Source: a virus (Duplodnaviria; Caudoviricetes). From it: a stretch of DNA of 64,000 nucleotides. The notes under the pieces are model-generated. The model did no database searches and was not told the origin of the DNA. It saw only the letters and a list, made by a program, of their open reading frames with translations. Numbering within the stretch: the stretch's first letter is position 1; every line of letters begins with the position of its first letter. Positions 1 through 64,000 of the stretch are shown one piece after another. The position numbers and the translations under genes are program-made. The DNA lies in IMG/VR virus record IMGVR_UViG_3300021256_000074, positions 1 through 64,000 of that record. One strand, 5' to 3'.

Positions 1-1
1 C

Positions 2-49
2 TTAAACATGAATATGAATATGAATTTAAACATGAATATGAATATGAAT
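2..49. repeat. Tandem 24-bp repeat (TTAAACATGAATATGAATATGAAT x2) with internal ATGAAT hexamers
   Basis: Exact duplication at 2-25 and 26-49. Confidence 0.9.
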
Positions 50-87
50 TTTTAATTTATATCATACAATTGTACTTTATATTATAT

Positions 88-642
88 TCAATAATACAAA
101 AAGCCTATGACTAGAAGTCGTAGTATAATATAAAAATAAAAAGAGGGGACAGTCTCATCAGAGACCATCTCCTCTTTTTGTATTTCTATACCATTTAAAT
201 CTGTAAAGCATTCGTGTAAAGGCATATCATGTTTTGTATCTGCAATAATAAACTTGGAACTGATGGCGCGTTCAACCACATCATTTGCATAACCCCAAAA
301 ACGTAACAACTTTTCTTTTTGATGTGGAGATAGCGCCACAGTTCCGTTATAGAATTTATTTATAGGATACGGTACCCAAAAAGAATATACGAAATACGGT
401 TTTTTATTAACCGTCTTAACATACGTTCTTTTTAGATTTTTACACGCCTCTAATCGCAATGCTCTCTGTTGTGAATATTCATTTCGTACACTATCATCAT
501 ATACAAGAAAATACTCACAATCTCCAGTTGGATTATCTGGATCAGATGTATAGCTGTCAATAAAACCAGAAGCTTTTGTTAAATCTCCTGGAGTTATTGT
601 GTCAACTATAAACGGTATAATTAGTTTTTCGAATGTGCTCAT
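88..642 (-). CDS. Hypothetical protein (last gene of the replication operon)
   Basis: 184-aa ORF overlapping the stop of the upstream nuclease gene; its 3' end runs through a terminator hairpin. Confidence 0.75.
   Translation of the reverse strand: MSTFEKLIIPFIVDTITPGDLTKASGFIDSYTSDPDNPTGDCEYFLVYDDSVRNEYSQQRALRLEACKNLKRTYVKTVNKKPYFVYSFWVPYPINKFYNGTVALSPHQKEKLLRFWGYANDVVERAISSKFIIADTKHDMPLHECFTDLNGIEIQKEEMVSDETVPSFYFYIILRLLVIGFLYY
137..179. terminator. Probable bidirectional intrinsic terminator
   Basis: AAAAAGAGG...CCTCTTTTT hairpin flanked by A and T tracts. Confidence 0.65.
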
Positions 643-1673
643 AGGTTCAATGACTCTGAGCCATCGCCCTCATAATATTCTCTACTATGATCCCACTTGC
701 CTGTAGACTGATGCCAAAATATAGCTCGTAAAGCATCGTGTATAATACTATTGCGAGACTGTATCATATACTCATCAATCTTAAATACGCGAATATCATA
801 ACTACCTGTAGTATCTATACCAATGATATAGAATTCAAAGGTCCATTCATTTGGTTCTTCTTCGAGTTCATATCTAAGATACCACCAAACAGCAGACTCA
901 TAAAAGGCCAACTGTCTAAGGTAATCATACTGGTCAATACTATCCTCAAAATGCCACAACTTTTGTGTAGTTTTAAGGTCGTAGATAGTAGCTTTCTTAT
1001 TCTTAAAATCGAGTGTAAGACCATCTAATAATGATTTACATTCGACTCCAGTAGCCATTTCTATATAGTATGTCCAGTTTATGTGAAATTCGTGATTAGC
1101 ATTCATATCGATTCCGTCTCCGTGAAATCCAGTCAGCGTTGGACCAACTTTATATTCACCGAGAGGCCATATGATGCTGTGTGCAAGCTTGTGAGATTGG
1201 ATGTTATGCTTAATTTTTTCAAGCATTTTAGCATCCCAAGGACTAATCATAATCCTTCTGTCATTTGTTTTCAAGAATTCTATGTAATCCTTCATCGTAG
1301 AGGCTATTTTAAGGCCTTCTGACAGCATTTTGTCTTCCGACTTTCCTGTTGTACTATACGCCTTTTTATAAGCGTCCAGAATGGCTCTATTTGGCTCTAT
1401 TTCTGTTGAAAATGCTAATGCCTGACAGAACTCTTGCTGCTGTACAGAAAGAGGTCTACTTTTGTCCCAGACTACATAGTCTTTTTGGAACTCTTCAGGC
1501 TGTAGAATATATTCATGAATCATAGTACCCCGCTCAAGTACTGGGTTCTTTTCTTCAGGAACATCTTCGGTTAGCATCTTATGTAAATAGGCTGGTCCCT
1601 TATTCAGAAACCAGCCTATGTTCGAATTGGATATACGAGTTTTATCCTCGTAGTATGGAATTGTAATATCCAT
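639..1673 (-). CDS. PD-(D/E)XK exonuclease (RecE/exonuclease VIII-like)
   Basis: ISNS N-terminus, GTMIHEYIL, K-x-x-LD...IYDLKTT and Y-x-x-QLAFY motifs. Confidence 0.85.
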   Translation of the reverse strand: MDITIPYYEDKTRISNSNIGWFLNKGPAYLHKMLTEDVPEEKNPVLERGTMIHEYILQPEEFQKDYVVWDKSRPLSVQQQEFCQALAFSTEIEPNRAILDAYKKAYSTTGKSEDKMLSEGLKIASTMKDYIEFLKTNDRRIMISPWDAKMLEKIKHNIQSHKLAHSIIWPLGEYKVGPTLTGFHGDGIDMNANHEFHINWTYYIEMATGVECKSLLDGLTLDFKNKKATIYDLKTTQKLWHFEDSIDQYDYLRQLAFYESAVWWYLRYELEEEPNEWTFEFYIIGIDTTGSYDIRVFKIDEYMIQSRNSIIHDALRAIFWHQSTGKWDHSREYYEGDGSESLNL

Positions 1674-2446
1674 TACTTCTTCTTCTCAATATTCAAGTCT
1701 TCAAGTATAGATTCAAGAGGTTCGTTAGGATTATTCTTCACTTCGTCTCCAAATACTATAACGTTATCGTAAGAGATAACATCAATATTATCAACCAAGA
1801 AAGAAGCTACCTCGATAGCTCGATTCTCATCAAGTATATCACTAAGGATACCTACAACAGCATCTACACCAAGACTCTCAAATGTACGCTTATAACGAAT
1901 ACGAGAACAGCGGTCATTAAGGTACTCGCTCACCTCATCCTCCTCATTACACGTACAGATAACCAGCTTTTTGCAAGTAGGTTTAACTCCATCGAGAAAA
2001 CCGAGCAAATAACTAGTACTCCAATACTTGTCTAGCTCATCAAATATGACACACACATCGATAGTAATACGTGCAAAGAAGTTTTCTACTTCTCCTGCTC
2101 GTACACTCTTATCCACTATTATAATAGGAACATTGGACAGCTTAGCAATATGCTTTGCCATCAAAGTCTTACCGCTACCCTTGATACCAGAAAGCATTAC
2201 ACCTGTGGTAAGCTTATCGGTATTGGCAAACGTATTAACAACCTTGTTGACAAAACGCTTATCCTCACTGCTCTGATAATACTTTTCAGGCATGCTGAAA
2301 TCATCATCTTCTTTCAGATACAACTCGTCCGAAAAGCGGTCACACAAAAGAGAATAAACTTTTCCAGCTATCAATTCGCAGTCCATTCCCTGCGGCTTCG
2401 GTGTGATATGATTGTCGTACTTAATGAAACTGTTAATCTTTTCCAT
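1673..2446 (-). CDS. AAA+ ATPase
   Basis: Walker A GIKGSGKT, Walker B VIFDELD, sensor TCN, R-x-SR. Confidence 0.9.
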   Translation of the reverse strand: MEKINSFIKYDNHITPKPQGMDCELIAGKVYSLLCDRFSDELYLKEDDDFSMPEKYYQSSEDKRFVNKVVNTFANTDKLTTGVMLSGIKGSGKTLMAKHIAKLSNVPIIIVDKSVRAGEVENFFARITIDVCVIFDELDKYWSTSYLLGFLDGVKPTCKKLVICTCNEEDEVSEYLNDRCSRIRYKRTFESLGVDAVVGILSDILDENRAIEVASFLVDNIDVISYDNVIVFGDEVKNNPNEPLESILEDLNIEKKK

Positions 2447-2825
2447 GTTTAATCTGACTTTTTAGTTCTGTAATCATGTTATCTACATCTTTATGATTTC
2501 TCACAAGATATAGCTTTGTTTTTGCGTGATGCTTATGCAAGTAATACTTGAAAAGCTTCCAACGCAAAGGAAAGGAGTCTCCCATAAGGCCTTTACATTC
2601 TACTATAAAACCTCGTCCTATGAAGTCTGGTAGATATGTAATAGGCCTTATTTTCTCTCCTAAGAACTCGAACTTAGGTAGCAGAGTAAAATGCTTTGGC
2701 TCATATTTGACTGGTATCCCAGCCTTCATAAAAGCTTCATACGTATAGAGTTCGAGTTTGCTACGAAAATGTAACCCATACGCATCGACCTTCGTCGCAT
2801 TTTTAACCCTGCCTTTAGATTTCAT
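2433..2825 (-). CDS. PD-(D/E)XK endonuclease (DUF1064 / T7 endonuclease I-like, possible resolvase)
   Basis: FRSKLE...YLPDF...VECKG motifs. Confidence 0.8.
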   Translation of the reverse strand: MKSKGRVKNATKVDAYGLHFRSKLELYTYEAFMKAGIPVKYEPKHFTLLPKFEFLGEKIRPITYLPDFIGRGFIVECKGLMGDSFPLRWKLFKYYLHKHHAKTKLYLVRNHKDVDNMITELKSQIKHGKD

Positions 2826-2967
2826 TCCGTTGTTTTAACAACAGCAGAACAGGCTCGTATTCTTCCTCAAATGCTTTAATATCTGCAAGCAACCTGTAAT
2901 ACATACAAAGACCTCCAGTTATTGCACCGAGTAAGAACGTAAATAAAAAATCTAAGAATTCACACAT
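2815..2967 (-). CDS. Small membrane protein (50 aa, below ORF-track cutoff)
   Basis: MCEFLDFLFTFLLGAITGGLCMYY...; fills the gap and overlaps both neighbours. Confidence 0.6.
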   Translation of the reverse strand: MCEFLDFLFTFLLGAITGGLCMYYRLLADIKAFEEEYEPVLLLLKQRNEI

Positions 2968-3937
2968 ATCTTTCAACTGTTTTAGTTAACCAATCCTTTA
3001 CAGCAAAGAACCCGTTATCACGAACAGCATCGGATATGTCCTTTGCCTTAAATCTCTTATGAACAAATATAGCATCGAAGCCATACTGTTTACTATACTG
3101 TCGAGCAGTTTTCATTCCTGTTTTATCTCTGTCGTATAGTATAACAATATGCTTCCACCTTTCTTTCAATTGCTCTAGTATATCGTCTGGTATAAACGTA
3201 GTTTCACTAGAAGCAGCGATAGCACTAAATCCCATCTCATAAAGACACATCACATCTTTTAAAGATTTTGTGATGATAAGGAGATTACCACCCTCTTGTG
3301 GCAACTCGGCTAGCCCCTGAACGTGCCGATTTGTCAGATTGGTACGCCATTTAGTATACTTTGAGGCTAAAGGTCTATAAATCTTAAACCCGTCAAAGAC
3401 CTTATAGGCATACATAGGACTATCTTCTTTGTAGGTTCCTCTGACGACTCTATTACAAAGAAAGTATTTAATGCTAAACACATTGAATTTCTTCAACGTA
3501 GTTGTCGAAATATGAAACTTATTCCAATACTGTACATCTACATTTGTAAACGGTTGACGTACAATACCGATATCAGTTTCATACAAAACCCCGGGTCGAG
3601 TATACGTATTCTTACGTTTCTCTTGATTTGGGTTTGTCTTACGGACTATCCTCAGAAGTTCTTTTTCAAGCTCTTCACGAGTGTTTATATGACAATAAAG
3701 CTTAATAAACTTTAGAGCATTACCGGATTCACCATTTCCATGGTCTTTGAATAACAATCCTCCTGTTTTACCAGGGAATATTGCAAACGATGGTATCTTA
3801 TCATCTGTTCGCAACGGACTGTTCATCAGTTTCCCAGGTTTAAATGAACCCAGGTAATAAGAATAGATGCTATAATCGTCTACTTTATCCAACAAGTCTC
3901 TGAGACTCATTGTAATAGCAGTTTTTGTACTATACAT
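2960..3937 (-). CDS. DnaG-like DNA primase (TOPRIM)
   Basis: SPLR-x-D-x-x-PSF...FKDHG N-terminal domain; IITKSLKD and LYDRD TOPRIM motifs; KDISD. Confidence 0.88.
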   Translation of the reverse strand: MYSTKTAITMSLRDLLDKVDDYSIYSYYLGSFKPGKLMNSPLRTDDKIPSFAIFPGKTGGLLFKDHGNGESGNALKFIKLYCHINTREELEKELLRIVRKTNPNQEKRKNTYTRPGVLYETDIGIVRQPFTNVDVQYWNKFHISTTTLKKFNVFSIKYFLCNRVVRGTYKEDSPMYAYKVFDGFKIYRPLASKYTKWRTNLTNRHVQGLAELPQEGGNLLIITKSLKDVMCLYEMGFSAIAASSETTFIPDDILEQLKERWKHIVILYDRDKTGMKTARQYSKQYGFDAIFVHKRFKAKDISDAVRDNGFFAVKDWLTKTVERYV

Positions 3938-3957
3938 GGCTTATAGCTCTATTGTAT

Positions 3958-4037
3958 TGGGTGCCAGATGAGATTCGAACTCACATTTCTGTACAATATT
4001 AATTATGTACAGACGTTACCATTACCTTACTGACTCC
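3958..4037 (-). tRNA. Atypical tRNA-like element with a long AT-rich anticodon arm
   Basis: T arm GTGAG-TTCGAAT-CTCAT; acceptor GGAGTCAG/CTGGCACC with one mismatch; stem TCTGTACA/TGTACAGA. Confidence 0.55.
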
Positions 4038-4039
4038 GT

Positions 4040-4363
4040 TTATTGAAAATATGGAAACAACTGCTCCGGATCTTTAAAGTCTTTTAAAAGATACGGGGAT
4101 ACGTAATATTTCCCTATTTTGTAATCTGCATATTTTACTGTTTTCTTCTGCAGATATACCTTTGTGTTTTTATCTGTTACTGGTACAAGCCACCAGTAAT
4201 ATATATCCAAGTTATCTGTCGGCTTATTGCCGAACTTAGATACTAACTTTGGAACAATGTGCTCCTTTTCGAATTCAACATAATCTCCACGTTCACCGTG
4301 TACAATTCGGTTATATCCTGTAGCAAACAGTGTTCCGTTTTTAAGAAATATATTTTCTTTCAT
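4040..4363 (-). CDS. Hypothetical protein
   Basis: 107-aa ORF with ATG and A-rich leader. Confidence 0.75.
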   Translation of the reverse strand: MKENIFLKNGTLFATGYNRIVHGERGDYVEFEKEHIVPKLVSKFGNKPTDNLDIYYWWLVPVTDKNTKVYLQKKTVKYADYKIGKYYVSPYLLKDFKDPEQLFPYFQ

Positions 4364-4465
4364 AATTGTAGTATAGTGAGGACTCGAACCTCATGTATTG
4401 CTCAAACTGCATTTCGATAAAAGTTTTTAATTCAAAACGTTTCATGGCTTATAGCTCTATTGTTT

Positions 4466-4553
4466 TTGTGGAGTATATCGGGGTCGAACCGACTAGAATG
4501 CATTCGGCTGCTACACGGCAAGATAACTTGTCTCCTTAGTGCGCGCACACTCC
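4466..4553 (-). tRNA. Atypical tRNA-like element
   Basis: Acceptor GGAGTGT/ATACTCC-A; T arm GTCGG-TTCGACC-CCGAT; non-canonical interior. Confidence 0.55.
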
Positions 4554-4620
4554 ATAGTCTGCTATCCTCCTCGCAAGTTCATTACATTCTCGTATACCAT
4601 CTTTTTATACATACCCCAAT

Positions 4621-4686
4621 TTGTAGTGTGAAGGGGACTCGAACCCCTTTGTCCAACTGTTCTAAAGCTGGTTACCATGCACACCA
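4621..4686 (-). tRNA. D-armless tRNA-like element, 7-nt loop TTAGAAC (AGA, Ser-type)
   Basis: Acceptor TGGTGTG/CACACTA; T arm AGGGG-TTCGAGT-CCCCT; stem CCAGCT/AGTTGG; 8-nt linker replaces the D arm. Confidence 0.6.
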
Positions 4687-5016
4687 AAGCTGATTTAGAC
4701 ACAAAGACAAATCTACTTTTGTAGACATCTCTGTGCTTGTACACCCACCAAATCAACTTTTACCACTGACCTTTTATAAGTTTGTTTCTCACACAAAATC
4801 CATCATCGGGTAGCAGGCCATTTCAACCTGCACGTGTCTCATTATTCCGTTCACACAACTTGTGTTTCAAAGCCTACGTTTCTCTTTCGCCACACCCTAG
4901 GATACTTCTTATTGGTTGTCAGCACCACTGACCATTATCTTTCTGTGACACACTTTAATTTATTGCAATATCGCGCAGTTCGTCTCTGCGCCAGTCACCT
5001 CTTAAAACCTGTTAGG

Positions 5017-5616
5017 TTAGAAAGGCAGGTCATCAGCACCTGTTGGAGTCTCAGTTACCGGAGTAGCTGTGCTAAGCGGATCATCCTCCCTATCTGGCTG
5101 GATGGGGCGCTCAAGAAGATCGTTCTTCCAAAGCTTAATCTGAGACTCTTCTACATTCATAGGTTCAACAAAGATACCAAGAGAGCTAACTTTCGTATAA
5201 CCCTTCTTGTCATAAACAACCTTAAGACGCATACCCTGACGCATATTTGCAGGATTAGTAGCTGGTTCAAGCTGAGCTTTTACCCAATTAATCATCTCTA
5301 CAAACGAATTGCCTTCAAAGTCTGTATGCGAACCATTTGCAGCATCTATAACCTGTAGAATACGACCGAACTGCTGATTATCCCGTTGCTGCAGATCTTC
5401 ATCTGTCTTAATCCACATATTCTTCTCGTTCTTCCATTCAGTCATAGTTGCCGTCTGGCCTTCTGCGTTCTCAAATACAATCTCAAGGAAATCCCGACCC
5501 TGAGAAGTCTTGTTTACATTAACCTCTTTCAAGGTTACATTTTCGTTAATACCTACGGGCATATAGGAGCTATTAAACTCCTGATTGTTTGTTGTTGCTG
5601 TTTTTGTACTATACAT
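5017..5616 (-). CDS. Probable single-stranded DNA-binding protein
   Basis: Acidic C-terminal DDLPF tail; adjacent to Sak4-like ATPase. Confidence 0.7.
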   Translation of the reverse strand: MYSTKTATTNNQEFNSSYMPVGINENVTLKEVNVNKTSQGRDFLEIVFENAEGQTATMTEWKNEKNMWIKTDEDLQQRDNQQFGRILQVIDAANGSHTDFEGNSFVEMINWVKAQLEPATNPANMRQGMRLKVVYDKKGYTKVSSLGIFVEPMNVEESQIKLWKNDLLERPIQPDREDDPLSTATPVTETPTGADDLPF

Positions 5617-5643
5617 AATTTTCCTTCTGACTTATAGTTCTTA

Positions 5644-6378
5644 TTAGGATAAATAAACACGGTCCCAGTGTGTGGTCAAAACATTGTCATTCATTTCTGA
5701 AATAACAATATCTTTATTGCGCAAATGTTCTGGTCTACATCCTTTGGAAACATCATCTCCTCCGACAAATGAAATATGCACTTCATTGCCTTTTCGATAC
5801 ATATATCCAAGACCATCACACTTACGACACACCATATCTGATAGTTTACCTACCAGATCCAGAGATCGTTCACTCTTTTCTACACCGTCTATTTCAACAG
5901 TCTTATCCTTTGCGTGTCCAAGTAATATAAACTCGTCGCAAAGTTCTTTAAACATGTCTATCACCTTCAATACTGCTTGTCGCAAGTATCCCCAGCCTGC
6001 ACCCTGTGGAAGAGTTCGAACATCTGTTCCTGTCCAATTCTTACCCATAGGTTGCTGACGATATAGAGTTGCAGCATAACTCAGACAGATTTCCTCCAAG
6101 TCTGTTGCATTGTCTATAGTGATGTGCTTATAAAAATTATGTCCTACTTCTGCATTTTTAGCTCGAATGGCTTGTGCAATTTCACCTAAATCATTAATGG
6201 TTCGTGCTTGTATTGACATTGCATCAATAAAGGTTGAACCGTTTTCAAGGTCTATTATTAGATTATTTTCCAGTTGGGCTAACGCCGATGTCTTTCCCGT
6301 TTTCTCTTTTCCAAACAGCACGAGAAACTTAGGATTAGTAGACACAGCTGGAATTGGTTGTGTAGGTAGTGTTATCAT
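5644..6378 (-). CDS. Sak4-like / AAA_24 ATPase (ssDNA annealing)
   Basis: LFGKEKTGKT, IIDLE-x-G, ITID, GAGWG, LLGH motifs. Confidence 0.85.
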   Translation of the reverse strand: MITLPTQPIPAVSTNPKFLVLFGKEKTGKTSALAQLENNLIIDLENGSTFIDAMSIQARTINDLGEIAQAIRAKNAEVGHNFYKHITIDNATDLEEICLSYAATLYRQQPMGKNWTGTDVRTLPQGAGWGYLRQAVLKVIDMFKELCDEFILLGHAKDKTVEIDGVEKSERSLDLVGKLSDMVCRKCDGLGYMYRKGNEVHISFVGGDDVSKGCRPEHLRNKDIVISEMNDNVLTTHWDRVYLS

Positions 6379-6402
6379 GTGACTTATAGTTCTTATGATT
6401 AA

Positions 6403-6885
6403 TTAAAGAATGTTAATCTTAATATTGTCAATACCGCCGGTAAAGATATTAATAATAGCACTCTTCTTTGTGGTGGCAAGATCGTTCAAGAACGTAATGT
6501 TCTCGAAATCCGAATACTTATACGTATCGAAGCCGATCTGAATTTCATCATCGTAGAAGATGACGCGAGTACCATCACTAAGCGTATACATCTTGCCAAT
6601 AATAAAAGGAATCTTGTACAGACTCTTGTTCTTCTTATAGTTAGCAAGAAACTTAGTAGCCTTGATGAACGAATCATCAGCCTTCAGATGGCTACCAGTA
6701 ATAATAATCGGCTCATCACCGATATACGAAGTATTAATACTCTTGAACAGATACTTGTTCTTGTCCACTATATCAGCAGTAATAATGTTATCCAGCATCT
6801 CAGAATAGTTTGTGCAGGGATTACTGTTGAGAAAAAACTTACTAGTGTTAGTATTGTTGCTCGTGAATGAATAAGTCTTCGTCAT
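6403..6885 (-). CDS. Hypothetical protein
   Basis: 160-aa ORF in operon. Confidence 0.75.
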   Translation of the reverse strand: MTKTYSFTSNNTNTSKFFLNSNPCTNYSEMLDNIITADIVDKNKYLFKSINTSYIGDEPIIITGSHLKADDSFIKATKFLANYKKNKSLYKIPFIIGKMYTLSDGTRVIFYDDEIQIGFDTYKYSDFENITFLNDLATTKKSAIINIFTGGIDNIKINIL

Positions 6886-6929
6886 AATTTCAGCCTAATT
6901 TTATGGTTAATACTACAGCAGACGTAACA

Positions 6930-7853
6930 TTAACTTTCGATCAGATTGTTGTACATCAAGTCGTTCTCGAATTCAAGTATGCAGGGCTTTCCTGCGTCTC
7001 GATTTTTCAGTATATGAATATATACCTTGTTTTGTGTAGGTAAACGGTTAGGACCATATTCTTGAATGTTCAATATCTCTGGTCGATGCAGTACAAGCAC
7101 ATAGTCGCTTGCCTGAAATATCGCATCTGCCGATGAAATATCACTTCTCATCGGGTAGTGACTCGATGGGTTGTTTATCCTTTCAGGAGCTTCGATATTT
7201 CTATTCATCTGAGCAATTTGTATAATGGAAGTCAAAGGGAACTTTTTAACCTGTATAAATACACGTTCAAGCTCGCTTATCGTTTCGATTACAGACCCGA
7301 TTTGCTTAGTTAATAAAGCATGGTCATAAATAACTACAAAATGCTTGTTCGTACCTTTTACGTACTTTGCATAGAAATCTCGTATTGTTTGTTCTACTTG
7401 CATGGGAGTTCCTGGCGAATCTACAAAATAGATAGGATACTCCTTTAGCTGATTAGATACACAGACGACTTTTCTGAAGGTCTCGTCGTCCAGGTCCGTT
7501 TCCGAACTATACAAAGCAGAAGTCGTTCTTCTTAGCTTATTTGAGAGCGTTCTTCCGACTTGCCTAAATCCAACCATCTCTAACGAGAATGATAAAACTA
7601 CAACCTCCTCTTCAGGATTAAGATCAATCAAATCAGTTTGGATTAAGTTAGCAAATGAACTTTTTCCGCTTCCAGAAATGCCAGCTATGGTATAAACGGT
7701 ATTGGGTTCAATACCTCCCATACACTGCTTATTGAACTTTACCCATCTAGTTTTCAAGGACACAATGTTGTGCTCTCGTCTACCCGCTATATACGCAATT
7801 GCCTCTTGGGCAACTTCTCGCATTGAGCGGACATTAGATAAGTTCTGTTCCAT
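6930..7853 (-). CDS. DnaB-like replicative helicase (C-terminal domain)
   Basis: AGISGSGKS, FSLEM, VIYDH, AQMNR, ILKNRD SF4 motifs. Confidence 0.92.
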   Translation of the reverse strand: MEQNLSNVRSMREVAQEAIAYIAGRREHNIVSLKTRWVKFNKQCMGGIEPNTVYTIAGISGSGKSSFANLIQTDLIDLNPEEEVVVLSFSLEMVGFRQVGRTLSNKLRRTTSALYSSETDLDDETFRKVVCVSNQLKEYPIYFVDSPGTPMQVEQTIRDFYAKYVKGTNKHFVVIYDHALLTKQIGSVIETISELERVFIQVKKFPLTSIIQIAQMNRNIEAPERINNPSSHYPMRSDISSADAIFQASDYVLVLHRPEILNIQEYGPNRLPTQNKVYIHILKNRDAGKPCILEFENDLMYNNLIES

Positions 7854-8400
7854 AAGATTGACTGGCTAATTGCTCTGTGTCTTGCATTTCTTCCTCAGAT
7901 ACTTCCCATTGGTTCCGGCTGAGCCAGTTCCACATCGTCATCATATAGCTTATCTTTCCTTCTCTCATCTTTTTATCGATTTCAAATTTAAGACAATCTA
8001 TTATATGCTCTGCCATAGCAGAACTCCGTCCAACTTTTGCATTGAACAGATGACGACACTTATTTACATTTGCTCGCAGATAACATTTTGAGCCATCTGG
8101 GCGCAATACGTAAACTGGGTACATATCATAGAACAAATCAAAGTAGGATTTATCCGTAGACAAACTACTTTCTAGCTGACTTGTTGCTACATATGTAATT
8201 GAATTCCCTCTCTCGATCGAGGTAATAAGTCCCTGATTAACTAAGTACTGTATTTCGTCGTCGCTGATTAGGCTGACAATCTTGCGGACGTCTTGATATT
8301 TTGGTTGATTCTTATCCAATACAATACTTAGGAAGAGTAACTGATTTGAATTGATTTCTGGAAATACATCCAGAAGTTTTGTGTTTACTTCAATAATCAT
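7834..8400 (-). CDS. Putative replication initiator / helicase-loader-type protein
   Basis: FDLFYDMYP and M-x-NWL motifs; lies between PolB and DnaB. Confidence 0.5.
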   Translation of the reverse strand: MIIEVNTKLLDVFPEINSNQLLFLSIVLDKNQPKYQDVRKIVSLISDDEIQYLVNQGLITSIERGNSITYVATSQLESSLSTDKSYFDLFYDMYPVYVLRPDGSKCYLRANVNKCRHLFNAKVGRSSAMAEHIIDCLKFEIDKKMREGKISYMMTMWNWLSRNQWEVSEEEMQDTEQLASQSYGTELI

Positions 8401-8429
8401 CTCACTGACTCTTGGTTCTCAAGTGGTTA

Positions 8430-10289
8430 CTAAAATAATTCTAGTTGTTGTTCAGTGAAGTCAGCAATTATCTTTTTGGCTTCACTGATATAGTAACGAT
8501 AGTTAATCTTTCGATCTTCTATCGGGCGATCATCAAACTTGTTCAGGATTGTTACTCCTGACTTTGTTAGCATATTGGTTGCTTCTCTATTACTGTCTGG
8601 GTCGATCTTGAATAGAAAATAACCGTTTGTGCTTGCATAAAACCTATTGATACGCTGTATAGGTTTATCACCGTATACAACTTTGAACTTCTTATCTACT
8701 GCTTGTGACATCAAGAAGTCCCGGATATCTTTATCCTTCTCAATAAATTCTGTCACTGGCGTTCCCTGTGTAAAGTATGCTATTACAGCTTTTGGTATTA
8801 CTACCGGAGCTAAACCTTTGCCTAACTTGGTCTTGGTTATAAACATACCTTTTTCTTCTATCTCACCGCCTTTTAAGACCCCAAAGTAGTCGTTAATTGC
8901 GTATTGATAGAATGCTTCATACTCATCAGACTCAAATTCAAGTCGTGTAATCCGTTCCACTTCTGAGATGGCTCCCTGAATTCCTTCTCTAAGCGTGTTT
9001 TTAGCCCTGTAGACGACTCCATCTGTGTTGACCTGAATGATTTCACACCCAAGGTCTAAAAGCCTGTCTACGAGCATTAAAAGTATTAGCTGACCGTTTA
9101 TTCTAATCTTAAAAACATTGAACGGATCATACATCCAACTGACCTCCTGTTGCATTTTACCTGTAGGAGAGTTAAGCACGATCTTTAGAAACAGATTCTT
9201 AACCTTTTGTCCTGTATGTTTTGCTTCCAAACGCTCGGCTTTAAGCCCAGCAAACAGGTCGCAAAATAGTTTTCCCAAGTGTCGAGGACCCCATTGATAC
9301 TCAATGAGTAACGAAGGGTACATAGACGCCACATCTGCGTGCCCAATGAACTCGTCTTCACCTGGATGGAATATCTTTGGTGTATGGATAGAATGAATAC
9401 CACCAACACCTATAGAGTATACCACATTCGAGAGAACAAACTTCTTCTCGTAGCCTTTGCGTTCTTTAGAATACACAATCTGTTTCTTCATGTCTTCCAG
9501 AACGTCTTGTAACTTTGGATTTTTATATCGTATGAATGGTAGAATAACATCCTTCAACGGAATATAATCCATTGGAGAACGCATTTCCTTTATAACATTT
9601 TTAGGAATACCTGACTGCTGAGAGTATTTCTCGAGTAGAAAGGTCTCTGCCATTTTTACACTGTCCATAGATAGACAGTCGATACCGTGTTCTTTTTCTA
9701 TAAACAAACGTAGTTCAACTTGGTCTTTCAACCGGCTTAGAAGCTCTGTAGTCGATTCTACATCGTTTATATTGTATGCAATCATTTCGTCAATTTTGTC
9801 TACCGGTAAATGTTGATTGAAGTCTCCTTCATACTCATAGACATTCTTATAGTGCATTGTAACCTGCATGGTTTTCAAACCCACTCTAAGCTTTTGACTA
9901 AACTGCATTGTGAGTAAGTCCATAGATTCGAAGTAATGTGCATACTTCCATCGTTTGAGCTTCTCACGGCTTCCCTCTTCGTCTTCCACTATATATGATG
10001 AAAGATTGAAAAGAGACTGACAGATTCTCCAGTAAGGTAAATCTACCAGTTTTGTTTGATAATCTATTATATAATTCAAGACAACATCATCATAGTGATG
10101 ATTATTATAACCACAGAACATTATCTTTGGTTGTAAAAAGAACGAAACCAACTCATTGAGCTGGTTCCTACGTTCTGAAATCTCAAATTTGTATAGCGTA
10201 TCGTTTTCTGTGTCTTTACAGCAACAGTGGAAACAATTTGGGAAGATCTCAATGTCGTAAACAACGACTAATCGATCTCGTATCCACAT
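8430..10289 (-). CDS. polB: Family B DNA polymerase
   Basis: ExoI YDIE, ExoII YNNHHYD, ExoIII YNINDV, DVASMYPS, KIVLNSPTGK, NTDG. Confidence 0.95.
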   Translation of the reverse strand: MWIRDRLVVVYDIEIFPNCFHCCCKDTENDTLYKFEISERRNQLNELVSFFLQPKIMFCGYNNHHYDDVVLNYIIDYQTKLVDLPYWRICQSLFNLSSYIVEDEEGSREKLKRWKYAHYFESMDLLTMQFSQKLRVGLKTMQVTMHYKNVYEYEGDFNQHLPVDKIDEMIAYNINDVESTTELLSRLKDQVELRLFIEKEHGIDCLSMDSVKMAETFLLEKYSQQSGIPKNVIKEMRSPMDYIPLKDVILPFIRYKNPKLQDVLEDMKKQIVYSKERKGYEKKFVLSNVVYSIGVGGIHSIHTPKIFHPGEDEFIGHADVASMYPSLLIEYQWGPRHLGKLFCDLFAGLKAERLEAKHTGQKVKNLFLKIVLNSPTGKMQQEVSWMYDPFNVFKIRINGQLILLMLVDRLLDLGCEIIQVNTDGVVYRAKNTLREGIQGAISEVERITRLEFESDEYEAFYQYAINDYFGVLKGGEIEEKGMFITKTKLGKGLAPVVIPKAVIAYFTQGTPVTEFIEKDKDIRDFLMSQAVDKKFKVVYGDKPIQRINRFYASTNGYFLFKIDPDSNREATNMLTKSGVTILNKFDDRPIEDRKINYRYYISEAKKIIADFTEQQLELF

Positions 10290-10317
10290 GACTCTAAGGT
10301 TCTTTAGTTAATACTAG

Positions 10318-10385
10318 TGGCGCGCTAAGGAGTCGAACCTCTCTACTGGACCACATCCAGAATGCTACCGTTACACTAAACGCCC
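10318..10385 (-). tRNA. tRNA-His(GTG)-like, degenerate
   Basis: D arm GTGTAACGGTAGCAT; stem CTGG/CCAG around ATGTGGT; T loop TTCGACT; imperfect acceptor. Confidence 0.6.
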
Positions 10386-10557
10386 GTTTGAGACAGATTT
10401 GATATTGCATGACTAAGACCATTATCGTCACGTCTTACTTGGCACTGTCTCTTTGCAAGTTATCTTATCTTGCGCCTCTCTTCACGCGGTGAGTCCGCCA
10501 AGAGATGTTACTGTTCTATTTGTCCTCTTATCCGACTTTCTCACTTCAAGTAACAGC

Positions 10558-10638
10558 GGTACACACCGAGGAATCGAACCTCTCTCCGTTTTGTGACGAA
10601 GAACCGTCCTAACGTCAATTAGACTCCGGTAGTGTGTA
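10558..10638 (-). tRNA. Atypical tRNA-like element
   Basis: Acceptor TACACAC/GTGTGTA; T arm GAGG-TTCGATT-CCTC; two non-canonical internal hairpins. Confidence 0.5.
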
Positions 10639-10656
10639 AAAAATAATAGACTATGG

Positions 10657-10750
10657 TGTGGAGTGGCGAGAACATGATTCTCGCTATGTAAGGCCAGTAA
10701 CTCTACTCCTTCTTACACTTCAGGCCAGCATCCCTGCCGGCATCACTCCC
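10657..10750 (-). ncRNA. Cloverleaf-shaped structured RNA without canonical tRNA loops
   Basis: Closing stem GGAGTG/CACTCC-A; hairpins GCCGGCA/TGCTGGC, TGTAAG/CTTACA, GCGAGAA/TTCTCGC. Confidence 0.4.
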
Positions 10751-10763
10751 TGTCTTACGACAG

Positions 10764-11699
10764 TTATGCAGCTTTAGGCAAGATCATCCTACCTTTCTGC
10801 CGCTTATGGTCTTTCAGATTAGTACAAACGAGGTTATGACGTTTTGCCTTAACTTCATCGGTCTTCTTCTGAGCGACCTTGAGTAGCTTTGACGTTTTAG
10901 GATTGAGCTCGTTTACTCTGTGACCTTCTCCGTTCACATCCTTTATCTCTGCTACTTTTTCTTCAACATAATTGTTGTCGGATTTTTCAAACCGCCCCGA
11001 AAGCGGCAATTTGTCGTACATAGAGATTACAAAGTCTCTAAAACGTTCTTCTGCTGCATCGCGCATCTTTTCCCATTCAGATTGCTTTGCCTTATATGCA
11101 AGTTGATCTTGTTCAGCAAACGCATCGGGGCTGATTGGGTCTACTTTAGGTGCGATTGGTGCAGGATTTTTGCGTATCCACTTATCCAACTTGTGTTGTG
11201 TCAACTTCTCCCAATACTCCTGTTGTGTCATTTTCTTGGGGTTCAGACGTTCATTCATGATCTTCATCTCAGAAGGAACTCTGAATATTGCAGTCATGGC
11301 TCCAAATGAAGCCTTACGCTCCTCATAGTTATAACACTTACCGCAAGTTAGTTTGTACCACGGCTGTTTGCGCTTCTTAAATCCATGCTTAGGGTTAGCA
11401 GGATCATTGTGACGCCCAGAATAGTGCTCCTTCAGGTACTTTTTGCGAGCGTCTTTTATCTCGCTATACCATTTAGTGTTCTCATTTGTCCACTTCTTAC
11501 CGTTTCCGTTGGCTTCTATATCAGTATTTACGATACATTTCTTGCCAAACTGCTCAATTTCTTTAAAATTGTTAGTAGTTGTGTCAACAGTAGGAATAGT
11601 ACAATTCCTAACGGTATTTTTACGTGAATAGGCTGCAAGTTTAGCTACTTTTCTTTGCCGTACTTGCTTTGCTCGTTTTCTACTGTCTTTCATAATCAC
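10764..11699 (-). CDS. Basic hypothetical protein ending -PKAA
   Basis: 311-aa ORF, 4-bp overlap with upstream gene. Confidence 0.8.
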   Translation of the reverse strand: MIMKDSRKRAKQVRQRKVAKLAAYSRKNTVRNCTIPTVDTTTNNFKEIEQFGKKCIVNTDIEANGNGKKWTNENTKWYSEIKDARKKYLKEHYSGRHNDPANPKHGFKKRKQPWYKLTCGKCYNYEERKASFGAMTAIFRVPSEMKIMNERLNPKKMTQQEYWEKLTQHKLDKWIRKNPAPIAPKVDPISPDAFAEQDQLAYKAKQSEWEKMRDAAEERFRDFVISMYDKLPLSGRFEKSDNNYVEEKVAEIKDVNGEGHRVNELNPKTSKLLKVAQKKTDEVKAKRHNLVCTNLKDHKRQKGRMILPKAA

Positions 11700-12688
11700 G
11701 CAGCCATTTTAATTTCCGTCTGTACAGGATTCTTCTTCTTAGCAGCAGCTACTTTAGCCTCGTGAGCCTTCGCATTTGCCTCCTGGCGCTTCTTTTCAGC
11801 CTCCTTGTGGCGCTGCTGTGTAGCGAGGAACTTAGCAGCCTTACGAGCACGCTTTCTGCCCTTCATCTCAACAGATGTGAGCTGACGATGCTTTGCTCGT
11901 TCTTCTTCACTTCCCTTCTTACGAGAAGCTTCGGCGGCTTTCTTTTCCTGGAGCCACTTCTCTATCTTGTCGGCCAACGTCTTGTTGTACTTCTTTATGC
12001 GTTCCGATACTCCACCCTTTCGAAGTGCAGCATAATACGGGCGCATTTCGGCCTTCTTGATGTTGTCAGCCTTACGCTTAGCCTTAGCAGCCTTACGAAC
12101 TTCCACGGTGTTGTTGGTCGGCTTCTTAGGAGCCTTCTTCTTAGTTTCCTTGTTGTGTACTTCGGGCTTAGTGACCGATACACGACCAAGTACTTTCAGC
12201 TTTTCTACCACATCGTCTACATTGTCCTTATCGGTCAATATCCACATGGCGTTGCGGGATCCGGACATGAAATGCAGCTTGTTCTCGTCGACGTAATGCT
12301 TTGCTGCTTCGAAACCACGAAGTATGTTAGGTACCTCTTTGGTTTCAACCGAGCAGACCTTGTGCTGCTTGTCGCGCTTATGAATCTTTACCTTTCGCGT
12401 ACCGTCTTCTACAGTATACGTTCCGTAGAGCAGTACGAGGACCATACGATTGTCCTCTTGTGCGAACATCTCTTCGATGAGCTCTTTTGGCATACCAAGT
12501 TTGAGCATAGAGCGCATTCTACGAGCACGGCTACGTGCCTTTGCTTCCTTGGTACGGTCGTAGTTATCACTTGCTACAGTTGTTGTAGCGTTCTTATTCT
12601 CTGCCTTCTTTGCAGGTGCGGAAGCACTGTTCTTAACAGCTTCCGGTGTATAATTTCCCTTTTTCAGGAGTTTTGTCTTGCTTGTCAT
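11696..12688 (-). CDS. Lys/Ala-rich basic hypothetical protein ending -KMAA
   Basis: 330 aa, strong codon bias, TTATCAAAATG start context. Confidence 0.85.
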   Translation of the reverse strand: MTSKTKLLKKGNYTPEAVKNSASAPAKKAENKNATTTVASDNYDRTKEAKARSRARRMRSMLKLGMPKELIEEMFAQEDNRMVLVLLYGTYTVEDGTRKVKIHKRDKQHKVCSVETKEVPNILRGFEAAKHYVDENKLHFMSGSRNAMWILTDKDNVDDVVEKLKVLGRVSVTKPEVHNKETKKKAPKKPTNNTVEVRKAAKAKRKADNIKKAEMRPYYAALRKGGVSERIKKYNKTLADKIEKWLQEKKAAEASRKKGSEEERAKHRQLTSVEMKGRKRARKAAKFLATQQRHKEAEKKRQEANAKAHEAKVAAAKKKNPVQTEIKMAA

Positions 12689-12908
12689 TTTGATAATGCT
12701 TTTTTTGGTTAAAAACTATGCGTTTTAGGCCATTTTAAGGCGATCTGAGCCACTTTGACGCATTAAGTGGTATAATTGATCACCAAAGGAAAATAAACGG
12801 CTTATACGCGATTTTTCTTGCGTCTCTCTAGCATTCTTTCAGCTAGGTACACGTTACTTTCAAAACGTGTCAATTCATCGAATTTCTCTTCTAAAAAGTT
12901 TGTTTTCA

Positions 12909-12966
12909 TGTGGCTAGTTACGGGAACGATCCGCTCACATATTCCTATGTGCACCATCTTCTAGCC
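12909..12966 (-). ncRNA. Mini tRNA-like element (D-armless)
   Basis: GGCTAG/CTAGCC-A closing stem; CACATA/TATGTG hairpin; T-like arm GCGG-ATCGTTC-CCGT. Confidence 0.45.
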
Positions 12967-12975
12967 TATAGTTGC

Positions 12976-13518
12976 TTACGCAGTCAACAACGTCTTATAG
13001 TCGTCAGTATCGTCTGTGATCTCGATCTCAGTCTCGTTGTTGAACTTCTCCAGAGCAGCGTCGAACTTGTTAGCCTTAAGCTGCAAGTCCTTAATAAGAG
13101 CTGCAATCTTAGCTGAGGTAAACACCTCATCCTTACCGATTGCCTTTAGGCCCTTCGATGCCTTCACCTTCTCATTGATAGTAGGAACCATCTTGAGCTG
13201 AGCGATTGCCTCCTTCATCTCGCATGCCATGAAGATACTATAGTTGTTTGTCTTTTTAAACTCTTCCTTGTTAAAAGTGGTTATGCCCATGTTCAGATAG
13301 AACAGCATACCCTTAACATACACAAGCTTCTCGGAAAGCTGAGTAATCTCGTTGTAGAGAGTCTTCAGATCGTGTGTACGGAAGCCATTCTTCACCTCCT
13401 TGTTGGAGAGACAGTTTGTTGCCTTGATGATCTTCCAATACTTCTTCTTCTTCTCGTCGATACTCTTGCGAATGTTAATAATGTTACCTGAATTCAACTT
13501 AATTGATTTGTTCGTCAT
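12976..13518 (-). CDS. Hypothetical protein
   Basis: 180-aa ORF with biased codons. Confidence 0.8.
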   Translation of the reverse strand: MTNKSIKLNSGNIINIRKSIDEKKKKYWKIIKATNCLSNKEVKNGFRTHDLKTLYNEITQLSEKLVYVKGMLFYLNMGITTFNKEEFKKTNNYSIFMACEMKEAIAQLKMVPTINEKVKASKGLKAIGKDEVFTSAKIAALIKDLQLKANKFDAALEKFNNETEIEITDDTDDYKTLLTA

Positions 13519-13791
13519 ACTATTTTTGATTTTAATTAAACTTCAGTTAGTTGAATTCGAGAACTTACCTACTTGTAATCTATAGCGGAATTGCACCCCT
13601 ATAAATTTATACTAAAATATCCCGTGGAAGGAAGAGCCGCAGCTCTAACCTTCCTAACACCCGCAGATGTTTTGTTGGGGATAAGTTTTATGAAATGCAC
13701 TTCTCAAGTGAGAATAAGTGCTGTTGTTGTACTTGCTTATAGAGCTGATTTACCTTACCGCAGCAGTGTAAACCTAAACGTCGCAACGTCA

Positions 13792-14385
13792 TTAACTCTT
13801 TTCTACTTGTACTCCAACTACACCGAGATCAAACTTAAGAAATGCTCGACCTGTTGCGTCAGGAAATTTCAGTTGTTTCCGGAGACCGTCTGCGTTAACG
13901 TTAATCACCACAGGCTGTCCGTCTACGTACACAGTACGAGCGCTTGCACTTGAACCATTGTTGTCCTGGTCTCCCGCAGAAGACGTGCCACCACTCTTAT
14001 TATTGCATACGTGTTCATAACAGTCGTACAGGCGTTTAACAACCCATTCATAGTCACCAGAGCGCTGTGCTTTCTTGGCGATTTCTGTGCTCAACCCTTC
14101 TTCCAGAGCCTTTGCGTTAGCTCCTTTAGAAAGGTCCATAAGGGCATCCCATACAACCAGAGCCCACTTTTCGAACGGGAGTTCATACTCACATCCGATC
14201 AGTCGGTTCCAGAATCGATACTTTGTTTCACCGAGAATTACAGAGCCGTTTCCACGGATACTGTAAATAACGTATGTTTTACCCTCTTTCTCGCTATTAG
14301 CGTTCTTTACCTTATTACTGATTGTTTCGTCAGTCATAAGGAGATGCATCAAACACAATGCACCGTCAGAAAGAGTGCGATTCAT
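13792..14385 (-). CDS. Hypothetical protein
   Basis: 197-aa ORF. Confidence 0.8.
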   Translation of the reverse strand: MNRTLSDGALCLMHLLMTDETISNKVKNANSEKEGKTYVIYSIRGNGSVILGETKYRFWNRLIGCEYELPFEKWALVVWDALMDLSKGANAKALEEGLSTEIAKKAQRSGDYEWVVKRLYDCYEHVCNNKSGGTSSAGDQDNNGSSASARTVYVDGQPVVINVNADGLRKQLKFPDATGRAFLKFDLGVVGVQVEKS

Positions 14386-14390
14386 ACGGT

Positions 14391-15047
14391 TTATTCCTCA
14401 GTTTTGTTGACCGTTACGATGGTGCCAGAGCCACCGGGCATGTCGACAGATGTCTTCAGAGCGGAGTTGATCCAATTCTCCTCAACACGCCGGGCCTTAT
14501 TCTCGTTGTCGACGATGTCACCCTTCAGGGTAACAACCATCTTCTGACAAGCCTGGATGTGCTCCTCGAGATACATGATCTCGCGGCGCATGGCGTCGTT
14601 CAGAATCTTGGCCAGTGTCTTGGCGTCGAGGAAGAAGTGGTCCTTCTCGCCCTTAATGGCTTCGGCGATAGCTTCTGCAGTGGTCTTACCCATCGAGCGC
14701 AGAGTATTCTCTGTGATAGGCAAGAACAGGTCACAGGTACCATCCTCGTGAGGATTGATAGCAATGCCGATCTCGTCGTCATTCATGGGGTCTTTTACTA
14801 GCACAGTGCCTGCGATGAGGAAATTCTTCGCAAGCAGGCGTTTCGGGCTACGATTGAGGATAAATCCTTTCTTTTCACCCTTTTCGACAGCCAATTTGTC
14901 AGCTTCGAAGCCCTTCTGACCACCTTGCCAGGCCATGCGGACTTCGACCTTGAAGAACTGAGTTCCCAAGTTCGAGCCTATCTTTGAGATAAGCTGAACG
15001 TTATTCGTCACAACAGGTGACGCGATGTTTACATCAATTGTTTTCAT
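14391..15047 (-). CDS. Hypothetical protein
   Basis: 218-aa ORF with strong codon bias. Confidence 0.85.
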   Translation of the reverse strand: MKTIDVNIASPVVTNNVQLISKIGSNLGTQFFKVEVRMAWQGGQKGFEADKLAVEKGEKKGFILNRSPKRLLAKNFLIAGTVLVKDPMNDDEIGIAINPHEDGTCDLFLPITENTLRSMGKTTAEAIAEAIKGEKDHFFLDAKTLAKILNDAMRREIMYLEEHIQACQKMVVTLKGDIVDNENKARRVEENWINSALKTSVDMPGGSGTIVTVNKTEE

Positions 15048-15059
15048 TCTTTCTTATCC

Positions 15060-17400
15060 TATTTGATATCGTGGTTGATCCACCAACGATAAGAATAAAT
15101 ACTTCCTCCACTTTTGGCGGGAGGTTAACCCTTGAGTCGCTACGCGTAACTAGACTTTTCTTCATCTGTTAGTGTGGCGATATATGTTTTTTTGTGCGTC
15201 CACGGCTCAAGGCTCTACTGTGGATGGTCTTTTCAATTTTTTGATTTTTATCATTTATCCGTACTTATGAGAGGAATGTTTTTAGCTTTCCATCATTAGG
15301 TTGTTTCCGGCTATTTTGACTTACATAATCGATGTATCGACTGTATTCAAAAGGGGACCAACTGGTATGGTCATCCATGCCCATCATCGGAAGATTCTTC
15401 TAACTTTGGTAAAACTACAAACGTGGATGTTGTGTAATCAAACACAAAATTTACTTGAACCATAAAGTTTATTTTTCGTAAAACTTATACTGAGTTGGTA
15501 TTACCCAGCATCGTTATGTAGCGTTAAAGTAGCTACCCCGTTGGCAAAATTTCATTTCTGACTAATGCTCATAGGACTCCACAAAAATTTGTAATATCTC
15601 CGCTAGTGTATTTTCCGAACAATAGTGAATCTACTACGCTGTACGTCTCTGATTATTTTACAAGCCTAACAGCTACATACAAAACGTGCTTGGAGGTTCC
15701 TTTTCTTAACGGTGTGACTGTGCACCTACGTAGTAAACATACGTTTCATTATCGGACGGTACGTTAGTTCCAGAGCTAACTACCCTACGGCTTTTTGTTG
15801 TACATTCAGCTTTGCTGCTGTCTTCTGTTTTATCTCTCATTTCTTCGAGATGTGCGCGAATACTGGAGGAATTTCACCTCATACATCTAGATTTATCACC
15901 CACCTAAAGATTCGCTTCTCCGGTTTCCATTTTTACTACTTATGCATAAAGCATAAGGTTCATCCTGGTCGCTTTACCCCTCCTAGACAGGGAGGTGATA
16001 CTTCACTTCACGATAGGCTGCCTTGCATCTGAATTTCTTCATTTGTCATGTATACGACTTCATGGTCCGAACGCACCATCTAGATTTGCTGTCTAGACTT
16101 CTGGTCTACCCATCTTGTCAATTTGCTTCTCAGGAACGGTTGGCACACGACTTTCCTACATCCCACATAAAATGGCTACTGCTTCCCATACAACGGGAGC
16201 TATGGTTTCCAACGCCAGTATATAACGTAATATGCTTGGTAGGGGGACGGTCATTTCTTGTTATACACAACACTATTGTTATGCATTATTTGGTTTTGGT
16301 TCTGATTTATTTTCGTAAGAAGTATCTTTGTCTAAATATAAGCATTCATACATAGTATATAGCTTACTACTCTACAGGGACTACGTAATATAGTTCTTAT
16401 AAGTGACCCTTCTAACTATCTTCATCTTTCCCTCAATAGCCGCTTTTCATATATACTGGAATGTATACTTACTCGGACGGACCGTTGTTTTTGGTTACAA
16501 TTGCATGTATAACCGCATTTTTTGACTGTAAAGTAGTCACCTATGACATAAGTAGCATTTCCTCTTGCTTATATCAATCTTTACCACTAACGTTGCTTGC
16601 CTACTAACAACAATAATGTTTAGAATAGTCTTATCTACGCGGACTTCACTCGCTCTGTGGCTGCATCCCACAGGTGTCTCATTCTGCTTTTATATACCGC
16701 ACGAACGATCAAGGCTAGGCGGTCGCATCTCAACATAATCAGCCGTTTTACCTTCCTACTCCCCCTACGCTGTACAAGCAACAGAAGGCACTGGACTTGA
16801 ACCAGACTGGACTTACGTAGGCGCCATATTTACGATACAGCTTATGAGTATTATCCTCATAATATTGTTTACTCAATGCGTTTTTTCGGGCCTCAATGCA
16901 GGCTTTGGAGACCTGTGAACACTACCCTACGGCTTTTGTGAACTGATACATCATGTTTATTTGTGGAGGCCTACTCTAGTCGTATACCGATATCATTGCA
17001 GACAATACCATACCATGTATATTCTCTCCCACAGTATAAGTTTTCGGCCGTTATAAACATGTTTCAACTCGTGTAACGTTATACTAATCTAATGTATCAT
17101 CAATTAGCATGTCCGATACGTGTACGTTTTGCGCGATTGGCAACTCGCGACTCATGTGTCTTTATCCATTACTCCATCACCAGACGGTTCTCATGGTGGA
17201 AAGGGTTGATACAAACACTCTCCCTCTTACTGTACGCTTTTCAACTATGTAGTACTCATAGAACGTCGCAGTATTTCATCCTACCTTTTGGGTTTCTCAC
17301 CTTTTGAGAAGGCTAACATATTCTCGGATCAAGTTGTACTATTTCGCACCTGGGCTAATGAGACCCACCTGAAACGTGCTTACCTGTTATCAAGGAAGAC
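15060..17400 (-). ncRNA. Candidate large structured non-coding RNA locus
   Basis: About 2.3 kb with no credible ORF; many short hairpins with GNRA-type loops on the minus strand; internal 17-bp direct repeat. Confidence 0.45.
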
Positions 17401-17412
17401 TGAGCTCAAAGC

Positions 17413-17949
17413 TCAATCGTCTACCTTGATGTGATACTCAGTGGTATCCCCTACAGAGGAATTGAGATTTTCAGGACATATTTCGTCTACTTTGTGCACT
17501 TCATAGACTGATATGCATTCTCCTGTGGGCCCTTCCTTGTTACCCACCTGCGTTGCTAGATAGTAAACCGGCACCCGGATGGTGTCTGACTTTACTATTG
17601 GCTTGGGTGCAGGAGCCCTACGCCATTTGACCTTAGTTACCTGTCTTCTCTGCTCCAAGTCGACAATACGCTGTTTGAGCGAATCGACTATTGCAGAATC
17701 AACTCCAACAGAGGTCTGTTCTGTTGTGTTGAGACCCTTCTTTTTAGCCAGGTCTAGTAAAAGATCCTGGGGTATTATCGGGTAAGCAATGGTACCAGTA
17801 TCTGTAGATGGAAGTCTAAGATAAGGCAGCGTTGCAGCCGATAGTGTTTTATATCCTGACCCAGGCGATGGGTCTGATGCAGTTACAGCCATCATGATTC
17901 CTGAAATCGCAAAAGCTATACTGCAAAGGATAGATGTTACTTTTCTCAT
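17413..17949 (-). CDS. Secreted or membrane-anchored hypothetical protein
   Basis: N-terminal signal/TM segment; 178 aa. Confidence 0.75.
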   Translation of the reverse strand: MRKVTSILCSIAFAISGIMMAVTASDPSPGSGYKTLSAATLPYLRLPSTDTGTIAYPIIPQDLLLDLAKKKGLNTTEQTSVGVDSAIVDSLKQRIVDLEQRRQVTKVKWRRAPAPKPIVKSDTIRVPVYYLATQVGNKEGPTGECISVYEVHKVDEICPENLNSSVGDTTEYHIKVDD

Positions 17950-18074
17950 AGTTTGATACTATTTGATAAGTTTGTAACCAACTTTACGACGTAACCCGAT
18001 ACAAGTCACAGTAACGTAGTCGTGCCAAAGGTTTTTCACGCGGTCAGTGAAGGATGGCTCGTATTCACTGACCT

Positions 18075-19520
18075 TTATGCGTTTTTTCCTTCGCCAGGCT
18101 TCTCCTCTGTGGCAGGTGCCTTCTCCAGCTCAGTCACGTTGGCTTCTGAGAAGTCAACCAACTGTTCCATAGCTGGCAGGAACATGTTGCAGATGATACC
18201 TACGTACTGATGCAGGTTGTGGACCAGATTCTCCTGTTCCATCTCCTTAGCCTTTATGCCAGGATAGTACGTCTCAAGAATCTTGGAACCCATCATGCGG
18301 GCAAACTTGTAACCCTCACGCGAGCTGTCCTTGTAGTCGTCGGGGAACGCGTCGATGATATCGCGGCTAGGCATGTTGACGAAGGTAACAACCTCCTCAA
18401 TGTCTTCGATATACTTCTTTGCAGAAGCAATCTTATCCTCACCCTGCTTAATCGCAGTAGCGTTCTTCTTGGCGTCCTTCTTGAGAGCCTCGAGATTCTT
18501 GTGATAGCCGTCTATCAGCTCGTTTGCAGTCTGAATCTCAGAGTCTGCATACCAGCGAACCAAGACCTTCACGATGTCGGCGACAAGCGTGTCGTCTATC
18601 TGAGGCATGCCGGTGGTCTTGTTCAGAGAAGCGTTGCGCATCATACAGAAGGAAACCACAGGATTCTTCGTACGCTGCACATTCTCGAACAGCATCTTTG
18701 CCATACCACCAACGGTAAAGGTACACTTACCGAGCAGATGAGCAATCTCAGAGAGGAAATCGCAGCGGCTTTTCTGCTTAAGAGCGGCCAGAGCTTCTTC
18801 TTTGTTCTCTTCTTTACTTGCCTGCAGGCTACGATACGATTCGTAGAAGTTGATAGCGGTGGACACCTTGTCGTAGAAACTCTCGTTACCACCGTTGCCC
18901 TTGACGAGGATGTGCAACAGAGACTCCTTCAGCTGGTCATCGTTCTCGATCTTTGTGGGATCGTTGATAACCTTCTTCTCGGCAGCGGCACGCTCTTCAG
19001 CAGCCTTCTGCTTGACCTCCTTAGAGGGCTTTATTGCGGTTGAAGGAAGTTCTATCACACCTTCGTCGTTAGGCTCGGGCAGGGCCTTCATGTCGATGTT
19101 GACGTTGAGGGCACTGGCTGCCTCAAGCAGCTTCTCGAGCTGTGTACGACGCATTGCGATTGCAAACGGAGTCTGCGCGATAGAAACCTCGTTGACGAGC
19201 ATAGCCACCATACCGACAGCAGTGATCTCGTTGATCTTGTCAACGCTCTCCTGCGAGATGTTATAGCGCTTTGCTGCCTCCTTGTCGTCGAAGAATCGCT
19301 TGTCCAGGAGGTGCAAGAGATCCTCGGTGTGGTTTGGATCGAGACCAGCGAGTGCACGAGTCTGTGCGAGCTTGTCAAGATCACCAAGCTGTATTACAGC
19401 TATTTTGTCGTTTGCGGACTTACCGGCGGCTGCGCCAGTCTTTCCTGTCTCAGGAGCAGCCTGCTGTGCTGCTGCCTGCTGTGCTGCACTCTGAGCAGCG
19501 TTTTTCTTATTCTTTCCCAT
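18075..19520 (-). CDS. Hypothetical protein (481 aa, probably highly expressed)
   Basis: Strong codon bias; TTATCAAAATG start context. Confidence 0.88.
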   Translation of the reverse strand: MGKNKKNAAQSAAQQAAAQQAAPETGKTGAAAGKSANDKIAVIQLGDLDKLAQTRALAGLDPNHTEDLLHLLDKRFFDDKEAAKRYNISQESVDKINEITAVGMVAMLVNEVSIAQTPFAIAMRRTQLEKLLEAASALNVNIDMKALPEPNDEGVIELPSTAIKPSKEVKQKAAEERAAAEKKVINDPTKIENDDQLKESLLHILVKGNGGNESFYDKVSTAINFYESYRSLQASKEENKEEALAALKQKSRCDFLSEIAHLLGKCTFTVGGMAKMLFENVQRTKNPVVSFCMMRNASLNKTTGMPQIDDTLVADIVKVLVRWYADSEIQTANELIDGYHKNLEALKKDAKKNATAIKQGEDKIASAKKYIEDIEEVVTFVNMPSRDIIDAFPDDYKDSSREGYKFARMMGSKILETYYPGIKAKEMEQENLVHNLHQYVGIICNMFLPAMEQLVDFSEANVTELEKAPATEEKPGEGKNA

Positions 19521-19595
19521 TTTGATAATGTTTTTAAGAATGTAGATACTGTGTGGTTGGCTAGACCACTTAGCTGTGCCAATGGATTACTATCT

Positions 19596-20018
19596 TCATC
19601 CATCATGATGTGTTGAAGAAACCTTCGTTAAGCATTCCGGCGGTTTTGTAAGTGTTTTTGTTGGTTGGTCTCGAGTTCTCCCGAAGACCTTACTTGAAAT
19701 AGCAGAAGTCTCGTGTTCTTCAGGTGTGAATGCCTGAACCGCAGATTCTAAAGCTGTCACCTTTGTGGGCGTCAACGATGTATCTGCCAAAAGGTAAACA
19801 ATACTGTTACCTGATACAACCGTTGGCATCTGCGTGGGACACACCTGCACGAGATTCTCACTACTTCGTTCATTACCGATGGTACGAGTGACCATTACGG
19901 TTGCTGCATATCCTAAGATGAAGGATATAGCAAGCTGCCAGAAAAGCTTATTGCTCTTGTTATAGCGAGCTATTCCAAAAGCTAAGGCCATTCCTAAAAT
20001 GAACCACAGTAGGATCAT
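19596..20018 (-). CDS. Membrane protein translationally coupled to the sigma factor
   Basis: Two N-terminal hydrophobic segments; ATGA overlap with sigma stop. Confidence 0.75.
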   Translation of the reverse strand: MILLWFILGMALAFGIARYNKSNKLFWQLAISFILGYAATVMVTRTIGNERSSENLVQVCPTQMPTVVSGNSIVYLLADTSLTPTKVTALESAVQAFTPEEHETSAISSKVFGRTRDQPTKTLTKPPECLTKVSSTHHDG

Positions 20019-20581
20019 GTTTTGATGTTTAATGATTTTTTAACTTTGCGTCGGGTTCTTGACAGCATAGACTTTACAGTCCCTACTGGAACCCTCAGCG
20101 ATTTACCGATTTGTTCTACAGTCATATTATTCACATAGAAGAGTTTGCATACCTTACGAGTGGTATCCGGAAACTTGTCAAACTCAGCAAGTAAATGTTC
20201 GTAAGTTAGACGGTTGACAATGTCGTCTTCTGACGAACCACTTGTCTCTTCTAATGGCAGTCTACCATCAGCTTCTCCAAGTACATTGCTTTTGTTCTTC
20301 ATTTCTCGCAAATAATCAATTGCAGTTCGGTTGGCAATAGTTCTCAGCCATCCTCCAAAGGAGTCATAAGCTGTGAACAATGAGAGTTTATTGTGCACTT
20401 TTAAGAACACGATGTTTGTAACATCTTTCGCCTCGTCCATATCTTTTATATACTGAAAGAGTAAGTTATCAACAAACCCTTTGTATCTGTGGAACAGTGC
20501 ACTGAAAGCAGATTCATCACCTGCTTGCGCTCTTTTGATAAGAGTAATCTCTTCGGAAGTAATTCGGGGATTTTTACTCAT
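20015..20581 (-). CDS. ECF-family RNA polymerase sigma factor
   Basis: AQAGDESAF, EAKDVT-x-x-VFLK, FGGWLRTIA-x-RTAIDYLR (region 2); EQIGKSL-x-x-PVGTVKSMLSR (region 4). Confidence 0.92.
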   Translation of the reverse strand: MSKNPRITSEEITLIKRAQAGDESAFSALFHRYKGFVDNLLFQYIKDMDEAKDVTNIVFLKVHNKLSLFTAYDSFGGWLRTIANRTAIDYLREMKNKSNVLGEADGRLPLEETSGSSEDDIVNRLTYEHLLAEFDKFPDTTRKVCKLFYVNNMTVEQIGKSLRVPVGTVKSMLSRTRRKVKKSLNIKT

Positions 20582-20669
20582 ACCAAACAAATAGAATTAA
20601 GTAACGATAGAGTACACTACCGAGTGGTTATTAACCTCAAATGAGATATAACAGACACTAGCTGTATAG

Positions 20670-20743
20670 CACGCCAGGATGGATTCAAACCATCGACCTC
20701 CCATGTTTGGTGTATGGGCGCTCTGTCGCTGAGCTACTGACGC
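20670..20743 (-). tRNA. tRNA-Trp(CCA)-like with expanded 9-nt anticodon loop
   Basis: Acceptor GCGTCAG/CTGGCGT; D arm GCTC/GAGC; CCCAT-ACACCAAAC-ATGGG; T arm GATGG-TTTGAAT-CCATC. Confidence 0.65.
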
Positions 20744-20886
20744 TGTCCCGTCGGACAATTCTGCTACGCACGGATATGGTATCGTTCTGTATCTTCTGCA
20801 TGCCCCACTGCTGCATAGCATAGAGCCCTGCTGGAATACCAATCCAGGTGAGTTTGTTAAGGCAGTTCACTCTGCGGTTTTCAGGG

Positions 20887-21261
20887 CTAAAAAGGTAAAT
20901 CCTCAGTATATATGTCACCAAGAATTTCCCTTATACGCGACGTCATCCGTCTATGATACTCTATAGCCATTTCTTTACTAAGTATTCCTTCATCCACATA
21001 CTTGTTCATCATGTTTGTAGCGATTCGTACTCTGACTCCAATCCATTGTGTATTAGAATTGTACTTCGTTTTTGGCAGTTTGAACAGTATGTTGCGGTTT
21101 ACCCAGTCAAGAATGTTTATTATTTTTGGCTTAAGTATATATAACGGCTCGTCTTCAGATCCAGCAAATAGCAACCGTGTATAGTTACCACCTGCGCATT
21201 GTTCTAGCATCTTAATTTTTGCAGATGCTTTTAAATCAGTATTGGAAAATACACTAAACAT
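20887..21261 (-). CDS. Hypothetical protein with SSB-like -EDLPF tail
   Basis: 124 aa; ends at TAG. Confidence 0.75.
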   Translation of the reverse strand: MFSVFSNTDLKASAKIKMLEQCAGGNYTRLLFAGSEDEPLYILKPKIINILDWVNRNILFKLPKTKYNSNTQWIGVRVRIATNMMNKYVDEGILSKEMAIEYHRRMTSRIREILGDIYTEDLPF

Positions 21262-21269
21262 AATCTAAC

Positions 21270-21767
21270 TTAGATACGCCCTTCAAAACATTTTATTAAG
21301 AAATCAACAAGATTATCTACATACTTGTATTTAGCCTGTTTTTCTTCCTCAGACATTGTTTCTGAAGGCAATAGTGTACTTAAGTAGCCATTGATAAGTT
21401 CAACTTTAATATCAAACTCATCTTTTCCTACTTTACGAGAGATTTGGTACGCATTTTCCATATATGCGTACTTCTTTCTGAACCACTTAACCCACGAAGA
21501 TACTCGAGTCCAATACTCTTTCTCTTCTGGCATCAAGTTGTCCCAATCAATACTTTTATCAAACTCAAAATTCCTATAAAACTTAGCAATGCCAAGTATA
21601 ATTCTCGTAGCATGTTTTCGTTCATTGTTATCACAATAGAATTTTATGAAATTGACATAAGCATGATCAACCCACTTCTCTTTGGCTTTCTGCCATTTGA
21701 GAGCATAGTCTACTACTTTAGGACACCTGTCCCTCAGCATGGCTTTGTATCCAGTTGTTTTTCGCAT
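21270..21767 (-). CDS. Hypothetical protein
   Basis: Start moved to ATG 21767 because the longer ORF overlaps the tmRNA and a mini-tRNA. Confidence 0.75.
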   Translation of the reverse strand: MRKTTGYKAMLRDRCPKVVDYALKWQKAKEKWVDHAYVNFIKFYCDNNERKHATRIILGIAKFYRNFEFDKSIDWDNLMPEEKEYWTRVSSWVKWFRKKYAYMENAYQISRKVGKDEFDIKVELINGYLSTLLPSETMSEEEKQAKYKYVDNLVDFLIKCFEGRI

Positions 21768-21780
21768 GTTTGTTATGTTT

Positions 21781-21829
21781 TGGGGTGAGGTGGGGATTCG
21801 AACCCCATAGCCCATGCAGCTCCTCACCC
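21781..21829 (-). ncRNA. Mini tRNA-like element (acceptor plus T arm)
   Basis: GGGTGAGG/CCTCACCC stem; TGGGG-TTCGAAT-CCCCA T arm; small AGC/GCT hairpin. Confidence 0.65.
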
Positions 21830-21839
21830 ATTCCCACTT

Positions 21840-22140
21840 TGGTAGGTCTAGGTCAACCGACTTCACGCTGCCTCCTGGAGGCCCGTGTAGTCTGCAATGT
21901 TATTATTGCCGTTTAAATTTATATCAGAGCGCTTGTCTTACGACTGTCTTACTTTCTGCTGCCGTCTAAACCGGTCAAGCCCAAATATGCCGGTTTTAGT
22001 TAATATTTTATGTGGATACCCCGACACCGGCAAACGTCCGCTCCACTCAGTACCCAAGTTCTCTGTACCGAAGTGGACCTGGAGGGAGTCGAACCCTCGT
22101 CCGAACAGCTTATCCTCAGACACGCTAAGATTCTTGTTGT
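21840..22140 (-). ncRNA. ssrA: Circularly permuted (two-piece) tmRNA gene, tag peptide GNNNIADYTGLQEAA
   Basis: 3' module GGACGAGGGTTCGACTCCCTCCAGGTCCA (~22102-22074) lies upstream of 5' module GGGCTTGACCGGTTTAGACGGC (from 21982); acceptor GGGCTTG/CAGGTCC has G3:U70; tag ORF 21910-21863 ends AA-TGA; outer boundaries approximate. Confidence 0.88.
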
Positions 22141-22284
22141 GAACATCTTGATGATCAGTCAAAACGTTCGATTTAAGGCTATTTAAAGCCGTTCTAAGAC
22201 GTTTTCTCTACTCTCATGGATAGCTGGTCCACTTAAGCTTTAAAGACGCTTAAAAACAAACTTTTCAATACTCTTAAATAAGGT

Positions 22285-22660
22285 TGATACAGTGGTCTAT
22301 TACTGGCTCGAGGCTCTCAATAGGTTGTATCTGCATTCTTGAAATCACTATGCATCGGGTTTAAATCACTCTTAGTTTCATAATTACCGATGGGCTCGAG
22401 GCTCTCCATAGTTCGTGATTTTGATCAAATGACTTCATATTATTACCCGTGAAGTCGGGTTCAATCATCCCATAGTACTGGCTCAAGGCTCTGCCTATGT
22501 GCAGTTAATTCTGCTTTTTAGAAGTTGCGAGTGTCGATACCTGTCGACTCATCGTGATTATCCGTTTATAATACCGATAATCTACATAGTCGCCCCCCAT
22601 AACGTAGTCTGCTACTTCTGTTGTTTATAGAGTATTGGCTCAAGGCTCTGACTCTATAGA
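22285..22660 (-). ncRNA. Non-coding locus with four hairpins displaying AGAGCCT(T/C)GAGCC
   Basis: Motif at 22304-22317, 22392-22405, 22479-22492, 22636-22649, each in the loop of a stem of different sequence. Confidence 0.6.
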
Positions 22661-22681
22661 TGATGTGATCCTTTGTTGGTA

Positions 22682-23344
22682 CTACCAACGTGAACCTGAC
22701 TCGAGACCGTCCATAGTGACGATCTTCAAGTTATACGCCCAGTCTGAGCGCCAGTATTCACCAGCTGCCATCTTGATGGTCTTCACCTCCTCGATGTGCT
22801 TGTCCTCGATAGCCTTCTTCTTCTCAGTCAGCTTCTTCTCGAGCTTCTCAACGCCCTTGTCGAACTCGATGTACGAGATGATGGGCGGGACGCTATCGCC
22901 GACCTTGAATTCCTTGGCCTCGCGCTTGCCGTTGGCGTCGGGCACCTGGATGGTGAGAGTCTTCTTCTTCTCATCGAGAGTTTCCAGCTCCAGGATATCA
23001 TCCTTGGTACGAGCGAACTCATCGACAATCTGATCGGTTACAGTGAAACCGAGCAGGAATCGCTGAAGGCGGCCAAGCTGGCGAATGTTGTACGTGGACA
23101 TTTCGTTGTAGTCGCTGGACTTGCGCTTGTGCACCAGACTCATGCCCACAACGTAGGCAATCTTGTTGTAGCGGCGCTTGGTCTCAGCAATGACCGTCTT
23201 GTCCTTTTCTTCTTTAATCTCTGCGTTCATCTTGTCTACCATATCGGTTGACATGATGTTGCCGGCCTTAGCCTGATCGATTACATTCTCAGGTGTGAGA
23301 GCTACAGGAGTCTTGCCCTGCTGGTTTTTGTTTTCTTTTGCCAT
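22682..23344 (-). CDS. Hypothetical protein (probably highly expressed)
   Basis: 220 aa, strong codon bias, TTATCAAAATG context, TAG stop. Confidence 0.85.
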   Translation of the reverse strand: MAKENKNQQGKTPVALTPENVIDQAKAGNIMSTDMVDKMNAEIKEEKDKTVIAETKRRYNKIAYVVGMSLVHKRKSSDYNEMSTYNIRQLGRLQRFLLGFTVTDQIVDEFARTKDDILELETLDEKKKTLTIQVPDANGKREAKEFKVGDSVPPIISYIEFDKGVEKLEKKLTEKKKAIEDKHIEEVKTIKMAAGEYWRSDWAYNLKIVTMDGLESGSRW

Positions 23345-23380
23345 TTTGATAATGTTTTAAATTGTTTATAACTATGTTTA

Positions 23381-23408
23381 AAAGCGGAGGGGTGGCACCC
23401 CCCGCTTT
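23381..23408. terminator. Intrinsic terminator-like hairpin
   Basis: AAAGCGG-AGGGGTGGCACCC-CCGCTTT. Confidence 0.55.
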
Positions 23409-23527
23409 ATTCTTCATCTTCCCATTTACGCTTGTCCCGCTTATAAGGAACAGCATTTGCATGCCGTCCATTAGCTGGTTTAAAGCGAATGGTTTTTGAG
23501 CCTTTTACTTGTCCGTGACACATAATC

Positions 23528-24046
23528 CTAAGCGAATTGATTGTGAATTTGTTTTATCACGTCAACAACACTTTTAGAGAAGTGCCACTTCTTAGCAAAG
23601 GATGCAGGAACTTCTGCACTTGTAGTCGCAATCAACTCTACTGCGTTGATAAGAGCTTTATCGTCTGCGTCAACGCAAAGAATGTTGAAGGAGGCATTGC
23701 TGCGAGCTTTGCTCAGTGCAGACTGCAACTCCAATGCGAACGGCACAAGATTTCCTGCCTTAGCATTCGTAAGCGAAGCTTCGAATCGCTTACCAATATA
23801 GATGATAGCCTGCCTTATGGCTTCAGCAACCTTATCATCTGTAATGTCGAATTTTATTGTTGAGACACCGTTTGCCTCACGAATGAGGCACTGTGACAGA
23901 CCTTCTTGGTCTTTGTACACGATCTTCAACATTTCGGGGATAGTGACGTTATTCGACACCAAAACGTCACCGATTTTCCCTATCAGATGATCGGGAATGT
24001 CGTTGCCGGTCCATAGAATGACCAGCGCGTTTTTGTTACCTAACAT
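23528..24046 (-). CDS. Hypothetical protein
   Basis: Likely ATG 24046 overlapping the upstream stop; TAG stop. Confidence 0.8.
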   Translation of the reverse strand: MLGNKNALVILWTGNDIPDHLIGKIGDVLVSNNVTIPEMLKIVYKDQEGLSQCLIREANGVSTIKFDITDDKVAEAIRQAIIYIGKRFEASLTNAKAGNLVPFALELQSALSKARSNASFNILCVDADDKALINAVELIATTSAEVPASFAKKWHFSKSVVDVIKQIHNQFA

Positions 24047-24593
24047 AGCTTTCAGTCTTTTTGATTTGTACTTTCTTTGGAACACCGTTAATCGTGTCCG
24101 TCCGATACTGATACTCTGTAGATATCACGTCTTCTTCGCGCCTATTGCCAAGGTCTGTCGAGCTTAGATCAACCTTTTGCGACACATTTGCAGACTGTGA
24201 TGTTGTAGCAGGAAGATTATCGTACACTGTACTGTTCGCTCGATACTCTTCTACAATCGACTTTTTGGTCGCACAGCCGTCGCGGTTAATCACTACTGTG
24301 GAGACGTTCCTTACCTGTTCGTCCGTGAGAGCAGAGAAGATGGAGTCTATCTTAACTCCTTGATCTGCCTGATAACGGTAGAGGATTACCTCTTTTACCG
24401 TTTCGAACACAGGATTTGCGATTGCCTCTACCTGCTGGGCAACCAACACACTGTCTGATGCTTTGTCGTAATTGTCAGGATACGACACGAGCCTGTCACA
24501 TGAAGTCAGTGTACAGGCACCGACTACTGCGAGGGTTAGGGCAATCATGTAGACGCCCAAAAACCGTTTGAAGTTCTTTGATTTCTCCTTCAT
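24036..24593 (-). CDS. Putative lipoprotein
   Basis: Basic N-terminus, hydrophobic stretch, LTSC lipobox. Confidence 0.75.
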   Translation of the reverse strand: MKEKSKNFKRFLGVYMIALTLAVVGACTLTSCDRLVSYPDNYDKASDSVLVAQQVEAIANPVFETVKEVILYRYQADQGVKIDSIFSALTDEQVRNVSTVVINRDGCATKKSIVEEYRANSTVYDNLPATTSQSANVSQKVDLSSTDLGNRREEDVISTEYQYRTDTINGVPKKVQIKKTESYVR

Positions 24594-24639
24594 TTTGATA
24601 ACTTTTAGAGAATTTATAACTTATAGTTTTGCCCAGTCT

Positions 24640-24858
24640 TTAAAAGGAAGACTTGGAAAAGACCTTTTGTGGAAACTGGAATTCACCATACATTTTCGCA
24701 CATTTTTCGTTATTGAAAAGCCGCACTATACTACACGGCTTCATCAAATTATGCTTTTTGTGATAGTCAATACAACGTCCACATACGCATACTGTTTTTT
24801 TACTTGTACGGTATACATTCCCGTCACGTAATGTGATTAATGTCCCTGGCTTGTACAT
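24640..24858 (-). CDS. Small Cys-rich hypothetical protein
   Basis: 72 aa, MYKPGTLITL start, C-x-x-C. Confidence 0.55.
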   Translation of the reverse strand: MYKPGTLITLRDGNVYRTSKKTVCVCGRCIDYHKKHNLMKPCSIVRLFNNEKCAKMYGEFQFPQKVFSKSSF

Positions 24859-25060
24859 TTACCACTGTTTTTTGATTTTTAACTACTAGTTTTACATTCA
24901 GTCTTTAAGGAAGACTTGGAAAAGACCTTAATTTTACTCCCATATGTAAGATGGGTTGCACGTCTTGTCGTCGAATCCACGGCATAAAGATATGTTTATC
25001 ATAAGTATACACCCAAGAGTTCGATTAAGACCGTCAAGACAAGCGTAGTTGATCAACTCG

Positions 25061-25546
25061 TCATAGTCCATCGCTTTTGATTTTTTTAACCATGTTTCTA
25101 ATGATGGTCTGTGCACCAGGTTTAAACTTGTGCAAAGGCACACCGCACACGAGCTTATCATGAGCTGATTCTCTTATTGCATCCTTTATTAACTCGGTTT
25201 TATCCTCTGTTTTAGCATTGTCGCAATCTACCAATGTTTCATCTTTCGCATTGGCGAGGTGCATGATTGCAGGTAATAATGAAATACCTTTTATCAATGC
25301 CTTTACCTCTTCATACGTCAATACAGAGATTTCTCCAGTTTTTACAGCATGAACAAGAAAATGCTCAGTGTCATGAGAGTCTTGTACGATTGACACGTCA
25401 CCGTCGCTATGCAAAGCTACGTGATTTGACACTCGTAAAATCCGATGGTTCATAGTATAATATGTCGAATTCTTCGACTTATTACACCCAATTTTTTTGG
25501 CTTTGGCGTATCGCTCTAACCAACGTTCTAACTTTGTTTTTGTCAT
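25061..25546 (-). CDS. Hypothetical protein
   Basis: Start moved to ATG 25546 (TTATCAAAATG); the longer ORF overlaps tRNA-Glu; STYY...LRVSNH motif. Confidence 0.78.
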   Translation of the reverse strand: MTKTKLERWLERYAKAKKIGCNKSKNSTYYTMNHRILRVSNHVALHSDGDVSIVQDSHDTEHFLVHAVKTGEISVLTYEEVKALIKGISLLPAIMHLANAKDETLVDCDNAKTEDKTELIKDAIRESAHDKLVCGVPLHKFKPGAQTIIRNMVKKIKSDGL

Positions 25547-25565
25547 TTTGATAATGATTTTTTTG

Positions 25566-25637
25566 TAGTCCATAGCAGAGTCGGACTGCTCTTTAGAGAA
25601 TGAAAATCTCTCGTCCTTACCGATAGACGAATGGACC
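25566..25637 (-). tRNA. tRNA-Glu(TTC)
   Basis: GGTCCAT/ATGGACT acceptor; AGAGA-TTTTCAT-TCTCT; T arm AGCAG-TCCGACT-CTGCT. Confidence 0.88.
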
Positions 25638-25642
25638 ATGTT

Positions 25643-25675
25643 AAAAAACACAACTATTCTCACGAACTGTTGTGT
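25643..25675 (-). terminator. GNRA-capped terminator family member
   Basis: ACACAAC-AGTTCGTGAGAATA-GTTGTGT followed by a T run. Confidence 0.7.
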
Positions 25676-25764
25676 CAAAAAGATTACAGCGAAAATCTTC
25701 TTTACTAAATAAGAAAACTAAAATACCACAAAAATGAAAAAAAAATGACCACGCTTGGCCATTG

Positions 25765-25838
25765 TGGACCAGGTAGGGCTTGAACCTACGACCTCCAGAT
25801 TATGAGTCTGTTGCTCTGACCAACTGAGCTACAAGTCC
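25765..25838 (-). tRNA. tRNA with CAT anticodon (probably Ile2, possibly Met)
   Basis: GGACTTGTAGCTCAGTTGGTCAGAGC...CAGA-CTCATAA-TCTG...GTAGG-TTCAAGC-CCTAC. Confidence 0.9.
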
Positions 25839-26543
25839 ATTGTGCTGTTCTCATGTGCGGAATACGACAACCTAACTTTTCCATCCACACAATCTTCCGG
25901 TACAGCACTAAACCCTTAACAAAAACATCCTACACGGCAGCTCTTATAAACGCGCTTAGCTGCCAACCTCCACACCAATCCTCGGATGTGTTTGATAAGA
26001 GAATGTGTATCAGCATACACGTCCACAGCTCCTCCCTTCTGCGTGTTAGCTTGTCTGTTGGAGTTGTATTTGTCCACATTCTCTCTTTTGAACTCACAGT
26101 TGCACTTACGGCGTACACTAGACAAGAGTCTTGTGACTGTGAGTGGACCTAACTGAGTCTGCTTGAAATGCCTTTCAGATTGTCCTTTTGTTGTGTACAC
26201 CCTCTCCCCATTGGTCAAAATAGTAGGTTGGACCAGTATCCAACACCTTTTCTGGATTTTCTATAATGACTGGCAGGCCTTGAGGTTTCCTGCTATCTGG
26301 TGGGTTCTATGTACTAAACTACGGGGAACCACTTTTGCAAGCAGTTCCCCAAAGTGATATGAACGGGTCAGGGGACCCGTATTAGTATTATTCCATGAAT
26401 GTCACAGTTTATCTTCCGTTGTGAACGGAAGTCTGTGATTTCTGGACACATGTCGATACTATTAAGTGCACATCCTGTACACCCGTACGTTCTTTTCTTA
26501 GCACGATATACTACATTGTTAATCGTGCACAATTGTCCTGGTT

Positions 26544-26963
26544 TCATAACAATTGTTGTCCAACAACGACCTCAATAACTGGTTCGTTTAATTGAAGCCG
26601 TTTGTTTATAGAATCAACAGTAAACATAGCGCTGCCTCCAGCGCCTTGTAGAGTGTAGAAGCGAATAATGCTCGGTACATTTTCATAAACAGTTTGCCAC
26701 CGTATGCTAACTGGATGACATATTCTGTCTATTTTACCTTGTTTCAGTCTGTCAAGCTGTTTTTTACTCACAGGCAGACTAAAAGATTTTATTAGTACCA
26801 CATCTTTTCTCTGCAATACCACGTTTGGTTCGTCTAAACCGATTACATCGGCATAGAATTTATCATTCACGATATGCATTATCTGCATCAGTGGTCCAAC
26901 GACTATACCAGACATTGTTTTCTTCCTTATTATACTTCCTACAAAGAATCTTTGCCTTCCCAT
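26544..26963 (-). CDS. Hypothetical protein
   Basis: 139-aa ORF. Confidence 0.7.
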   Translation of the reverse strand: MGRQRFFVGSIIRKKTMSGIVVGPLMQIMHIVNDKFYADVIGLDEPNVVLQRKDVVLIKSFSLPVSKKQLDRLKQGKIDRICHPVSIRWQTVYENVPSIIRFYTLQGAGGSAMFTVDSINKRLQLNEPVIEVVVGQQLL

Positions 26964-27037
26964 TTTATTTGCATTTTGATGTTAACAATAATAGTAAAGC
27001 TATCAAAGCCAATCCTACCCAGAAACCTGGGTCGATC

Positions 27038-27472
27038 TTATCCCTGTTTGCTCGCATCATGGCGCTTCTTTTTGATTAACCAACGCAAGGCAATCGTGAT
27101 GGCTTGCCGTTTCATCCCATAGTGGTTTGGTGACCACTTGGTTTGACCCAAAGATTCTCGCATGTTCCAACCCCATTTTGGATTACACACTTTCACCTTG
27201 TATGAGTATAGTATGCCTTTATTTGAGGTTGGGTCTACGAACGGTGCAGCAGTGTTGTATATCACAATATCGAAGGCTCTACGAAGCCAATCAATAGCTT
27301 CGTCTACTGTCGGTAATGTAACATACACGATGTTGTCACCATTTTTCTTTCTCTGGTTTGACCAGCATTGCGTTCCATGTTTTAGGATATAATTGTTTAC
27401 ATGCTCTTTGAATCCTACTTCTTCGAGCATGAGGGCTTGATTCTTTGTTACAACTTCTCTTACATCTTCCAT
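27038..27472 (-). CDS. Hypothetical phage protein
   Basis: A-x-x-L-x-E-x-GF...PTVDEAIDWLR motifs. Confidence 0.78.
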   Translation of the reverse strand: MEDVREVVTKNQALMLEEVGFKEHVNNYILKHGTQCWSNQRKKNGDNIVYVTLPTVDEAIDWLRRAFDIVIYNTAAPFVDPTSNKGILYSYKVKVCNPKWGWNMRESLGQTKWSPNHYGMKRQAITIALRWLIKKKRHDASKQG

Positions 27473-27473
27473 C

Positions 27474-27704
27474 TTATCTAGTGATTAAAAATTTAGGGAG
27501 TGATTTTGCCGATAGTTTGTTAAGAGTACTATTGACAGATTCTATAACAACTTTACAGCTGTTTTCTGTCAATCCGCTAGCAAACAGCATTGTGCTGTTG
27601 CCATCCTTCAGCCAAAGGCGACGTTTATCGTTGCCTAAGGCATCCACACGCTTCTTTTTGGGAAGCGGTGGATGTGGTTGGTTAGTCTTTTTCATTGGCA
27701 GCAT
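27474..27704 (-). CDS. Hypothetical protein
   Basis: 76-aa ORF packed between neighbours. Confidence 0.55.
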   Translation of the reverse strand: MLPMKKTNQPHPPLPKKKRVDALGNDKRRLWLKDGNSTMLFASGLTENSCKVVIESVNSTLNKLSAKSLPKFLITR

Positions 27705-28188
27705 AAAGTAATGCCATCACAATCCGCAAGGGAATTGTTCCGGCCACATGACATTCGCCTGTAGTACCGTTGTGTGTGATGACACACATTCCGATGTTTT
27801 TTGCTTTTGCCTTTTCGATAAGAACGTCTGCGGCTTCGTCTATTTTTCCGATGCCAAACTCTTCGTCTGCAGCCTTTTTTTCTGCTCCTTCGGCTATAGC
27901 CTTCCGTTCTTCTTCCTTGAAAAGAGTTAATAGTTCTTTGTGTGTCTTTTCAAGTTTGTCAATCACTTTCGTTGAGTCTCCGTTGCTAATTTGCCAACCA
28001 AGGACGGATTTGTTCTCGATTACCGTGTGTCCTAATTCGTCCGTAACGTCAAACCGTTTGAGTTTTGCGTTTTTTATAAACGCTTTTACTCGTTTGTCAT
28101 TGGATTTCAATAACTCCGCCATCTGTGGCGTCACTACGACCTGGCTCTCCAACTTAGCCATTCCGCTTTTTGTTTTGAATTCTACCAT
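27682..28188 (-). CDS. Hypothetical protein
   Basis: Likely ATG at 28188. Confidence 0.75.
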   Translation of the reverse strand: MVEFKTKSGMAKLESQVVVTPQMAELLKSNDKRVKAFIKNAKLKRFDVTDELGHTVIENKSVLGWQISNGDSTKVIDKLEKTHKELLTLFKEEERKAIAEGAEKKAADEEFGIGKIDEAADVLIEKAKAKNIGMCVITHNGTTGECHVAGTIPLRIVMALLYAANEKD

Positions 28189-28222
28189 AATTTGATATTT
28201 GGTTTTTTGAGACAAACTTTCC

Positions 28223-28399
28223 CTATTGTCTCTTTAGGGTTATTTCTTTTACAGGCTGAGCCGGCTTGTCTGCTTTTGGCTGTGTTGGCAGACTGTCTGG
28301 TTCATACTCTCTGTAGGTTGGCGTTATGTGCTCTGTTAATAAGAGCAGAGATAGCACTGACAACGTCAAAATCAGTGCTATGATTAATTTTTTCTTCAT
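28223..28399 (-). CDS. Small exported protein (58 aa)
   Basis: MKKKLIIALILTLSVLSLLLL signal-like N-terminus; TAG stop. Confidence 0.55.
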   Translation of the reverse strand: MKKKLIIALILTLSVLSLLLLTEHITPTYREYEPDSLPTQPKADKPAQPVKEITLKRQ

Positions 28400-28534
28400 A
28401 TTTATTGATTAAAATGTTTCTATTCAAAGATGTGAGGAATACGGGTACCTCACTATATCGGACGCCATCTCCGACTTTGTGGCAGGCAAAAATGTCATGG
28501 CTAAGTAAAAACCTGCCACCTTCGATGTTTGATG

Positions 28535-28590
28535 AAAGTCCCTTCTGTATTTATGCGGGCTTAGGACCGCCGTTGGCTACATTAGACTTC
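28535..28590 (-). ncRNA. Twister self-cleaving ribozyme (type P1)
   Basis: GAAGTC-TAA-TGTA-GC-CAACG-GCGG-TCCTAA-GC-CCGC-ATAAA-TACA-GAAGG-GACTTT matches the twister layout (P1, UAA, P2, GC, P4 loop); predicted cut between 28584 and 28583. Confidence 0.92.
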
Positions 28591-28913
28591 AATAAAGAGA
28601 GATACACTGCAATCTGACTCACGACAATACTTTGACGTATTCGATTTACCAGATAGCACCTTAAGATTCGCGTAGTGGTGCAGTGTAGTAGTTCTAACAA
28701 TCCTCTGGGTACGAGACCTCATAACTACGTCTATAGGTTTTGTTCCCTACAGAGTGGCGTGTGGTCACATAGTCTCTACCAGCGTAACTTTCAACATGTG
28801 GTCTCATTGTTTTAGTATGTTTCTTATTTTTGTAATCAACATGACTAACCCAATGAAGATAGCAGCTGCGATACCGAACGCAGCCACTGTTACGAAGAAT
28901 GATTTTAGAATAA

Positions 28914-29213
28914 TCATTTGCGTTCTTTTTTGAGTTGTTCAGTCACTTTTGGAAGATAGCGCTTATACGTCTTGCCAGTCTTTTTGGACTTGCAGATAAT
29001 ATAAGCCTTTCCTTTTGATGAGAGATAAATGGGGTATGATACTCCATTCTTGTCCTTATACACAAAGGACGTCTTCACCGCAGAATCTTTTTTCTCGACC
29101 TGCTCAAAGACATTTCCTTTGCGTACAACATTTTGTGCTTTTGCGCCAATGAAGGCGCCTAAGAACCATGCCACCAGCACTATAATGGCGATGGTCCTTG
29201 AATACTTTTTCAT
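28914..29213 (-). CDS. Small exported protein
   Basis: Signal peptide ending AKA-Q; YPIYLSSKGKAYI...KTGK-x-YKRYL. Confidence 0.75.
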   Translation of the reverse strand: MKKYSRTIAIIVLVAWFLGAFIGAKAQNVVRKGNVFEQVEKKDSAVKTSFVYKDKNGVSYPIYLSSKGKAYIICKSKKTGKTYKRYLPKVTEQLKKERK

Positions 29214-29239
29214 ATGTTGTTTTTGAATTGATTTCAAAT

Positions 29240-29273
29240 AAAAGAACTGCTATCTTCACAGACTGCAGTTCTC
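29240..29273 (-). terminator. GNRA-capped terminator family member
   Basis: GAACTGC-AGTCTGTGAAGATA-GCAGTTC-TTTT. Confidence 0.72.
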
Positions 29274-29415
29274 ACATCGCTTCTAGGGTTAAATATAAAA
29301 GTAATTAAAGCCAGTACAAACACTTTATTCCACCGCTGTGGAGCGCTTGTACTGATGTGTACATGTAGAATATTTGGATGCAACATGTATATATTTTAGA
29401 TGGGGAACTTCTATC

Positions 29416-29449
29416 AAAAGAACTACTATCTTCGCAGACTGTAGTTCTT
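29416..29449 (-). terminator. GNRA-capped terminator family member
   Basis: AAGAACTAC-AGTCTGCGAAGATA-GTAGTTCTT-TT. Confidence 0.72.
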
Positions 29450-29546
29450 CGTCTCCACCGCTGTGGAGACATGGCTTCAAAAGATATCAGCTAACCTTAA
29501 AACCTGATAACTAAGAACAACTATATTTTAAACGAACACTCCATTT

Positions 29547-29579
29547 AAAAGAACTGCTATTCTCACGAACCACAGTTCT
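29547..29579 (-). terminator. GNRA-capped terminator family member
   Basis: GAACTGT-GGTTCGTGAGAATA-GCAGTTC-TTTT. Confidence 0.72.
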
Positions 29580-30900
29580 CAACTCTGTCAAATGAAAAAT
29601 AGAGTTTTAATGAGACTTCAAATAAAGGAGCAGGAGGCCATCCCTGCTCCCCACCAACGGGATGTTGCCATACTAACGGTCTATTGGTGGTCTCGATCCG
29701 CGTTCGGCCGCTCGCGTTTAACCCTTCCGAGCGTAAGGTATATTTTAAATGGGAGAGACTAGGCTTTCACTCTCCCTGTACGCCTAAAACCTTTCACAGC
29801 GCTTTGGACAGTAATTCACACTGACACATAGACAATCCTTTAACCTTACTAAGATCGCCTTAAGTAATATACTACTAAGTTTCGGACGATATATTACTTT
29901 GTCATCGTAGGTATATCTACGACTATCTAAATCAACTCTGACCAGTATCATTAGAAAGCAGAGCAGTGTTTTTGAGTATTACATGTGTTTTTCCTGCATT
30001 ACACACACTTCTTTATTGACGTTTAGTCAGAACGTCTCCAGTACTCTATATGTATTGTTGTTGTGTTCAAACAAAAAGTGGGAGAGTTGCTGAGTACAGA
30101 CCAACATCGCTCTCCCTTCTACATTGCACCTCCTTCGTGCTAGGATGTGTAGCGCATCACAGTGCCTCACTTATCACCCGAGACCAGGCTAGCACACACA
30201 GGCAATTGGTACGCTCTACCTAGACCAATTGATCGTTAAATCGGCGCGTTTACACAATTTTTATCATACATCTACACTGGTCTTTCAGTGTTGACCAAGA
30301 TGTATTTAGCCCTATTCGTCCCAATATGGGACTTTCGTGTGTGCAATTTACATTAAACTCCAGGGTGTACAACGGTCAAATCATACACCCTTTCAACGTT
30401 AATTGAATTGATGTTTGAAGTGTGAACAGTCGATATTCACTTTCCTTTGACCGGCGACCAAACCCGAGGATTACTTAATTGTACATAATAGTAATGATAG
30501 CGACTTACGATCCAACTTCGCGGCGTCGTAGCGTAGTATCAGCTATCCTAATTTGGAGTTTAACATATGTCCACTTATTTATTGGTGAACAAAATTAGCG
30601 GTTTCAGTTTATCTTACCGCAAACTTAACTGTTCTGGCTCACTACCATTTACAGATAACTTTCCCCCTCTTTGGTTGGCATGGTTAAGGGAACCACCAGC
30701 TTCACGCACATCGACTTTATCTATTATAGTGCGTTGCTACATTTAGTTTAACGTCGGCCGGTTGTAGCTCCTCGACGCACACAGTGTACCAAATTAAAGC
30801 TGGAAGATATTTGGGCTGTGTTTCATATCTTTGTTTTCGGCATACGTTCGCCCTGGATGTTTTGACTCATCCGACACATTTCGTGTCCGTTTGTGAATAA

Positions 30901-30955
30901 TACTGTTTCGGCTCATGCCATCATCAGGCCACGGACTTTTACCGTGACGACAGTA
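30901..30955 (-). ncRNA. Type III hammerhead ribozyme
   Basis: TACTG-TC/GTCACGG-TAAAAGT-CCGTGGC-CTGATGA-T-GGC-ATGA-GCC-GAAA-CAGTA; GUC site with predicted cut 30949/30948; one extra U after A9. Confidence 0.88.
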
Positions 30956-31010
30956 AACAAGATAAAGTTTGAGCAGTTTAAAGTCTTGCTCAGGACCGGA
31001 GCCTTAGAGT

Positions 31011-31307
31011 TTATTCCTCATTATCAGCAGGGGTTGACGGCTGAGGTTTGTTCTCATTTGCCAAGAACTCATCGAATGCACTTACAATTGTGCCTTCATA
31101 ATCCTTGGTAAACACGGATAAGATTGCATGCATGAGCTTCAAATCAGCATCATCAATATACTTTTTCTCTTTTGCCTCAGGCTTGTGAGAATTAAGTACA
31201 TCAACGATACGATTCTTAAGTTCATGCATCTGCCTCATTTCGTTGAGGTTGACGTCCTCGATGTTATATCCTACAACACCGATAGAAGTTTTTTTCTTGA
31301 TGTTCAT
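31011..31307 (-). CDS. Hypothetical protein
   Basis: 98-aa ORF. Confidence 0.75.
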   Translation of the reverse strand: MNIKKKTSIGVVGYNIEDVNLNEMRQMHELKNRIVDVLNSHKPEAKEKKYIDDADLKLMHAILSVFTKDYEGTIVSAFDEFLANENKPQPSTPADNEE

Positions 31308-31407
31308 ATGTTAGGTTGGATTTAAGCCTATTTGTAACAATTTGTGTACTAACCCCCAAAGGTAAAGGGCACGCATGCTACTTTGCACACGCGCCCTCAT
31401 TTGCCCG

Positions 31408-32070
31408 TTAGAATGGCACCTCTTCGTTGCTGTCCTCGTTGTTGTGGCCGTCTGTAGGTGTCTCCACCTTTGCTACTTTGCCGACAGGCTCAATGAAGAA
31501 GCGGGACATCAGCTCCTCACCGACGACTTCTGGCGAGCGTCCATCGATGTAGGTCGTCTCAGGCAGGCCTTTGTCGTTGATGGTGATGTACTCCACACGG
31601 ACGAACACGGTAATACGTGATTTTTGCACACGCTCACCTCGCTTGTTCAACGTCGGCTGACCGTCGATGTCGTTGGCGTAGCGTGGCCCAGTAGGGAACA
31701 CGTACGGCACCTTCTTACCGCCTTCAGCACGCAGAATGGTGTTCTTGATGTCCTCCTCGTCGCTGTCCTCTTCAGGATGCGCACAAGTGGCACGCAGTTT
31801 CGCCATGTCCACGACATAGCCACCTTTGCCGTCCTTCAGGTACTTGCCAGGCTCTTCCTCTTTACGGTGCGCCCAGAGAATGTCCCAGACACCTGTTCCC
31901 AGGTTGTCCCTCCACTTTATCTCTCTCACAGGGTCGCCACCAGCCTTATTCTTGAGAACAAGCACAGCGTACATGGCCTTTACCTTTTCACGATTCTCGC
32001 GCTTAGCCTGACACAGGAAAATGTCAAGGCATTTGAACACACTCAGTTCTTTTCCTCTGATTATCTCCAT
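31408..32070 (-). CDS. Hypothetical protein with SSB-like acidic -EEVPF tail
   Basis: 220 aa, strong codon bias. Confidence 0.82.
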   Translation of the reverse strand: MEIIRGKELSVFKCLDIFLCQAKRENREKVKAMYAVLVLKNKAGGDPVREIKWRDNLGTGVWDILWAHRKEEEPGKYLKDGKGGYVVDMAKLRATCAHPEEDSDEEDIKNTILRAEGGKKVPYVFPTGPRYANDIDGQPTLNKRGERVQKSRITVFVRVEYITINDKGLPETTYIDGRSPEVVGEELMSRFFIEPVGKVAKVETPTDGHNNEDSNEEVPF

Positions 32071-32100
32071 AACTCAAAACGTTTTAGGGTTAATACTATT

Positions 32101-32408
32101 TGTTGTTACTATATCGATGTTTATAAGAAGATGAAGTTTGGTTAGTTTATTCAAGTAAATTGTGTACACAAAGCGCCATGTATTAAGAGTGGAAACAGAG
32201 TGGCTCAACTGTTCAAACTGCGCAAGACCTTGTTTAGTGAAGTCTGCTCAGTGTCTACATGAAAAGCCACTCTGTTTTGTTTAGAAGAACACCTGAATAC
32301 TGCCAGGTGTCCCCCAAGCGTGGATTGTGTATTCTCTACTTTCATATCGTATACATGTTGTTACTATCGTTGATTAAAAGAAGACAAAAGTTCGGTTAGT
32401 TTATTCAA
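32101..32408 (-). promoter_or_regulatory. Duplicated ~55-bp upstream element (32101-32154 and 32356-32408), candidate early promoter or leader
   Basis: Both copies read TTGAATAAACTAACC(A/G)AACTT...TCTTCTT...ATAGTAACAACA on the minus strand. Confidence 0.55.
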
Positions 32409-32440
32409 CGAAGAGGGCAGCCGCGAAGCCGCCCTCAACG

Positions 32441-32641
32441 TTACTGTTTCGCACTCTGCACTGATTTCTCAGTACAGAAGGTTACTTGGAAATACCGGTT
32501 CGCCTTGTTGTGTAAGGCAAACACATCATTGTACACGTCCTGCCAACGTGTACGCTTCTCGGTGACAATGTAGCTGCCACCGACTTTGCAACTGGCGTAG
32601 TAGCGCTCAGTCACAACGGTTTTGACTTCGTTGTTTTCCAT
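32441..32641 (-). CDS. Small hypothetical protein (first gene of the standard-code arm)
   Basis: 66 aa, biased codons, followed by a hairpin at 32413-32436. Confidence 0.7.
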   Translation of the reverse strand: MENNEVKTVVTERYYASCKVGGSYIVTEKRTRWQDVYNDVFALHNKANRYFQVTFCTEKSVQSAKQ

Positions 32642-32930
32642 AACGTTGTTGTTTTTGTTGTTACTAATCCGTCCACGACAAGTAGAATTGTTCGGTCAGT
32701 TTGCTGCCGGGGGTACTTCCGCGAGCCTATCAGCCGGAGGGGGCGTTGAGATGCTCCTTCGCGTTTTCGCACATGCACAACAAAAAAAAATAAAAAATTT
32801 TTCACCGTTCCGAAGGAATGTTTGTGCTTCGAAGAAGTGTATAAAAAAATCCGAAGAGCTTTCACTCCTCGGATTCTATGTTTATATCTTCCCAATCTGC
32901 AGGTTCTATGTCGTTCATAAGCTTAATTTT

Positions 32931-33422
32931 TTATTCAGAAGTTGGTATTTCTTCAAATTCTTTTGAAGCTTCATCAGAAGCTGGCAATTCTTCGAATTGT
33001 ACGTATTCATCCATTATCGTTGGTGAAGGCTGTTCCACAGCTTGTTCCACCACTGTATCGTCCACTCCACTTTCATCGTCTCCAGAAACTGTTTCTGCGT
33101 CTCCTCCTTCAACTTCATTTTTAAGTTCTTTTATGGCTTTTTCTATCTGTTCTTTAGTAGATTTATCGACATTTTGTTTGTCTATCTCTTCCTGTAACTC
33201 TTGTTTAGTCATACGACTATACTGTTGAAGTATATAAGAGGTGAGATTGCGCATATAAGTAGCATAAATAGGGGCTTTTTTGTCATTTTCTCCTACTTCT
33301 TCTAACTTTTTTCTATAATATTCTATCCTTTCCTGAGCTTCTTTTACAGTCATTTGGCTGTTATTTCCAGCAGCTCGTATAAGCTTACCATCAATATCGT
33401 AAATATTGGAATTATTTTTCAT
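32931..33422 (-). CDS. Acidic hypothetical protein
   Basis: 163 aa, NIYDIDG-x-LIR N-terminus. Confidence 0.8.
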   Translation of the reverse strand: MKNNSNIYDIDGKLIRAAGNNSQMTVKEAQERIEYYRKKLEEVGENDKKAPIYATYMRNLTSYILQQYSRMTKQELQEEIDKQNVDKSTKEQIEKAIKELKNEVEGGDAETVSGDDESGVDDTVVEQAVEQPSPTIMDEYVQFEELPASDEASKEFEEIPTSE

Positions 33423-33440
33423 ATTTTTATCAATTAATCG

Positions 33441-33980
33441 TCATAATAATGATTCTGAAGTATTATTTTTGCGTTGCGTACTATAATTTCGTATGCTTTC
33501 CTCCATCTAAGGTCTTGCGAGCATTCTTTCAACGTGGTATGTGTAGGGCGTACACTAGGTTTCTATTCGTTTTCCATTTTCGTCAATTGTAGTACGAGTA
33601 TATATTTTGTTTTTCTTCCAATCTTTATATGCATTAAAAGCCTATTTTCTATCGTATTTGTTACTATACTGATGGATACACTTTAACATTCTATCAGCAT
33701 CTACAGATCCACATGCTTTTATAGAGCATATATCGTCAATAAAGCTATTTACACCTTCTTCCCCGAATTTATCCCGTATTATGTTGTATTCTACTAGTGC
33801 TTGTTTGTAATACTAGTTATCTTCATCATATTCGGGCTTCATATCAAGTATATATAAGCTATTTATGGGGGCTCCGTGTATAAAGAAATACTTACAATTA
33901 TCAGTTACCGGCTACGATGTATGCTATAAACTCAAGTAGTCTGCGTAGTATAGTATAGCATTCAATTCTATATCGTTCAT
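33441..33980 (-). CDS. Hypothetical protein (179 aa, TAG=Gln, 6 in-frame TAG)
   Basis: ATG 33980 to TGA 33441 interrupted only by TAG; ATGA overlap with the upstream gene; missing from the ORF track. Confidence 0.85.
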
Positions 33981-34390
33981 ACTTTCTTTGTTAGTGTTTT
34001 ATATATACATTCAGCTGCCCAGGCTTGTAGGTAACAGAATGGCTCAGGGGAGCAAAAACATACATTTTGTTCTATTAGCTCGTATATATCTAATGCTACA
34101 TGAGTTGCTTCATGACTACAAGTATTTACAAGATCAGATTTCTTATCTTTATGACGTATATAGCTATCATGATTATACTTTACTAGTACTGTATAACAAT
34201 TACTCTGTTTATCCTTACATTTAGCTGTTACTGCTACACAATCTAGCATATTATTATCTAGTTCTACTCCATCTGAATACATATACTTTTTCTGCAAGTC
34301 TTCTAATGATGTATACTTATTAGCTACTACTAAACATACATCATATACTTCACAATAGTATGTATCTATTATACTCTTCTTATTCTTCAT
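33977..34390 (-). CDS. HExxH metallopeptidase-like protein
   Basis: SHEATHV...EPFCYL. Confidence 0.65.
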   Translation of the reverse strand: MKNKKSIIDTYYCEVYDVCLVVANKYTSLEDLQKKYMYSDGVELDNNMLDCVAVTAKCKDKQSNCYTVLVKYNHDSYIRHKDKKSDLVNTCSHEATHVALDIYELIEQNVCFCSPEPFCYLQAWAAECIYKTLTKKV

Positions 34391-34444
34391 AATCTTTATA
34401 TATACTTATATAGGGGGTTCTTAGGGGGATTATTGACATAAAAT

Positions 34445-34523
34445 TAACGGAAAATTGGACTAAACGGTTGCGAAAATAAAAAATTTTAATTTTTTGCAAC
34501 CATATCTACAAAACATTACGTTA
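34445..34523. promoter_or_regulatory. Back-to-back ECF-type promoters GCAACC-N16/17-CGTTA
   Basis: Plus strand: GCAACC 34496-34501, CGTTA 34519-34523. Minus strand: GCAACC 34471-34466, CGTTA 34449-34445. Located at the strand-switch point. Confidence 0.65.
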
Positions 34524-34550
34524 TGCCAGTGTAATTTGAATTTTTATACT

Positions 34551-34967
34551 ATGACAAAGACATTACGAGTAATTGAACCATTTTTTATTATGGAGCTTGG
34601 GGATACATTCGAATACTCAGCAGAAGCTGATATGTATGTATCTGAACACAAGCAGGAGTTTTACAAGATGGACGGTGAGAATGATAACGATATAAAGTCG
34701 TCTTATAATTCAAAATTCCAGATTTCTCCTGAATATGCACAGTCTTTGGTTGAGGATGGCTTCCTTGAGGAGGTTCCTGAAGCAGGAAAGACTACATTTG
34801 TGAATATCTTTGGTGAGATCGACACGCTTCTTGCAAAATACAAGAAGAATCTTGAAAACCTCAATGAAGACTGTATTGGTCTTCCGGCTTGTGTAAAAGT
34901 AGAAAAAGAGACCGTACTTACAAACTTAATTACGCTTCTCGAACACCTTAAAAGCTTGAAGAAATAA
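34551..34967 (+). CDS. Hypothetical protein (first rightward late gene)
   Basis: ATG 34551; TAATG coupling to the next gene. Confidence 0.8.
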   Translation: MTKTLRVIEPFFIMELGDTFEYSAEADMYVSEHKQEFYKMDGENDNDIKSSYNSKFQISPEYAQSLVEDGFLEEVPEAGKTTFVNIFGEIDTLLAKYKKNLENLNEDCIGLPACVKVEKETVLTNLITLLEHLKSLKK

Positions 34968-35368
34968 TGGAAGATAAAGAGATGATGGATCAGACGCAGC
35001 TCGCAGAAAGTGTTGGAACTCAAATTAAACTTGAGTTTTTCGATTACTTTCTCGTAAAGCCCTTGGATCCGATTAAAGTTAAGAAAGAGTTTACTAAACC
35101 TGTTTCAACTGGTACACCCGTAGAAGATGCAAATGGAGTCAAAGCAGAGGACTTTGATAGTGTTGAGACAGAGGTTAAAGAAGTTGATTCTGATTATCGC
35201 AAAGGAATTGTAATTAAGTGTCCTACTTATTATGACGAGCCTGGTGCAAAAAAGAACATTAATGTTGGCGATGTCGTAATCTTTAGAGAGGCTGCAGGAT
35301 TCCGGTTTGATTTGGTTAAAGATAGCAGATTGCTTAGACTATACGATATACTTGGTATTGAAAAGTGA
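34967..35368 (+). CDS. GroES/Cpn10-like co-chaperonin
   Basis: DYFLVKP...KGIVIK...INVGDVVIF...LLRLYDILG. Confidence 0.7.
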   Translation: MEDKEMMDQTQLAESVGTQIKLEFFDYFLVKPLDPIKVKKEFTKPVSTGTPVEDANGVKAEDFDSVETEVKEVDSDYRKGIVIKCPTYYDEPGAKKNINVGDVVIFREAAGFRFDLVKDSRLLRLYDILGIEK

Positions 35369-35580
35369 TTGGTATTGAACAACTTGCAAAAGAAGTTTCT
35401 AAACGAACTGGAATAGATCTAGAAATAGTATCACTCATCTGCAAGCATCCTTTTCTTGAAACAGAGAAGATAATGAAGGATGAAAACGATACACGAGATA
35501 TACTATTTAATCAGCTGTTTAAGTTTAAACTGAAACGAAGATATAAAGAAAACAAATCTAAAGAATATACTACAAAATGA
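35365..35580 (+). CDS. HU/IHF-like DNA-binding protein
   Basis: LAKEVSKRTG...DILFNQLFKFKLK. Confidence 0.6.
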   Translation: MIGIEQLAKEVSKRTGIDLEIVSLICKHPFLETEKIMKDENDTRDILFNQLFKFKLKRRYKENKSKEYTTK

Positions 35581-35945
35581 AGACGTTATACATTAATTCA
35601 AATGCTAACATCCTTATAGACGAGGAAGAGCATAATGTATCGAGACTTGATACACAACGTGAGGCTATCAGCAGAGTATACTTGATTCCTGAGGCAATGC
35701 ACATTGTGTTCGGCGAAGGTGAAACACACCAAGAGCTTGATGTAAAGAAGGACGACATCGTTATTGTATTCTATAACGGCGCATTCGATAAACAGATTGT
35801 TGTTGTCAAGAGCAAAGATTGGGCACGCAATCTTAAGATCTATAATGAAGAGCAACAGAGAATAAAAGAAGAGTGGGCTCTCAAGAAGGCAAGCGAATGC
35901 GGTTGCGATGGAACCAATTGTGTAGATACACCAGAATCGAAATAA
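35577..35945 (+). CDS. Hypothetical protein
   Basis: 122 aa, coupled to upstream gene. Confidence 0.8.
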   Translation: MKTLYINSNANILIDEEEHNVSRLDTQREAISRVYLIPEAMHIVFGEGETHQELDVKKDDIVIVFYNGAFDKQIVVVKSKDWARNLKIYNEEQQRIKEEWALKKASECGCDGTNCVDTPESK

Positions 35946-35956
35946 ATTATACAACA

Positions 35957-36241
35957 ATGAATAAGAAAAATACAAAAAAGACATTTAAGCCTGCATACGT
36001 GATAGATATGACTAAGTGTGAAACTGCTAACGATCTGCGCATAGAGATTGCGCTCAGTAAGCACAACGCAGGCCTGGCTATGACAGACGAAGATCTTTCA
36101 GCAATTATTGAATATGCGGTCGAGGCTGCAATAGATGCAATGCCCTCTTCAATCTGCATTTGTAATTGCGAGGTTAAACCCAAGAAGCTGCCTTGGTACA
36201 AGCGCTTCTGGAAGCGACTGAAGTACGCCTTTACTTGGTAA
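35957..36241 (+). CDS. Hypothetical protein with amphipathic KKLPWYKRFW C-terminus
   Basis: ATG 35957. Confidence 0.72.
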   Translation: MNKKNTKKTFKPAYVIDMTKCETANDLRIEIALSKHNAGLAMTDEDLSAIIEYAVEAAIDAMPSSICICNCEVKPKKLPWYKRFWKRLKYAFTW

Positions 36242-36385
36242 GATAAACGAGTATAACCGTTAAGTTATACAAAGTCGGAGGTTAAGCCTTGCAAGTCTAT
36301 ACCGACTATAACAAAGAGGCCCAAATACAGGTTACGTGGTCCTGAAATTCCACGTGTTCATAAAAAAGTTAATAATTGTTTGGCA

Positions 36386-36436
36386 GGGGCGACTGCTTTC
36401 GAGAGCAGTACAGAGTTCGCGACTCTGCGCCCCACA
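36386..36436 (+). ncRNA. Mini tRNA-like element
   Basis: GGGGCG/CGCCCC-ACA; ACTGCT/AGCAGT hairpin; CAGAG-TTCGCGA-CTCTG T-like arm. Confidence 0.6.
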
Positions 36437-36460
36437 TGTTTAAAACTAAAGTTTCCATTT

Positions 36461-36511
36461 TAGGTGGTTATGGTACAGCTTAGCTGAGGGGTTCGATTCC
36501 CCTACCTACCA
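36461..36511 (+). ncRNA. Mini tRNA-like element ending CCA, abutting the suppressor tRNA
   Basis: TAGGT/ACCTA-CCA; AGGGG-TTCGATT-CCCCT T arm. Confidence 0.62.
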
Positions 36512-36512
36512 C

Positions 36513-36587
36513 TGGTCTATGGTGTAGCGGTAGCACGGGAGGCTCTAACCCTCCAGGTCCGGGTTCGACTCGATGGTAGGCCGACCA
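36513..36587 (+). tRNA. Amber suppressor tRNA (anticodon CTA), Gln-type body
   Basis: TGGTCTA/TAGGCCG-A-CCA acceptor; GGAGG-CTCTAAC-CCTCC with CTA at 36545-36547; irregular T stem. Confidence 0.9.
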
Positions 36588-36605
36588 ATATTAAATTAAA
36601 AGAAC

Positions 36606-37166
36606 ATGGAATTAAAATTTAAGAGATTAGCAGAGAACGCAGTTCTTCCGATTCGCGCTTATAAAACAGACGCAGGTTTAGATTTAACTGCCACTCGTAT
36701 TACAACAGAGATTAACGAGTGCGGACAGTTGATTTTGGTTTATCACACAGATCTGGCAGTAGAAATACCAGAAGGTTATGTTGGTTTACTGTTTCCACGT
36801 TCTAGTATTTATAAGAAATCGCTAGTACAAACAAATGCAGTCGGTGTCATAGATGCTGGCTATCGTGGAGAAATTATGGCTAAGTTTAGAAATACTACAG
36901 ACGTAATTCCTGCGGTGTTTAAAGAAGGTGAACGGTTTGTGCAGCTGGTAATAGTTCCCATTCCCGAAATAACAGTAGTAGAAGCAGCAGAGCTTTCTAG
37001 TAGTGAAAGAAGTGTTGGCGGTTTTGGTTCGACTGGGAGCAATAATGAACGGAGCGCAGCAACGGGATCTCAGAGTCTTCCGGAACAGAAAGACGAGTCT
37101 ATAAACTCTGAGACCGCAACAGAAGCAAGCGGCGAGGCATCAGAGGGCCTTGAGCAAGCACAATAA
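36606..37166 (+). CDS. dut: Trimeric dUTPase
   Basis: AGLDL, PRSS, GVIDAGYRGE, RFVQLV, R-x-x-GGFGSTG. Confidence 0.95.
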   Translation: MELKFKRLAENAVLPIRAYKTDAGLDLTATRITTEINECGQLILVYHTDLAVEIPEGYVGLLFPRSSIYKKSLVQTNAVGVIDAGYRGEIMAKFRNTTDVIPAVFKEGERFVQLVIVPIPEITVVEAAELSSSERSVGGFGSTGSNNERSAATGSQSLPEQKDESINSETATEASGEASEGLEQAQ

Positions 37167-37221
37167 TAACGTTATAAAAGCTTGGGAAGCGGCGTGCATA
37201 GGATGGCAATGCTTCAGGAAT

Positions 37222-37245
37222 AGGGGATCCGAAAAAAGGTCCCCT
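37222..37245 (+). terminator. Hairpin after dut
   Basis: AGGGGATCC-GAAAAAA-GGTCCCCT-like stem. Confidence 0.45.
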
Positions 37246-37288
37246 ATCTCCGTATATATACATTAACAATTTAAAGACTGTACGTCGC

Positions 37289-38311
37289 ATGATAAAAGAA
37301 AGATTTATATACTATAAAAATCGCAACGCATTTGACACTGATCTTTAGAACGGCGAATTAAACAGTACACACATTGCTTTTATTGAAGATGATGGTTTAA
37401 TCTGGACGCACAATCATTTCTTTGGCGGCAGTCAAACGGATAAACCCATAACAGAAGAAGAGGTAAGGAGTATTGTATACGAGATACTAAATCTTGCTGA
37501 TAATCAAGAAATACTTGAGGCTTTACAAGCACTGCAGACATGGATAGACGAACACGGTGAAGATGTAGAAGGTGCTGCGGCTATCATAACTAAGGTAAAC
37601 GAGCTTGCTGATTAGATACAAAACATTAAGAATCTTTACCTTACAAAAGCTGAAGCAGCAGATATGTATGCATTAAAAGGCAGTTCTCAGGGTGGTATGA
37701 CCGACGAAGAGAGGGCTATGCTTGAAGAGCTATATGAAAAGCAAAATCCGTTAGTGTTTTCTGTTTCATTGAAAGACGCAGATGTTGTAGAAAAGACAGG
37801 ACAACTGTATAGTGTGCGGATACAATATAGTTTGTCGAAAGGTGGCAAACCCGTAATACCTACTTCAGTAACACTCAATGGAGAATCTGTAGAACCCAAA
37901 AGCAGTGATATACTTATAACGACCGCTCCTGCAAATGCAGACAGCACTTCATATACAATAACTGCTGTGTACGATGATAAAACGCTTAGTAAAACAGTTA
38001 CGTTTAGACAAATGCTCAGTAGCTATTACGGATTTGCTCCAGAAGGAGAACTGCCAAACTTAGCTTCTTTAAACAAATATTTTACCACTAGTGTATCTAT
38101 GCTCAACGGTATAACTAGGAGAGGAATAAACAATCCTACCACAGGTTATCATTTGTGGTTAGTTACACCGCATACTATATCTAAAGTGGCCACCGACGAA
38201 TCGTATGTATATCCTGTAGCTATGAACGATAAGGTTACTTCTAATGGGTATAACTATTATAGTAGCGTGGATGGTATAATGTCAGGTACGTTAAATTATT
38301 ATATAAAGTGA
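37289..38311 (+). CDS. Putative tail/structural protein (340 aa, 2 TAG=Gln)
   Basis: Single frame from ATG 37289; Ig-like beta-rich C-terminal half. Confidence 0.8.
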
Positions 38312-38312
38312 T

Positions 38313-39338
38313 ATGAACAACAAGAGTTATATAAAAATAATAGGTACTATATAGGATAATTCAACTAACCAGACTGTAGCAGAAGCGTTTCAGATATACG
38401 ACGAGGACTTGTCAAAGAGATAGTCAGAGATAAATGCGGAACATGAAGAAAAGCTTTAGTAGCTGTCTCAACGAAAAGAGAAGTGCTTAGGCTTTTTTAA
38501 TACGTATTCTGACCTCCCTGTAGAAGATGTAGAAGAAGGAAGTTGGGCTATTGTACCTGGTACAGACGGATTGTACATATGGACATATGGCGAGCAAGGT
38601 TGGCAACAAAGTTCTGAAAAGTATGAATAGCAAGAAATAGATCTTGCAGGTTATTATACAAAACAGCAAATAGATGAACAGTTGTCCACTGTACAAAATT
38701 CTATACCTACTAAAATATCTCAGCTTTCGAACGACTCACGTTTTGTAACACAAGATATTCTAGACGATTATGCTAGAATAGAAAATATTCAACAGCAAGA
38801 TCTGACAGAATATGCAAAGAAATCAGAACTGAGCAATGTAGCTATATCAGGGTCTTATGATGATCTTACAAACAAGCCTACAGTATCGTTAGTTGGTACA
38901 ACAGGTAACTATGAAGACTTAACAAACAAACCAGATATAACAGCAAAAATAGCTGAAGCTTTGGGGGCTAGCGAAGATGCAGTCGCCGCGTTAAGTCAAT
39001 TAATCGAACAATTACAATCAGAAGAAGGCGCAACAGTTGAAGGTATACTTTCACAGCTGAACAATATAAAGAATCAGCTGGGTGATAAGTTGACTGAAGA
39101 ACAAGTGTTGACGCTGATAAGAAATAACTCCGGCAGCGGGAGCGGAAGCTGCGATTGTCCTAAACACATTATTCTTACGGAAAAAGAGTACGATGAGAAT
39201 AATTATCAAAAGGACGCAATATATTTTATTTTAAAACCGGAACCTGCTACAAATGGATGGACCTTCGGTGGAACGTTCCCTATAGTATTTGGTAGTCGAT
39301 GGACATTTGGGCAAGAGTTCCCAATAAACTTAGCATAA
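38313..39338 (+). CDS. Putative tail fiber protein (341 aa, 5 TAG=Gln)
   Basis: VAISGSYDDLTNKP / VGTTGNYEDLTNKP fiber repeats. Confidence 0.8.
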
Positions 39339-39344
39339 TATATT

Positions 39345-40700
39345 ATGACAAAACATTATACATATGTAGCCAAGCAAGATGGCGATACGCTTAATGCTCA
39401 AGAGTGGAATGATCTTGCACAAGATGTGGATGCTGCTGTAACAGCTATTAACAATAGCTCTTCTAGTAGCTCTGATAGCGGTGTTGTATCTACAGAAGTA
39501 GATTCGTTGGATGCAGACAAAACCATCGTAAAAGTAAACGATGTTACTGTAGGTGAACTTACTGTTAAAACCGGTAAGGGTACAAACGTAGCTCTTTCTG
39601 GCAATAATAACATTAACATTGAACCGCGTCCTGCTATTGGTACTGGAGAGGGAAAGAATAACGCAAACGACGCAAACCGTAAAGGTGGCAATATTTCTTT
39701 GAAGCCTGGTGATGACATTGAACTTTGTTCTCACAAGCGTGGTACTGGCAAAAACACAGAGGTTGCTGTAAAGGCTATCGACGGTAGCGATAATCCTGTT
39801 AAACTTCAGATATTTGCCGGAGATATTACTCTTAGTACTAAAGGCAAGGGTAGTACAAAGAAGAAGGATGCTACAACCGGTGCAGACACTCAGGAGCTTT
39901 TGTATGACGATCCTAATGTAATGAACATAAACGTTACTACTGGTACAGGTAAAGGTTATCTGAAGGTTCGTGCCCAGGCTATCGATCTTCGTTGTGAAGA
40001 CCACGGTGGTATTGCTCTTCAGCCTAAAGGTCATGACGCACAAGGACACGAGAATAAGATTAAGTTTGAACACGGTGGCGGTGACGGCCTTGAATTTGGT
40101 ACGTTCAACACTTATAAAACATCTATATATACAGATGAATACCGTTTTATGAAAAACGGCGATTGGAAGATGGCAACTCGTCAAAAAGAGTTATCTGACA
40201 AACAGGATTCCAACGACCAAACGACTAATTGGAAATATGTAAAACAGGCTGATGATTTTTATGATATTATAGATAATAACGATCCTACTGCTACAACAGA
40301 AGATATTATAAAAGCTGGAAATATTGTAAAAGGTGTTGGTGTTAGTGTAAACAACGGTATTATTTCGCTTGCTGATACGTATGTTATATCAAGCATCGAA
40401 CAAGCTGCTTCAGGTACAGCTCTGGATTATGAAGACGTTTCATATGATGCATTTACAATCAACGATGTATATACAGAAGAACAGCTTCTTCGTAAGTTTG
40501 ATGAGCCCGTACTTCCAGTAGATTGGTTTCAGGGAAGTGATACACAAGTTATTGCTGTCGTAGGATAGAATTAGGGTGAAGTTTATAATATTACAATCAC
40601 TATCGTTAGACCTTCTGCAATGTCGTGCAGTTTAGATGACATTGTAAAACTTACTGCTTATATGAAATCGAATCATCAAGGGCCTTGGGCAAATGCCTAA
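39345..40700 (+). CDS. Putative tail spike/structural protein (451 aa, 2 TAG=Gln)
   Basis: Reads through TAG at 40566 and 40572 to TAA 40700; beta-rich repeats. Confidence 0.78.
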
Positions 40701-40709
40701 TGATTGATT

Positions 40710-40907
40710 ATGGGAATAAGAATAAATAACAGGGGTATAGAGTCTATTTTATACAATAATAGACCTATACTCGCTGTATATGTTAATGGGTAGAAAGTAT
40801 GGCCAGAGGAAATAATTCCAATAATAGATGAAATACTGTCTTGCTATTACAACGGTTATTGGATAGACGAATACCCCTGGACAGATGATACTCCTTGGAC
40901 AGATTAA
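40710..40907 (+). CDS. Small Trp-rich tail-associated protein (65 aa, 1 TAG=Gln)
   Basis: AVYVNG(Q)KVWP...SCYYNGYWIDEYPWTDDTPW. Confidence 0.75.
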
Positions 40908-40917
40908 ATAAAATACT

Positions 40918-43900
40918 ATGCAAACATACGAAGGACAAATAAACGAATTTGTTGACTGGGTAACTGGTATAAACAGTCTTACAGACAGTAACGTTACATC
41001 CTCCCTTCCTGTCAGCGGCCATTCGATTAGACAACTTCTTCAAGATCATTTAAAGAAGCCGTTTGTTAAATACGACGATAAGACTGGCGGACAATATTTG
41101 TTCTTCAGTAGTGAAGAAGCAAAAGACGAGTGGTTGAGACTTACTGATGCTACCAGCCCATTAGAAGATCAAGAAAAGGCAACTACTCTTGTTATCACAT
41201 CGATGCCCAGGCCTTCAGATACTGCGATAGATGTCAAAGCTATCGTTGAAGGACAAGAAACAGATATAGGCAACTCTAGATATATTACATCTGGAGACAG
41301 TACATCCGAAGCTGCAAATATACAGTTTATAGTAAGGATGTACAAAGAATAGGCTGGTGTACAACAAGATACTTCTGATTCATTCACTGTAACTTTCGAT
41401 ATAAAAAACTCTCTCGGCAATACTAAACAAGTAGTGTGGGATAAAGATTCGGATGAAGTTACTATTGGAGATGCATACAAATTGCTTTCGTTTAACTGTT
41501 ATCCTTTTCTAACAGAAGGTACAAACGGAATACACTTTACTGTAGCAAGTAAGAATACAGGTGCTATCTTTACGCGTGACATATCTGTATATCTTGTAAG
41601 ATTTTCTATAAGCAGTACATATCAGTTCCAGAATTCTCCACAATATGATTCAGAAATATCCATTCCTATTTCTGTAAACACCAGTATTCAGTCGATGACG
41701 TTGAATACTTATGTAGAAGTAATGGATGGTTCTGCTGACAACAAGTTGTTTAATCTTGTGGCAAACAGTACATATAACGGAAATCTGGATGGATATTCTA
41801 CAAATCTTACATTTAAGAACAAATATACTGCAAACTCTACACAACAAGATCATATACAGCATATTATAAAAGTATATGCTACTCTTGGAGGTAATGGTTC
41901 TGGTACATCGTTTACTAGTAATATAATATACTTTACGTTTGAAACAGCATCGTCTACAGAAGGTCTTCTTAACAAATTCATAAACGTTAAGTACGATACC
42001 CCTTCTAATAGAGATTATACAGAAAACGGAAACGTTATTTTGTACGCAAAGCAGTATGAGCCATTTAGCTTAGACTGGGCATACTATACAGATCACCTAA
42101 ATCAAAACTCTTCTATAAACGTTACTTGGTATCTTAGGTACAAAGATGGCGGAGAATATCAAGAATCTGCAATTGGTACTGGAGTTGGTGCTAAAGGAAC
42201 TATTAGTTCGCCTTTACGGTTTATTCCAGAAGTATGGAATAATGATCCTAGCGGTAAAGAATAGAATAAAGGTAAAGCTTATCTGATTGCGAAAGAAGGC
42301 AATACTGAACTTACTAGTTTTGAAATCATCGTCGATAAGAGCTCATACAATATATCAGAAACAGCTGGTGCTGTACTGAAGCTTTCCGCATACGGTAAAT
42401 CTAACACAGCTTCGGATAAAGACCAGTGGATCGATTCTATAGGTGGAGTAACTACTACCTTCAACAATATAATGTATGACGACAGATCTGGTTGGACAGA
42501 TAACGCATTATTTGTACAGGGTAGAAACACAACAGCGGTAATTAACTATAATCCGCTAAGCGCAGATCACGATCTTGAAGCTTTGGGTAAAACTATAGAG
42601 ATAGATTTTACTCCTGTAAAGTCAGACAATGATTCTGACGTCCTTATAAGAATAGGTAACGTAGAACGCGGTCATATAGACATTAAACCTAACGGAGCTT
42701 ATTTATATATAGGTAATAGTACAGTAGATACTATTCATACAAATTATAAGGTAGGAGAAAGACAGAAGCTTGCTTTCGTATTTAATAAATCAAACGGATC
42801 CGAACTGTATACAAACGGCCTTGTTTATATCATAAACAATGGTATTCTTGAAAGAGCTGCCGGTATGGCTACAGCTACTTCATATACAGCAAATGATGGA
42901 AATATTACCATAGGTGGCAGTGCAAGTAGTGTAAAGGTTTATAGTATAAGAATATATGACAAACCTCTGACATATCAGCAAGAATTGAATAACTATATAT
43001 TCGATGCTGCAGATAAGTCTTTTGTTATTTCAAGAAATGAAATATTTAAAAACGAACAGCTTGATTTCGACCTGGTAAAGAATAAGATTGATTCTATTCT
43101 TATTGAAGGTCTATCTGATGCTAAGTATAATGGTCTAAATCTTATTCTCAGCCCAAGTACGTCAAAGGAAGACTCTGAGACCACAGTAAACATAAAGAGA
43201 ACGTGTATTTCAGATGATACAAAATCTTTCTACGTACAGAAAGCAATGATAAGAAAACACGGACAGTCTACTATCAACTATCCTATTACAGCTCTTAAGT
43301 TCTGGTTGAACAAGTCTGCTACTGTTGGAGATACACCTTCGTTTGTAGAACAGTCTGAATCATAGCGTGTACAAGGTCTTAATAAGAATAGGTATATAAT
43401 GAAGAATGGTGCAATACCTTCAAATAAGTTTGTATTGCAAGCCAACTATGCAGACTCTTCGGGTGTACACAACGGAGGACTTCTTAGACTTATTCAGGAA
43501 ACATGGTACAATGCTACGTTTGGAGCGAATAACGAGTTTAAGTTAAGAACTGCTCCACAACTGTTTGCTTCTGGTTATATTGTTACACATAACAATGCAA
43601 ACCTTGGCGAAGATGGTAGCTGGGTAGAAGGATATGGTGTAGGTAAAGCTGCTGGTAAAACATGGCCAGAATTGACAGGCAAAGAGTTCCCATATACAAT
43701 TCGCAACGCTGCTGACTCATTCCCTTGCGCTGTATTCTACAACAATCCTCTCGGTGATGGTAATACACACTTCTTGGGTCAATACGTATTTATGGATGAC
43801 AAAAAGTCAGACTATATATACGGAGAAAGAAGTATATATTCTTTCGGAGATAATACTGATCCGTTTGTATTACGTACAGAGAATACCAAGAACGGTGTAA

Positions 43901-46900
43901 ATGGAAAACAGGACACTTCTTCAAATAGGGTGTGGAACAATAAGGATGTATTAAAGATCGAAATAGTACTTCCAAATACACTTGTTACTAGCTATATGGG
44001 AATGAATGTTCCCGCAGCAATAGAGGTTGATGATGAAGGTAATATTGTAAGTACTGGAGGTACAATGACTCCTTGTACAAACATTAAGTACGACATCGAA
44101 GGAAACCCACAAAAGTATTTCTGGGAAGACTATTTTGAAATGATTTATCCAGATCCAGACGATCTTGCAGAAGATGATGCAAAAGCTGGAATAGATAAGT
44201 TTAATCCGAATTCTAGTTTCGTAAAGACAGCTAAACCGTTTATAGACTTCCTTACTTGGATAACCGGAATATCCGCATTAAACGTAGACGGAAATGGAAG
44301 ACAGTATACAGATGGTACCGTAAATCAGACAGCGTTGAATAAGTTTATTGCAGAGGCACACGATCACTTAGATCTGTATAAGCTTGCTGCTTATTACATA
44401 TTCTTCTTGAGATTCGGTCTTGTAGACTCCGTGGAACGTAATGCTGAGTTAAAAACATATGATGGATAGCACTTCCATTATGAGCCGTGGGATATGGATA
44501 TTGCAATGGGTAATACCAACCAAGGTGCCCTTGTTTTAAATCCGCCACTTACGAGACAGAGTGTTATTCCTGGAACGTCTATAAAAGCATTCTCTGGTAG
44601 AGGAGACAGTACATCTAACTTTATGTGGGACTGCTTAGAGGCTTGGGACTATTGGTCAAAGACACTTGTGCCAGAAGTTGCAGAAGCTTTGTATAATGCA
44701 GGCCTTACGTATGAGAACGCTTCTAAGATGTTCGATGAAGAATATTCTGAAAAGTGGTCAGAGTCGATGTATAATGAAGCAGGTTTCTTCAAGTATATCC
44801 AAAACGGTGGAACCGAATATCTGCCTTGGTTGCAAGGTTCTCGTATGTCGCACAGACACTGGTGGTTGAGTACTTCTATGAACTACTATGATGCAATGTG
44901 GTCTTGTGGTACATTTAAGAGCAGACGTGTTGTATTGTTTGTAGATAAAGGAGCATCTGCACCAGGTACTGATATACTTTCAATTAAAGCTACTGCCAAT
45001 ACGTATTTCGAATTAACTTCTAGCGGCGGTACAGCCTCTATTGAAAAGAAGCCAGCAAATCTTACTGCAAACTTCGATATATCTAACAATACATTCTCTG
45101 CAAAAGACCCGACGTGGATATACGGCGGATCGTTCATAGAAGAGTTAGACTTAAGTTGTTTTGCAAGAACGATGGCTACAGTAGACGTATCTAGATGTTA
45201 TGATGACGTTCTTGGAGCAAATATTAAAAAGCTTATACTCGGTGTTCCCTTGAGCGGAAGCGGTGATACAAAAACTGGACAAATTTCTGGTACTCAGCTT
45301 CGTATATCTGGAACAAACGCAGTAACTAAAACTGACGCTCTTGAAATACTTGAAACGCTTGATATTACTGGACAGTCTTCTGTAAAGAATACGGCTGGTA
45401 TATTTGTGACAGACGACAGAACTTCAATAAAGAATCTTTATGCTGCTGGTACATCGTTTGTTGATTTCCAAAACGCACCTTCGGGTAATACATTTGAAAA
45501 TCTTGTACTCCCAGGTACTACTACTATAATGAATGCTGATAATAGTACTTCAGAATCAAATATAAATTCGTTTGTGATGCATAATGCATCTTGGTAGAAT
45601 CTTGAGTTCTGGAATACATAGGCTAATGCAGCACCTACATAGGTTGTAGATGAACATGGAGATCCTGTATATATAGAAGATGAAGAAGGTAACCAAGTTC
45701 CTGTTTATAATCCTGCTGGAGCAACGTACACTAAGATGACTGATATTCCTGCTTCAATCAGCACTGTTACATTCGACGGTAGTACTGCAAGAAACGAGTG
45801 CTCTATAGAATTTGTGTTAGGTTGGATAGATTCAATAAAGAAGACACTTCCATCTTATGATAGTTCTACAGGACAGTATAACAAGTCTGAATTACATGCT
45901 GCTCTTGAACAGAAAAGCTTTACAGCATCGAATGTTAACTGGACTACAAACTTTACTACACAGCTGACGTATGATGATCTGGAAAATATTGCTCATTTGA
46001 ACGGTATTGCAGATGGTGTATATAACAATGCTCGTAGAAGACTAATCAAAGGTTATGTTGTATTGAATGGGGCGTTGGACGCAGAGAAGATGGTCAACAT
46101 CAAACAGTGGTTTGGTAGTTCCGCGTTCGATAAAGCAGCTGTCACATCGCAACTTGTTGTAGACTCTGCTTCCGATAATGTTGTAATCAGTATAGACGGA
46201 GTAGAAGTACGGAACGGCAATCTGTATTTGAACGAAGGTTCTTCTGCTTCTATGCAAGCAACTAAGTTCTTACTTGGTGACAATGCTGCAGAAAATGCTG
46301 TATTGAGTCCAGAAAACGCAAATCCTACTGCAAATAAGATTATCTGGTCTGTTGGTAGTTCTGAAAAAACATAGTGGGGATCTACTTATCAAGGATCTGT
46401 ACGGCTAGAGTTAAGAGAAAGCGATGGTATGATGATGCTTGTTGCAGATAGAAACTATATTGGTGATTTTGCAGTATGTGTAAGAGCTGCATATCTTGAT
46501 TCGAACATGAATGCTAGATTTGCATATTTGGATGTAAATATCATCGGTACAACATATCCGGATTCATACACATTAAATGTAACAGGAAGCGGCGTAAGAC
46601 GATTCTTATGCACAGAAGCTATAGGTAGAGACGTATTATTATCTACATACAATGTTGACGATCCTATATATGTAATGCACACATAGAACCAAACAATGGA
46701 CATCGGCGTATTGTTTGGTGGCAGTTATAATGCTGCTTCTCCTAGATTTACAGCTGATGTAGAAGACTTATTTGGAAACAGTATCGTCGGCGGTACGCTA
46801 GATCTTGCTACTGTAAATCAAAGCGCGTATGCTGACCCGCAAGGAACATCTTCTGTACTTAGATATACGAGTTCGGATAGTGCAGACAAACTTAGACTGG

Positions 46901-47751
46901 TTGCTTATAGTACACCAGAAACGAGATCTGCATATAAAGTAAAGATCAATATTAAATTCTAGGGACTAAAACCTGCAGAAGTCAAACAATTTTATATCTT
47001 TGTTTGGAACGACAGTACTCCTATTGTAACAATAGATACTACAAATCCTTTGTACTTGGCTATAAGAAATAAATATAATACTGATTATGATTTGGTTAGC
47101 GAAACAAACTTTGCTGTGTTTAAATCGCACCTGCTTAGTTTGTATGGGACTTTTGATATGTCGTCGTATAATACAGTATCTTCATTGATTACAGCTAACT
47201 AGTAGTCTATATTTAATTATATGCCTTATATAACATCTGTTAATCTTGAAGGATGTACTAACTTAGTACACAGATTTGGTTATGTTGTTGACGAAAATGA
47301 TGAATGGGAATTTGGTGATACATACCCAATAACGTTTGTCAACAATGGACAGACGTCTAACAACGGGGTTGTAGATGTATTTAACTTTACTAATATGCCG
47401 AGACTTACTTCAATCTCGTTAAAGGGTTGTACAGGTCTTAATGCTTCAAATATATCTCCAAACACACTTAGTTTGGCTACGTGTCCTAATGTAACATATC
47501 TTGATGTTGAAGATACTACGATAGGTGTTAATATTCCTTCGGCACACAAGATATCTACTTTAAAGCTAGGCAGTCCATCAGAACTTATTATAGGTGACAA
47601 CAATGCTGGTATTACAGGTCTATCTTTAAATAATATCACTATTTAGAGTACGTCGTCGTTGGATAGCTTGGAGTTAAACCATATTAATTATGGCGGCAAT
47701 ATAATCACATATAAAATGTTCGACAAACTATTTAATTTTAGCGCATCATGA
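40918..47751 (+). CDS. Giant virion/tail protein (2277 aa, 13 TAG=Gln) with LamG-like, CotH-kinase-like and LRR segments
   Basis: Nine ORF-track fragments share one frame and are separated only by TAG; VYSIRIYDKPLT, KTYDG(Q)HFHYEPWDMD, LTSISLKGCTGL. Confidence 0.85.
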
Positions 47752-49124
47752 GTCATTTAATATTAAGACAGACTACAAATAGTACAGAATAGGTTGATAG
47801 AAGTTGCATAAACGATTTATATTTATTAACAACTAGCCTCGCTTTGGATGCTACGAGCGATCTTCAAGGAAGAATTAATACTACTGCGTCTAGTAAAGAC
47901 AAGATAAACGCATTACACACTCTTGATAATCAAGAGCCAGCTGTACCAGTAGCACCAAACGATAATGAAACTCGTTGGGATAATTTGTTTGCTACAGCAA
48001 CAGCGTATGCTATATAGTTTAGTCACGAACCGTTTGGAACATTTTTTATCAATACATTCAACGGAGGAAACGAGGTTACTTCTGCAGATCTTGTAAATTT
48101 TAAGAATATCAATTTTGACAACGTTGGTGAGCAATCTGACATATTGAATCTTGACGATTTAGCATTGTTTACGTACTTAGAATTGGTAGTGGGTGCCAAT
48201 AAGAATATATTTCCAAATGTTACGTCAATAACACTTCCGAAGTCTTGTACAAGATTTATAGAAATAAAACAATATAACAATTTAAAATCGTTTACCGCAT
48301 TGGGTACTGTAAAAGATCAAATAATCGAAGGGTGTAATAATTTAGAAACTGTCAATTTGTATTCGTATACATATTTTAGCGTCCAATGGTGTCAAAAAGT
48401 TTCAACCATTAACGTTACAGTAATTCCTTCCTCAGTAACTCTTGGGTGGGCAGCTTTCGGTGGTTGTACGTCACTTCAAAACATAGACTTTTTGCCTGAA
48501 GAATTTACATTTGCTTCTGGAACTTAGGATCAGTTCACACGTATTCCAGCAGAAACACTTCCAATAAGTCCAGTTTCGCCGTTTGTAACAGCATAGTGCT
48601 ATAGATGGTGTAGTAATTGGAAAGGAGATGCAATATTTCCACCAGTAACAACTACGTTTAATTAGTAGTGCATGGCGTTTTGCAGTTCGTTGCGGTCTAT
48701 AATAATAACTAGTAGTTCGTCTATTACGGTAGCTAGTGAGGCGTTTTGTACATATAACCCGTGGGCTGGTGCTCCAGACAAATACAAAGGGTGTGCGATA
48801 TATGTACCGTTGTCAACATATGATACTGTTATACAGGAATCAGGGATGTCTAATTATGTGCAAGGCGACTTGCTTGAGGGATCATTTGTTGAAAAAGGTA
48901 ATAATAGACTCCCTTTTAATGCTGGACGTGTGTTCGGATATAGAATATTAAGACACGACGGATCTTCTTGGCAAAATATATCCGATTTTGGAGCAGGAAA
49001 AGCTGCAATGGATTTAGTAAGAGAAGCTAGAAAGAATACAGTATTTTATAATAATACAACAGATGTACCTTCTACTGGAAGTAATGGAGATTTAGCATTT
49101 GCTGTATACGTGCCTTAGTCTTAA
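47748..49124 (+). CDS. BspA-type leucine-rich repeat protein (458 aa, 7 TAG=Gln), putative receptor-binding protein
   Basis: IPSSVTLGWAAFGGCTSLQNI and AFCSSLRSI repeats; ATGA overlap with the giant gene; final TAA 49124. Confidence 0.8.
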
Positions 49125-49153
49125 CAGAACCCTAACTGTCTAAAACAGGGATT

Positions 49154-49264
49154 GCGCGGTTAGCTTAGTGGTAAAGCGGGAGACAGGCTCATACATGAGT
49201 TTCGGAAGCACCTTAGTGATAGAAAGTATCATAGCCGAGGGTTCGATTCCCTCACCGCGCGCAA
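49154..49264 (+). tRNA. tRNA-like RNA with an expanded (~55-nt) anticodon domain
   Basis: GCGCGGT/ACCGCGC acceptor; D arm AGCTTAGTGGTAAAGC; GAGGG-TTCGATT-CCCTC T arm; two internal hairpins. Confidence 0.7.
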
Positions 49265-49366
49265 CAGAACTTATTAGCATCCCACAAGAACTGCTAATAG
49301 GTCATTACAGTCCAACTGTATAACTGGAATTAACAATATTAACTAATTAACAATTTTAACAAATTT

Positions 49367-50263
49367 ATGGAAAGTTCAAAAATTATGATGTTTCCTGAAA
49401 TGGGAAACGGCGGTATTGATCCGAACCTGTTGCTCGCTCTGAACAACAACGGCGGATTTGGTGGTAACAACTGGATATGGATCCTCTTCCTCTGGCTTAT
49501 CTGGGGAAATAATGGCTGGGGCAACAATGGCTTTGGTGCTAATGGATTCCTGTCTAATCAGATCAGCAACGATACTGGTCGTGAGCTGCTTATGAATGCT
49601 ATTCAAGGCAACGGAACGGCAATTCAGAATCTTGCTAACCTGTTGAATACAGAAGTAAACACCGTGCAGAACGGTATATTTACTCTGAACAATGCTATCA
49701 CATCTGTTGGTACGCAAGTTGGTATGAGCGGTCTGCAGATCCAGAATGCTATACAGAGCGGAAATGCTTCTATAGCTTCTCAGATCTGTCAGTGCTGCTG
49801 CGAGAACCGTCTTGCTATTTGTGAGCAGACTAATACTTTACAGTCTCAGATGGCTGCTAACCAAGCTGCAGACCAGCTTGCAGTATGCCAGTAGACTAAT
49901 GCACTGTAGTCTCAGGCAGAGCGTAACACTCGCGACATAACTGAAGCAATTAATGCTCAGAGTGTTATGATTAATAACAAGTTCTGTGATCTTGAGATGC
50001 GTGAGCTTCAGAATAAGATTGATACTTAGGCTGGTATTATCACTCAGCTTCGTGACCAAATTACTACTGACCGTTAGACTTTGCAGCTCAATTCTGCTTT
50101 CAACGCTATTGATAACAAGATTGACGCTATTGCTGCAAAGCAGCCTAACACCGTTCCCGTACAGTGGCCTAATCTTACTGCTGTCAATACCACTCCTTAT
50201 GTAAGTGGAGGTTTCTATAACAGCTTCGGTAATGGTTTTTGGGGTAACAATGTTTCATTTTAA
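49367..50263 (+). CDS. Conserved Gly/Asn-rich CCCENR coiled-coil protein (298 aa, 4 TAG=Gln)
   Basis: Internal repeat CEQTNTLQSQ / CQ*TNAL*SQ. Confidence 0.85.
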
Positions 50264-50276
50264 TTGAGAGTAAATT

Positions 50277-50627
50277 ATGGGGTGCTTTAATATAACTACC
50301 AACGTGAGTGGGGTTCCATATCTTAGCACAACCAATGTAACTGTAACAGATACAGCTGTGGATTTAGCTTTAGGCTTCCGTAATACAAGAGGCCCATATG
50401 CAGTACAACCTGTCGGCTACTTTACAGTTCGCATTGCAACAGCAATTCCTGAAGGTACTACTGGTACACTGCCAGTAACTCTTACCTTGAATGGAATTAC
50501 TCGTGCACTTACTTTCTTTAATGGAACTCCTGTTACTGCCGCAGATCTTGCTGGTACTGGTATTATTACAGTATTCAATGATCGTTTCAACGGCATATTA
50601 CAGATTACTTCTACATTAGGAGCTTAA
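50277..50627 (+). CDS. Hypothetical beta-rich protein
   Basis: 116-aa ORF. Confidence 0.8.
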   Translation: MGCFNITTNVSGVPYLSTTNVTVTDTAVDLALGFRNTRGPYAVQPVGYFTVRIATAIPEGTTGTLPVTLTLNGITRALTFFNGTPVTAADLAGTGIITVFNDRFNGILQITSTLGA

Positions 50628-50654
50628 TTATTAACTTTTTAAATTTATATAACT

Positions 50655-50984
50655 ATGGTAATGATAGAAATGCGTGAAGCTGCTCAAGATAAAGCTTTTG
50701 AGCTTCTGGATGAAATCAAGGATCTTGGTCGTCAGAAGAAGATGGCTCTTTGTGAACTGGAGGATACTTTATACGATTGCTTTGAAAGCGAGAGTGAAGA
50801 ATCTGAAGGTGGCGAATAGTCTGAAGAAGGTAAAGATCTTGGCTTCAAGAGTAAGTATAATCGCCATTACGCAATGCGTAATTTCGATAAGGACGATGAG
50901 ATGGATATGTATGAGCCCGATATGCGTCAGTATAGACGTGCAATGCGTATGCGTCGTCGTAACCGCATGGGAAGATATATGTGA
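50655..50984 (+). CDS. Hypothetical protein (109 aa, 1 TAG=Gln), Arg-rich C-terminus
   Basis: MVMIEMRE...MRMRRRNRMGRYM; different frame from the ORF-track call. Confidence 0.78.
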
Positions 50985-51042
50985 TTAATTGGTCGATTGG
51001 GTGGGGAAACCCACCCTAGTAGACCACAAACAATTATTAATT

Positions 51043-51540
51043 ATGTTTTCAGGATTACATCAAAATTCAACTCTTTACGTATTAGATAAAAGTGAAGAGC
51101 CAAAAGTGGTAATGGGTTATATAGAACGCGTAAGCGCTCCACACCCAATGTACCAAAATTACAACCCTGCCGTAAGTTTTGGAGCAAATCTTCAAACTGT
51201 GGTAGATATTGTAGTAAAGATAGGAAACGAAAGGAAAGAATTTGTAGGCGTACCAAGTACAGCTGTAATTCATTCTTACGGAGACTATGTTCTCAGTGAA
51301 TCTAAAGATAGCATGATTTAGGAAGTAACTGCTATGTTACAAAACAGCAAAAGTATTGTAGCAAATGTAGATTAGCATAAATCGAACATCACTGCTTGTG
51401 AAAAGATACTTAAGGAGTTAAATCCGGTGTACGCTAAGGAACAAGAGAGAGATGAGGCTATCGATAATATATCTGGCCGAATGGATCGTATAGAAGATAT
51501 CTTAGCGAGACTTGAAAACAGGCTAGGTACATAGAACTGA
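51043..51540 (+). CDS. Hypothetical protein (165 aa, 3 TAG=Gln)
   Basis: MFSGLHQNSTLYVLDK...CEKILKELNP; TGA 51540. Confidence 0.8.
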
Positions 51541-51935
51541 TGATAGCACAATACATACAATTAGGAAAAAAGGGTTGGAATGTGCTAGTGTATTATGGAG
51601 TACACAGAGAAGACTTTTTAGAAGTTGAAGATGCATTAAAACAATTAGGATGTTCTCATAAAGATATATGGAGATCCTTAAGGGTTTTGACTAAAGAGAA
51701 TACAGGTTTTACATTTAGCAATTCAGATTATAAAATGAGTATAGTATGTGTAGGGCCTTCTTCAGATGTAAGTCAATTTGTAAACACTGCAATACACGAA
51801 GCAAAACATGTATAGTCTCATATATGTTCTTATTACAACATACCGGAAGATAGCGAAGATGCTGCATATTTAATAGGGTATCTTGTATAGAGAATGTATA
51901 AAATGTTTTCAAAGATTATAAGACAATATGTTTGA
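51540..51935 (+). CDS. HExxH metallopeptidase-like protein (131 aa, 2 TAG=Gln)
   Basis: IHEAKHV(Q)SHI...SEDAAYLIG. Confidence 0.72.
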
Positions 51936-52446
51936 TATTTAGGGAGATAAAATTAAATTTAATACAGAAGATTTAGCCATACCTCCTTTTAAAGATCATT
52001 ACAACAACGCAAAAGATAAACAACTTGCGTTGAAAGAGATTGAATACGTAGTCTGGCTACACAAATGGAACACGCCGTATGAAGCGTATCCCGCAAGCGA
52101 ACGGCCGTTTGTTGTAGCCAAAGACGTGTTCAAAAATGAAAATTATACCCCTTCTGAAGAAGTTTAGCAGCTAGAAAAGCGATTTATAGAGTTTTAGGAG
52201 ACTCCTGGAACAAGACTGTTAAGCGCATCTCAGACTGCAGCAGAAGGACTTATAGTAGCTCTAAATGATTATTCGAGAGGTTTAATGGATATAGATACTG
52301 CTATAAAGGTTACGAGAATATTAAAAGATGTAGGTAACATAGTAAAGTCGCTTGATATTGCCATGAAACAGGCTAAGATGGAACAGGCTGAATCTGGTAG
52401 GATTAAAGGTGGCGGTACTATAGGTTTATATGAAACTGTTAGATAA
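51928..52446 (+). CDS. Conserved protein upstream of terminase, possible small terminase subunit (172 aa, 3 TAG=Gln)
   Basis: Open frame apart from TAG; C-terminal RIKGGGTIGLYE; function inferred from position only. Confidence 0.6.
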
Positions 52447-52447
52447 T

Positions 52448-52831
52448 ATGTGGTTAAGAAGAATTGATTAGGATGGTTCCGAGTTTCGTTATGAGTTGGA
52501 TGATTGCTACGCTGCACCCCTAATGACAGAAAAAGGCCATCAGACACAGATGTTTGTGGTATGTAAATATTTTAAGAACAACGACGGTGAATTTTAGTTG
52601 TGTAGATGCAACGAAAAAGTATATGTAACTATTGAAATGTTGCTTTCCACGTTTGTAGCAATTGACTCGGAAGTAGACGAGAAGATAAAAGACTTGCAGA
52701 AGTTTAAGAAAGACGTTCAGTCAAAGAATCTTGAAGAAAGTCTAGCTCCGTTTACTTTGAACAGAGTAGAAGAGCATAATGTGACGGATAATGGCGAAAC
52801 AATAACCAATTTAGATAATGGCAACAATTGA
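52448..52831 (+). CDS. Hypothetical protein (127 aa, 2 TAG=Gln)
   Basis: ATG 52448 in frame with fragment 52598-52831. Confidence 0.75.
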
Positions 52832-53402
52832 AAAATATATTCCTATCATACTTAGATGGGAGGCTGGCATAACAATGAAAGCCGGCGAAACTTTAGAAAA
52901 TGCTTTTTTGAGAGCTAAGAAACATGGATTTGCAGACGATCCTGATGATCGCGGTGGAGCTACAATGATAGGTGTCACGATAGGAACATATCGATCTTAT
53001 TGCAAATACAAGGGAAAGAAAGTACCTAGTGTAACAGATCTTAAGAATATTTCTTACAAAGAGTGGAGAGATATTATTCATACGATGTTCTGGTCAAAAT
53101 GGAAGGCTGATCTTATTGAAGACTAGAATGTAGCAAACATGATAGTAGATTGGGTATGGGCTTCTGGCCAAGGTATTGGTATTAAACGAGTACAAAAGAT
53201 ACTTGGTGTAACTGCTGATGGCATTGTAGGCCCGAAGACAATAGCTGCTGTAAATGCACAGAATCCAAAAGAGCTTTTCAAGAAAGTATATGACGGAAGA
53301 GCTGCACACTTCAATGCAATAGTAAAAGCTAATCCTTCGCAGAAGAAATGGTTGAAGGGTTGGATGAACAGAATCAATTATATCTATAATTTGGCTAATT
53401 GA
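52818..53402 (+). CDS. Endolysin, glycoside hydrolase family 108 with peptidoglycan-binding domain (194 aa, 1 TAG=Gln)
   Basis: WEAG...DPDDRGGATMIGVT...DWVWASG...DGIVGPKT...GWMNR. Confidence 0.92.
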
Positions 53403-53407
53403 TATTT

Positions 53408-55468
53408 ATGGTAGACTTTAATAAAAAAGTGTTTAACACAGATAAATTTCGTCAGGCAGCATTGTTTTTTCAAGAACACGGGTGTTACACTTTAGCTCCC
53501 AGAGGTACTACTGATTATATACAATATTGGGAGCAAGAAACAAATAGATGTTTAAACGGATATGTTGCTCCAGACGGTGACGCCATAACCGGCTATCATT
53601 ATTTTTACTTGAATTATAGTCCGATTATGAAGCTTGAAGAAACAGAATATACAGACAGATACGGCAATATTCGTAGGAAACGTGAGCGTATACTTAGTTT
53701 TCCAGACTTTTGGGATTATGATTATTTTTACTTCAATGCTATAGAAGAAGCGGAAACGTAGGGAAAACATATGGCCACATTAAAATGTAGACAGAGAGGA
53801 TATTCTTTTAAAGGTGCATCTATGTTGGTTCGTAATTACGAACTTATTCCAGGTTCTAAAAACTTTGCTGTAGCTTCAGAATAGAAGTTTCTAGTAGGAG
53901 ATGGTCTTCTTACTAAAGCGTGGCAGATTATGGACTTTGTTGATAAACATACCGCATGGTCTAAACAACGTCTTACTTCAACGCGTCTTGAACGAGTTAG
54001 TGGTTATAAGGTTACCGACGAGTTTGGTAAGTAGACAGAACAGGGATATTTATCAAGCATTACTGGAATAACACTTAAAAATGATCCAGAGCGTCTTCGT
54101 GGTACTCGTGGTAAATTAGTACTGTTTGAAGAAGGTGGTAAGTTCCCAAATCTAGAAACTGCGTGGCGTATTGAACAGCCTGCTGTAGAAACTGACGACG
54201 GCGTTGCATTCGGCTTGTTATGTTTATTCGGAACAGGTGGTACAGAAGGTGGTTCATTTGACGGATTGAAAAACATATTCTACAACCCAAAAGCATTCAA
54301 TGTTCTTAGTTTCCCAAATATATGGGACGATGGACAAGAACAAACAGAGTGTGGATTCTTTGTACCAGCTTGGAGTAATCTATAGTCATTTGACGAAGAC
54401 GGAAATCAAATCTTTATGGATTAGTTTGGAAATAGTTTAAAAGAAAAAGCTATTGAAGAACTAATAAATCAACGTAATGCAATTAAAGATGGAGGTGCAT
54501 CGTAGACATCTATAGACCGCTTTATATCAGAACGTCCTTTAAAACCACAAGAGGCCGTACTCGAATTAGGTAAGAATATTTTCCCAAGAAAACTTTTAAT
54601 GGATCAACTAACTCGTATTAGAACCAATACAAAGATTCGTAATATGAAACATATAGTAGATCTTACTTGGGACGGCAATGGAAATGTGCAAGCAACAGAA
54701 AAGAAATCAGGAGATATAACAACGTATCATTTAAAGAAAGATGACAAACCAAACGGATCTGTAGTTATATGGGAATATCCTATCCCAGACGCCCCATTTG
54801 GATTATACATTGGCGGCTGCGACCCGTATGATCACGATGAGTCATTCACTAACTCTTTAGGATCAACGTTTATTTTTAAACGAGTTAGAGCAGGTGAAGC
54901 GTGGAACGATGTGATTGTAGCTGAGTATACGGGGCGTCCTGATACTGCAGAAGAGTACTATGAAAACGTACGTAAACTGTTAGTATTCTATAATGCGAGG
55001 TTGTTGTTTGAGAATGAACGTAAAGGTATATATCCTTATTTTACTAACAAACACTGCGATTACCTACTCGCAGATCAGCCAGACAAAATAATTACGGAAG
55101 TCTTTAAAGACAGTAAAGTACAGCGCCGTAAAGGCTGTCATATGACAAAAGCCATAAGGGCTTATGGGGAAGGCTTAATACTAGAATGGTTAATGGAAGA
55201 ATACGAACCAGGCCACCCAAATATAGAGAGAGTATACAGCGAACCACTTATAGAAGAACTTATAGAGAACGACGGTGTAAAAAACGTAGACCGTGTGATA
55301 GCAATGTGTATGGTTATGATATACAGAGAAGAGTTGTTCTAGGTAAAAGTGGCAGCTGCAAAAGATAAAAATAAATAGGTTGAGCTCTTCGAGTTACCGT
55401 TGTTTAGTAAGCAGTGGTTTGATACTGACAACGATATGCACGATAGCATGCCAATATTTAGCTTTTAA
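53408..55468 (+). CDS. terL: Terminase large subunit (686 aa, 8 TAG=Gln)
   Basis: LKCRQRGYSFK, VLFEEGG, GTGG, YIGGCDPY, LFENE, NVDRV. Confidence 0.93.
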
Positions 55469-55470
55469 CG

Positions 55471-57957
55471 ATGGTAAGAGTAGAAGATAATTTATATAAT
55501 GCAACATTTCCTCAATAGAAACTGCCTTTATCAAAAAAGAACGAAAAGTGGCAGCACGATTGCGTGAACTATATAATCGGGGAAGGTAATGTAGTGTCTG
55601 GCGGTATGAGCAAGACACAATTCGGAGAGATGTAGACCTACTACAATCTTTATAATAGTATCTTCGACGAAAAAGATTTTAAACGTGTTACGAATCCATT
55701 TAAAGTTGAAGATGGATTCCCTGCTACGCCACAAGATTTTAATATTATACGGCCGAAGGTAGACCTCCTTATAGGTGAAGAAACAAAGCGGCCGATGAAT
55801 TTTAGAGTGGTTAGAACATCACAAGAGGCTGCTTCAGAACTCATGGAAAAAGAAAAAGAAATGGTTATGCAGTACGTAATGGCTGCTATTACCGCAAGAA
55901 TGAGTCCTGAAGAACAGTAGCAGTTTTAGCAGTAGCTTTAGAGTGGAGAAGTTATGCCCCCAGAAGCTATTGCCAAATACATGCAAAAAGATTATAAAGA
56001 TGTCGTTGAAAATACTGCTTATCACACCCTTGTTTATCTTAGAGAAAAATTAAACCTTGACAACGAATTTATTAAGGGTTGGAAAGATGCCCTTATCTCT
56101 GGTACAGAAGTATACTATGTAGGTGTTCTAAACGAAGAGCCTTATATGGAGAGAGTAAACCCGCTGTTCTTTTCTTATGACAAGAGTCCTGATTTAGAGT
56201 TTATAGAAGATGGATCTTGGTGCTGTAGAAAAATGCGCATACCAGTATCTGAGGTATACGATAGGTATTTTGATAAGCTTTCTGAAAAAGATTTAAACAA
56301 GTTAAACGAAATGCTTACAGGAACTCCGATGAATGATCATGGAGATAAAGATCCTGTAGACAATTTCAGCGGAATACAATGGCGTATATACGATAATCCT
56401 ATATACGATCAGAAGAATAGATACTGCATTAACGTGTGGCATTGCTGTTGGAAATCATTTAAAAAGATATACTATGTCACATATTTCGATGAAGCAGGAC
56501 AAGCACAAATAGAAATAGCAGACGAAAACTACAAAAAGACAGGCATGGAAATCTCTGTTGAGCCGGATTGGATTGTAGAAGTATGGGAAGGTTATAGAGC
56601 AGGGTCTGATCTCTATTTCGGCATTTAGCCTATTGAGTATCAGCACACATCTATTGATAACCCTAACTCGCAAAAGCTTCCTTACTGCGGATGTATCTAT
56701 TCCAACACTAATAGCCGTCCTAGGTCTTTGGTTTCTGTTCTTAAGCCTCTACAATATATGTATATTGTCCTTTGGTACCGTCTTGAGCTCGCTATAGCGC
56801 GTGATAAAGGAAAGGTCGTAAATATGGACATTACATAGATACCTAAGTCTATGAATATTACTCCTGACCGCTGGATGCATTATCTATCTAGCGTAGGCGT
56901 CAACTTCATAAATCCATACGAAGAAGGATGGAATATTCCTGGACGAGAGGGTGGAAAACCTGCCAGCTTTAACTAGATTACTTCTCTTGACCTTACAATG
57001 TCCAATGTCATTGCTGAATACATTCAGCTTATGGATAAGATAGAGCAGCTTGCAGGTACTATCTCAGGTATCACAGAGCAACGTCAAGGAGCTATTAGTT
57101 CTAACGAACTTGTTGGTAATGTAGAGCGTTCTGTTGTCCAATCTTCACATATTACAGAACCTCTGTTTTGGTCTCATAATCAATGTAAGAGACATGTACT
57201 AAACATGTTGCTCAATACAGCTAAAGGTGCATGGGAGCAGACAGGTAAAAAGAAGCTTAGTTACATATTCGATAATGGCGAACGAGCTTATATAGACATT
57301 GCTGATAAGTTTTATTATGAAGATATGGACGTGTTTGTGAGTGACACTTCTAAAGACATGGAGAACATTTAGAAGTTGCAGCAGCTTATTTAGCCGGCTA
57401 TGCAGAATGGAGCCAGCCTCTTGGAGGCCGCTGAAGTGCTTACAAACGATAACTTCAATATCATCAAACAGAAGCTTCAAGAGATGCAGATTAGACAGGA
57501 ACAGATGCAGCAACAAGCTCAAGAAGCAGAGCAACAGCAAGCTGTTCAACTTCAACAGATGCAGAACGAACAGCGTGAACAAGAGCTTATGCTTGAAGAA
57601 GCTAAGATGGATCTTGAGAGATATAAGATCGATGCTGATAACCAAACTAAGATTGCTGTAGCTGAAATTAGTGCATATCGTGGTACTGAAGAAAAGGATG
57701 CCAATATGAATGGTATACCTGATCCTATGGAAATAGCTAAAGATGCTACTCAACAGCGTAAGATTGCTTCTGACGAATATATTAAGCGCTATGAGGCTAG
57801 ACAAAAGAAAGAGATTGAAGATAAGAAGATCTAGCTTGAGCGCGATCGTATGCAGCATGAAATGGAACTTCAGAAAGCTAAAGACGAAGCGGCTTTGGAA
57901 CGTGAGAAGATTAAAGCAAGAACTGCAAGAGCTAATAAAGTAAGTGGAGAAAAATGA
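55471..57957 (+). CDS. Portal protein (828 aa, about 12 TAG=Gln)
   Basis: FPQ(Q)KLP, NIIRPKVDLLIGEE, EVWEGY, SGITEQRQG; follows terL. Confidence 0.9.
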
Positions 57958-58130
57958 CACAAAATGAAGAACAAGAGCTCTTAGAGCTTACAAGATAGAA
58001 CAATGAGCTTCTAAGAGCTATACTTCATTTAGTACAGCATGACGAAGCTAATGACTTTATACATAATTTAATAGCTAATCTAATAGCAAATAGGATGGAG
58101 GGAAATACTTATGTACAAAGATCCAACTGA
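57954..58130 (+). CDS. Small hypothetical protein (58 aa, 1 TAG=Gln)
   Basis: ATGA overlap with the portal stop. Confidence 0.6.
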
Positions 58131-58998
58131 CTTTAGAAAAAGATTTCAAGCTTATAAGGACGGTAAGATGCCTTATAAAAACGGCAGACCTGTTAAATTT
58201 GAAGACGGTAAAGATAAATATCCTATCACAACAGGAGGTGCTGGATATATTCCGGAGTTAGACGTAGTTTCTGCTGTGAAAAAAGCTGCACACAATTATG
58301 CATTTGGAGATTTGCCAATTGATACAATTCGGTAGAGGTTATATGAAAATATACAACCTGCTGGGTATAACGACGCATTAAGAAGAGTTCGTAGAGCAGT
58401 TGTAGAAAATGATCCAAATGATCATGCTGATTTAGATTTTATACCCACACGACCAGATAGATTTGCTAGAGAGTATAGAGATAATATATTTGCTGAATAT
58501 CTATAGATACCGAAGGAAAAAAGGCATAATATAGCTTCACATAAAATAATACCGTCAAAATACAGACCAACTAAGGGGGATTCGCCGAATAATAAATATT
58601 TTAAAATCGACGAAAATACTGCGTGGAATCCTATATGGGGACGTGTATACAACGCAGTATATAAATATAAAAATTTTTTCGGTACTACTAAACCGCTATT
58701 GATAAATCAGAATGCAATACGTCCAGCTATATATGATGTTCTTGGAAAACATACTGTGGGAAGAGGGTATGATGAAAGAGGAGAGTATATGTCATATGCA
58801 GACGTGTGGGATTTATCTCCGTATGGATTTGGAGGCGAACACGATCAGTCTAACGGAGTAGGAAAACCCGTACACATATATGATAGAATGTATTTAGATG
58901 ATTATTATGGAGTAAAAGAACCCACTCACGCTACTTATCTTCCTGAAGTAATCGTTTATGGTACAAAAGGCAAAAATGCATAGATTTAGAGACGATAA
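58111..58998 (+). CDS. Hypothetical protein (295 aa, 4 TAG=Gln)
   Basis: MYKDPTDFRKRFQAYKDGK N-terminus; one frame through to TAA 58998. Confidence 0.78.
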
Positions 58999-59059
58999 AG
59001 AACCAAAATACAGACAATGAAGTCTGAATAAAATAAACTTTAATTAACTATATTGCAAT

Positions 59060-60223
59060 ATGGCAAAAAAGAAGAATACTATACCAAGCGGGTTTGAAGA
59101 TGTTTTAGGTAACATCTACAGTAACGCAGAAGAAGGAAGCGGTATTTCCAATATGGATGACCTCTTCAATTCTGATGATACGCTTGAAGAAGATGAAAAG
59201 AATGTACCGCCAGTGAAGACTGAGGACGGCGAAGAAAAGAAGGATGACACTTAGGTACCTCCTACTAATGAGGATGACAGTGATATTCCAGAAGATGTCT
59301 TGAAAGCAATGCAAGACAATAAAACAACTGAAGAAGACGATGACAATAAAGAAGATAACACAGAACCTTCTGATGCAGATGTCATAGAAGCTCAGCAAGT
59401 TGGGCTTTTGTTCGATGCTATCGGACAGTCTCTTGGTTGGAATATGGACGATATTGACGAGAAGGATAGACCTCTTACTGTCGACGCTCTCACAGAGTAT
59501 TTTGCAGAAACAGTAAAGCAAAACTCTGTTCCAGAATATGCAGACGAGCGAATACAGCGTCTCGATGAATATGTTCGCAACGGCGGTAAGTTTGAAGATT
59601 TTTATTCAAAACAATCAGAAAGTCTTTCTCTCGACAACATCGACATGGAAGATGAAGTTAACCAAAAAGCAGTTATTCGTGAACTCCTTAAGCATAGTAA
59701 TTATACTGATGAACAAATAAATAAGAAGATTTCTCGGTATGAAGATGCTGATATGCTTTTTGAGGAATCAGAGGATGCTTTAGATAGATTGAAGCAGATT
59801 AAGGCTCACGAAATTGAGGAAGAAGCTAAACAGCAAGAAGCATATGCTAAGCAGCAAGAAGAGCAGTCTAAAGCCTTCTTTACAGCTGTAACAAACGATA
59901 TTAATTCACTTACTAATATTCGTGGTATAGCAATTCCCAAAGAAGATCGTAAAGCTCTGTTTGATTATATTTTCAAAGTAGATCAAAACGGTTTATCACA
60001 ATACCAAAAAGACTTTAATGAAAATCTATCAAAGAATCTCATCGAATCAGCATACTTTACGATGAAAGCTGATGCTTTGATCTCTAATGCAGAAAAAAAG
60101 GGGGAGTCATCCGCTGCTGACAAACTTAGAAAAATATTACGACATACACAAAAAAATCACTCAGCGTATAATGCTGATGACAAACAGAAATCAGTTACGG
60201 ACTTACTTGCAGGTGCGTTCTGA
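59060..60223 (+). CDS. Acidic protein upstream of MCP, probable scaffold (387 aa, 1 TAG=Gln)
   Basis: Very acidic N-terminus, coiled coil, position between portal and MCP. Confidence 0.75.
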
Positions 60224-60252
60224 TTTGATTAATTAAACAATATAAATAATAT

Positions 60253-61761
60253 ATGAATAATAGTTTACTTAATAATCTCCAGTTGTATCGCGGACGTCGT
60301 TTCAGCGACCTGGTAGATGAGAATATGATTTCTAACGCCCTGCTGACTAGACCTCATGAGGTGTCTGGCCTCCTTTCGCTGGTATTTGGTACAAAGGACG
60401 ACGGTGTATCTACTGCTATTGACCTTATTACTGGTGGTCTTGGCAAGACAATGATTATTGACAATCGTGAGTTCGAGTGGTCTGTGATGATCGATAGCGA
60501 CCACGCTGTTAACATTCGCTGGGCTAAGGCCAACGGTGTCGAAATCACTTCGGCTAACTACAGCTCTCAGACTGCTGGTGCCAATGGTGCTCCTATCTAC
60601 CTCGCTCTCGAAGAGCGTTGGTTCGGTCCTGGTGCTATTCTGAGCTTTGACGATTATAAATTCCAGGTTCGCGTTAGCGGCACTCCTTATCAGGACGGTA
60701 GCGCTTGGGTTTACGAGTGCTATGTTGTTGACCAGTCGAACGCTGCTTATATTCCTGGTGAGTTCCTGCTCCCTGGCCGTCAGGTAAGCCGTATGGGTTC
60801 TGCCTACGAGGAGTACAGCGATGAGGCTGATATCATCAACTATCAGACTCCCTTTAAGATGCGTAACCAGCTGCAGACTCTGCGTCTGACCTACGATATC
60901 ACGGGTGACGCTTACAGCACTGTTCTGGCTATTGCTCTGAAGGATCCCGAGTCTGGTAAGACTTCTTACCTCTGGAGCGATTATCAGTATTGGATTGCTC
61001 TTCGTGAGTGGAAGAAGCGTGAGGAGAAGGAACTTCTGTTCGGTAAGGGTAACCGTCAGGCCGATGGTACTTATAACCTGAAAGGCACGAACGGACGTCC
61101 TGTTGCCAAGATGTCTGGTCTGTTTGAGCAGATTTCTCCGGCTAACGTTCGTTATTATACTCACCTGACCGCTGAGCTGCTCGAAGACTTCCTCTTCGAC
61201 CTCTGCTACAACCTGCTCGGTACCAATGAGCGCAAGTTCATTGCTCTGACTGGTGAGATGGGTATTCGTGAGTTCGACCGTATCCTGAAGGAGAAGGTTG
61301 CTGGATTCAATCTTATTGACACTACGTTTGTTACTGGTAGCGGTCAGAACCTGACCCTCGGTGGCCAGTTCACCACCTATAAGATGACCAACGGCATTGA
61401 GCTGACCCTCAAGCGTTGCGCTATGTTCGACAACATGGAGCTGTTCCGTCAGCTGCATCCTCTGACTGGTAAACCACTGATGTCTTATACGTTCCTGTTC
61501 GTTGATCTCGGTCAGCGTGATGGTCAGGCTAACGTTGTGAAGGTTTGCCGTAAGGGTCGTGAGTTCGTACAGTGGTACACTGGTGGTTCTGTAGCCCCCA
61601 ACGGTTATGCTAACAGCATCACTACGCTGCGTTCTAACAGCCGTGATGGTTACCAGGTTCACTTCCTCGGTGAGATGGGTATCATGCTTCGCAACCCGCT
61701 GTCTTGCGGCATTCTGTACTGCGACGCTGAAGATACTGAAATCAGCAACGAAGGTATTTGA
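60253..61761 (+). CDS. Major capsid protein (crAss-like)
   Basis: 502 aa, strongest codon bias, EFEWSV, ALTGEMG-x-REF, GGQFTTY-x-MTNGIELT; followed by a terminator. Confidence 0.9.
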   Translation: MNNSLLNNLQLYRGRRFSDLVDENMISNALLTRPHEVSGLLSLVFGTKDDGVSTAIDLITGGLGKTMIIDNREFEWSVMIDSDHAVNIRWAKANGVEITSANYSSQTAGANGAPIYLALEERWFGPGAILSFDDYKFQVRVSGTPYQDGSAWVYECYVVDQSNAAYIPGEFLLPGRQVSRMGSAYEEYSDEADIINYQTPFKMRNQLQTLRLTYDITGDAYSTVLAIALKDPESGKTSYLWSDYQYWIALREWKKREEKELLFGKGNRQADGTYNLKGTNGRPVAKMSGLFEQISPANVRYYTHLTAELLEDFLFDLCYNLLGTNERKFIALTGEMGIREFDRILKEKVAGFNLIDTTFVTGSGQNLTLGGQFTTYKMTNGIELTLKRCAMFDNMELFRQLHPLTGKPLMSYTFLFVDLGQRDGQANVVKVCRKGREFVQWYTGGSVAPNGYANSITTLRSNSRDGYQVHFLGEMGIMLRNPLSCGILYCDAEDTEISNEGI

Positions 61762-61787
61762 ATTTAAAACAACAATATAATGTATTC

Positions 61788-61811
61788 GACGGGGGCTTCG
61801 GCCCCCTGCCG
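61788..61811 (+). terminator. Hairpin after MCP
   Basis: GGGGGC-TTCG-GCCCCC. Confidence 0.7.
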
Positions 61812-61836
61812 ATACACAACGTACTAATTTTATATT

Positions 61837-62589
61837 ATGGTAGTTGAATTAAAAATTAAGAAAAAGAATCCCTGGGCAGGGTTGGTTAAATATAAGGCAT
61901 GTTTTGATTATATTGCTCCTTATTTTACTCGGTCTGGGTCGATATATACGGGTCTTACTCCCGAAGATGAAAAATATTACGAGAAGGTTTTAGGTTATGA
62001 AGACGGCCACCTTTCAAAGACTAGCTCTTTTTGGGATACATTCTGCGTAAAGGTTGGTGCTCGCGGTCTTATTCTTGACGACTCAATTCCTCGCCAGGAG
62101 ATGATTATAAAGTTCCTCAGTGGTCATAAACGTGTGGCTACGTCATTGGACAAGCTTACTGCTGGTAAAGACTACCTTTTGATTAATCGCCAGGCTGAAG
62201 CTATTGAGGCTAATAAGATCAACAAGCTTCGTAGAGATGCTATCAAAGAGTTCGATAAACTGTCTCTTGATCAGATGCGCAAATGTCTGCGCCTGTTTGG
62301 CACAAACGCTGACAGACTTTCAAACGAACTTGTTGAGTCTACACTGTTCAGTATTGTAGACAAGCAGCCTAAGCGTTTCTTCGAGAAATGGGTTGACAAT
62401 AAGACAAAGGAGACAGAATACTTGCTTGAGCAGGCTATTGCAAAAGGTGTAATCCGTAAAGATAAGACACATTACTTCTACGGAAGCGATATGTTTGCAG
62501 ATAGTCTTGAAGACGCAATTGCTTATCTGGACAACAAGAAGAATCAGGACCTGAAGCTTTCGATTATTAACGAAACAGAAAATAAGTGA
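61837..62589 (+). CDS. Conserved crAss-like protein downstream of MCP
   Basis: TGLTPEDE...FW...AIAKGVIRK...YL-x-NKKNQD. Confidence 0.8.
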   Translation: MVVELKIKKKNPWAGLVKYKACFDYIAPYFTRSGSIYTGLTPEDEKYYEKVLGYEDGHLSKTSSFWDTFCVKVGARGLILDDSIPRQEMIIKFLSGHKRVATSLDKLTAGKDYLLINRQAEAIEANKINKLRRDAIKEFDKLSLDQMRKCLRLFGTNADRLSNELVESTLFSIVDKQPKRFFEKWVDNKTKETEYLLEQAIAKGVIRKDKTHYFYGSDMFADSLEDAIAYLDNKKNQDLKLSIINETENK

Positions 62590-62609
62590 TTTAATCACAA
62601 GAATGAGAT

Positions 62610-63356
62610 ATGACGCATAAAGACATATACATTAAATTCATGATAGAATATGACAAGGCTAATGTTACTTCGTCATATCCATCTTTAACAGAATACGAAG
62701 TCGCTACAGTTTTAGATAAAGCTTATAACGCACTTATCGCTCAGAAAATCACTGGTAATAATATAAGACGTTCTGGTTTTGAAACAGACACAAAAGCCAT
62801 ATCTGACTTATAGCCGCTTGTTGTCACACAGAGTGAAAGCTTGGTTGATTCAGAAAACAACGTTGCTAGATATAAACTGCCAACTAACTTCTTATACTTT
62901 ATAAGTGCTAAACTATCAAGGAACGTAAATCCAGATACTCCGATGGACGGAACTAAACAGCGTCCTGTGAACGTAGATTTGGTCACGCACGAAATAGCTG
63001 ACAAGTTTATAATCAGCGATACAAACCTTCCTTGGGTAAAGCAGCCGAAAGCATATATTGAATCTGGTAATATATTTGTTGTATACGATCCTATACAAGA
63101 ACCTAGAACAGATTCGCTGGATGTCACTTATATAAAAACACCCAACAAGTTTGCCAAAGATGAAGCGGACATAAGTCTTACTTATTTTGACTGCAATCCT
63201 GATGACGAAAATCAAGCACGCCTGTTGAAATATAATTTCGAATGCAATGATACCGTTGCAGAAGAGCTTGTAAGTCTTGCGATAGTATTTGCTTTAGAGA
63301 ATATAGAATCACAACGATTGAATAGTAAACTTAACACAAGAGGACTTGAAGCATGA
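62610..63356 (+). CDS. Probable neck/ring structural protein (248 aa, 1 TAG=Gln)
   Basis: YDK...EVATVLDKAY...GFE...ISDL(Q)PL...YIKTP...EELVSLA. Confidence 0.75.
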
Positions 63357-64000
63357 CCGAAACTCAAACTAGACAGTTAGGTATTGAATTCGAAAGACGG
63401 GTTCAGACCATGATACCAGAAAGAGAATTAAATAAGTTGGATACGGATACCATCTATTCGTATTTAAACCAATATCAAGACAAATATATACACGAAATAT
63501 ATAGAAGCCTTGACCAAATTCCTTCGGGTACAAAATTATCTGCACATATAGAAAGTATTCTGCAAAGTTTACTTAGCTCTTTTGAAATAAATCGTTCACA
63601 GGAAAACACTTGGGTTTTTGGAGATAATTTTCCAATAGAGCTTCAATAGAGTGGTGCTGTAATAGATCTCAATGGAGTAAATCTGATAGATACCGCAAGA
63701 TCTATTACGTTTGTTCTTCCTGAAGACTTCTATATGTACGTGAGAAGTGTATCTAAAGTAGACAAGACATTTAGCTTTAGAGGTGCTCACGACAGCGAAA
63801 AGAACATAAGAATACTCCCAAATCAGTTGGTATCACAAAATGAAGTGTGGAAGCTTATAGAAACGCCCCATAATACCCTTAGGATATTGAGATATCCTGC
63901 AGCAGTGTTGAACGTCAAGCAGCAAGATAAACCAGTAATTTCTATAATTCACGATCAGTATACAAATATAACTGGCATAAAAGTAATATATTACAAGCAG
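63353..64000 (+). CDS. Probable neck/ring structural protein, paralogous to the previous gene (partial, TAG=Gln)
   Basis: EFERRVQ...YSYLNQYQ...LPEDFYMYVRS; runs off the window end. Confidence 0.72.

Follow-up and report, generated by a model that had tools for sequence, protein, structure and literature searches.

Introduction

The operator of the RNA phages MS2/R17 (and PP7) is a hairpin that contains an unpaired adenine together with the start codon of a replication gene; a symmetric coat-protein dimer, seating two adenines in equivalent pockets, binds it and represses translation. T4 directs one phage factor, the translational repressor RegA or the endoribonuclease RegB, at the initiation regions of numerous early messages, most of them for replication. 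RegA sites lack structure and are AU-rich; RegB cleaves at GGAG, mostly in initiation regions with a few sites elsewhere. Repeated stem-loops also lie at early-gene junctions of T4-type phages, where promoter-early stem-loop (PeSL) cassettes, gained and lost among relatives, include a sigma-70 promoter and are conserved in sequence over about 50-60 bp, and the hairpin promoters of N4 start transcription a few nucleotides 3' of the hairpin. The crAss-like phages count among the most abundant gut viruses of animals, and to our knowledge their gene control is almost undescribed, with no signal reported for the early (replication) module.

The motif studied here, in a 64,000-nucleotide window of a rumen crAss-like phage genome (IMG/VR record IMGVR_UViG_3300021256_000074), is a real, strand-specific folded element that is conserved in relatives, and our best reading of it is a previously undescribed family of post-transcriptional operators on replication-gene mRNAs, read by a putative protein. 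Like the MS2/R17 and PP7 operators it is a small hairpin that places an unpaired adenine at a replication-gene start codon; having one or more unpaired purines and containing or touching the start codon, it falls with the MS2-type operators as a functional class, not by homology. It differs in having two bulges related by two-fold symmetry, where MS2/R17 has one bulge and a loop base, and in its setting, a dsDNA phage with 12 or more sites distributed over many genes, together with a non-coding array, where binding is putative; we know of no coat-protein homologue for this phage system. With CsrA/RsmA and CsrB/RsmZ it shares a short signal at mRNA starts that is multicopy in a non-coding RNA, and its reader would be a dimer, but here the spacers of the array are conserved, and the array is linked to a tmRNA gene and present in genomes without mRNA copies. 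The analogy to Csr drawn in the original prediction does not hold as written: there is no conserved GGA (ANGGA) as in a CsrA/RsmA site, and the conserved bases pair with one another. No CsrA-family protein matched among the 30 module ORFs scanned (each against Pfam or PHROGs), a search confined to the phage side.

Prereplicative control in T4 has been reviewed (PMC2988021). Compared with RegA and RegB targets, the signal here is a structured, symmetric mini-helix; a RegB target was rejected, with no GGAG in the motif and no RegB-like match in the 30 scanned module ORFs, among which no RegA/RegB-type protein gave a profile match either. Unlike in PeSLs, conservation is limited to two bulges and a 4-bp helix, and there is no evident host-type promoter. 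HDV-like theta ribozymes, which have a nested double pseudoknot and a catalytic C, adjoin phage tRNAs and cleave at the tRNA 3' end (PMC10879173). At 12-15 nt plus a simple outer stem, lying 7-13 nt from tRNA-like ends, the element is too short for the P1-P4 of such a ribozyme, and there was no HDV-type Rfam match across 3500-26500. Rfam 15 gave no match over any copy at the gathering score, nor at E up to 5 within the same interval, and we found no paper describing the element, in keeping with the original remark that the motif was not recognised from any familiar family.

Results

The motif is repeated on one strand

An exact search with the 14-mer as first written found it 8 times, always on the minus strand, compared with an expected 0.16 (shuffles reaching 8, 0/100), which bears out its minus-strand repetition. 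With the last A dropped, the resulting 13-mer occurs exactly 10 times in the whole 101.1-kb genome, each time on the minus strand below 23 kb and never on the plus strand; the final A is replaced by G in the copy at 15203 and by C in that at 22392. Strand counts for the element were 97 versus 7 and, in a second count, 91 versus 7. The sites originally listed are real, and the extra nucleotide ascribed to the polB copy (10289) is present as a 3-nt centre; the list had overlooked the copies at 2456-2469 and 6160-6173 (inside Sak4), and perhaps a third at 24618-24630, which is doubtful and not conserved in the related genome G005 (Table 1). Among the neighbouring genes, the 199-aa ORF formerly called SSB-like was without a family match in profile scans, and the 188-aa ORF is the first gene of a unit that holds a DnaB-like helicase.

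Table 1. Positions of the mini-helix copies and of the features beside them in the window.
Feature	Position	Strand	Context
Mini-helix copy, 3-nt loop	2456..2469	-	In 3' end of DUF1064 ORF; 9 nt before ATG of AAA-ATPase ORF 1673..2446
Mini-helix copy	3937..3950	-	Abuts ATG of primase gene (2960..3937); tRNA-like 3' end 7 nt upstream
Mini-helix copy	4445..4458	-	Abuts ATG of 34-codon ORF; 82 nt before ORF 4040..4363; tRNA-like 3' end upstream
Mini-helix copy	5628..5641	-	12 nt before ATG of 199-aa ORF 5017..5616
Mini-helix copy	6160..6173	-	Within Sak4 coding sequence, codons about 69-73; pair 2:14 is A:T; 4-nt loop
Mini-helix copy	6380..6393	-	2 nt before ATG of Sak4 (5644..6378)
Mini-helix copy	8406..8419	-	6 nt before ATG of 188-aa ORF 7834..8400
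Mini-helix copy, 3-nt loop	10289..10303	-	Abuts ATG of family-B DNA polymerase (8430..10289); tRNA-like 3' end upstream
Non-coding copy, 5-bp outer stem	15203..15216	-	155 nt before ORF 14391..15047
Circularly permuted (two-piece) tmRNA gene	21772..22166	-	ARAGORN; Rfam RF04321, 62 bits; downstream of cluster
Conserved non-coding leader with four cluster copies	22167..22700	-	Directly upstream of tmRNA gene; without ORF
Cluster copy 4, nearest to tmRNA gene	22304..22317	-	
Cluster copy 3	22392..22405	-	Conserved block about 20 nt upstream
Cluster copy 2	22479..22492	-	
Cluster copy 1, 8-bp outer stem	22636..22649	-	
Possible variant copy, pair 2:14 is A:T	24618..24630	-	About 24 nt before ORF 24036..24593; doubtful

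The element is a symmetric, covarying mini-helix

What had been taken for a conserved loop on variable stems is itself paired, the conserved bases forming a 4-bp mini-helix with one unpaired base per strand, and so two symmetric bulges (A in this genome). It is closed by a 2-5-nt loop, is frequently extended by a variable outer stem and measures 12-15 nt without that stem; its invariant bases are both bulged A together with a C:G or T:A pair, and at 8406..8419 pair 2:14 is T:A in many relatives. In Oafivirinae crAss-like phages, covariation at orthologous sites involves each of the four pairs. Stem covariation in homologues, a check that the original prediction had proposed, was found in unfiltered polB-start sites from 35 loci compared with 500 shuffles and slid controls, where 73% of cells pair against 64% in shuffles (0/500), the covariation score is 0.40 against 0.27 (0/500), and 4/4 pairs change on both sides; the slid controls give 16-48%. 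At this polB site, G002, G008 and L016-L028 have the two 5-nt strands exchanged; the helix thus occurs flipped and the site is therefore two-fold symmetric. By sequence logic, the bulges offset the complementarity, so that the halves do not make an inverted repeat in duplex DNA, which speaks against a double-stranded DNA site.

For a strict test, an outer stem was scored where 4 or more contiguous Watson-Crick pairs flank a copy; 5/12 copies had one against 8.4% of random positions (p = 0.002), and outer stems of orthologous copies in relatives are fully compensated (for 15203..15216, in L040, L042 and L060); the variable stems originally described are thus partly confirmed. When folding was compared with shuffles, the 22636 copy alone was clearly more stable, and gene-start copies fold weakly against the strong folds of the cluster. 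As a separate observation, strictly Watson-Crick pairing and 2-nt loops would fit DNA equally, and the G.U and A.C counts of outer stems (32 vs 30) are uninformative between RNA and DNA.

Copies lie at start codons and once inside Sak4

The ATG abuts the motif at the primase, polB and the 34-codon ORF and lies within 16 nt of it elsewhere in the start-site set. Among 69 unique gene-start copies the ATG abuts the helix in 29, the remainder being 1-16 nt off, and in four relatives (L031, L032, L039 and L058) the Sak4 ATG lies inside the loop of the orthologous copy. With the start codon in the loop, against the helix or at most 16 nt after it, the element is therefore in the mRNA. Enrichment at start codons, also proposed beforehand as a check, was seen for generalised A-type matches, 26% of which fall between -9 and +20 relative to an ORF start (random positions, 3.5%), and the claimed placement in translation-initiation regions of replication genes was borne out.

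The Sak4-internal helix is of A/A type (by its two bulged bases) at the same codons in about 35 loci, and in T/T genomes it is rewritten to the T/T type through a Gln-to-Ser and an Arg codon change. That a selected copy lies about 200 nt inside Sak4 implies that the element does more than cover start codons. This copy cannot work by start-codon covering, which speaks against the operator view.

Bulge identity switches in concert between lineages

Bulge pairs are A/A in about 45 loci, T/T in L033, L038, L048, G014 and G020, and C/C in L057. Among ORF-start copies no locus mixes bulge classes, three singleton matches excepted, and mixed bulge pairs are without strand bias. The 2456..2469 copy, with orthologous copies in many relatives, has a T/T-type helix at this site in the T/T genome L048. 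This concerted switch, uniform per genome and differing between lineages (A/A, U/U, C/C), implies a co-evolving dimeric reader. A search by gene content found no gene that tracks the presence of the element, residues discriminating the bulge classes occurred at chance level only, and one weak reader candidate, ORF 6403..6885, is without a recognisable fold.

The cluster belongs with the tmRNA gene

As originally claimed, the cluster adjoins the tmRNA gene, its leader (22167..22700) lying directly upstream of that gene (21772..22166). Three to four copies stand just upstream of the permuted tmRNA in 6/6 genomes where both were located, and the leader is arranged as here in G002, G003, G005, G008 and G018. 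The cluster hairpins are orthologous between genomes, spacer blocks are partly conserved, and sequence conservation runs from the last hairpin into the tmRNA. The cluster is present in G014, G015, G018 and G020, and gene-start copies were absent at the starts checked in G014, G015 and G018, with none found in G020. That such genomes keep the cluster shows that it serves a purpose apart from the gene starts, a further point against the operator view. The proposal of a simple sponge at 22.3-22.65 kb therefore gives way: from the orthologous hairpins, conserved spacers and genome comparison, the cluster is probably older than the gene-start regulon and more than a sponge.

Discussion

A specific protein reader of the element is our best inference. 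Because a two-fold axis relates the two strands of the element, the reader is likely to be a dimer with an equivalent pocket for each bulged base. We consider it plausible, if somewhat short of an even chance, that this symmetric RNA site is read by a dimer which shuts replication-module translation and has the tmRNA leader as its primary partner. The fold, its symmetry, its position in mRNAs and the concerted bulge switch are shown by the data, and from these we infer the reader together with the direction and mode of control. Bound at a start codon, the reader would keep the 30S subunit off and so shut down or time the synthesis of primase, polymerase, Sak4, the helicase unit and others. Since gene-start copies are weakly folded alone, their default state would be open and closed by binding. 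The leader sites, with their strong outer stems, would be the primary partner and may buffer the reader too, and this more widely conserved location probably predates the mRNA sites. More tentatively, the Oafivirinae may own a private RNP system in which a co-evolving dimeric reader would distinguish a lineage-specific A, U or C bulge code on the 3-4 symmetric mini-helices of the tmRNA leader, the reader being co-opted in some lineages to control translation or decay of the replisome gene set. The RNA-binding-protein operator of the original prediction survives as a strand-specific, folded, conserved element at replication starts, and its loop display and simple sponge do not. The element, present on the replisome genes and on a non-coding RNA linked to the tmRNA, is a testable handle, a 12-15-nt site with a mutational logic of bulge identity, compensatory pairs and flipped helix, and the lineage bulge switch is a natural specificity experiment and a route to the reader by co-variation.

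The mini-helix could instead be the target of a sequence- and structure-specific endoribonuclease on early mRNAs, similar to T4 RegB, which we hold to be possible but rather unlikely. Cuts in start regions would silence replication messages, internal cuts would hasten decay, and leader cuts would mature the tmRNA precursor. The distribution suits this, mostly initiation regions plus one selected copy inside Sak4, as for RegB, and so do the cluster ahead of a permuted tmRNA, whose maturation calls for additional endonucleolytic steps, the occurrence of this cluster without gene-start copies, and the copies following tRNA-like 3' ends at 3951, 4459 and 10304. However, no nuclease candidate tracks the element, and the hairpins lie upstream of the tmRNA gene, away from its mapped piece boundaries. 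A proposal set in DNA, that the helix in single-stranded or extruded form is an N4-like promoter for the early virion RNA polymerase and the cluster a tandem tmRNA promoter array, seems to us unlikely; if true, it would answer what the crAss virion RNA polymerase recognises. The element shares with N4 virion-RNA-polymerase promoters strand-specific small hairpins with 2-3-nt loops in an early region and an injected RNA polymerase, and pairing here is strictly Watson-Crick. In phi14:2 the module is early and transcribed by the virion polymerase, an enzyme that needs a single-stranded template and has no known early motif (bioRxiv 10.1101/2020.03.07.982082). Copies are confined to this module, co-oriented with and upstream of genes, tRNA-like genes and the tmRNA (one is intragenic), and the lineage switch of specificity classes resembles T7-group promoters. 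Yet start codons are found inside the helix or touching it, the copies number 12 or more compared with 3 in N4, and the crAss polymerase fold is different. With transcription starting a few nucleotides 3' of the hairpin, as in N4 (PMC4496689), transcripts would lack the ATG in the largest (abutting) class, 29/69 unique copies, and the loop-borne Sak4 ATG of four relatives, and to that extent the copies do not have an N4-type geometry. At a single gene the helix-to-ATG distance varies from -7 to +3, so that a leaderless start is not fixed either; the cluster spacers are conserved as in structured RNA, and assembled RNA-library contigs run through copies, a weak point.

Two further accounts start from the tmRNA and from the repeats themselves. 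Bacteroidota are not known to use Shine-Dalgarno pairing, and the hosts here are presumably Bacteroidota (assumed from general knowledge of crAss-like phages). The cluster hairpins might be structural modules of the tmRNA, in the stretch 5' of the acceptor piece where a permuted gene would have pseudoknots 2-4, and the helix a handle for a ribosome-associated factor, borrowed by replication mRNAs to recruit ribosomes without a Shine-Dalgarno sequence, activating initiation and not repressing it. The adjacency in 6/6 genomes, the conservation continuing into the tmRNA and a minimal tmRNA core (Rfam match 21863-22128) agree with this, but we think it improbable: a bulge switch among close relatives (G014 vs G015 and G018) is ill-suited to a ribosomal partner that is conserved, structure around a start codon usually makes initiation less efficient, and the Sak4-internal copy is left unexplained. 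Most strongly disfavoured, and very improbable, is a functionless dispersed repeat, either a small palindromic unit that is mobile or one left behind by recombination between early-gene junctions. Copies are indeed gained and lost between lineages at orthologous gene starts, and repeated sequence continues beyond two copies, those at the primase and the 199-aa ORF, through the start codons and into the bases after them. Conservation, however, extends to helix geometry and the two bulges only, while paired bases, loops and flanks differ; fixed sites show compensatory changes, and the bulge class switches across whole genomes, including synonymous rewriting inside Sak4.

A bulged mini-helix recurs on the coding strand of the replication module

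The window was found to represent the first 64 kb of G000, a complete genome of 101.1 kb bounded by direct terminal repeats, whose replication genes share approximately 72-76% DNA identity with the crAss-like phages cr272_1, cr273_1 and cr131_1, the last of which is classified as Crassvirales; Suoliviridae; Oafivirinae. Related RNA and DNA runs came from bovine and sheep gut. Genes lie on the minus strand from position 1 to ~34 kb and on the plus strand beyond, and the minus-strand module encodes a primase, a Sak4-like protein, a DnaB-like helicase, a family-B polymerase (PolB), an AAA ATPase, DUF1064 and PDDEXK proteins and a sigma factor that the most distant relatives also retain. In phi14:2, a crAss-like phage, the injected virion RNA polymerase transcribes the replication module, which is the early class there, and no promoter motif was found for this class (bioRxiv 10.1101/2020.03.07.982082).

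The repeated, minus-strand-only motif of the original prediction was borne out, with eight exact occurrences of the 14-mer (0.16 expected), all on the minus strand, and ten of the 13-mer in the entire genome, all on that strand and below 23 kb. The polB copy does carry one additional central base, as first described, and two copies and a doubtful third were added to those known (see table). Five complete relatives had 6-9 copies each on the replication-module strand and 0-2 on the opposite strand, and 80 Sak4-centred loci had 97 copies on the gene strand against 7 opposite. Primase or lagging-strand priming sites were rejected because the copies are limited to 25 of 101 kb and are linked to start codons.

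Coordinates of features discussed in the text (positions in the window)
Feature	Position	Strand	Remark
Additional mini-helix copy	2456-2469		Beyond the original prediction
Additional mini-helix copy, internal to Sak4	6160-6173		Beyond the original prediction
Additional mini-helix copy, doubtful	24618-24630		Beyond the original prediction
Cluster of four mini-helix copies	22304-22649	minus	Leader upstream of the tmRNA gene
Permuted tmRNA gene	21772-22166	minus
Look-alike in the PDDEXK ORF	1383-1397		Rejected
Look-alike within polB	9734-9746		Rejected
Phage sigma factor gene	20015-20590	minus	Early module; PHROG 1740, E = 1e-24
tRNA-like gene	3951-4036	minus
tRNA-like gene	4459-4553	minus
tRNA-like gene	10304-10385	minus
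Suppressor tRNA	36513-36587	plus	Anticodon CTA
Rfam tRNA match	49154-49261	plus	Spans 108 nt; model of 71 positions

Covariation defines a symmetrical helix with two bulges

The motif had been described as a conserved loop on variable stems. With positions numbered A1 G2 A3 R4 C5 Y6, loop, R10 A11 G12 Y13 C14, variants showed that this "loop" is itself a helix of four pairs: 2:14 (G:C, A:T or T:A), 4:13 (A:T, G:C or C:G), 5:12 (C:G or T:A) and 6:10 (T:A or C:G). A3 and A11 were never paired in variants of the A-type motif, and the loop measured 2-5 nt. To avoid circular selection, covariation was scored in the 26 nt that precede the start codon of polB at all loci having it, whether or not the motif was present. 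Here 73% of cells paired, compared to 64% in shuffles, and the covariation score was 0.40 compared to 0.27 (each reached in 0/500 shuffles), with both sides varying in four of four pairs and slid controls pairing in 16-48%.

At the polB site the two strands of the helix are swapped in the related genomes G002 and G008 and in the L016-L028 group of loci, an exchange that amounts to rotating the helix around a two-fold axis, and cluster copies have identical sequence on both helix strands. As the bulges offset the complementarity, the halves do not form an inverted repeat in duplex DNA, and complementary covariation offset in this way demands an intrastrand fold, in RNA or in single-stranded DNA. 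On the same grounds, a site for a DNA-binding dimer in duplex DNA, whether a palindrome or a direct repeat, was rejected. An ECF-sigma promoter (GAAC ... GTC) was rejected on spacing (2-5 nt vs 16-17), and complementarity to the anticodon arm of the suppressor tRNA was unsupported in the window, where the base before the cluster copies is not T.

The variable outer stems originally proposed are real, though uneven. At least four contiguous flanking pairs were present at 5 of 12 window copies, compared to 8.4% of random positions (p = 0.002), stems of at least five pairs were seen in 31% of copies in relatives (5% of controls), and orthologous non-coding copies were fully compensated; gene-start copies are thermodynamically marginal (-1.4 to -4.9 kcal/mol), and only the copy at 22636 was more stable than shuffles in the window. 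A comparison of G.U (32) with A.C (30) pairs in these stems, meant to separate RNA from template-strand DNA, was uninformative.

The helix abuts or contains start codons and recurs within Sak4

Enrichment at starts, a check proposed for the motif, was found, with 26% of generalised A-type helices lying within -9 to +20 of an ORF start compared to 3.5% of random positions. Of 69 unique gene-start copies, 29 directly adjoin the ATG, and nearly all others precede it by 1-16 nt. The ATG of Sak4 is 2-3 nt downstream of the helix in some genomes, abutting in others and within the loop at four loci (L031, L032, L039, L058), and the protein N-termini align exactly; polB offers no alternative start upstream of the exonuclease motif. 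These positions put the whole helix, or its 3' half at a minimum, in the mRNA.

A further A/A helix (both bulged bases A) occupies Sak4 codons ~69-73 in ~35 A/A loci, and in T/T genomes a T/T helix occurs at the same codons, arising via a Gln-to-Ser change and an Arg recoded from AGA to CGT, which marks this internal copy as a selected one. Of the two intragenic look-alikes, the one in the PDDEXK ORF was treated as a coding coincidence, since G014, a T/T genome, keeps it as A/A and five others (G001, G002, G015, G016, G017) have mismatches in it, and the one within polB is confined to the window's genome.

Several other features were seen near gene starts. The primase (start 3937) and a 199-aa ORF (start 5616) have in common their first seven residues, MYSTKTA, in nearly the same bases, and in the PDDEXK ORF the pseudo-copy is followed by a comparable YST stretch (1340-1375); either a common N-terminal peptide or a scar left by recombination may account for this. 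Three tRNA-like genes have good T-arms and acceptor 3' strands but odd anticodon arms (a 7-bp stem with a 10-nt loop, or a 5-nt loop), and were missed by ARAGORN, with one reaching only 25 bits in Rfam. A tRNA-like 3' end lies directly upstream of polB in G000, G001, G008, G015, G018, G020, G022 and G023. Between it and the polB start (e.g. 10304-10312), most compared genomes have an 'aacta/actaa' block, with or without the mini-helix, which looks like a signal of its own. In distant relatives that lack the mini-helix (L077-L081 at ~9940-9990, and L062-L074), other repeats stand before Sak4, one being a 10-nt unit in three tandem copies, and these relatives may use a different signal at this position.

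Bulge identity switches in concert

The genome G014, presumed to be a negative control, was found to have a cluster in which both bulges are T in three of three copies, and the distant genome G020 has four T/T cluster copies. T/T helices occur at polB and other sites in L033, L038 and L048, and C/C helices at polB and a 188-aa ORF in L057. At ORF starts each locus holds one class (A/A in ~45 loci, T/T in three, C/C in one), with three stray singletons among ~200 hits as exceptions; helices with unlike bulges showed no strand bias. A G/G class in G014 was dismissed as chance, its matches being scattered through coding sequence. One class per locus, switched between lineages, indicates a putative specific reader protein with two equivalent base pockets, which would co-evolve with its sites.

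No gene tracked the presence of the element when phyletic profiles of all G000 and G014 ORFs were compared across 12 genomes, a comparison in which G014, taken as negative, actually carries the T/T form. Among 15 replication-module proteins, at most 1-3 columns discriminated the classes, which is chance level, in a set with only 3-4 independent non-A lineages. The best of these, a Lys column, falls in ORF 6403..6885, whose structural model (pLDDT 66) gave no fold match above Z 3 and an empty ESM Atlas search.

The tmRNA leader cluster and the role of the element

Six genomes (G000, G002, G003, G005, G008, G018) have three to four hairpins that precede a circularly permuted tmRNA by 130-500 nt, two copies lie upstream of the annotated tmRNA of G001, and the G020 cluster is ~500 nt upstream of a stretch matching tmRNA. 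The hairpins are orthologous between genomes and their spacers hold conserved blocks. As G014, G015 and G018 have a cluster and zero copies at the gene starts checked, and all copies found in G020 lie in its cluster, the cluster location is more widely conserved than the gene-start location and is probably older. The conserved spacers, tmRNA link and cluster-only genomes leave the cluster unexplained by the operator-sponge system of the original prediction. Logan contigs of four metatranscriptome runs pass through several mini-helix copies. Contig depth was very high at 21.9-22.6 kb, probably through cross-mapping of bacterial tmRNA because loose ends fall at 22073 and 22104-22108.

The reading that we favour, tentatively, is a post-transcriptional operator on the replication messages, in which a dimeric reader would bind the mini-helix and block initiation, with the tmRNA leader as its primary RNA partner. 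A target for a RegB-like nuclease would have the same anatomy and explains the Sak4-internal copy and the link to the tmRNA no less well, and we consider it possible if rather unlikely. The strand and module in which copies lie, their small loops and the class switch agree with a DNA hairpin promoter used by the virion polymerase, but start codons within and abutting the helix conflict with this reading, which seems to us doubtful. A structural module of the tmRNA, or a ribosome handle, was ranked as improbable, and a functionless repeat as very improbable indeed. A known Rfam family, which the original prediction had named as speaking against it, was not found, since no family matched the element, and a literature search yielded no paper describing an element of this kind or crAss tmRNA leaders. 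The HDV-like theta ribozymes that adjoin gut-phage tRNAs are larger than the mini-helix and differ in fold.

Other features of the genome

Late-module ORFs (plus strand, beyond ~34 kb), one of 5581 codons, were called only with TAG read through, and TAG recoding is suspected there; it is not needed in the early module. A suppressor tRNA lies on the same strand. Between 15050 and 17400 there are 2.3 kb without a long minus-strand ORF, where RNA-library contigs from two studies omit 56-281 nt at several points (e.g. 17098 to 17273), which could be introns or strain indels. The Rfam tRNA match on the plus strand probably carries an insertion or intron, given its length relative to the model. The relative G008 has a RAGATH-1 hammerhead ribozyme (L150:8912-8982, 66 bits).

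Follow-up and report, generated by a model that had tools for sequence, protein, structure and literature searches.

The ornate RNAs known from phages, GOLLD and ROOL, are usually well below 2.0–2.4 kb in length, and OLE RNA, an ornate, large, extremophilic RNA, forms a ribonucleoprotein with OapA, OapB and OapC. Triple-helix H-type pseudoknots are known from the telomerase RNA pseudoknot and from the SAM-II, SAM-V and preQ1-II riboswitch aptamers. Both GOLLD and ROOL are large, occur in phages and prophages, and form RNA-only cages (PMC12286853). The locus described here, a gap of ~2.4 kb in the genome of a crAss-like phage, is undescribed in Rfam 15 and in the literature searched, and by covariance-model comparison it matches no known RNA family. 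A cmscan of the whole window (the 64,000-nucleotide stretch of phage DNA that was analysed), which had been proposed as a check in a first-pass annotation of this DNA, returned no match within 15–17.4 kb at Rfam gathering scores. At E≤5 the sole match within 14500–18000 was to mcrA, at 14 bits and by chance, and at E≤10 the sole match within 16600–16960 was an 11.6-bit snoRNA. None of the covariance models of GOLLD (RF01998), ROOL (RF03087) or the other large RNAs in Rfam matched the locus, nor did those of SSU and LSU rRNA, group I and group II introns, RNase P, twister and other ribozymes, riboswitches or telomerase. Searched against all 101 kb of the genome, the LSU model found nothing, while it did match 13 of 14 control genomes, and rRNA mimicry was rejected, the short resemblances to 16S motifs being in the wrong order and lacking covariance-model support.

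The phage, from cattle-gut or rumen samples, has a complete 101.1-kb genome and is Oafivirinae-like within Suoliviridae. The gap (15048–17412) lies between the stop of a 178-aa gene (17413–17949, minus strand) and the ATG, at 15047, of a 218-aa gene (14391–15047, minus strand), both of which are complete and have full-length homologues. It sits within a co-directional gene block, 3.3 kb from the nearest tRNA, and is accompanied by a phage sigma factor, a permuted tmRNA and a TAG-suppressor tRNA. RefSeq records leave the gap empty, and small spurious ORFs are annotated across it in one GenBank record. The absence of a credible ORF, claimed in the first-pass annotation, was borne out, as no ORF of at least 60 aa in the gap survived comparison under table 11, TAG=Q or table 4. 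The frequent TAA and TGA stops noted there were also found, with TAA, TAG and TGA each occurring 6–24 times per frame in all six frames; no recoding therefore opens the gap, and TAG=Q and TGA=W were each rejected on this account.

A homologous gap of 2.0–2.4 kb was found at the same position in 34 non-redundant relatives. A nhmmer profile built from these homologues covered 15043–17387 on the minus strand, filling the gap, and matched the 101.1-kb genome only there (17387–15043, score 1226), making the locus single copy. All 34 representatives carry a full-length homologue with every module present and in one order, and relatives that had seemed to have a shorter gap (~1.5 kb) proved to carry the full-length locus beneath spurious ORFs. 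The genes before the gap are, in order, the sigma factor, a small gene, a ~480-aa gene and a small gene. The gap follows the same genes in the Oafivirinae cr273_1, cr130_1, cr131_1, cr124_1 and Bohxovirus, in the unclassified Dulem virus 42, and also in Loutivirinae (cr4_1, cr56_1), Boorivirinae (cr1_1) and Bearivirinae (cr6_1), giving at least four subfamilies of Suoliviridae in all. Profile matches were colinear in Loutivirinae and Boorivirinae, where two separate islands alone keep sequence similarity across subfamilies (HMM 62–241 and 1007–1347, in cr4_1, cr56_1 and cr1_1); the cr6_1 locus had no sequence match to the profile. Between distant genera the locus retains 72–75% nucleotide identity over ~700 nt, with flanking proteins ~32% identical, and the gap averages 0.57 in pairwise nucleotide identity, compared with 0.44 for a neighbouring gene. 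A pattern scan of genome contigs gave six true matches, on contigs of Segatella, Bacteroidaceae and Lachnospiraceae MAGs, two of them ~101 kb long, the size of the whole phage genome, and found no copy in a clearly bacterial context. Five further pattern matches lacked profile support, as expected by chance, L115 and L119 lying inside a 592-aa ORF.

Homologue collection with a covariation analysis, likewise proposed at first pass, revealed covariation that held up against controls. RNAalifold assigned the 34 representatives a consensus fold of −229.6 kcal/mol with 206 consensus pairs, 137 of which show two-sided changes; column shuffles of the same alignment yielded −6 to −9 kcal/mol and 18–30 pairs. 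Canonical pairs fill 89.6% of cells at the consensus pairs, compared with 35–42% when the partners were slid. In the core domain the proportion paired is 91.9% (36–43% when slid), and the covariation score of 0.614 (0.09–0.14 when slid) was reached by none of 500 shuffles. Among pairs with Watson–Crick covariation in folds of both strands, G.U outnumbered A.C by 487 to 233 on the minus strand, which is the strand of the genes flanking the gap. The predicted fold comprises at least 40 short helices, mostly of 4–8 bp, with conserved 7-nt loops and A-rich conserved strands between them. The region had been called hairpin-dense, a description that found no echo in folding energy: when the single window sequence was compared with dinucleotide shuffles, MFE z-scores were +0.40 for the 300-nt core, −0.48 for the 5' 1 kb and −2.46 for the 3' 1 kb. 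Support for the structure is comparative, not energetic, and on these alignments a conserved RNA-level structure very probably exists at the gap.

The following features are all on the minus strand and are given from 5' to 3'. The locus opens with a hairpin, GGGTCTCATTAGCCC (17351–17367; 6 bp, 93% canonical, four two-sided pairs), with a nearly invariant loop, CATT in 32 of 34 relatives, and an outer GCAC/GTGC stem that lengthens the window copy. A 5' domain follows (17275–17332), coinciding with the first cross-subfamily island (HMM 62–241), in which an outer helix (17332–17326 / 17281–17275; 96% canonical, five covarying pairs) encloses a hairpin (17316–17309 / 17303–17296; 95% canonical, four covarying pairs), and the CUC of the hairpin loop can pair with a downstream GAG in a pseudoknot-like arrangement. 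A helix at 17098–17094 / 16949–16945, with all five pairs two-sided and 92% canonical, closes a variable insert of 57–150 nt. The first copy of an exact 17-mer repeat, AAAAGCCGTAGGGTAGT (16921–16937), comes next and leads into an extended hairpin (16888–16937) with helices at 16927–16924 / 16891–16888 and 16916–16911 / 16903–16899 (four and five covarying pairs), the tip of which (16915–16899) has a 5-bp stem and a 7-nt, anticodon-loop-like loop, CUCCAAA. Two adjacent 6-bp hairpins (16823–16862) carry the conserved 7-nt loops GAUAAUA and YCGUAAM; their helices (helices 1–3 of alignment A5) are 83–99% paired, and every pair varies. A T-loop-type hairpin follows at 16790–16807 (5 bp, four covarying pairs), its loop being UUCAAGU in the window, TTCGATT in 18 of 34 relatives and TTAGATT in 5 of 34. 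ARAGORN and RF00005 detected no tRNA in the locus, and a tRNA-like domain was rejected, as the CUCCAAA and T-loop hairpins stand ~100 nt apart without a cloverleaf and are dissimilar to the phage's own tRNA-Trp.

The most conserved part of the locus is a core of 47 nt (16677–16723; alignment A7, 83% column identity) with two interleaved, covariation-supported stems, the arrangement that defines an H-type pseudoknot. Stem 1 pairs 16723–16719 with 16700–16696 and stem 2 pairs 16710–16703 with 16684–16677, and overall 88.6% of the core is paired, against 32–45% when partners were slid. Four of the eight pairs of stem 2 show two-sided changes (pair 26–45 is UA in 16 and CG in 13), and four of the five pairs of stem 1 are invariant, with one clade showing a compensated change from C-G to A-U if its gap is shifted. 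Loop 1 (16713–16711) consists of pyrimidines lying over stem 2, for which C.G-C and U.A-U major-groove triples are proposed, and loop 3 (16695–16685) is A-rich. Column 14 of loop 1 and column 45 of stem 2 are UA in 21 and CG in 13 of the 34 representatives, without exception, and this combination has switched independently at least seven times on the tree; columns 15–46 and 16–47 combine U with A in 100% and 91%. The three-way rule is obeyed by 47 of 58 distinct cores. What is new here, at the level of aligned sequences, is a ~50-nt core in which loop 1 covaries perfectly with a stem-2 pair as base triples would. This covariation fits a parallel triplex, and it is compatible with Hoogsteen geometry as well as with another tertiary or alternative pairing. 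The pseudoknot model of the core (R1) had no counterpart at E≤1 in the loci of Loutivirinae, Boorivirinae or Bearivirinae.

Downstream of the core, a hairpin at 16673–16655 (helix 5, all six pairs covarying) precedes a second small pseudoknot, the two occupying 16627–16673; the pseudoknot has a GCG/CGC first stem (16653–16638), within whose loop AGUC pairs with GACU (16645–16627), and helix 6 of alignment A5 is 99% paired with two covarying pairs. An AU-rich linker at 16242–16290 has the family consensus UUAACAUGUUUAACAAA and is degenerate in the window copy (...UAUAACAAGAAAUGACC). Its motif, TTAACATGTTTAAC, was seen a single time in each of 74 loci and nowhere else, and it is therefore not a general promoter motif. 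The middle domain (15946–16244), the second cross-subfamily island (HMM 1007–1347), contains helices at 16244–16239 / 16159–16154, 16199–16183, 16149–16137 (the GUGCCAACCG block), 16098–16078 and 15959–15946, with 4–7 covarying pairs per helix. Nested helices of 8 and 8 bp (15851–15904; 95% and 82% canonical, three covarying pairs each) include the GAGGTGAAATTCCTC hairpin (15884–15860), and the second 17-mer copy (15779–15795) overlaps the 5' arm of a 7-bp hairpin at 15789–15753 (96% canonical, three covarying pairs), the two spanning 15753–15795. The 3' domain (15100–15740) is less conserved and is homologous in all representatives, with full HMM coverage and covarying hairpins at 15445–15432 and 15382–15353, and the locus ends with a 3'-terminal hairpin (15053–15093; 6 bp, five covarying pairs) directly upstream of the ATG of the next gene. 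The motifs quoted at first pass were all located on the minus strand where they had been placed (GAGGTGAAATTCCTC at 15866–15880, CTGGTTCAAGTCCAG at 16791–16805 and both 17-mer copies). The loop of the GAGGTGAAATTCCTC hairpin, offered as an example of GNRA-like hairpins, is 7–8 nt long and not a tetraloop, most conserved hairpins of the family having 7-nt loops; at the 3' end the reported AGARC hairpin was not identified, and the hairpin found there is the covarying one at 15093–15053.

The first-pass annotation had suggested that the minus strand holds structured RNA, either a single very large molecule or several in tandem, and this is supported by the synteny, covariation, G.U bias, lack of codon periodicity and absence of an Rfam match. 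The gap is accordingly read as a candidate gene, or closely packed group of genes, for a structured minus-strand ncRNA of very large size, with a probability of roughly 55%, and a single transcript is slightly favoured over several. The locus would be transcribed within a long leftward early/middle operon that includes the phage sigma factor, and the RNA would fold into at least 40 short helices and several pseudoknots, with a triple-helix H-type pseudoknot as its near-invariant core. In infected cells, one RNA of 2.0–2.4 kb could then serve as a trans-acting, compactly folded scaffold that either binds protein or self-assembles as GOLLD and ROOL do, the triplex pseudoknot forming its structural or ligand- or partner-binding centre; a scaffold or assembly function is put forward only as a guess. 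Equally speculative is the proposal that the single 2.0–2.4-kb transcript constitutes one rRNA-sized particle built around the triplex pseudoknot, with a function of its own while Bacteroidales hosts are being infected. Such a particle might be a catalytic, ligand-sensing or ribonucleoprotein machine, perhaps serving phage takeover of transcription or translation, a connection suggested because the locus travels with the sigma factor, the permuted tmRNA and the TAG-suppressor tRNA. In four RNA-library studies, contigs span the locus, its flanks alike and both borders; these may derive from carried-over phage DNA, their depths cannot rank genes, and they carry neither ends nor strand. Among the neighbouring proteins only the sigma factor matched Pfam and PHROGs, and none matched the ESM Atlas. 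The 178-aa protein is poorly conserved and has a signal-peptide-like N-terminus. Foldseek found no PDB match for models of the 218-aa protein (pLDDT 81) or the 481-aa protein (pLDDT 78), and VIA-align matched only a long helix of the former (Z≤4.4). Family and structure searches of the neighbours thus gave no RNA-related lead.

The strongest alternative, possible but less favoured, is that the locus encodes several independent structured RNAs, for example a ~1.1-kb 5' unit and a ~1.1-kb 3' unit acting separately, cut from one precursor or made from their own promoters. Helices with support stay local, good covariation extending over 153 nt at most, and no helix spanning more than ~350 nt showed convincing two-sided covariation, so no such helix ties the halves of the locus into one fold. 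The unique AU-rich motif, which follows a poorly conserved AU-rich spacer, splits the locus near 16270, similarity across subfamilies is confined to the two islands, and evolution is faster in the 3' 600 nt than in the remainder, all of which agrees with separate units. Against this, modules are never missing, duplicated or reordered in the 34 representatives, and profile searches in both directions found no match between the halves, which are not paralogues and did not arise by internal duplication. Nor was an internal sigma-70-type promoter or intrinsic terminator found on the minus strand, in a scan blind to promoters of Bacteroidota or of the phage sigma factor.

That same scan result, together with the co-directional block, would also suit a cis-acting element of the operon, in which the gap is a giant spacer or leader controlling processing, stability or translation of the flanking genes. 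The covarying hairpin immediately before the next start codon and the RNA-library contigs that cross both borders agree with this explanation, which is nonetheless unlikely, as more than 2 kb with 206 consensus pairs, near-invariant loops and pseudoknots far exceeds what known leaders and attenuators need, and the locus is better conserved in sequence than the genes that it would regulate.

A DNA-level element, such as a replication origin, packaging site or recombination hotspot with hairpins in DNA, would account for a locus that is non-coding and rich in inverted repeats, but it is highly improbable. The ~2:1 excess of G.U over A.C on one strand is not expected of DNA hairpins, and the locus has no iterons or tandem repeats, its only repeat being the 17-mer pair. 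Cumulative GC skew has no inflection at 15–17 kb and reaches its minimum near 33–34 kb, at the divergent strand switch, and 127-bp direct terminal repeats at the genome ends indicate that the packaging ends are not at the locus; replication and packaging signals are thereby placed elsewhere, and neither outcome named at first pass as refuting an RNA, a replication origin or a decayed gene, applies. Least probable of all is that a protein gene here has decayed, been recoded or been split by ORF-less self-splicing introns. TAG recoding and many group I introns are known in delta-group crAss-like phages (PMC7886860), and this phage's own late genes need TAG=Q. Yet stops of all three kinds fill every frame of the gap, its column conservation lacks the period-3 signal that a neighbouring gene shows at lags 3 and 6, and relatives differ by indels whose lengths are not divisible by three. 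The genes on either side are complete, and even at E≤5–10 the locus matched no model of an intron, ribozyme or rRNA.

A conserved 2-kb RNA element has gone unannotated at a fixed place in the genomes of this family. If expressed as one RNA, it would raise the upper size limit of structured phage RNAs far above GOLLD and ROOL, provide structural biologists with a large, new natural RNA fold whose proposed triplex pseudoknot core is directly testable, and point to an RNA-based step in crAss-like infection that is invisible to protein-centred annotation. Should the single particle with its own function prove real, it would be the largest functional structured ncRNA of any bacterial virus and a new RNA class.

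Compared with described systems, the hairpin at 16807–16790 resembles the T-loop hairpins of tRNA, RNase P and rRNA in its covarying 4–5-bp stem and its 7-nt loop fitting UUCRANY, but lacks a surrounding cloverleaf. Like triple-helix pseudoknots, the 47-nt core has two stems that interleave, pyrimidines in loop 1 that would run parallel to the purine strand of stem 2, and an A-rich loop 3 facing the G-C-rich stem 1; it differs in lying inside a 2-kb RNA and not in a 5' leader, and its triplex is deduced from covariation alone. OLE RNA, with which there is no homology, is likewise a large conserved structured RNA and has dedicated proteins encoded nearby, a model for a possible scaffold role, whereas the neighbours of this locus have no recognisable RNA-binding fold or family. 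Although nothing in Rfam 15 matched it in sequence or structure at any of the thresholds applied, and although it is not next to tRNA genes and consists mainly of short 7-nt-loop hairpins, the locus resembles GOLLD and ROOL: all are phage-encoded, very large and non-coding, and their dense structure includes numerous conserved loops and pseudoknots.

The gene-free gap at 15048-17412 occurs in a complete genome of 101,100 bp with direct terminal repeats of 127 bp, the first 64 kb of which form the window. Searches with the gap (blastn) and with the neighbouring sigma factor at 20015-20590 (tblastn) placed this crAss-like phage in the family Suoliviridae, with Oafivirinae (Buhlduvirus, Chuhaivirus, Cacepaovirus, Burzaovirus and Bohxovirus) as the closest classified relatives; the public runs in which the sequence occurs are gut metagenomes of cattle and sheep. 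Relatives in RefSeq, GenBank and IMG/VR carry a 2.0-2.4-kb gap at the same position, within the gene order sigma factor, small gene, gene of ~480-570 aa, one or two small genes, gap, gene of ~200 aa and gene of ~190 aa, an arrangement also present in cr4_1 and cr56_1 (Loutivirinae), cr1_1 (Boorivirinae) and cr6_1 (Bearivirinae). The gap is unannotated in the RefSeq records and filled with small spurious ORFs in one GenBank record. In Dulem virus 42 (PP511876.1), the homologous gap at 2513-4630 is annotated with about ten 'hypothetical proteins' of 30-100 aa on both strands, and these small ORF calls are almost certainly spurious.

Searching IMG/VR with a degenerate pattern built on the most conserved part brought up 100 stretches, and the 69 sequences containing the whole region were reduced to 34 representatives below ~88% identity. 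The resulting profile spans every representative end to end (1.96-2.35 kb), matches the phage genome once (17387-15043) and gives colinear matches within the Loutivirinae and Boorivirinae gaps; it found no match in the Bearivirinae gap, where the correspondence is by synteny alone. Apparent 1.5-kb gaps in some relatives proved to hold a full-length homologue with chance ORFs overlying its 3' part. Distant genera share 72-75% nucleotide identity over ~700 nt, compared with ~32% identity of the flanking proteins, and mean pairwise nucleotide identity is 0.57 in the gap and 0.44 in the downstream gene aligned likewise. Conservation is highest from ~17390 to 15740, and weaker yet homologous from 15740 to 15050.

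The first-pass annotation had described the region as hairpin-dense, which as a thermodynamic claim for a single sequence fails against dinucleotide shuffles (z-scores of +0.40 for the core 300 nt, -0.48 for the 5' 1 kb and -2.46 for the 3' 1 kb), so that the case for structure must rest on comparison with relatives, which supplies support. The motifs it quoted were all recovered on the minus strand at the positions it gave, including an exact 17-mer at 16921-16937 and 15779-15795, and the hairpin it took to be GNRA-like actually has a loop of 7-8 nt. Comparative folding of the 34 representatives with RNAalifold gave -229.6 kcal/mol, with 206 pairs in 42 helices and two-sided changes in 137 pairs; column shuffling (n=3) left 18-30 pairs at -6 to -9 kcal/mol. 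Standard pairs occupy 89.6% of cells, a share that falls to 35-42% if the 3' partner is shifted 1-3 columns. In the core domain (16625-16870) these values are 91.9% and 36-43%; doubly changed cells number 218 in register and 16-55 when slid, the covariation score drops from 0.614 to 0.09-0.14, and the observed score was not reached in any of 500 shuffles.

The most conserved 50 nt of the locus form an H-type pseudoknot (16723-16677, minus strand; 83% column identity in the core alignment), in which stem 1 pairs ACCGC with GCGGU and stem 2 pairs GGUCGUUY with RAAUGACC. Stem 2 covaries, its closing pair switching between U-A (16 representatives) and C-G (13). The loop-1 pyrimidine at window position 16713 (column 14 of the core alignment) covaries without exception with the closing-pair purine, in 34/34 representatives (U/A in 21, C/G in 13), and the following two loop-1 residues are U, facing the next two A-U pairs. 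Either U/U/A or C/C/G occupies the three positions in 47 of 58 distinct core sequences, with at least seven state changes at these positions on the tree of representatives. Loop 1 and the purine strand are parallel, and the A-rich loop 3 faces the G-C-rich stem 1. Loop 1 and stem 2 thus carry the pattern of U.A-U and C+.G-C major-groove triples, making this a candidate triplex whose Hoogsteen geometry lies beyond proof from sequence.

The supported helices are mostly local and of 4-8 bp, many closing conserved 7-nt loops (CUCCAAA, GAUAAUA, YCGUAAM, the T-loop-type UUCGAUU, GUUGUAA, CAGCAAA and CUGUCUC), and are linked by conserved A-rich strands. A second, smaller pseudoknot follows the core pseudoknot (16653-16627, minus strand), and the 5' domain holds another pseudoknot-like arrangement. 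An AU-rich motif with the consensus UUAACAUGUUUAACAAA, degenerate in the window, splits the locus near 16270; with one copy per locus and none elsewhere, it does not qualify as a general promoter motif. The two halves were also considered as paralogues, which was rejected as neither half's profile matched the other. The modules always occur together in fixed order, and a minus-strand scan inside the locus for sigma-70-type promoters and intrinsic terminators, whose scope excluded Bacteroidota and phage-sigma promoters, found neither. This constant order and the absence of an internal sigma-70-type signal incline us towards a single transcript of 2.0-2.4 kb; the lack of supported long-range pairs holds this reading back and leaves independent RNAs in tandem as a possible, if doubtful, arrangement. 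A covarying hairpin lies just ahead of the next gene's ATG (15093-15053, minus strand); that the locus as a whole is a cis-acting operon element is improbable.

Strand was addressed by pooling helices from folds of either strand and keeping those with Watson-Crick to Watson-Crick changes, among which G.U pairs outnumber A.C 487 to 233. This excess assigns the RNA to the minus strand of the window, on which the flanking genes also lie. The comparative evidence argues for a conserved, structured RNA-level element on this strand, with a probability of roughly 0.9. A DNA element is very unlikely, since DNA hairpins would not give such asymmetry; moreover, the turning point of cumulative GC skew lies near 33-34 kb, away from the locus, and the terminal repeats constitute the packaging ends. 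A broken or recoded gene is scarcely credible: as first proposed, there is no credible ORF in 15048-17412, whether read with table 11, TAG=Q or table 4, and each of the six frames holds 6-24 copies apiece of TAA, TAG and TGA, which speaks against recoding, and column-conservation correlations decay smoothly over lags 1-6 (0.56, 0.43, 0.32, 0.22, 0.18 and 0.13), whereas the control, the neighbouring gene, peaks at lags 3 and 6 and so bears the codon signature.

The minus strand carries the genes of the first ~34 kb and the plus strand those beyond, and TAG must be read as an amino acid in the late genes. Many ORF gaps of 500-1400 nt seen under the standard code in the late half (55-98 kb of the genome) disappear with TAG=Q, indicating that TAG is recoded in late genes only. 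The window also encodes tRNA-Trp, a CUA-anticodon TAG suppressor tRNA (36513-36587, plus strand; labelled 'Pyl' by ARAGORN) and a permuted two-piece tmRNA (21772-22166, minus strand; ARAGORN; RF04321, 62 bits) with the tag peptide GNNNIADYTGLQEAA, the same permuted gene being annotated in cr130_1. An Rfam tRNA match of 46.8 bits over 108 nt (49154-49261, plus strand), where ARAGORN made no call, could represent a tRNA interrupted by an intron or long insertion. A strong, though sub-threshold, type-P1 twister ribozyme match (RF03160; 28537-28588, minus strand; 49.8 bits, E 2.3e-9, below the gathering score of 67.2) sits inside a region that is ORF-poor under the standard code (28216-28913). A second such region, 29238-31010 and especially 30240-31010, comprises 1.77 kb without an ORF of at least 80 aa, of which 771 nt remain ORF-free with TAG=Q; against Rfam at E<=1 it gave nothing beyond one 22-bit chance-level match.

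In four RNA-library studies of bovine and sheep gut, contigs with 90-99% identity lie over the locus and span both borders (for example, X2 contig pieces at 13638-15907, 16048-17301 and 17273-20553). The flanking genes are likewise covered, and the contigs are without strand or ends and may include DNA carry-over, so transcription cannot be inferred from this coverage. By far the highest summed depth among these contigs is in the tmRNA bin, a value probably inflated by conserved tmRNA or tRNA-like sequences from other organisms.

Apart from the sigma factor, the adjacent proteins matched no Pfam or PHROG family. The upstream 178-aa protein (17413-17949, minus strand) is small and fast-evolving (mean column identity of 25% among its homologues), with a signal-peptide or lipoprotein-like N-terminus (consensus MKKLTTILC..AFAI.G). 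The downstream 218-aa protein is modelled as an alpha/beta domain with a long helix (pLDDT 81), and had no Foldseek match in PDB and VIA-align matches to the helix only; the 481-aa protein model is mostly helical (pLDDT 78), again with no Foldseek PDB match. These searches therefore gave no lead to a protein partner.

Nothing in Rfam 15 matched at gathering scores, at E<=5 for the locus or at E<=10 for the core, the LSU model matched nowhere in the genome and ARAGORN found no tRNA inside the locus, which failed every family membership test run. The core pattern, scanned against one genome per prokaryote species, gave six true matches, on MAG contigs of Segatella, Bacteroidaceae and Lachnospiraceae, two of them on contigs of ~101 kb, the size of a whole phage genome; five further matches without profile support, two inside a 592-aa ORF, are about the number expected by chance. 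The searched literature yielded no description of the locus. The locus goes unmentioned in the principal comparative paper for these phages, whose topics include recoding, introns and unusual non-coding regions in the Zeta group. We rate the locus as a new RNA class.

As a tentative working model, drawn by analogy with GOLLD and ROOL, the RNA would act in trans as a compactly folded scaffold organised around the candidate triplex pseudoknot, forming a ribonucleoprotein or self-assembling particle. Large ornate RNAs of unknown function are loose descriptive company only for this locus. U.A-U and C+.G-C major-groove triples are known in the telomerase RNA pseudoknot and in the SAM-II and preQ1-II aptamers, which the candidate triplex of the core pseudoknot would resemble.

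Follow-up and report, generated by a model that had tools for sequence, protein, structure and literature searches.

The window analysed here is a stretch of 64,000 nucleotides from a 101-kb Suoliviridae-like crAss-like phage of the gut. On its minus strand, ARAGORN called a permuted 'tmRNA*' at 21772-22166 with the tag GNNNIADYTGLQEAA (Table 1). The Rfam model tmRNA_permuted (RF04321; gathering score 47 bits) matched positions 21863-22128 with 62.1 bits (E 1.3e-9) over its full length (model positions 1-213). The first-pass annotation had proposed a circularly permuted tmRNA gene in a stop-codon-recoding phage and had named ARAGORN and permuted tmRNA models as checks. Both programs call a permuted tmRNA, the Rfam score lying above the cut-off, and the phage reads TAG as sense in its late genes, which together bear the proposal out. 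The phage also encodes a CUA suppressor tRNA at 36513-36587 (ARAGORN). Minihelices similar to the element downstream of the tmRNA gene precede this tRNA.

The modules that had been described from the letters of the DNA (acceptor/T arm, spacer, GGGCTTG, resume context and a tag ending in TGA) were found on the minus strand at the sites given for them. The gene extends beyond the interval then considered (21840-22140), with a 5' hairpin at 22166-22144 and, after the gene, a tRNA-like minihelix at 21828-21783. The minihelix was absent from that description. The single-sequence fold z-score of the gene was modest (-2.1). With the standard tmRNA model (RF00023, cut-off 47), a match of 28 bits was obtained at 22071-22350, which was 5'-truncated and covered the acceptor-piece side only. 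Pseudoknots upstream of the gene, considered from this match, were rejected; the region consists of repeated hairpins with a conserved loop and is unrelated to the tmRNA model. By eye, no promoter motif of the Bacteroidota type (TTTG ... TAnnTTTG) or ECF type was recognised upstream of 22166.

Table 1. Features of the two-piece tmRNA gene and the element that follows it, in 5' to 3' order of the RNA; positions are those of the window
Feature	Position	Strand	Details
5' hairpin of acceptor piece	22144..22166	-	8-bp stem CGUUUUGA/UCAAGAUG, loop CUGAUCA; read from the sequence
P2 3' strands	22102..22126	-	P2c AGCG 22126-22123, P2b UGUCU 22122-22118, P2a GCUGUUCG 22109-22102
T arm of tRNA-like domain	22082..22098	-	GAGGG / UUCGACU / CCCUC; fits RF04321 consensus
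Acceptor 3' strand and discriminator	22074..22081	-	CAGGUCC at 22081-22075, A73 at 22074
Intervening segment	21983..22073	-	91 nt; predicted to be excised
Acceptor 5' strand	21976..21982	-	GGGCUUG (21982-21976), paired with CAGGUCC (22081-22075) in the 7-bp acceptor stem; G1, predicted site of RNase P cleavage
D-loop analogue and P2 5' strands	21928..21975	-	ACCGGUUUAGA with conserved GG and GAC; P2a 21964-21958, P2b 21949-21945, P2c 21931-21928
Window-specific hairpin GUC-GUAA-GAC	21944-21935	-	P2 junction; present in MFE fold
A/U-rich single-stranded linker	21911..21927	-	CUGAUAUAAAUUUAAAC, 17 nt, from P2c to resume codon
Tag reading frame	21863..21910	-	Resume GGC 21910-21908, 15 codons encoding GNNNIADYTGLQEAA, UGA stop 21865-21863; ARAGORN
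Helix-5-like hairpin	21860..21891	-	Over last tag codons and stop; inner stem GCCUC/GAGGC
tRNA-like minihelix, candidate 3'-end marker of coding piece	21783..21828	-	46 nt; acceptor GGUGAGG/CCUCACC, small hairpin, T arm UGGGG/UUCGAAU/CCCCA, discriminator C

RF04321 scored above threshold in the genomes of nine of ten relatives. We aligned 15 homologues from independent phage contigs, and the module order was the same in all of them, with the acceptor piece followed by the intervening segment and the coding piece. The T-arm stem was invariant and the alanine identity pair G3:U70 was present in 15 of 15 homologues, with compensatory changes at acceptor pairs 4:69 and 5:68. The GGAC motif and the GG and GAC of the 5' part likewise formed invariant columns. 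A73 is followed by C74, and no CCA is encoded. The loop of the 5' hairpin recurred unchanged on different, complementary stems in three relatives (L137, L148 and L164), and in the L003-like subfamily a hairpin with the loop UAAGAACUG had a covarying stem. The intervening segment was unconserved in sequence and varied from 17 to 138 nt in length.

In the coding piece, RNAalifold predicted no helix in the linker 21911-21927. The resume context is TTAAAC-GGC. The tag frame and its D-Y-T/S motif were kept in all 15 homologues with synonymous drift; a subfamily without the GGC resume codon is missed by ARAGORN. The tag lacks a start codon, and its C-terminus is Ala-rich (QEAA), unlike the canonical LAA degron. 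The hairpin over the stop codon recurred with five different stem sequences across subgroups (per-sequence folds), and the precursor showed it in its MFE fold as well as in its centroid fold.

RNAalifold recovered the split acceptor stem, the T arm and P2a de novo from the alignment. The eight base pairs of P2a all showed double-sided compensatory changes, and P2b and P2c covaried as well. Overall, 95.1% of cells were paired compared with 80.8±1.1% in shuffled alignments (none of 500 shuffles reached the observed value), double-sided changes were found at 18 of 33 pairs, and the covariation score was 0.39, whereas slid registers did not exceed 0.09. The pairings put forward in the first-pass annotation, GCTGTTCG/CGGCAGC (P2a), TGTCT/AGACA (P2b) and TCTTA/TAAGA, are real, but the comparative data prefer a register that differs in part: past P2b the helix continues as P2c (AGCG with CGCT), and the GUC-GUAA-GAC hairpin stands at the junction. 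The bases of this inserted hairpin (21944-21935) are missing from two homologues (L153 and L126).

The RNA is minimal, as had been noted before with regard to PK2-PK4, and there is no space for PK1 either. PK1 upstream of the resume codon is absent, the 17 nt linker being too short, and PK2-PK4 are absent, with ~34 nt from the stop codon to the tRNA-like element and a single hairpin 5' of P2. This does not exclude the gene from the tmRNAs, because reduced tmRNAs without pseudoknots are known. PK1 matters in E. coli tmRNA; with all pseudoknots missing, PK1 included, that an RNA of this size is active is therefore an assumption.

A tRNA-like element follows the coding piece in 15 of 15 aligned members. 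We tested its acceptor sequence by sequence and found a perfect 7-bp stem in 12 of 15 homologues, with ten different stem sequences. The T arm covaries; when the 3' part was aligned with MAFFT, RNAalifold recovered nothing else of the element, the 5' acceptor strands being out of register. Homologous elements range from tRNA-Lys(UUU) to a minihelix, the anticodon region shrinking to 4-6-nt loops or vanishing; the element measures 68-80 nt in the nearest relatives compared with 46 nt here. The nearest likeness in Rfam for 21784-21828 was mascRNA (RF01684), at a sub-threshold 24.9 bits (cut-off 42.5). From its shape and conservation, the element probably marks the end of the coding piece for RNase P. 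Alternatively, it could be a retained 3' cap with a protective role, a separate small RNA or a decaying tRNA-Lys gene without function. This agrees with the element of one homologue (L084), which still resembles a normal tRNA-Lys(UUU), with the annotation of the element as tRNA-Lys in cr55_1 and cr1_1, and with the minihelices ahead of the suppressor tRNA. However, neutral decay would not preserve a perfect acceptor and T arm through ten stem sequences while the anticodon region shrinks or is lost, and in a related permuted group the corresponding position is taken by an intrinsic terminator, which suggests a role in 3'-end formation. Moreover, an acceptor/T-arm minihelix is the minimal substrate of RNase P and RNase Z. 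We therefore regard these alternatives as somewhat unlikely.

Two-piece tmRNAs reportedly occur in Alphaproteobacteria (Caulobacter), a betaproteobacterial lineage and marine cyanobacteria (Keiler 2000; Sharkady and Williams 2004). The Rfam models of all three lineages failed at the locus. alpha_tmRNA (RF01849, cut-off 50) gave no match there, its best score in the genome being 4.2 bits elsewhere, and passed on the Caulobacter control. beta_tmRNA (RF01850, cut-off 84) and cyano_tmRNA (RF01851, cut-off 70) gave 30 and 22.5 bits, respectively, and aligned only model positions 81-162 and 56-120, the shared tRNA-like core. An HMM of the 5' part of the coding piece (G1 to stop) found nothing significant outside the family among ~100 phage and bacterial tmRNAs, and sequence therefore does not settle the origin; the best outside match was an alpha-type gene (18 bits, E 0.002), and Bacteroidota-type genes reached 9-11 bits.

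Horizontal transfer of the permuted order from an alpha, beta or cyano lineage, or from their phages, would be in line with this top match, low as its score is, and with the match to the general permuted model RF04321. Permuted tmRNAs of the alpha type are present on many phage contigs of IMG/VR (see also PMC9004378), and phages therefore do move such genes. A search of IMG/VR with the T arm as its sole pattern lacked specificity and returned chiefly alpha-type genes. Against transfer stand the failure of the three lineage models and the glycine resume codon GGC in its UAAAC/UAACU context, which is that of the one-piece genes of Bacteroidota; the alpha-type permuted tags that we compared (AND...ALAA) all start with alanine. 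One subfamily also shares its acceptor stem with a Bacteroidota-type gene, and Bacteroidota genomes have the standard form in 99.7% of cases (supplementary table of the tmRNA database paper), which we likewise count against transfer from the classical lineages. Glycine is also the first residue of a few further permuted phage tags (GEQVELAMAA, GKTINF...). On this evidence we consider transfer unlikely, and an independent permutation of Bacteroidota type is plausible from the sequence features. We tentatively, and with rather less than even confidence, put forward the following combined reading: the family may be a fourth lineage, permuted independently from a Bacteroidota-type one-piece gene inside phages; it may represent the smallest tag-encoding tmRNA architecture, devoid of pseudoknots; and its coding piece may end by an RNase P cut at a degenerated tRNA-Lys minihelix, a counterpart of MALAT1/mascRNA and a device reused before the suppressor tRNA.

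As to function, the locus quite probably encodes a working two-piece tmRNA (ssrA), of a family common to Suoliviridae-type crAss-like phages, as judged from what has been conserved. G3:U70, A73 and the conserved GAC/GGAC motifs flanking P2a are kept, the latter being presumably the SmpB-contact region of tmRNAs. We propose that the leftward, standard-code arm is transcribed as one precursor. Host RNase P would cut at G1 (21982), and a second RNase P cut at the 5' end of the downstream element (~21829/21828) would generate the 3' end of the coding piece. The acceptor piece would be finished at A73 by host 3' processing and the CCA-adding enzyme, and the acceptor stem and P2 would keep the two RNAs paired. 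The complex would then be charged by host AlaRS and delivered to stalled ribosomes by host SmpB and EF-Tu, so that nascent chains would receive (A)GNNNIADYTGLQEAA and be degraded. The likely benefit would be to keep ribosomes free during infection, when decay of host mRNA yields non-stop messages; as a second possible benefit, the phage would impose its own tag.

The first-pass annotation had seen no smpB in the window, and this holds for the whole 101-kb genome. SmpB was not found in the five relatives searched either, and no CCA-adding enzyme was found in the 101-kb genome.

It had further suggested a role in the UAG code switch, in which the tmRNA would be an accessory that rescues UAG-stalled ribosomes while suppressor tRNA is scarce or RF1 inhibited. 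The recoded late genes and the CUA suppressor tRNA of the phage speak for such a role. We scored recoding in relatives by whole-genome ORF-gain statistics and ARAGORN. BLAST of the suppressor tRNA against deposited phages was dropped from this score, as it found mainly unrelated tRNAs and missed cr272_1. Recoding was seen in five to six of ten tmRNA-bearing genomes, the present phage counted in, which again favours the code-switch role. However, four of the ten (G004, G005, G008 and cr10_1) had neither TAG recoding nor a suppressor tRNA, and reading TAG as sense lengthened their ORFs by only 6-12%, less than the TGA background. The tmRNA family thus occurs in recoded and non-recoded genomes alike, and because of these four relatives the link to the code switch is not supported. 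In addition, tmRNA requires an empty or truncated A site and cannot directly rescue a ribosome that has paused at a UAG within an intact mRNA. We regard the code-switch role as highly improbable and infer a general infection function that is not specific to TAG recoding.

The RNA might also be a decoy that inhibits host trans-translation by titrating SmpB or AlaRS, for which the CDS-less tmRNA-like RNA of mycobacteriophage DS6A is a precedent in the mention given in PMC11915505. The phage supplies no SmpB and the RNA lacks all pseudoknots, as would suit a decoy. A pure decoy would have no need of the tag frame, D-Y-T/S motif, Ala-rich C-terminus, resume context and stop hairpin, yet all of these are kept across deep divergence, which makes this explanation very doubtful indeed. 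The probability that the locus is an assembly artefact or a dead relic is practically nil, given the identical module order in at least 15 independent contigs from different samples, several of them complete genomes with terminal repeats, and compensatory changes that span both halves of the gene. An artefactual module order, which the first-pass annotation had named as a way for its proposal to fail, is thereby set aside. The bridging acceptor stem, P2, the tag hairpin and the tag frame are conserved with compensatory changes and are therefore due neither to chance nor to misassembly.

An automatic "tmRNA, SsrA" feature stands at the homologous site in at least nine deposited crAss-like genomes (GenBank/RefSeq). 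We examined three of these closely, cr272_1 (NC_055903, 193-562), cr273_1 (NC_055904) and cr10_1 (MT774382/NC_055875); for six further Suoliviridae (cr50_1, cr60_1, cr114_1, cr125_1, cr124_1 and cr7_1), the assignment is a BLAST match under an annotated tmRNA feature. The three belong to the same family and have the permuted order, clearly homologous tags (GNINVVDYTGLQEAA, GNNFVTDYTQLAVA) and the same downstream element, and in cr273_1 and cr10_1 the neighbouring tRNA genes and the gene for an ECF-type sigma factor are syntenic as well. Among phages, cr272_1 and cr273_1 are the closest relatives. With ~72% nucleotide identity to cr272_1 over the DNA polymerase gene, the present phage carries a tmRNA copy of new sequence, which differs from the deposited relatives by the 10-nt GNRA hairpin inserted in P2 and by the element cut to a 46-nt minihelix. 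The family HMM and alignment take in the present gene, whose D-Y-T/S tag, module order and downstream element all fit.

Novelty is therefore limited, as the earlier caveat about database records had foreseen: deposited crAss-like genomes carry the feature, and permuted phage tmRNAs have been published for the OM43 phage Melnitz, pelagiphages and cyanophages (Buchholz et al. 2022, PMC9004378). That such a gene is present is, in itself, not new. Literature searches on crAss-like phages and tmRNA, and on two-piece tmRNA and bacteriophage, found no paper describing the family, and phages have no row in the supplementary table of the tmRNA database paper. In the papers searched, we found no description of the failure of the lineage models, the pseudoknot-less build or the degenerate-tRNA ending.

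tmRNA ordinarily belongs to the housekeeping RNAs of cells; here an entire branch of the gut's most abundant phage order carries a copy of its own. An active RNA would mean that trans-translation can work without pseudoknots, that a degenerate tRNA can mark the 3' end of a neighbouring RNA in a phage, and that a phage can give the RNA half while taking SmpB, AlaRS, RNase P and the CCA-adding enzyme from a Bacteroidota host; the two-piece gene form would also gain one more origin. Databases bin every permuted gene as alpha, beta or cyano, and 48 'permuted' Bacteroidota matches in the tmRNA database may therefore be such phage DNA.

With the classical two-piece tmRNAs, the phage gene shares the leading acceptor piece, a loop excised by tRNA-processing enzymes (predicted for the phage), pieces held together by the acceptor stem and P2, and the match to RF04321. 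It differs from them in its glycine resume codon, in the absence of PK1 or any pseudoknot remnant, in a tRNA-like element rather than a terminator after the coding piece, in being phage-borne and in a host phylum with one-piece genes. The one-piece tmRNAs of Bacteroidota (tags GENNYALAA and GETNYALAA; L037 and L117) resemble the phage family in the glycine codon GGC and its ...UAACU/UAUCU GGC context, in the T arm and in the lack of an encoded CCA after A73-C74, and one phage subfamily has exactly the Bacteroidota-type acceptor stem, GGGGCUG/CAGCUCC. Unlike the phage gene, they have the standard order, ~390 nt and pseudoknots, and outside the tRNA-like core no significant similarity to them was found.

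A mechanistic analogy is offered by mascRNA at the 3' end of MALAT1, which is tRNA-like, has a reduced anticodon arm and lies directly 3' of a functional RNA, as does the phage element. RNase P cleaves at the 5' end of mascRNA and thereby forms the mature 3' end of the RNA that precedes it. mascRNA is eukaryotic and has no homology to the phage element, for which cleavage is a prediction.

Related to the crAss-like family are the gene of Chryseobacterium phage MA9V-3 (PV245944, 22766-23124; RF04321 score 64.7 bits), which infects a Bacteroidota host, and the uncultured 'GKTINF...' group (L035, L020, L041 and L052). These genes are permuted and small, with a glycine resume codon in MA9V-3, L035 and L020, but they have other tags and an intrinsic terminator instead of the tRNA-like element. 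BLAST of L035 and of a one-piece 'GN...' phage tmRNA (L097) against deposited phages gave T-arm matches only, besides MA9V-3. As a cultured phage, MA9V-3 is a possible experimental stand-in. The tmRNAs of Melnitz, pelagiphages and cyanophages are, like the crAss-like family, phage-encoded, two-piece and called by ARAGORN, with no phage SmpB reported (PMC9004378). They are of the alpha or cyano type, matching their host lineages, and some have a glutamine riboswitch, whereas the crAss-like family forms a separate lineage of gut and rumen.

ARAGORN called a permuted tmRNA at 21772-22166 on the minus strand, with the tag GNNNIADYTGLQEAA; the 3' limit of its permuted calls is always the stop codon plus 91 nt. 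The Rfam model RF04321 (tmRNA_permuted) matched over its full length at 21863-22128, with 62.1 bits against a gathering score of 47. These two checks, both proposed in the first-pass annotation, and our reading of the sequence agree with its description of a permuted two-piece tmRNA; it had placed the gene at the right site (21840-22140), but the element is somewhat larger. Only 17 nt separate helix segment P2c from the resume codon and ~34 nt follow the stop codon. These spacings leave no room for any pseudoknot, which bears out the earlier description of the gene as minimal.

Features of the permuted tmRNA and of similar minihelices in the window
Feature	Position	Strand	Basis
8-bp hairpin, loop CUGAUCA	22166-22144	minus	sequence reading
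Helix P2, 3' strands	22126-22102	minus	sequence reading
T arm	22098-22082	minus	sequence reading
Acceptor 3' strand; A73	22081-22075; 22074	minus	sequence reading
Spacer between gene halves, 91 nt	22073-21983	minus	sequence reading
Acceptor 5' strand GGGCUUG, makes G3:U70	21982-21976	minus	sequence reading
D-loop analogue and P2 5' strands	end at 21928	minus	sequence reading
A/U linker, 17 nt, P2c to resume codon		minus	sequence reading
Resume codon GGC, then 15 codons	21910	minus	sequence reading
Stop codon UGA	21865-21863	minus	sequence reading
tRNA-like minihelix	21828-21783	minus	sequence and homologue comparison
Minihelix 1 before suppressor tRNA, GGGGCG...CGCCCC, T-like arm CAGAG/UUCGCGA/CUCUG	within 36386-36512	plus	
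Minihelix 2 before suppressor tRNA, T arm GGGG/UUCGAUU/CCCC	within 36386-36512	plus	

Homologues were gathered by BLAST and two pattern scans of IMG/VR, and then with ARAGORN and an HMM of the family. We aligned 15, each from a different contig, several of these being complete genomes with terminal repeats. Without hints, RNAalifold recovered the acceptor stem bridging both gene halves, the T arms of the tmRNA and of a downstream tRNA-like element, and an 8-bp P2a with changes on both sides at each pair. The alanine identity pair G3:U70 is present in 15/15, acceptor pair 4:69 is C-G in eight and G-C in seven, and pair 5:68 occurs as four pair types. For a formal count we added P2b and P2c to these helices (33 pairs, 500 shuffles). 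Paired cells made up 95.1% (80.8±1.1% in shuffles), double-sided changes occurred in 18 of the 33 pairs (10.5±1.7 in shuffles), and the covariation score was 0.39, compared with at most 0.09 in any slid register; none of the 500 shuffles reached the observed values. This covariation, and the order and tag conserved in 15 separate contigs, exclude a chance origin, a dead relic and the assembly artefact that had been considered for the module order.

All 15 members likewise keep the tag frame, its D-Y-T/S motif and its Ala-rich end, and many of the differences are synonymous (GAC/GAT, TAC/TAT, ACG/ACT/ACC, CTC/CTA). The last tag codons and the stop codon lie in a hairpin with five different stem sequences across subgroups; it is helix 5-like, a classical tmRNA feature. 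One subfamily (L148, L074, L164 and L135) is without the GGC resume codon and reads (CAG) AAC AAU AAC ... to give NNNIVDYTHVA from a putative resume codon; it was missed by ARAGORN, yet RF04321 gives 57-64 bits. A GUC-GUAA-GAC hairpin at 21944-21935, inserted where P2b meets P2c, is peculiar to the window's copy (15-member alignment and fold). The spacer between the halves measures 17 to 138 nt across the crAss-like family, and in L003 (phage cr10_1) and L078 it holds an additional T-arm-like motif, GAGGUUCGACUCCUC.

The tRNA-like element lies 26-49 nt past the stop codon in 15/15 members. The acceptor stem pairs perfectly in 12 members and over 6/7 bp in the remaining three; ten different stem sequences occur, and the T arm of the element covaries. 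The interior ranges from an intact-looking tRNA-Lys(UUU) in L084 through 6-nt or 4-nt 'anticodon' loops to a bare minihelix of 45-49 nt. Since the nearest relatives (L153, L126 and cr272_1) keep 68-80 nt, the window's element was reduced recently; its best Rfam resemblance, below threshold, is mascRNA. An acceptor/T-arm minihelix is the minimal substrate of RNase P and RNase Z, and a sister type of tmRNA has a terminator at this position. We therefore infer that the element is a candidate marker of the coding piece's 3' end. Two minihelices of similar shape stand directly upstream of a CUA suppressor tRNA. L084 belongs to a 253-kb genome with terminal repeats, so the tmRNA family is not confined to phages of ~100 kb.

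Other structured RNAs were seen nearby. Four hairpins with the conserved loop AGAGCCUYGAGCC (22290-22650, minus strand like the tmRNA) lie upstream of the gene, as does a small conserved hairpin, GGCU-UUAAAU-AGCC (~22190-22177), that covaries in L153, L126 and L001; the upstream hairpins may be part of the same transcript or of its control. The corresponding region of cr10_1 has many structured RNAs, including matches to the Hatchet ribozyme (101 bits) and RAGATH-9 (97 bits) 1-2 kb upstream of the tmRNA, at 650-776 and 1629-1807 of L003. Elsewhere in the window, a 108-nt match to the Rfam tRNA model (49154-49261, plus strand; 46.8 bits) is overlong for a normal tRNA and had no ARAGORN call.

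A role in the UAG code switch had been proposed. Rightward late genes do read TAG as sense (one frame of 5,587 codons has 73 in-frame TAGs), leftward genes have none or one, and ARAGORN found the CUA suppressor tRNA at 36513-36587. We scored recoding in this phage and nine relatives' genomes by the ORF length gained per stop codon read as sense, and ran ARAGORN on each. TAG recoding with a CUA tRNA was found in this phage, G001, G002, G006 and cr272_1; in G003 (the genome of L148; complete, 100 kb) the ORF-gain statistic of 1.56 points to TAG recoding and ARAGORN found no CUA suppressor tRNA. In G004, G005, G008 and cr10_1 the TAG gain was just 6-12%, below the TGA gain, and ARAGORN found no suppressor tRNA. 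These four carry the tmRNA, which is thus not tied to recoding, and the proposed role is not supported.

The window comes from a virus record of 101,100 bp that has terminal repeats and a G+C content of 38%. Among deposited genomes the closest to it are cr272_1 and cr273_1 (Crassvirales, Suoliviridae, Oafivirinae), with ~72% nucleotide identity in the DNA polymerase gene. The tmRNA lies among tRNA genes in the leftward, standard-code arm. The lack of a visible smpB in the window extends to the complete genome and five relatives, and the phage genome encodes no CCA-adding enzyme, so host factors are needed. A single precursor would be transcribed and cleaved twice by RNase P, once at G1 and once at the tRNA-like element, and the 3' end would be trimmed to A73 before CCA addition. 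The pieces would remain paired, be charged by host AlaRS and be delivered to stalled ribosomes by host SmpB and EF-Tu; nascent chains would receive the (A)GNNNIADYTGLQEAA tag and then be degraded. The likely benefit is that ribosomes are kept free during infection.

Permuted phage tmRNAs are on record, which reduces novelty as had been foreseen: among 133 unique phage tmRNAs, Buchholz et al. counted 53 two-piece genes, most of them marine and matching the alpha or cyano type of the host (PMC9004378), and a 2025 tmRNA database holds 79 phage sequences (PMC11915505). A 'transfer-messenger RNA, SsrA' feature is annotated at the homologous site in at least nine crAss-like genomes in public databases, and the gene is permuted in the three examined (cr272_1, cr273_1 and cr10_1); our literature search found no paper discussing these features. 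The observation is sound and the gene family is already labelled in public records; its architecture and likely separate origin are probably undescribed and moderately interesting.

RF04321 was built from the merged alpha, beta and cyano models (PMC11915505). Individually, alpha_tmRNA had no match at the locus, and beta_tmRNA (30 bits, cut-off 84) and cyano_tmRNA (22.5 bits, cut-off 70) matched partially, in the shared tRNA-like core only; the standard tmRNA model gave 28 bits on the acceptor-piece side only. The phage family resembles Bacteroidota-type one-piece genes in its Gly GGC resume codon and UAAAC/UAACU context; one subfamily has an identical acceptor stem, and neither group encodes CCA. 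The tmRNA genes of Bacteroidota genomes are 99.7% standard form (PMC11915505). An independent permutation in a phage, as suggested earlier, is plausible on the failure of the lineage models and these likenesses, although an HMM of the 5' part of the coding piece found no significant relative beyond the crAss-like family. From these sequence comparisons we lean slightly towards a separate origin of the host (Bacteroidota) type. The sister type, also small and permuted and with a mostly Gly resume codon, comprises an uncultured group and the Chryseobacterium phage MA9V-3 (PV245944, 22766-23124, or 2442-2800 in locus L234; tag GNVIDINKYVAKLEVAA), whose host is a member of the Bacteroidota and which, being cultured, is a possible experimental system. 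Unlike the crAss-like family with its tRNA-like element, the MA9V-3 type ends in an intrinsic terminator.
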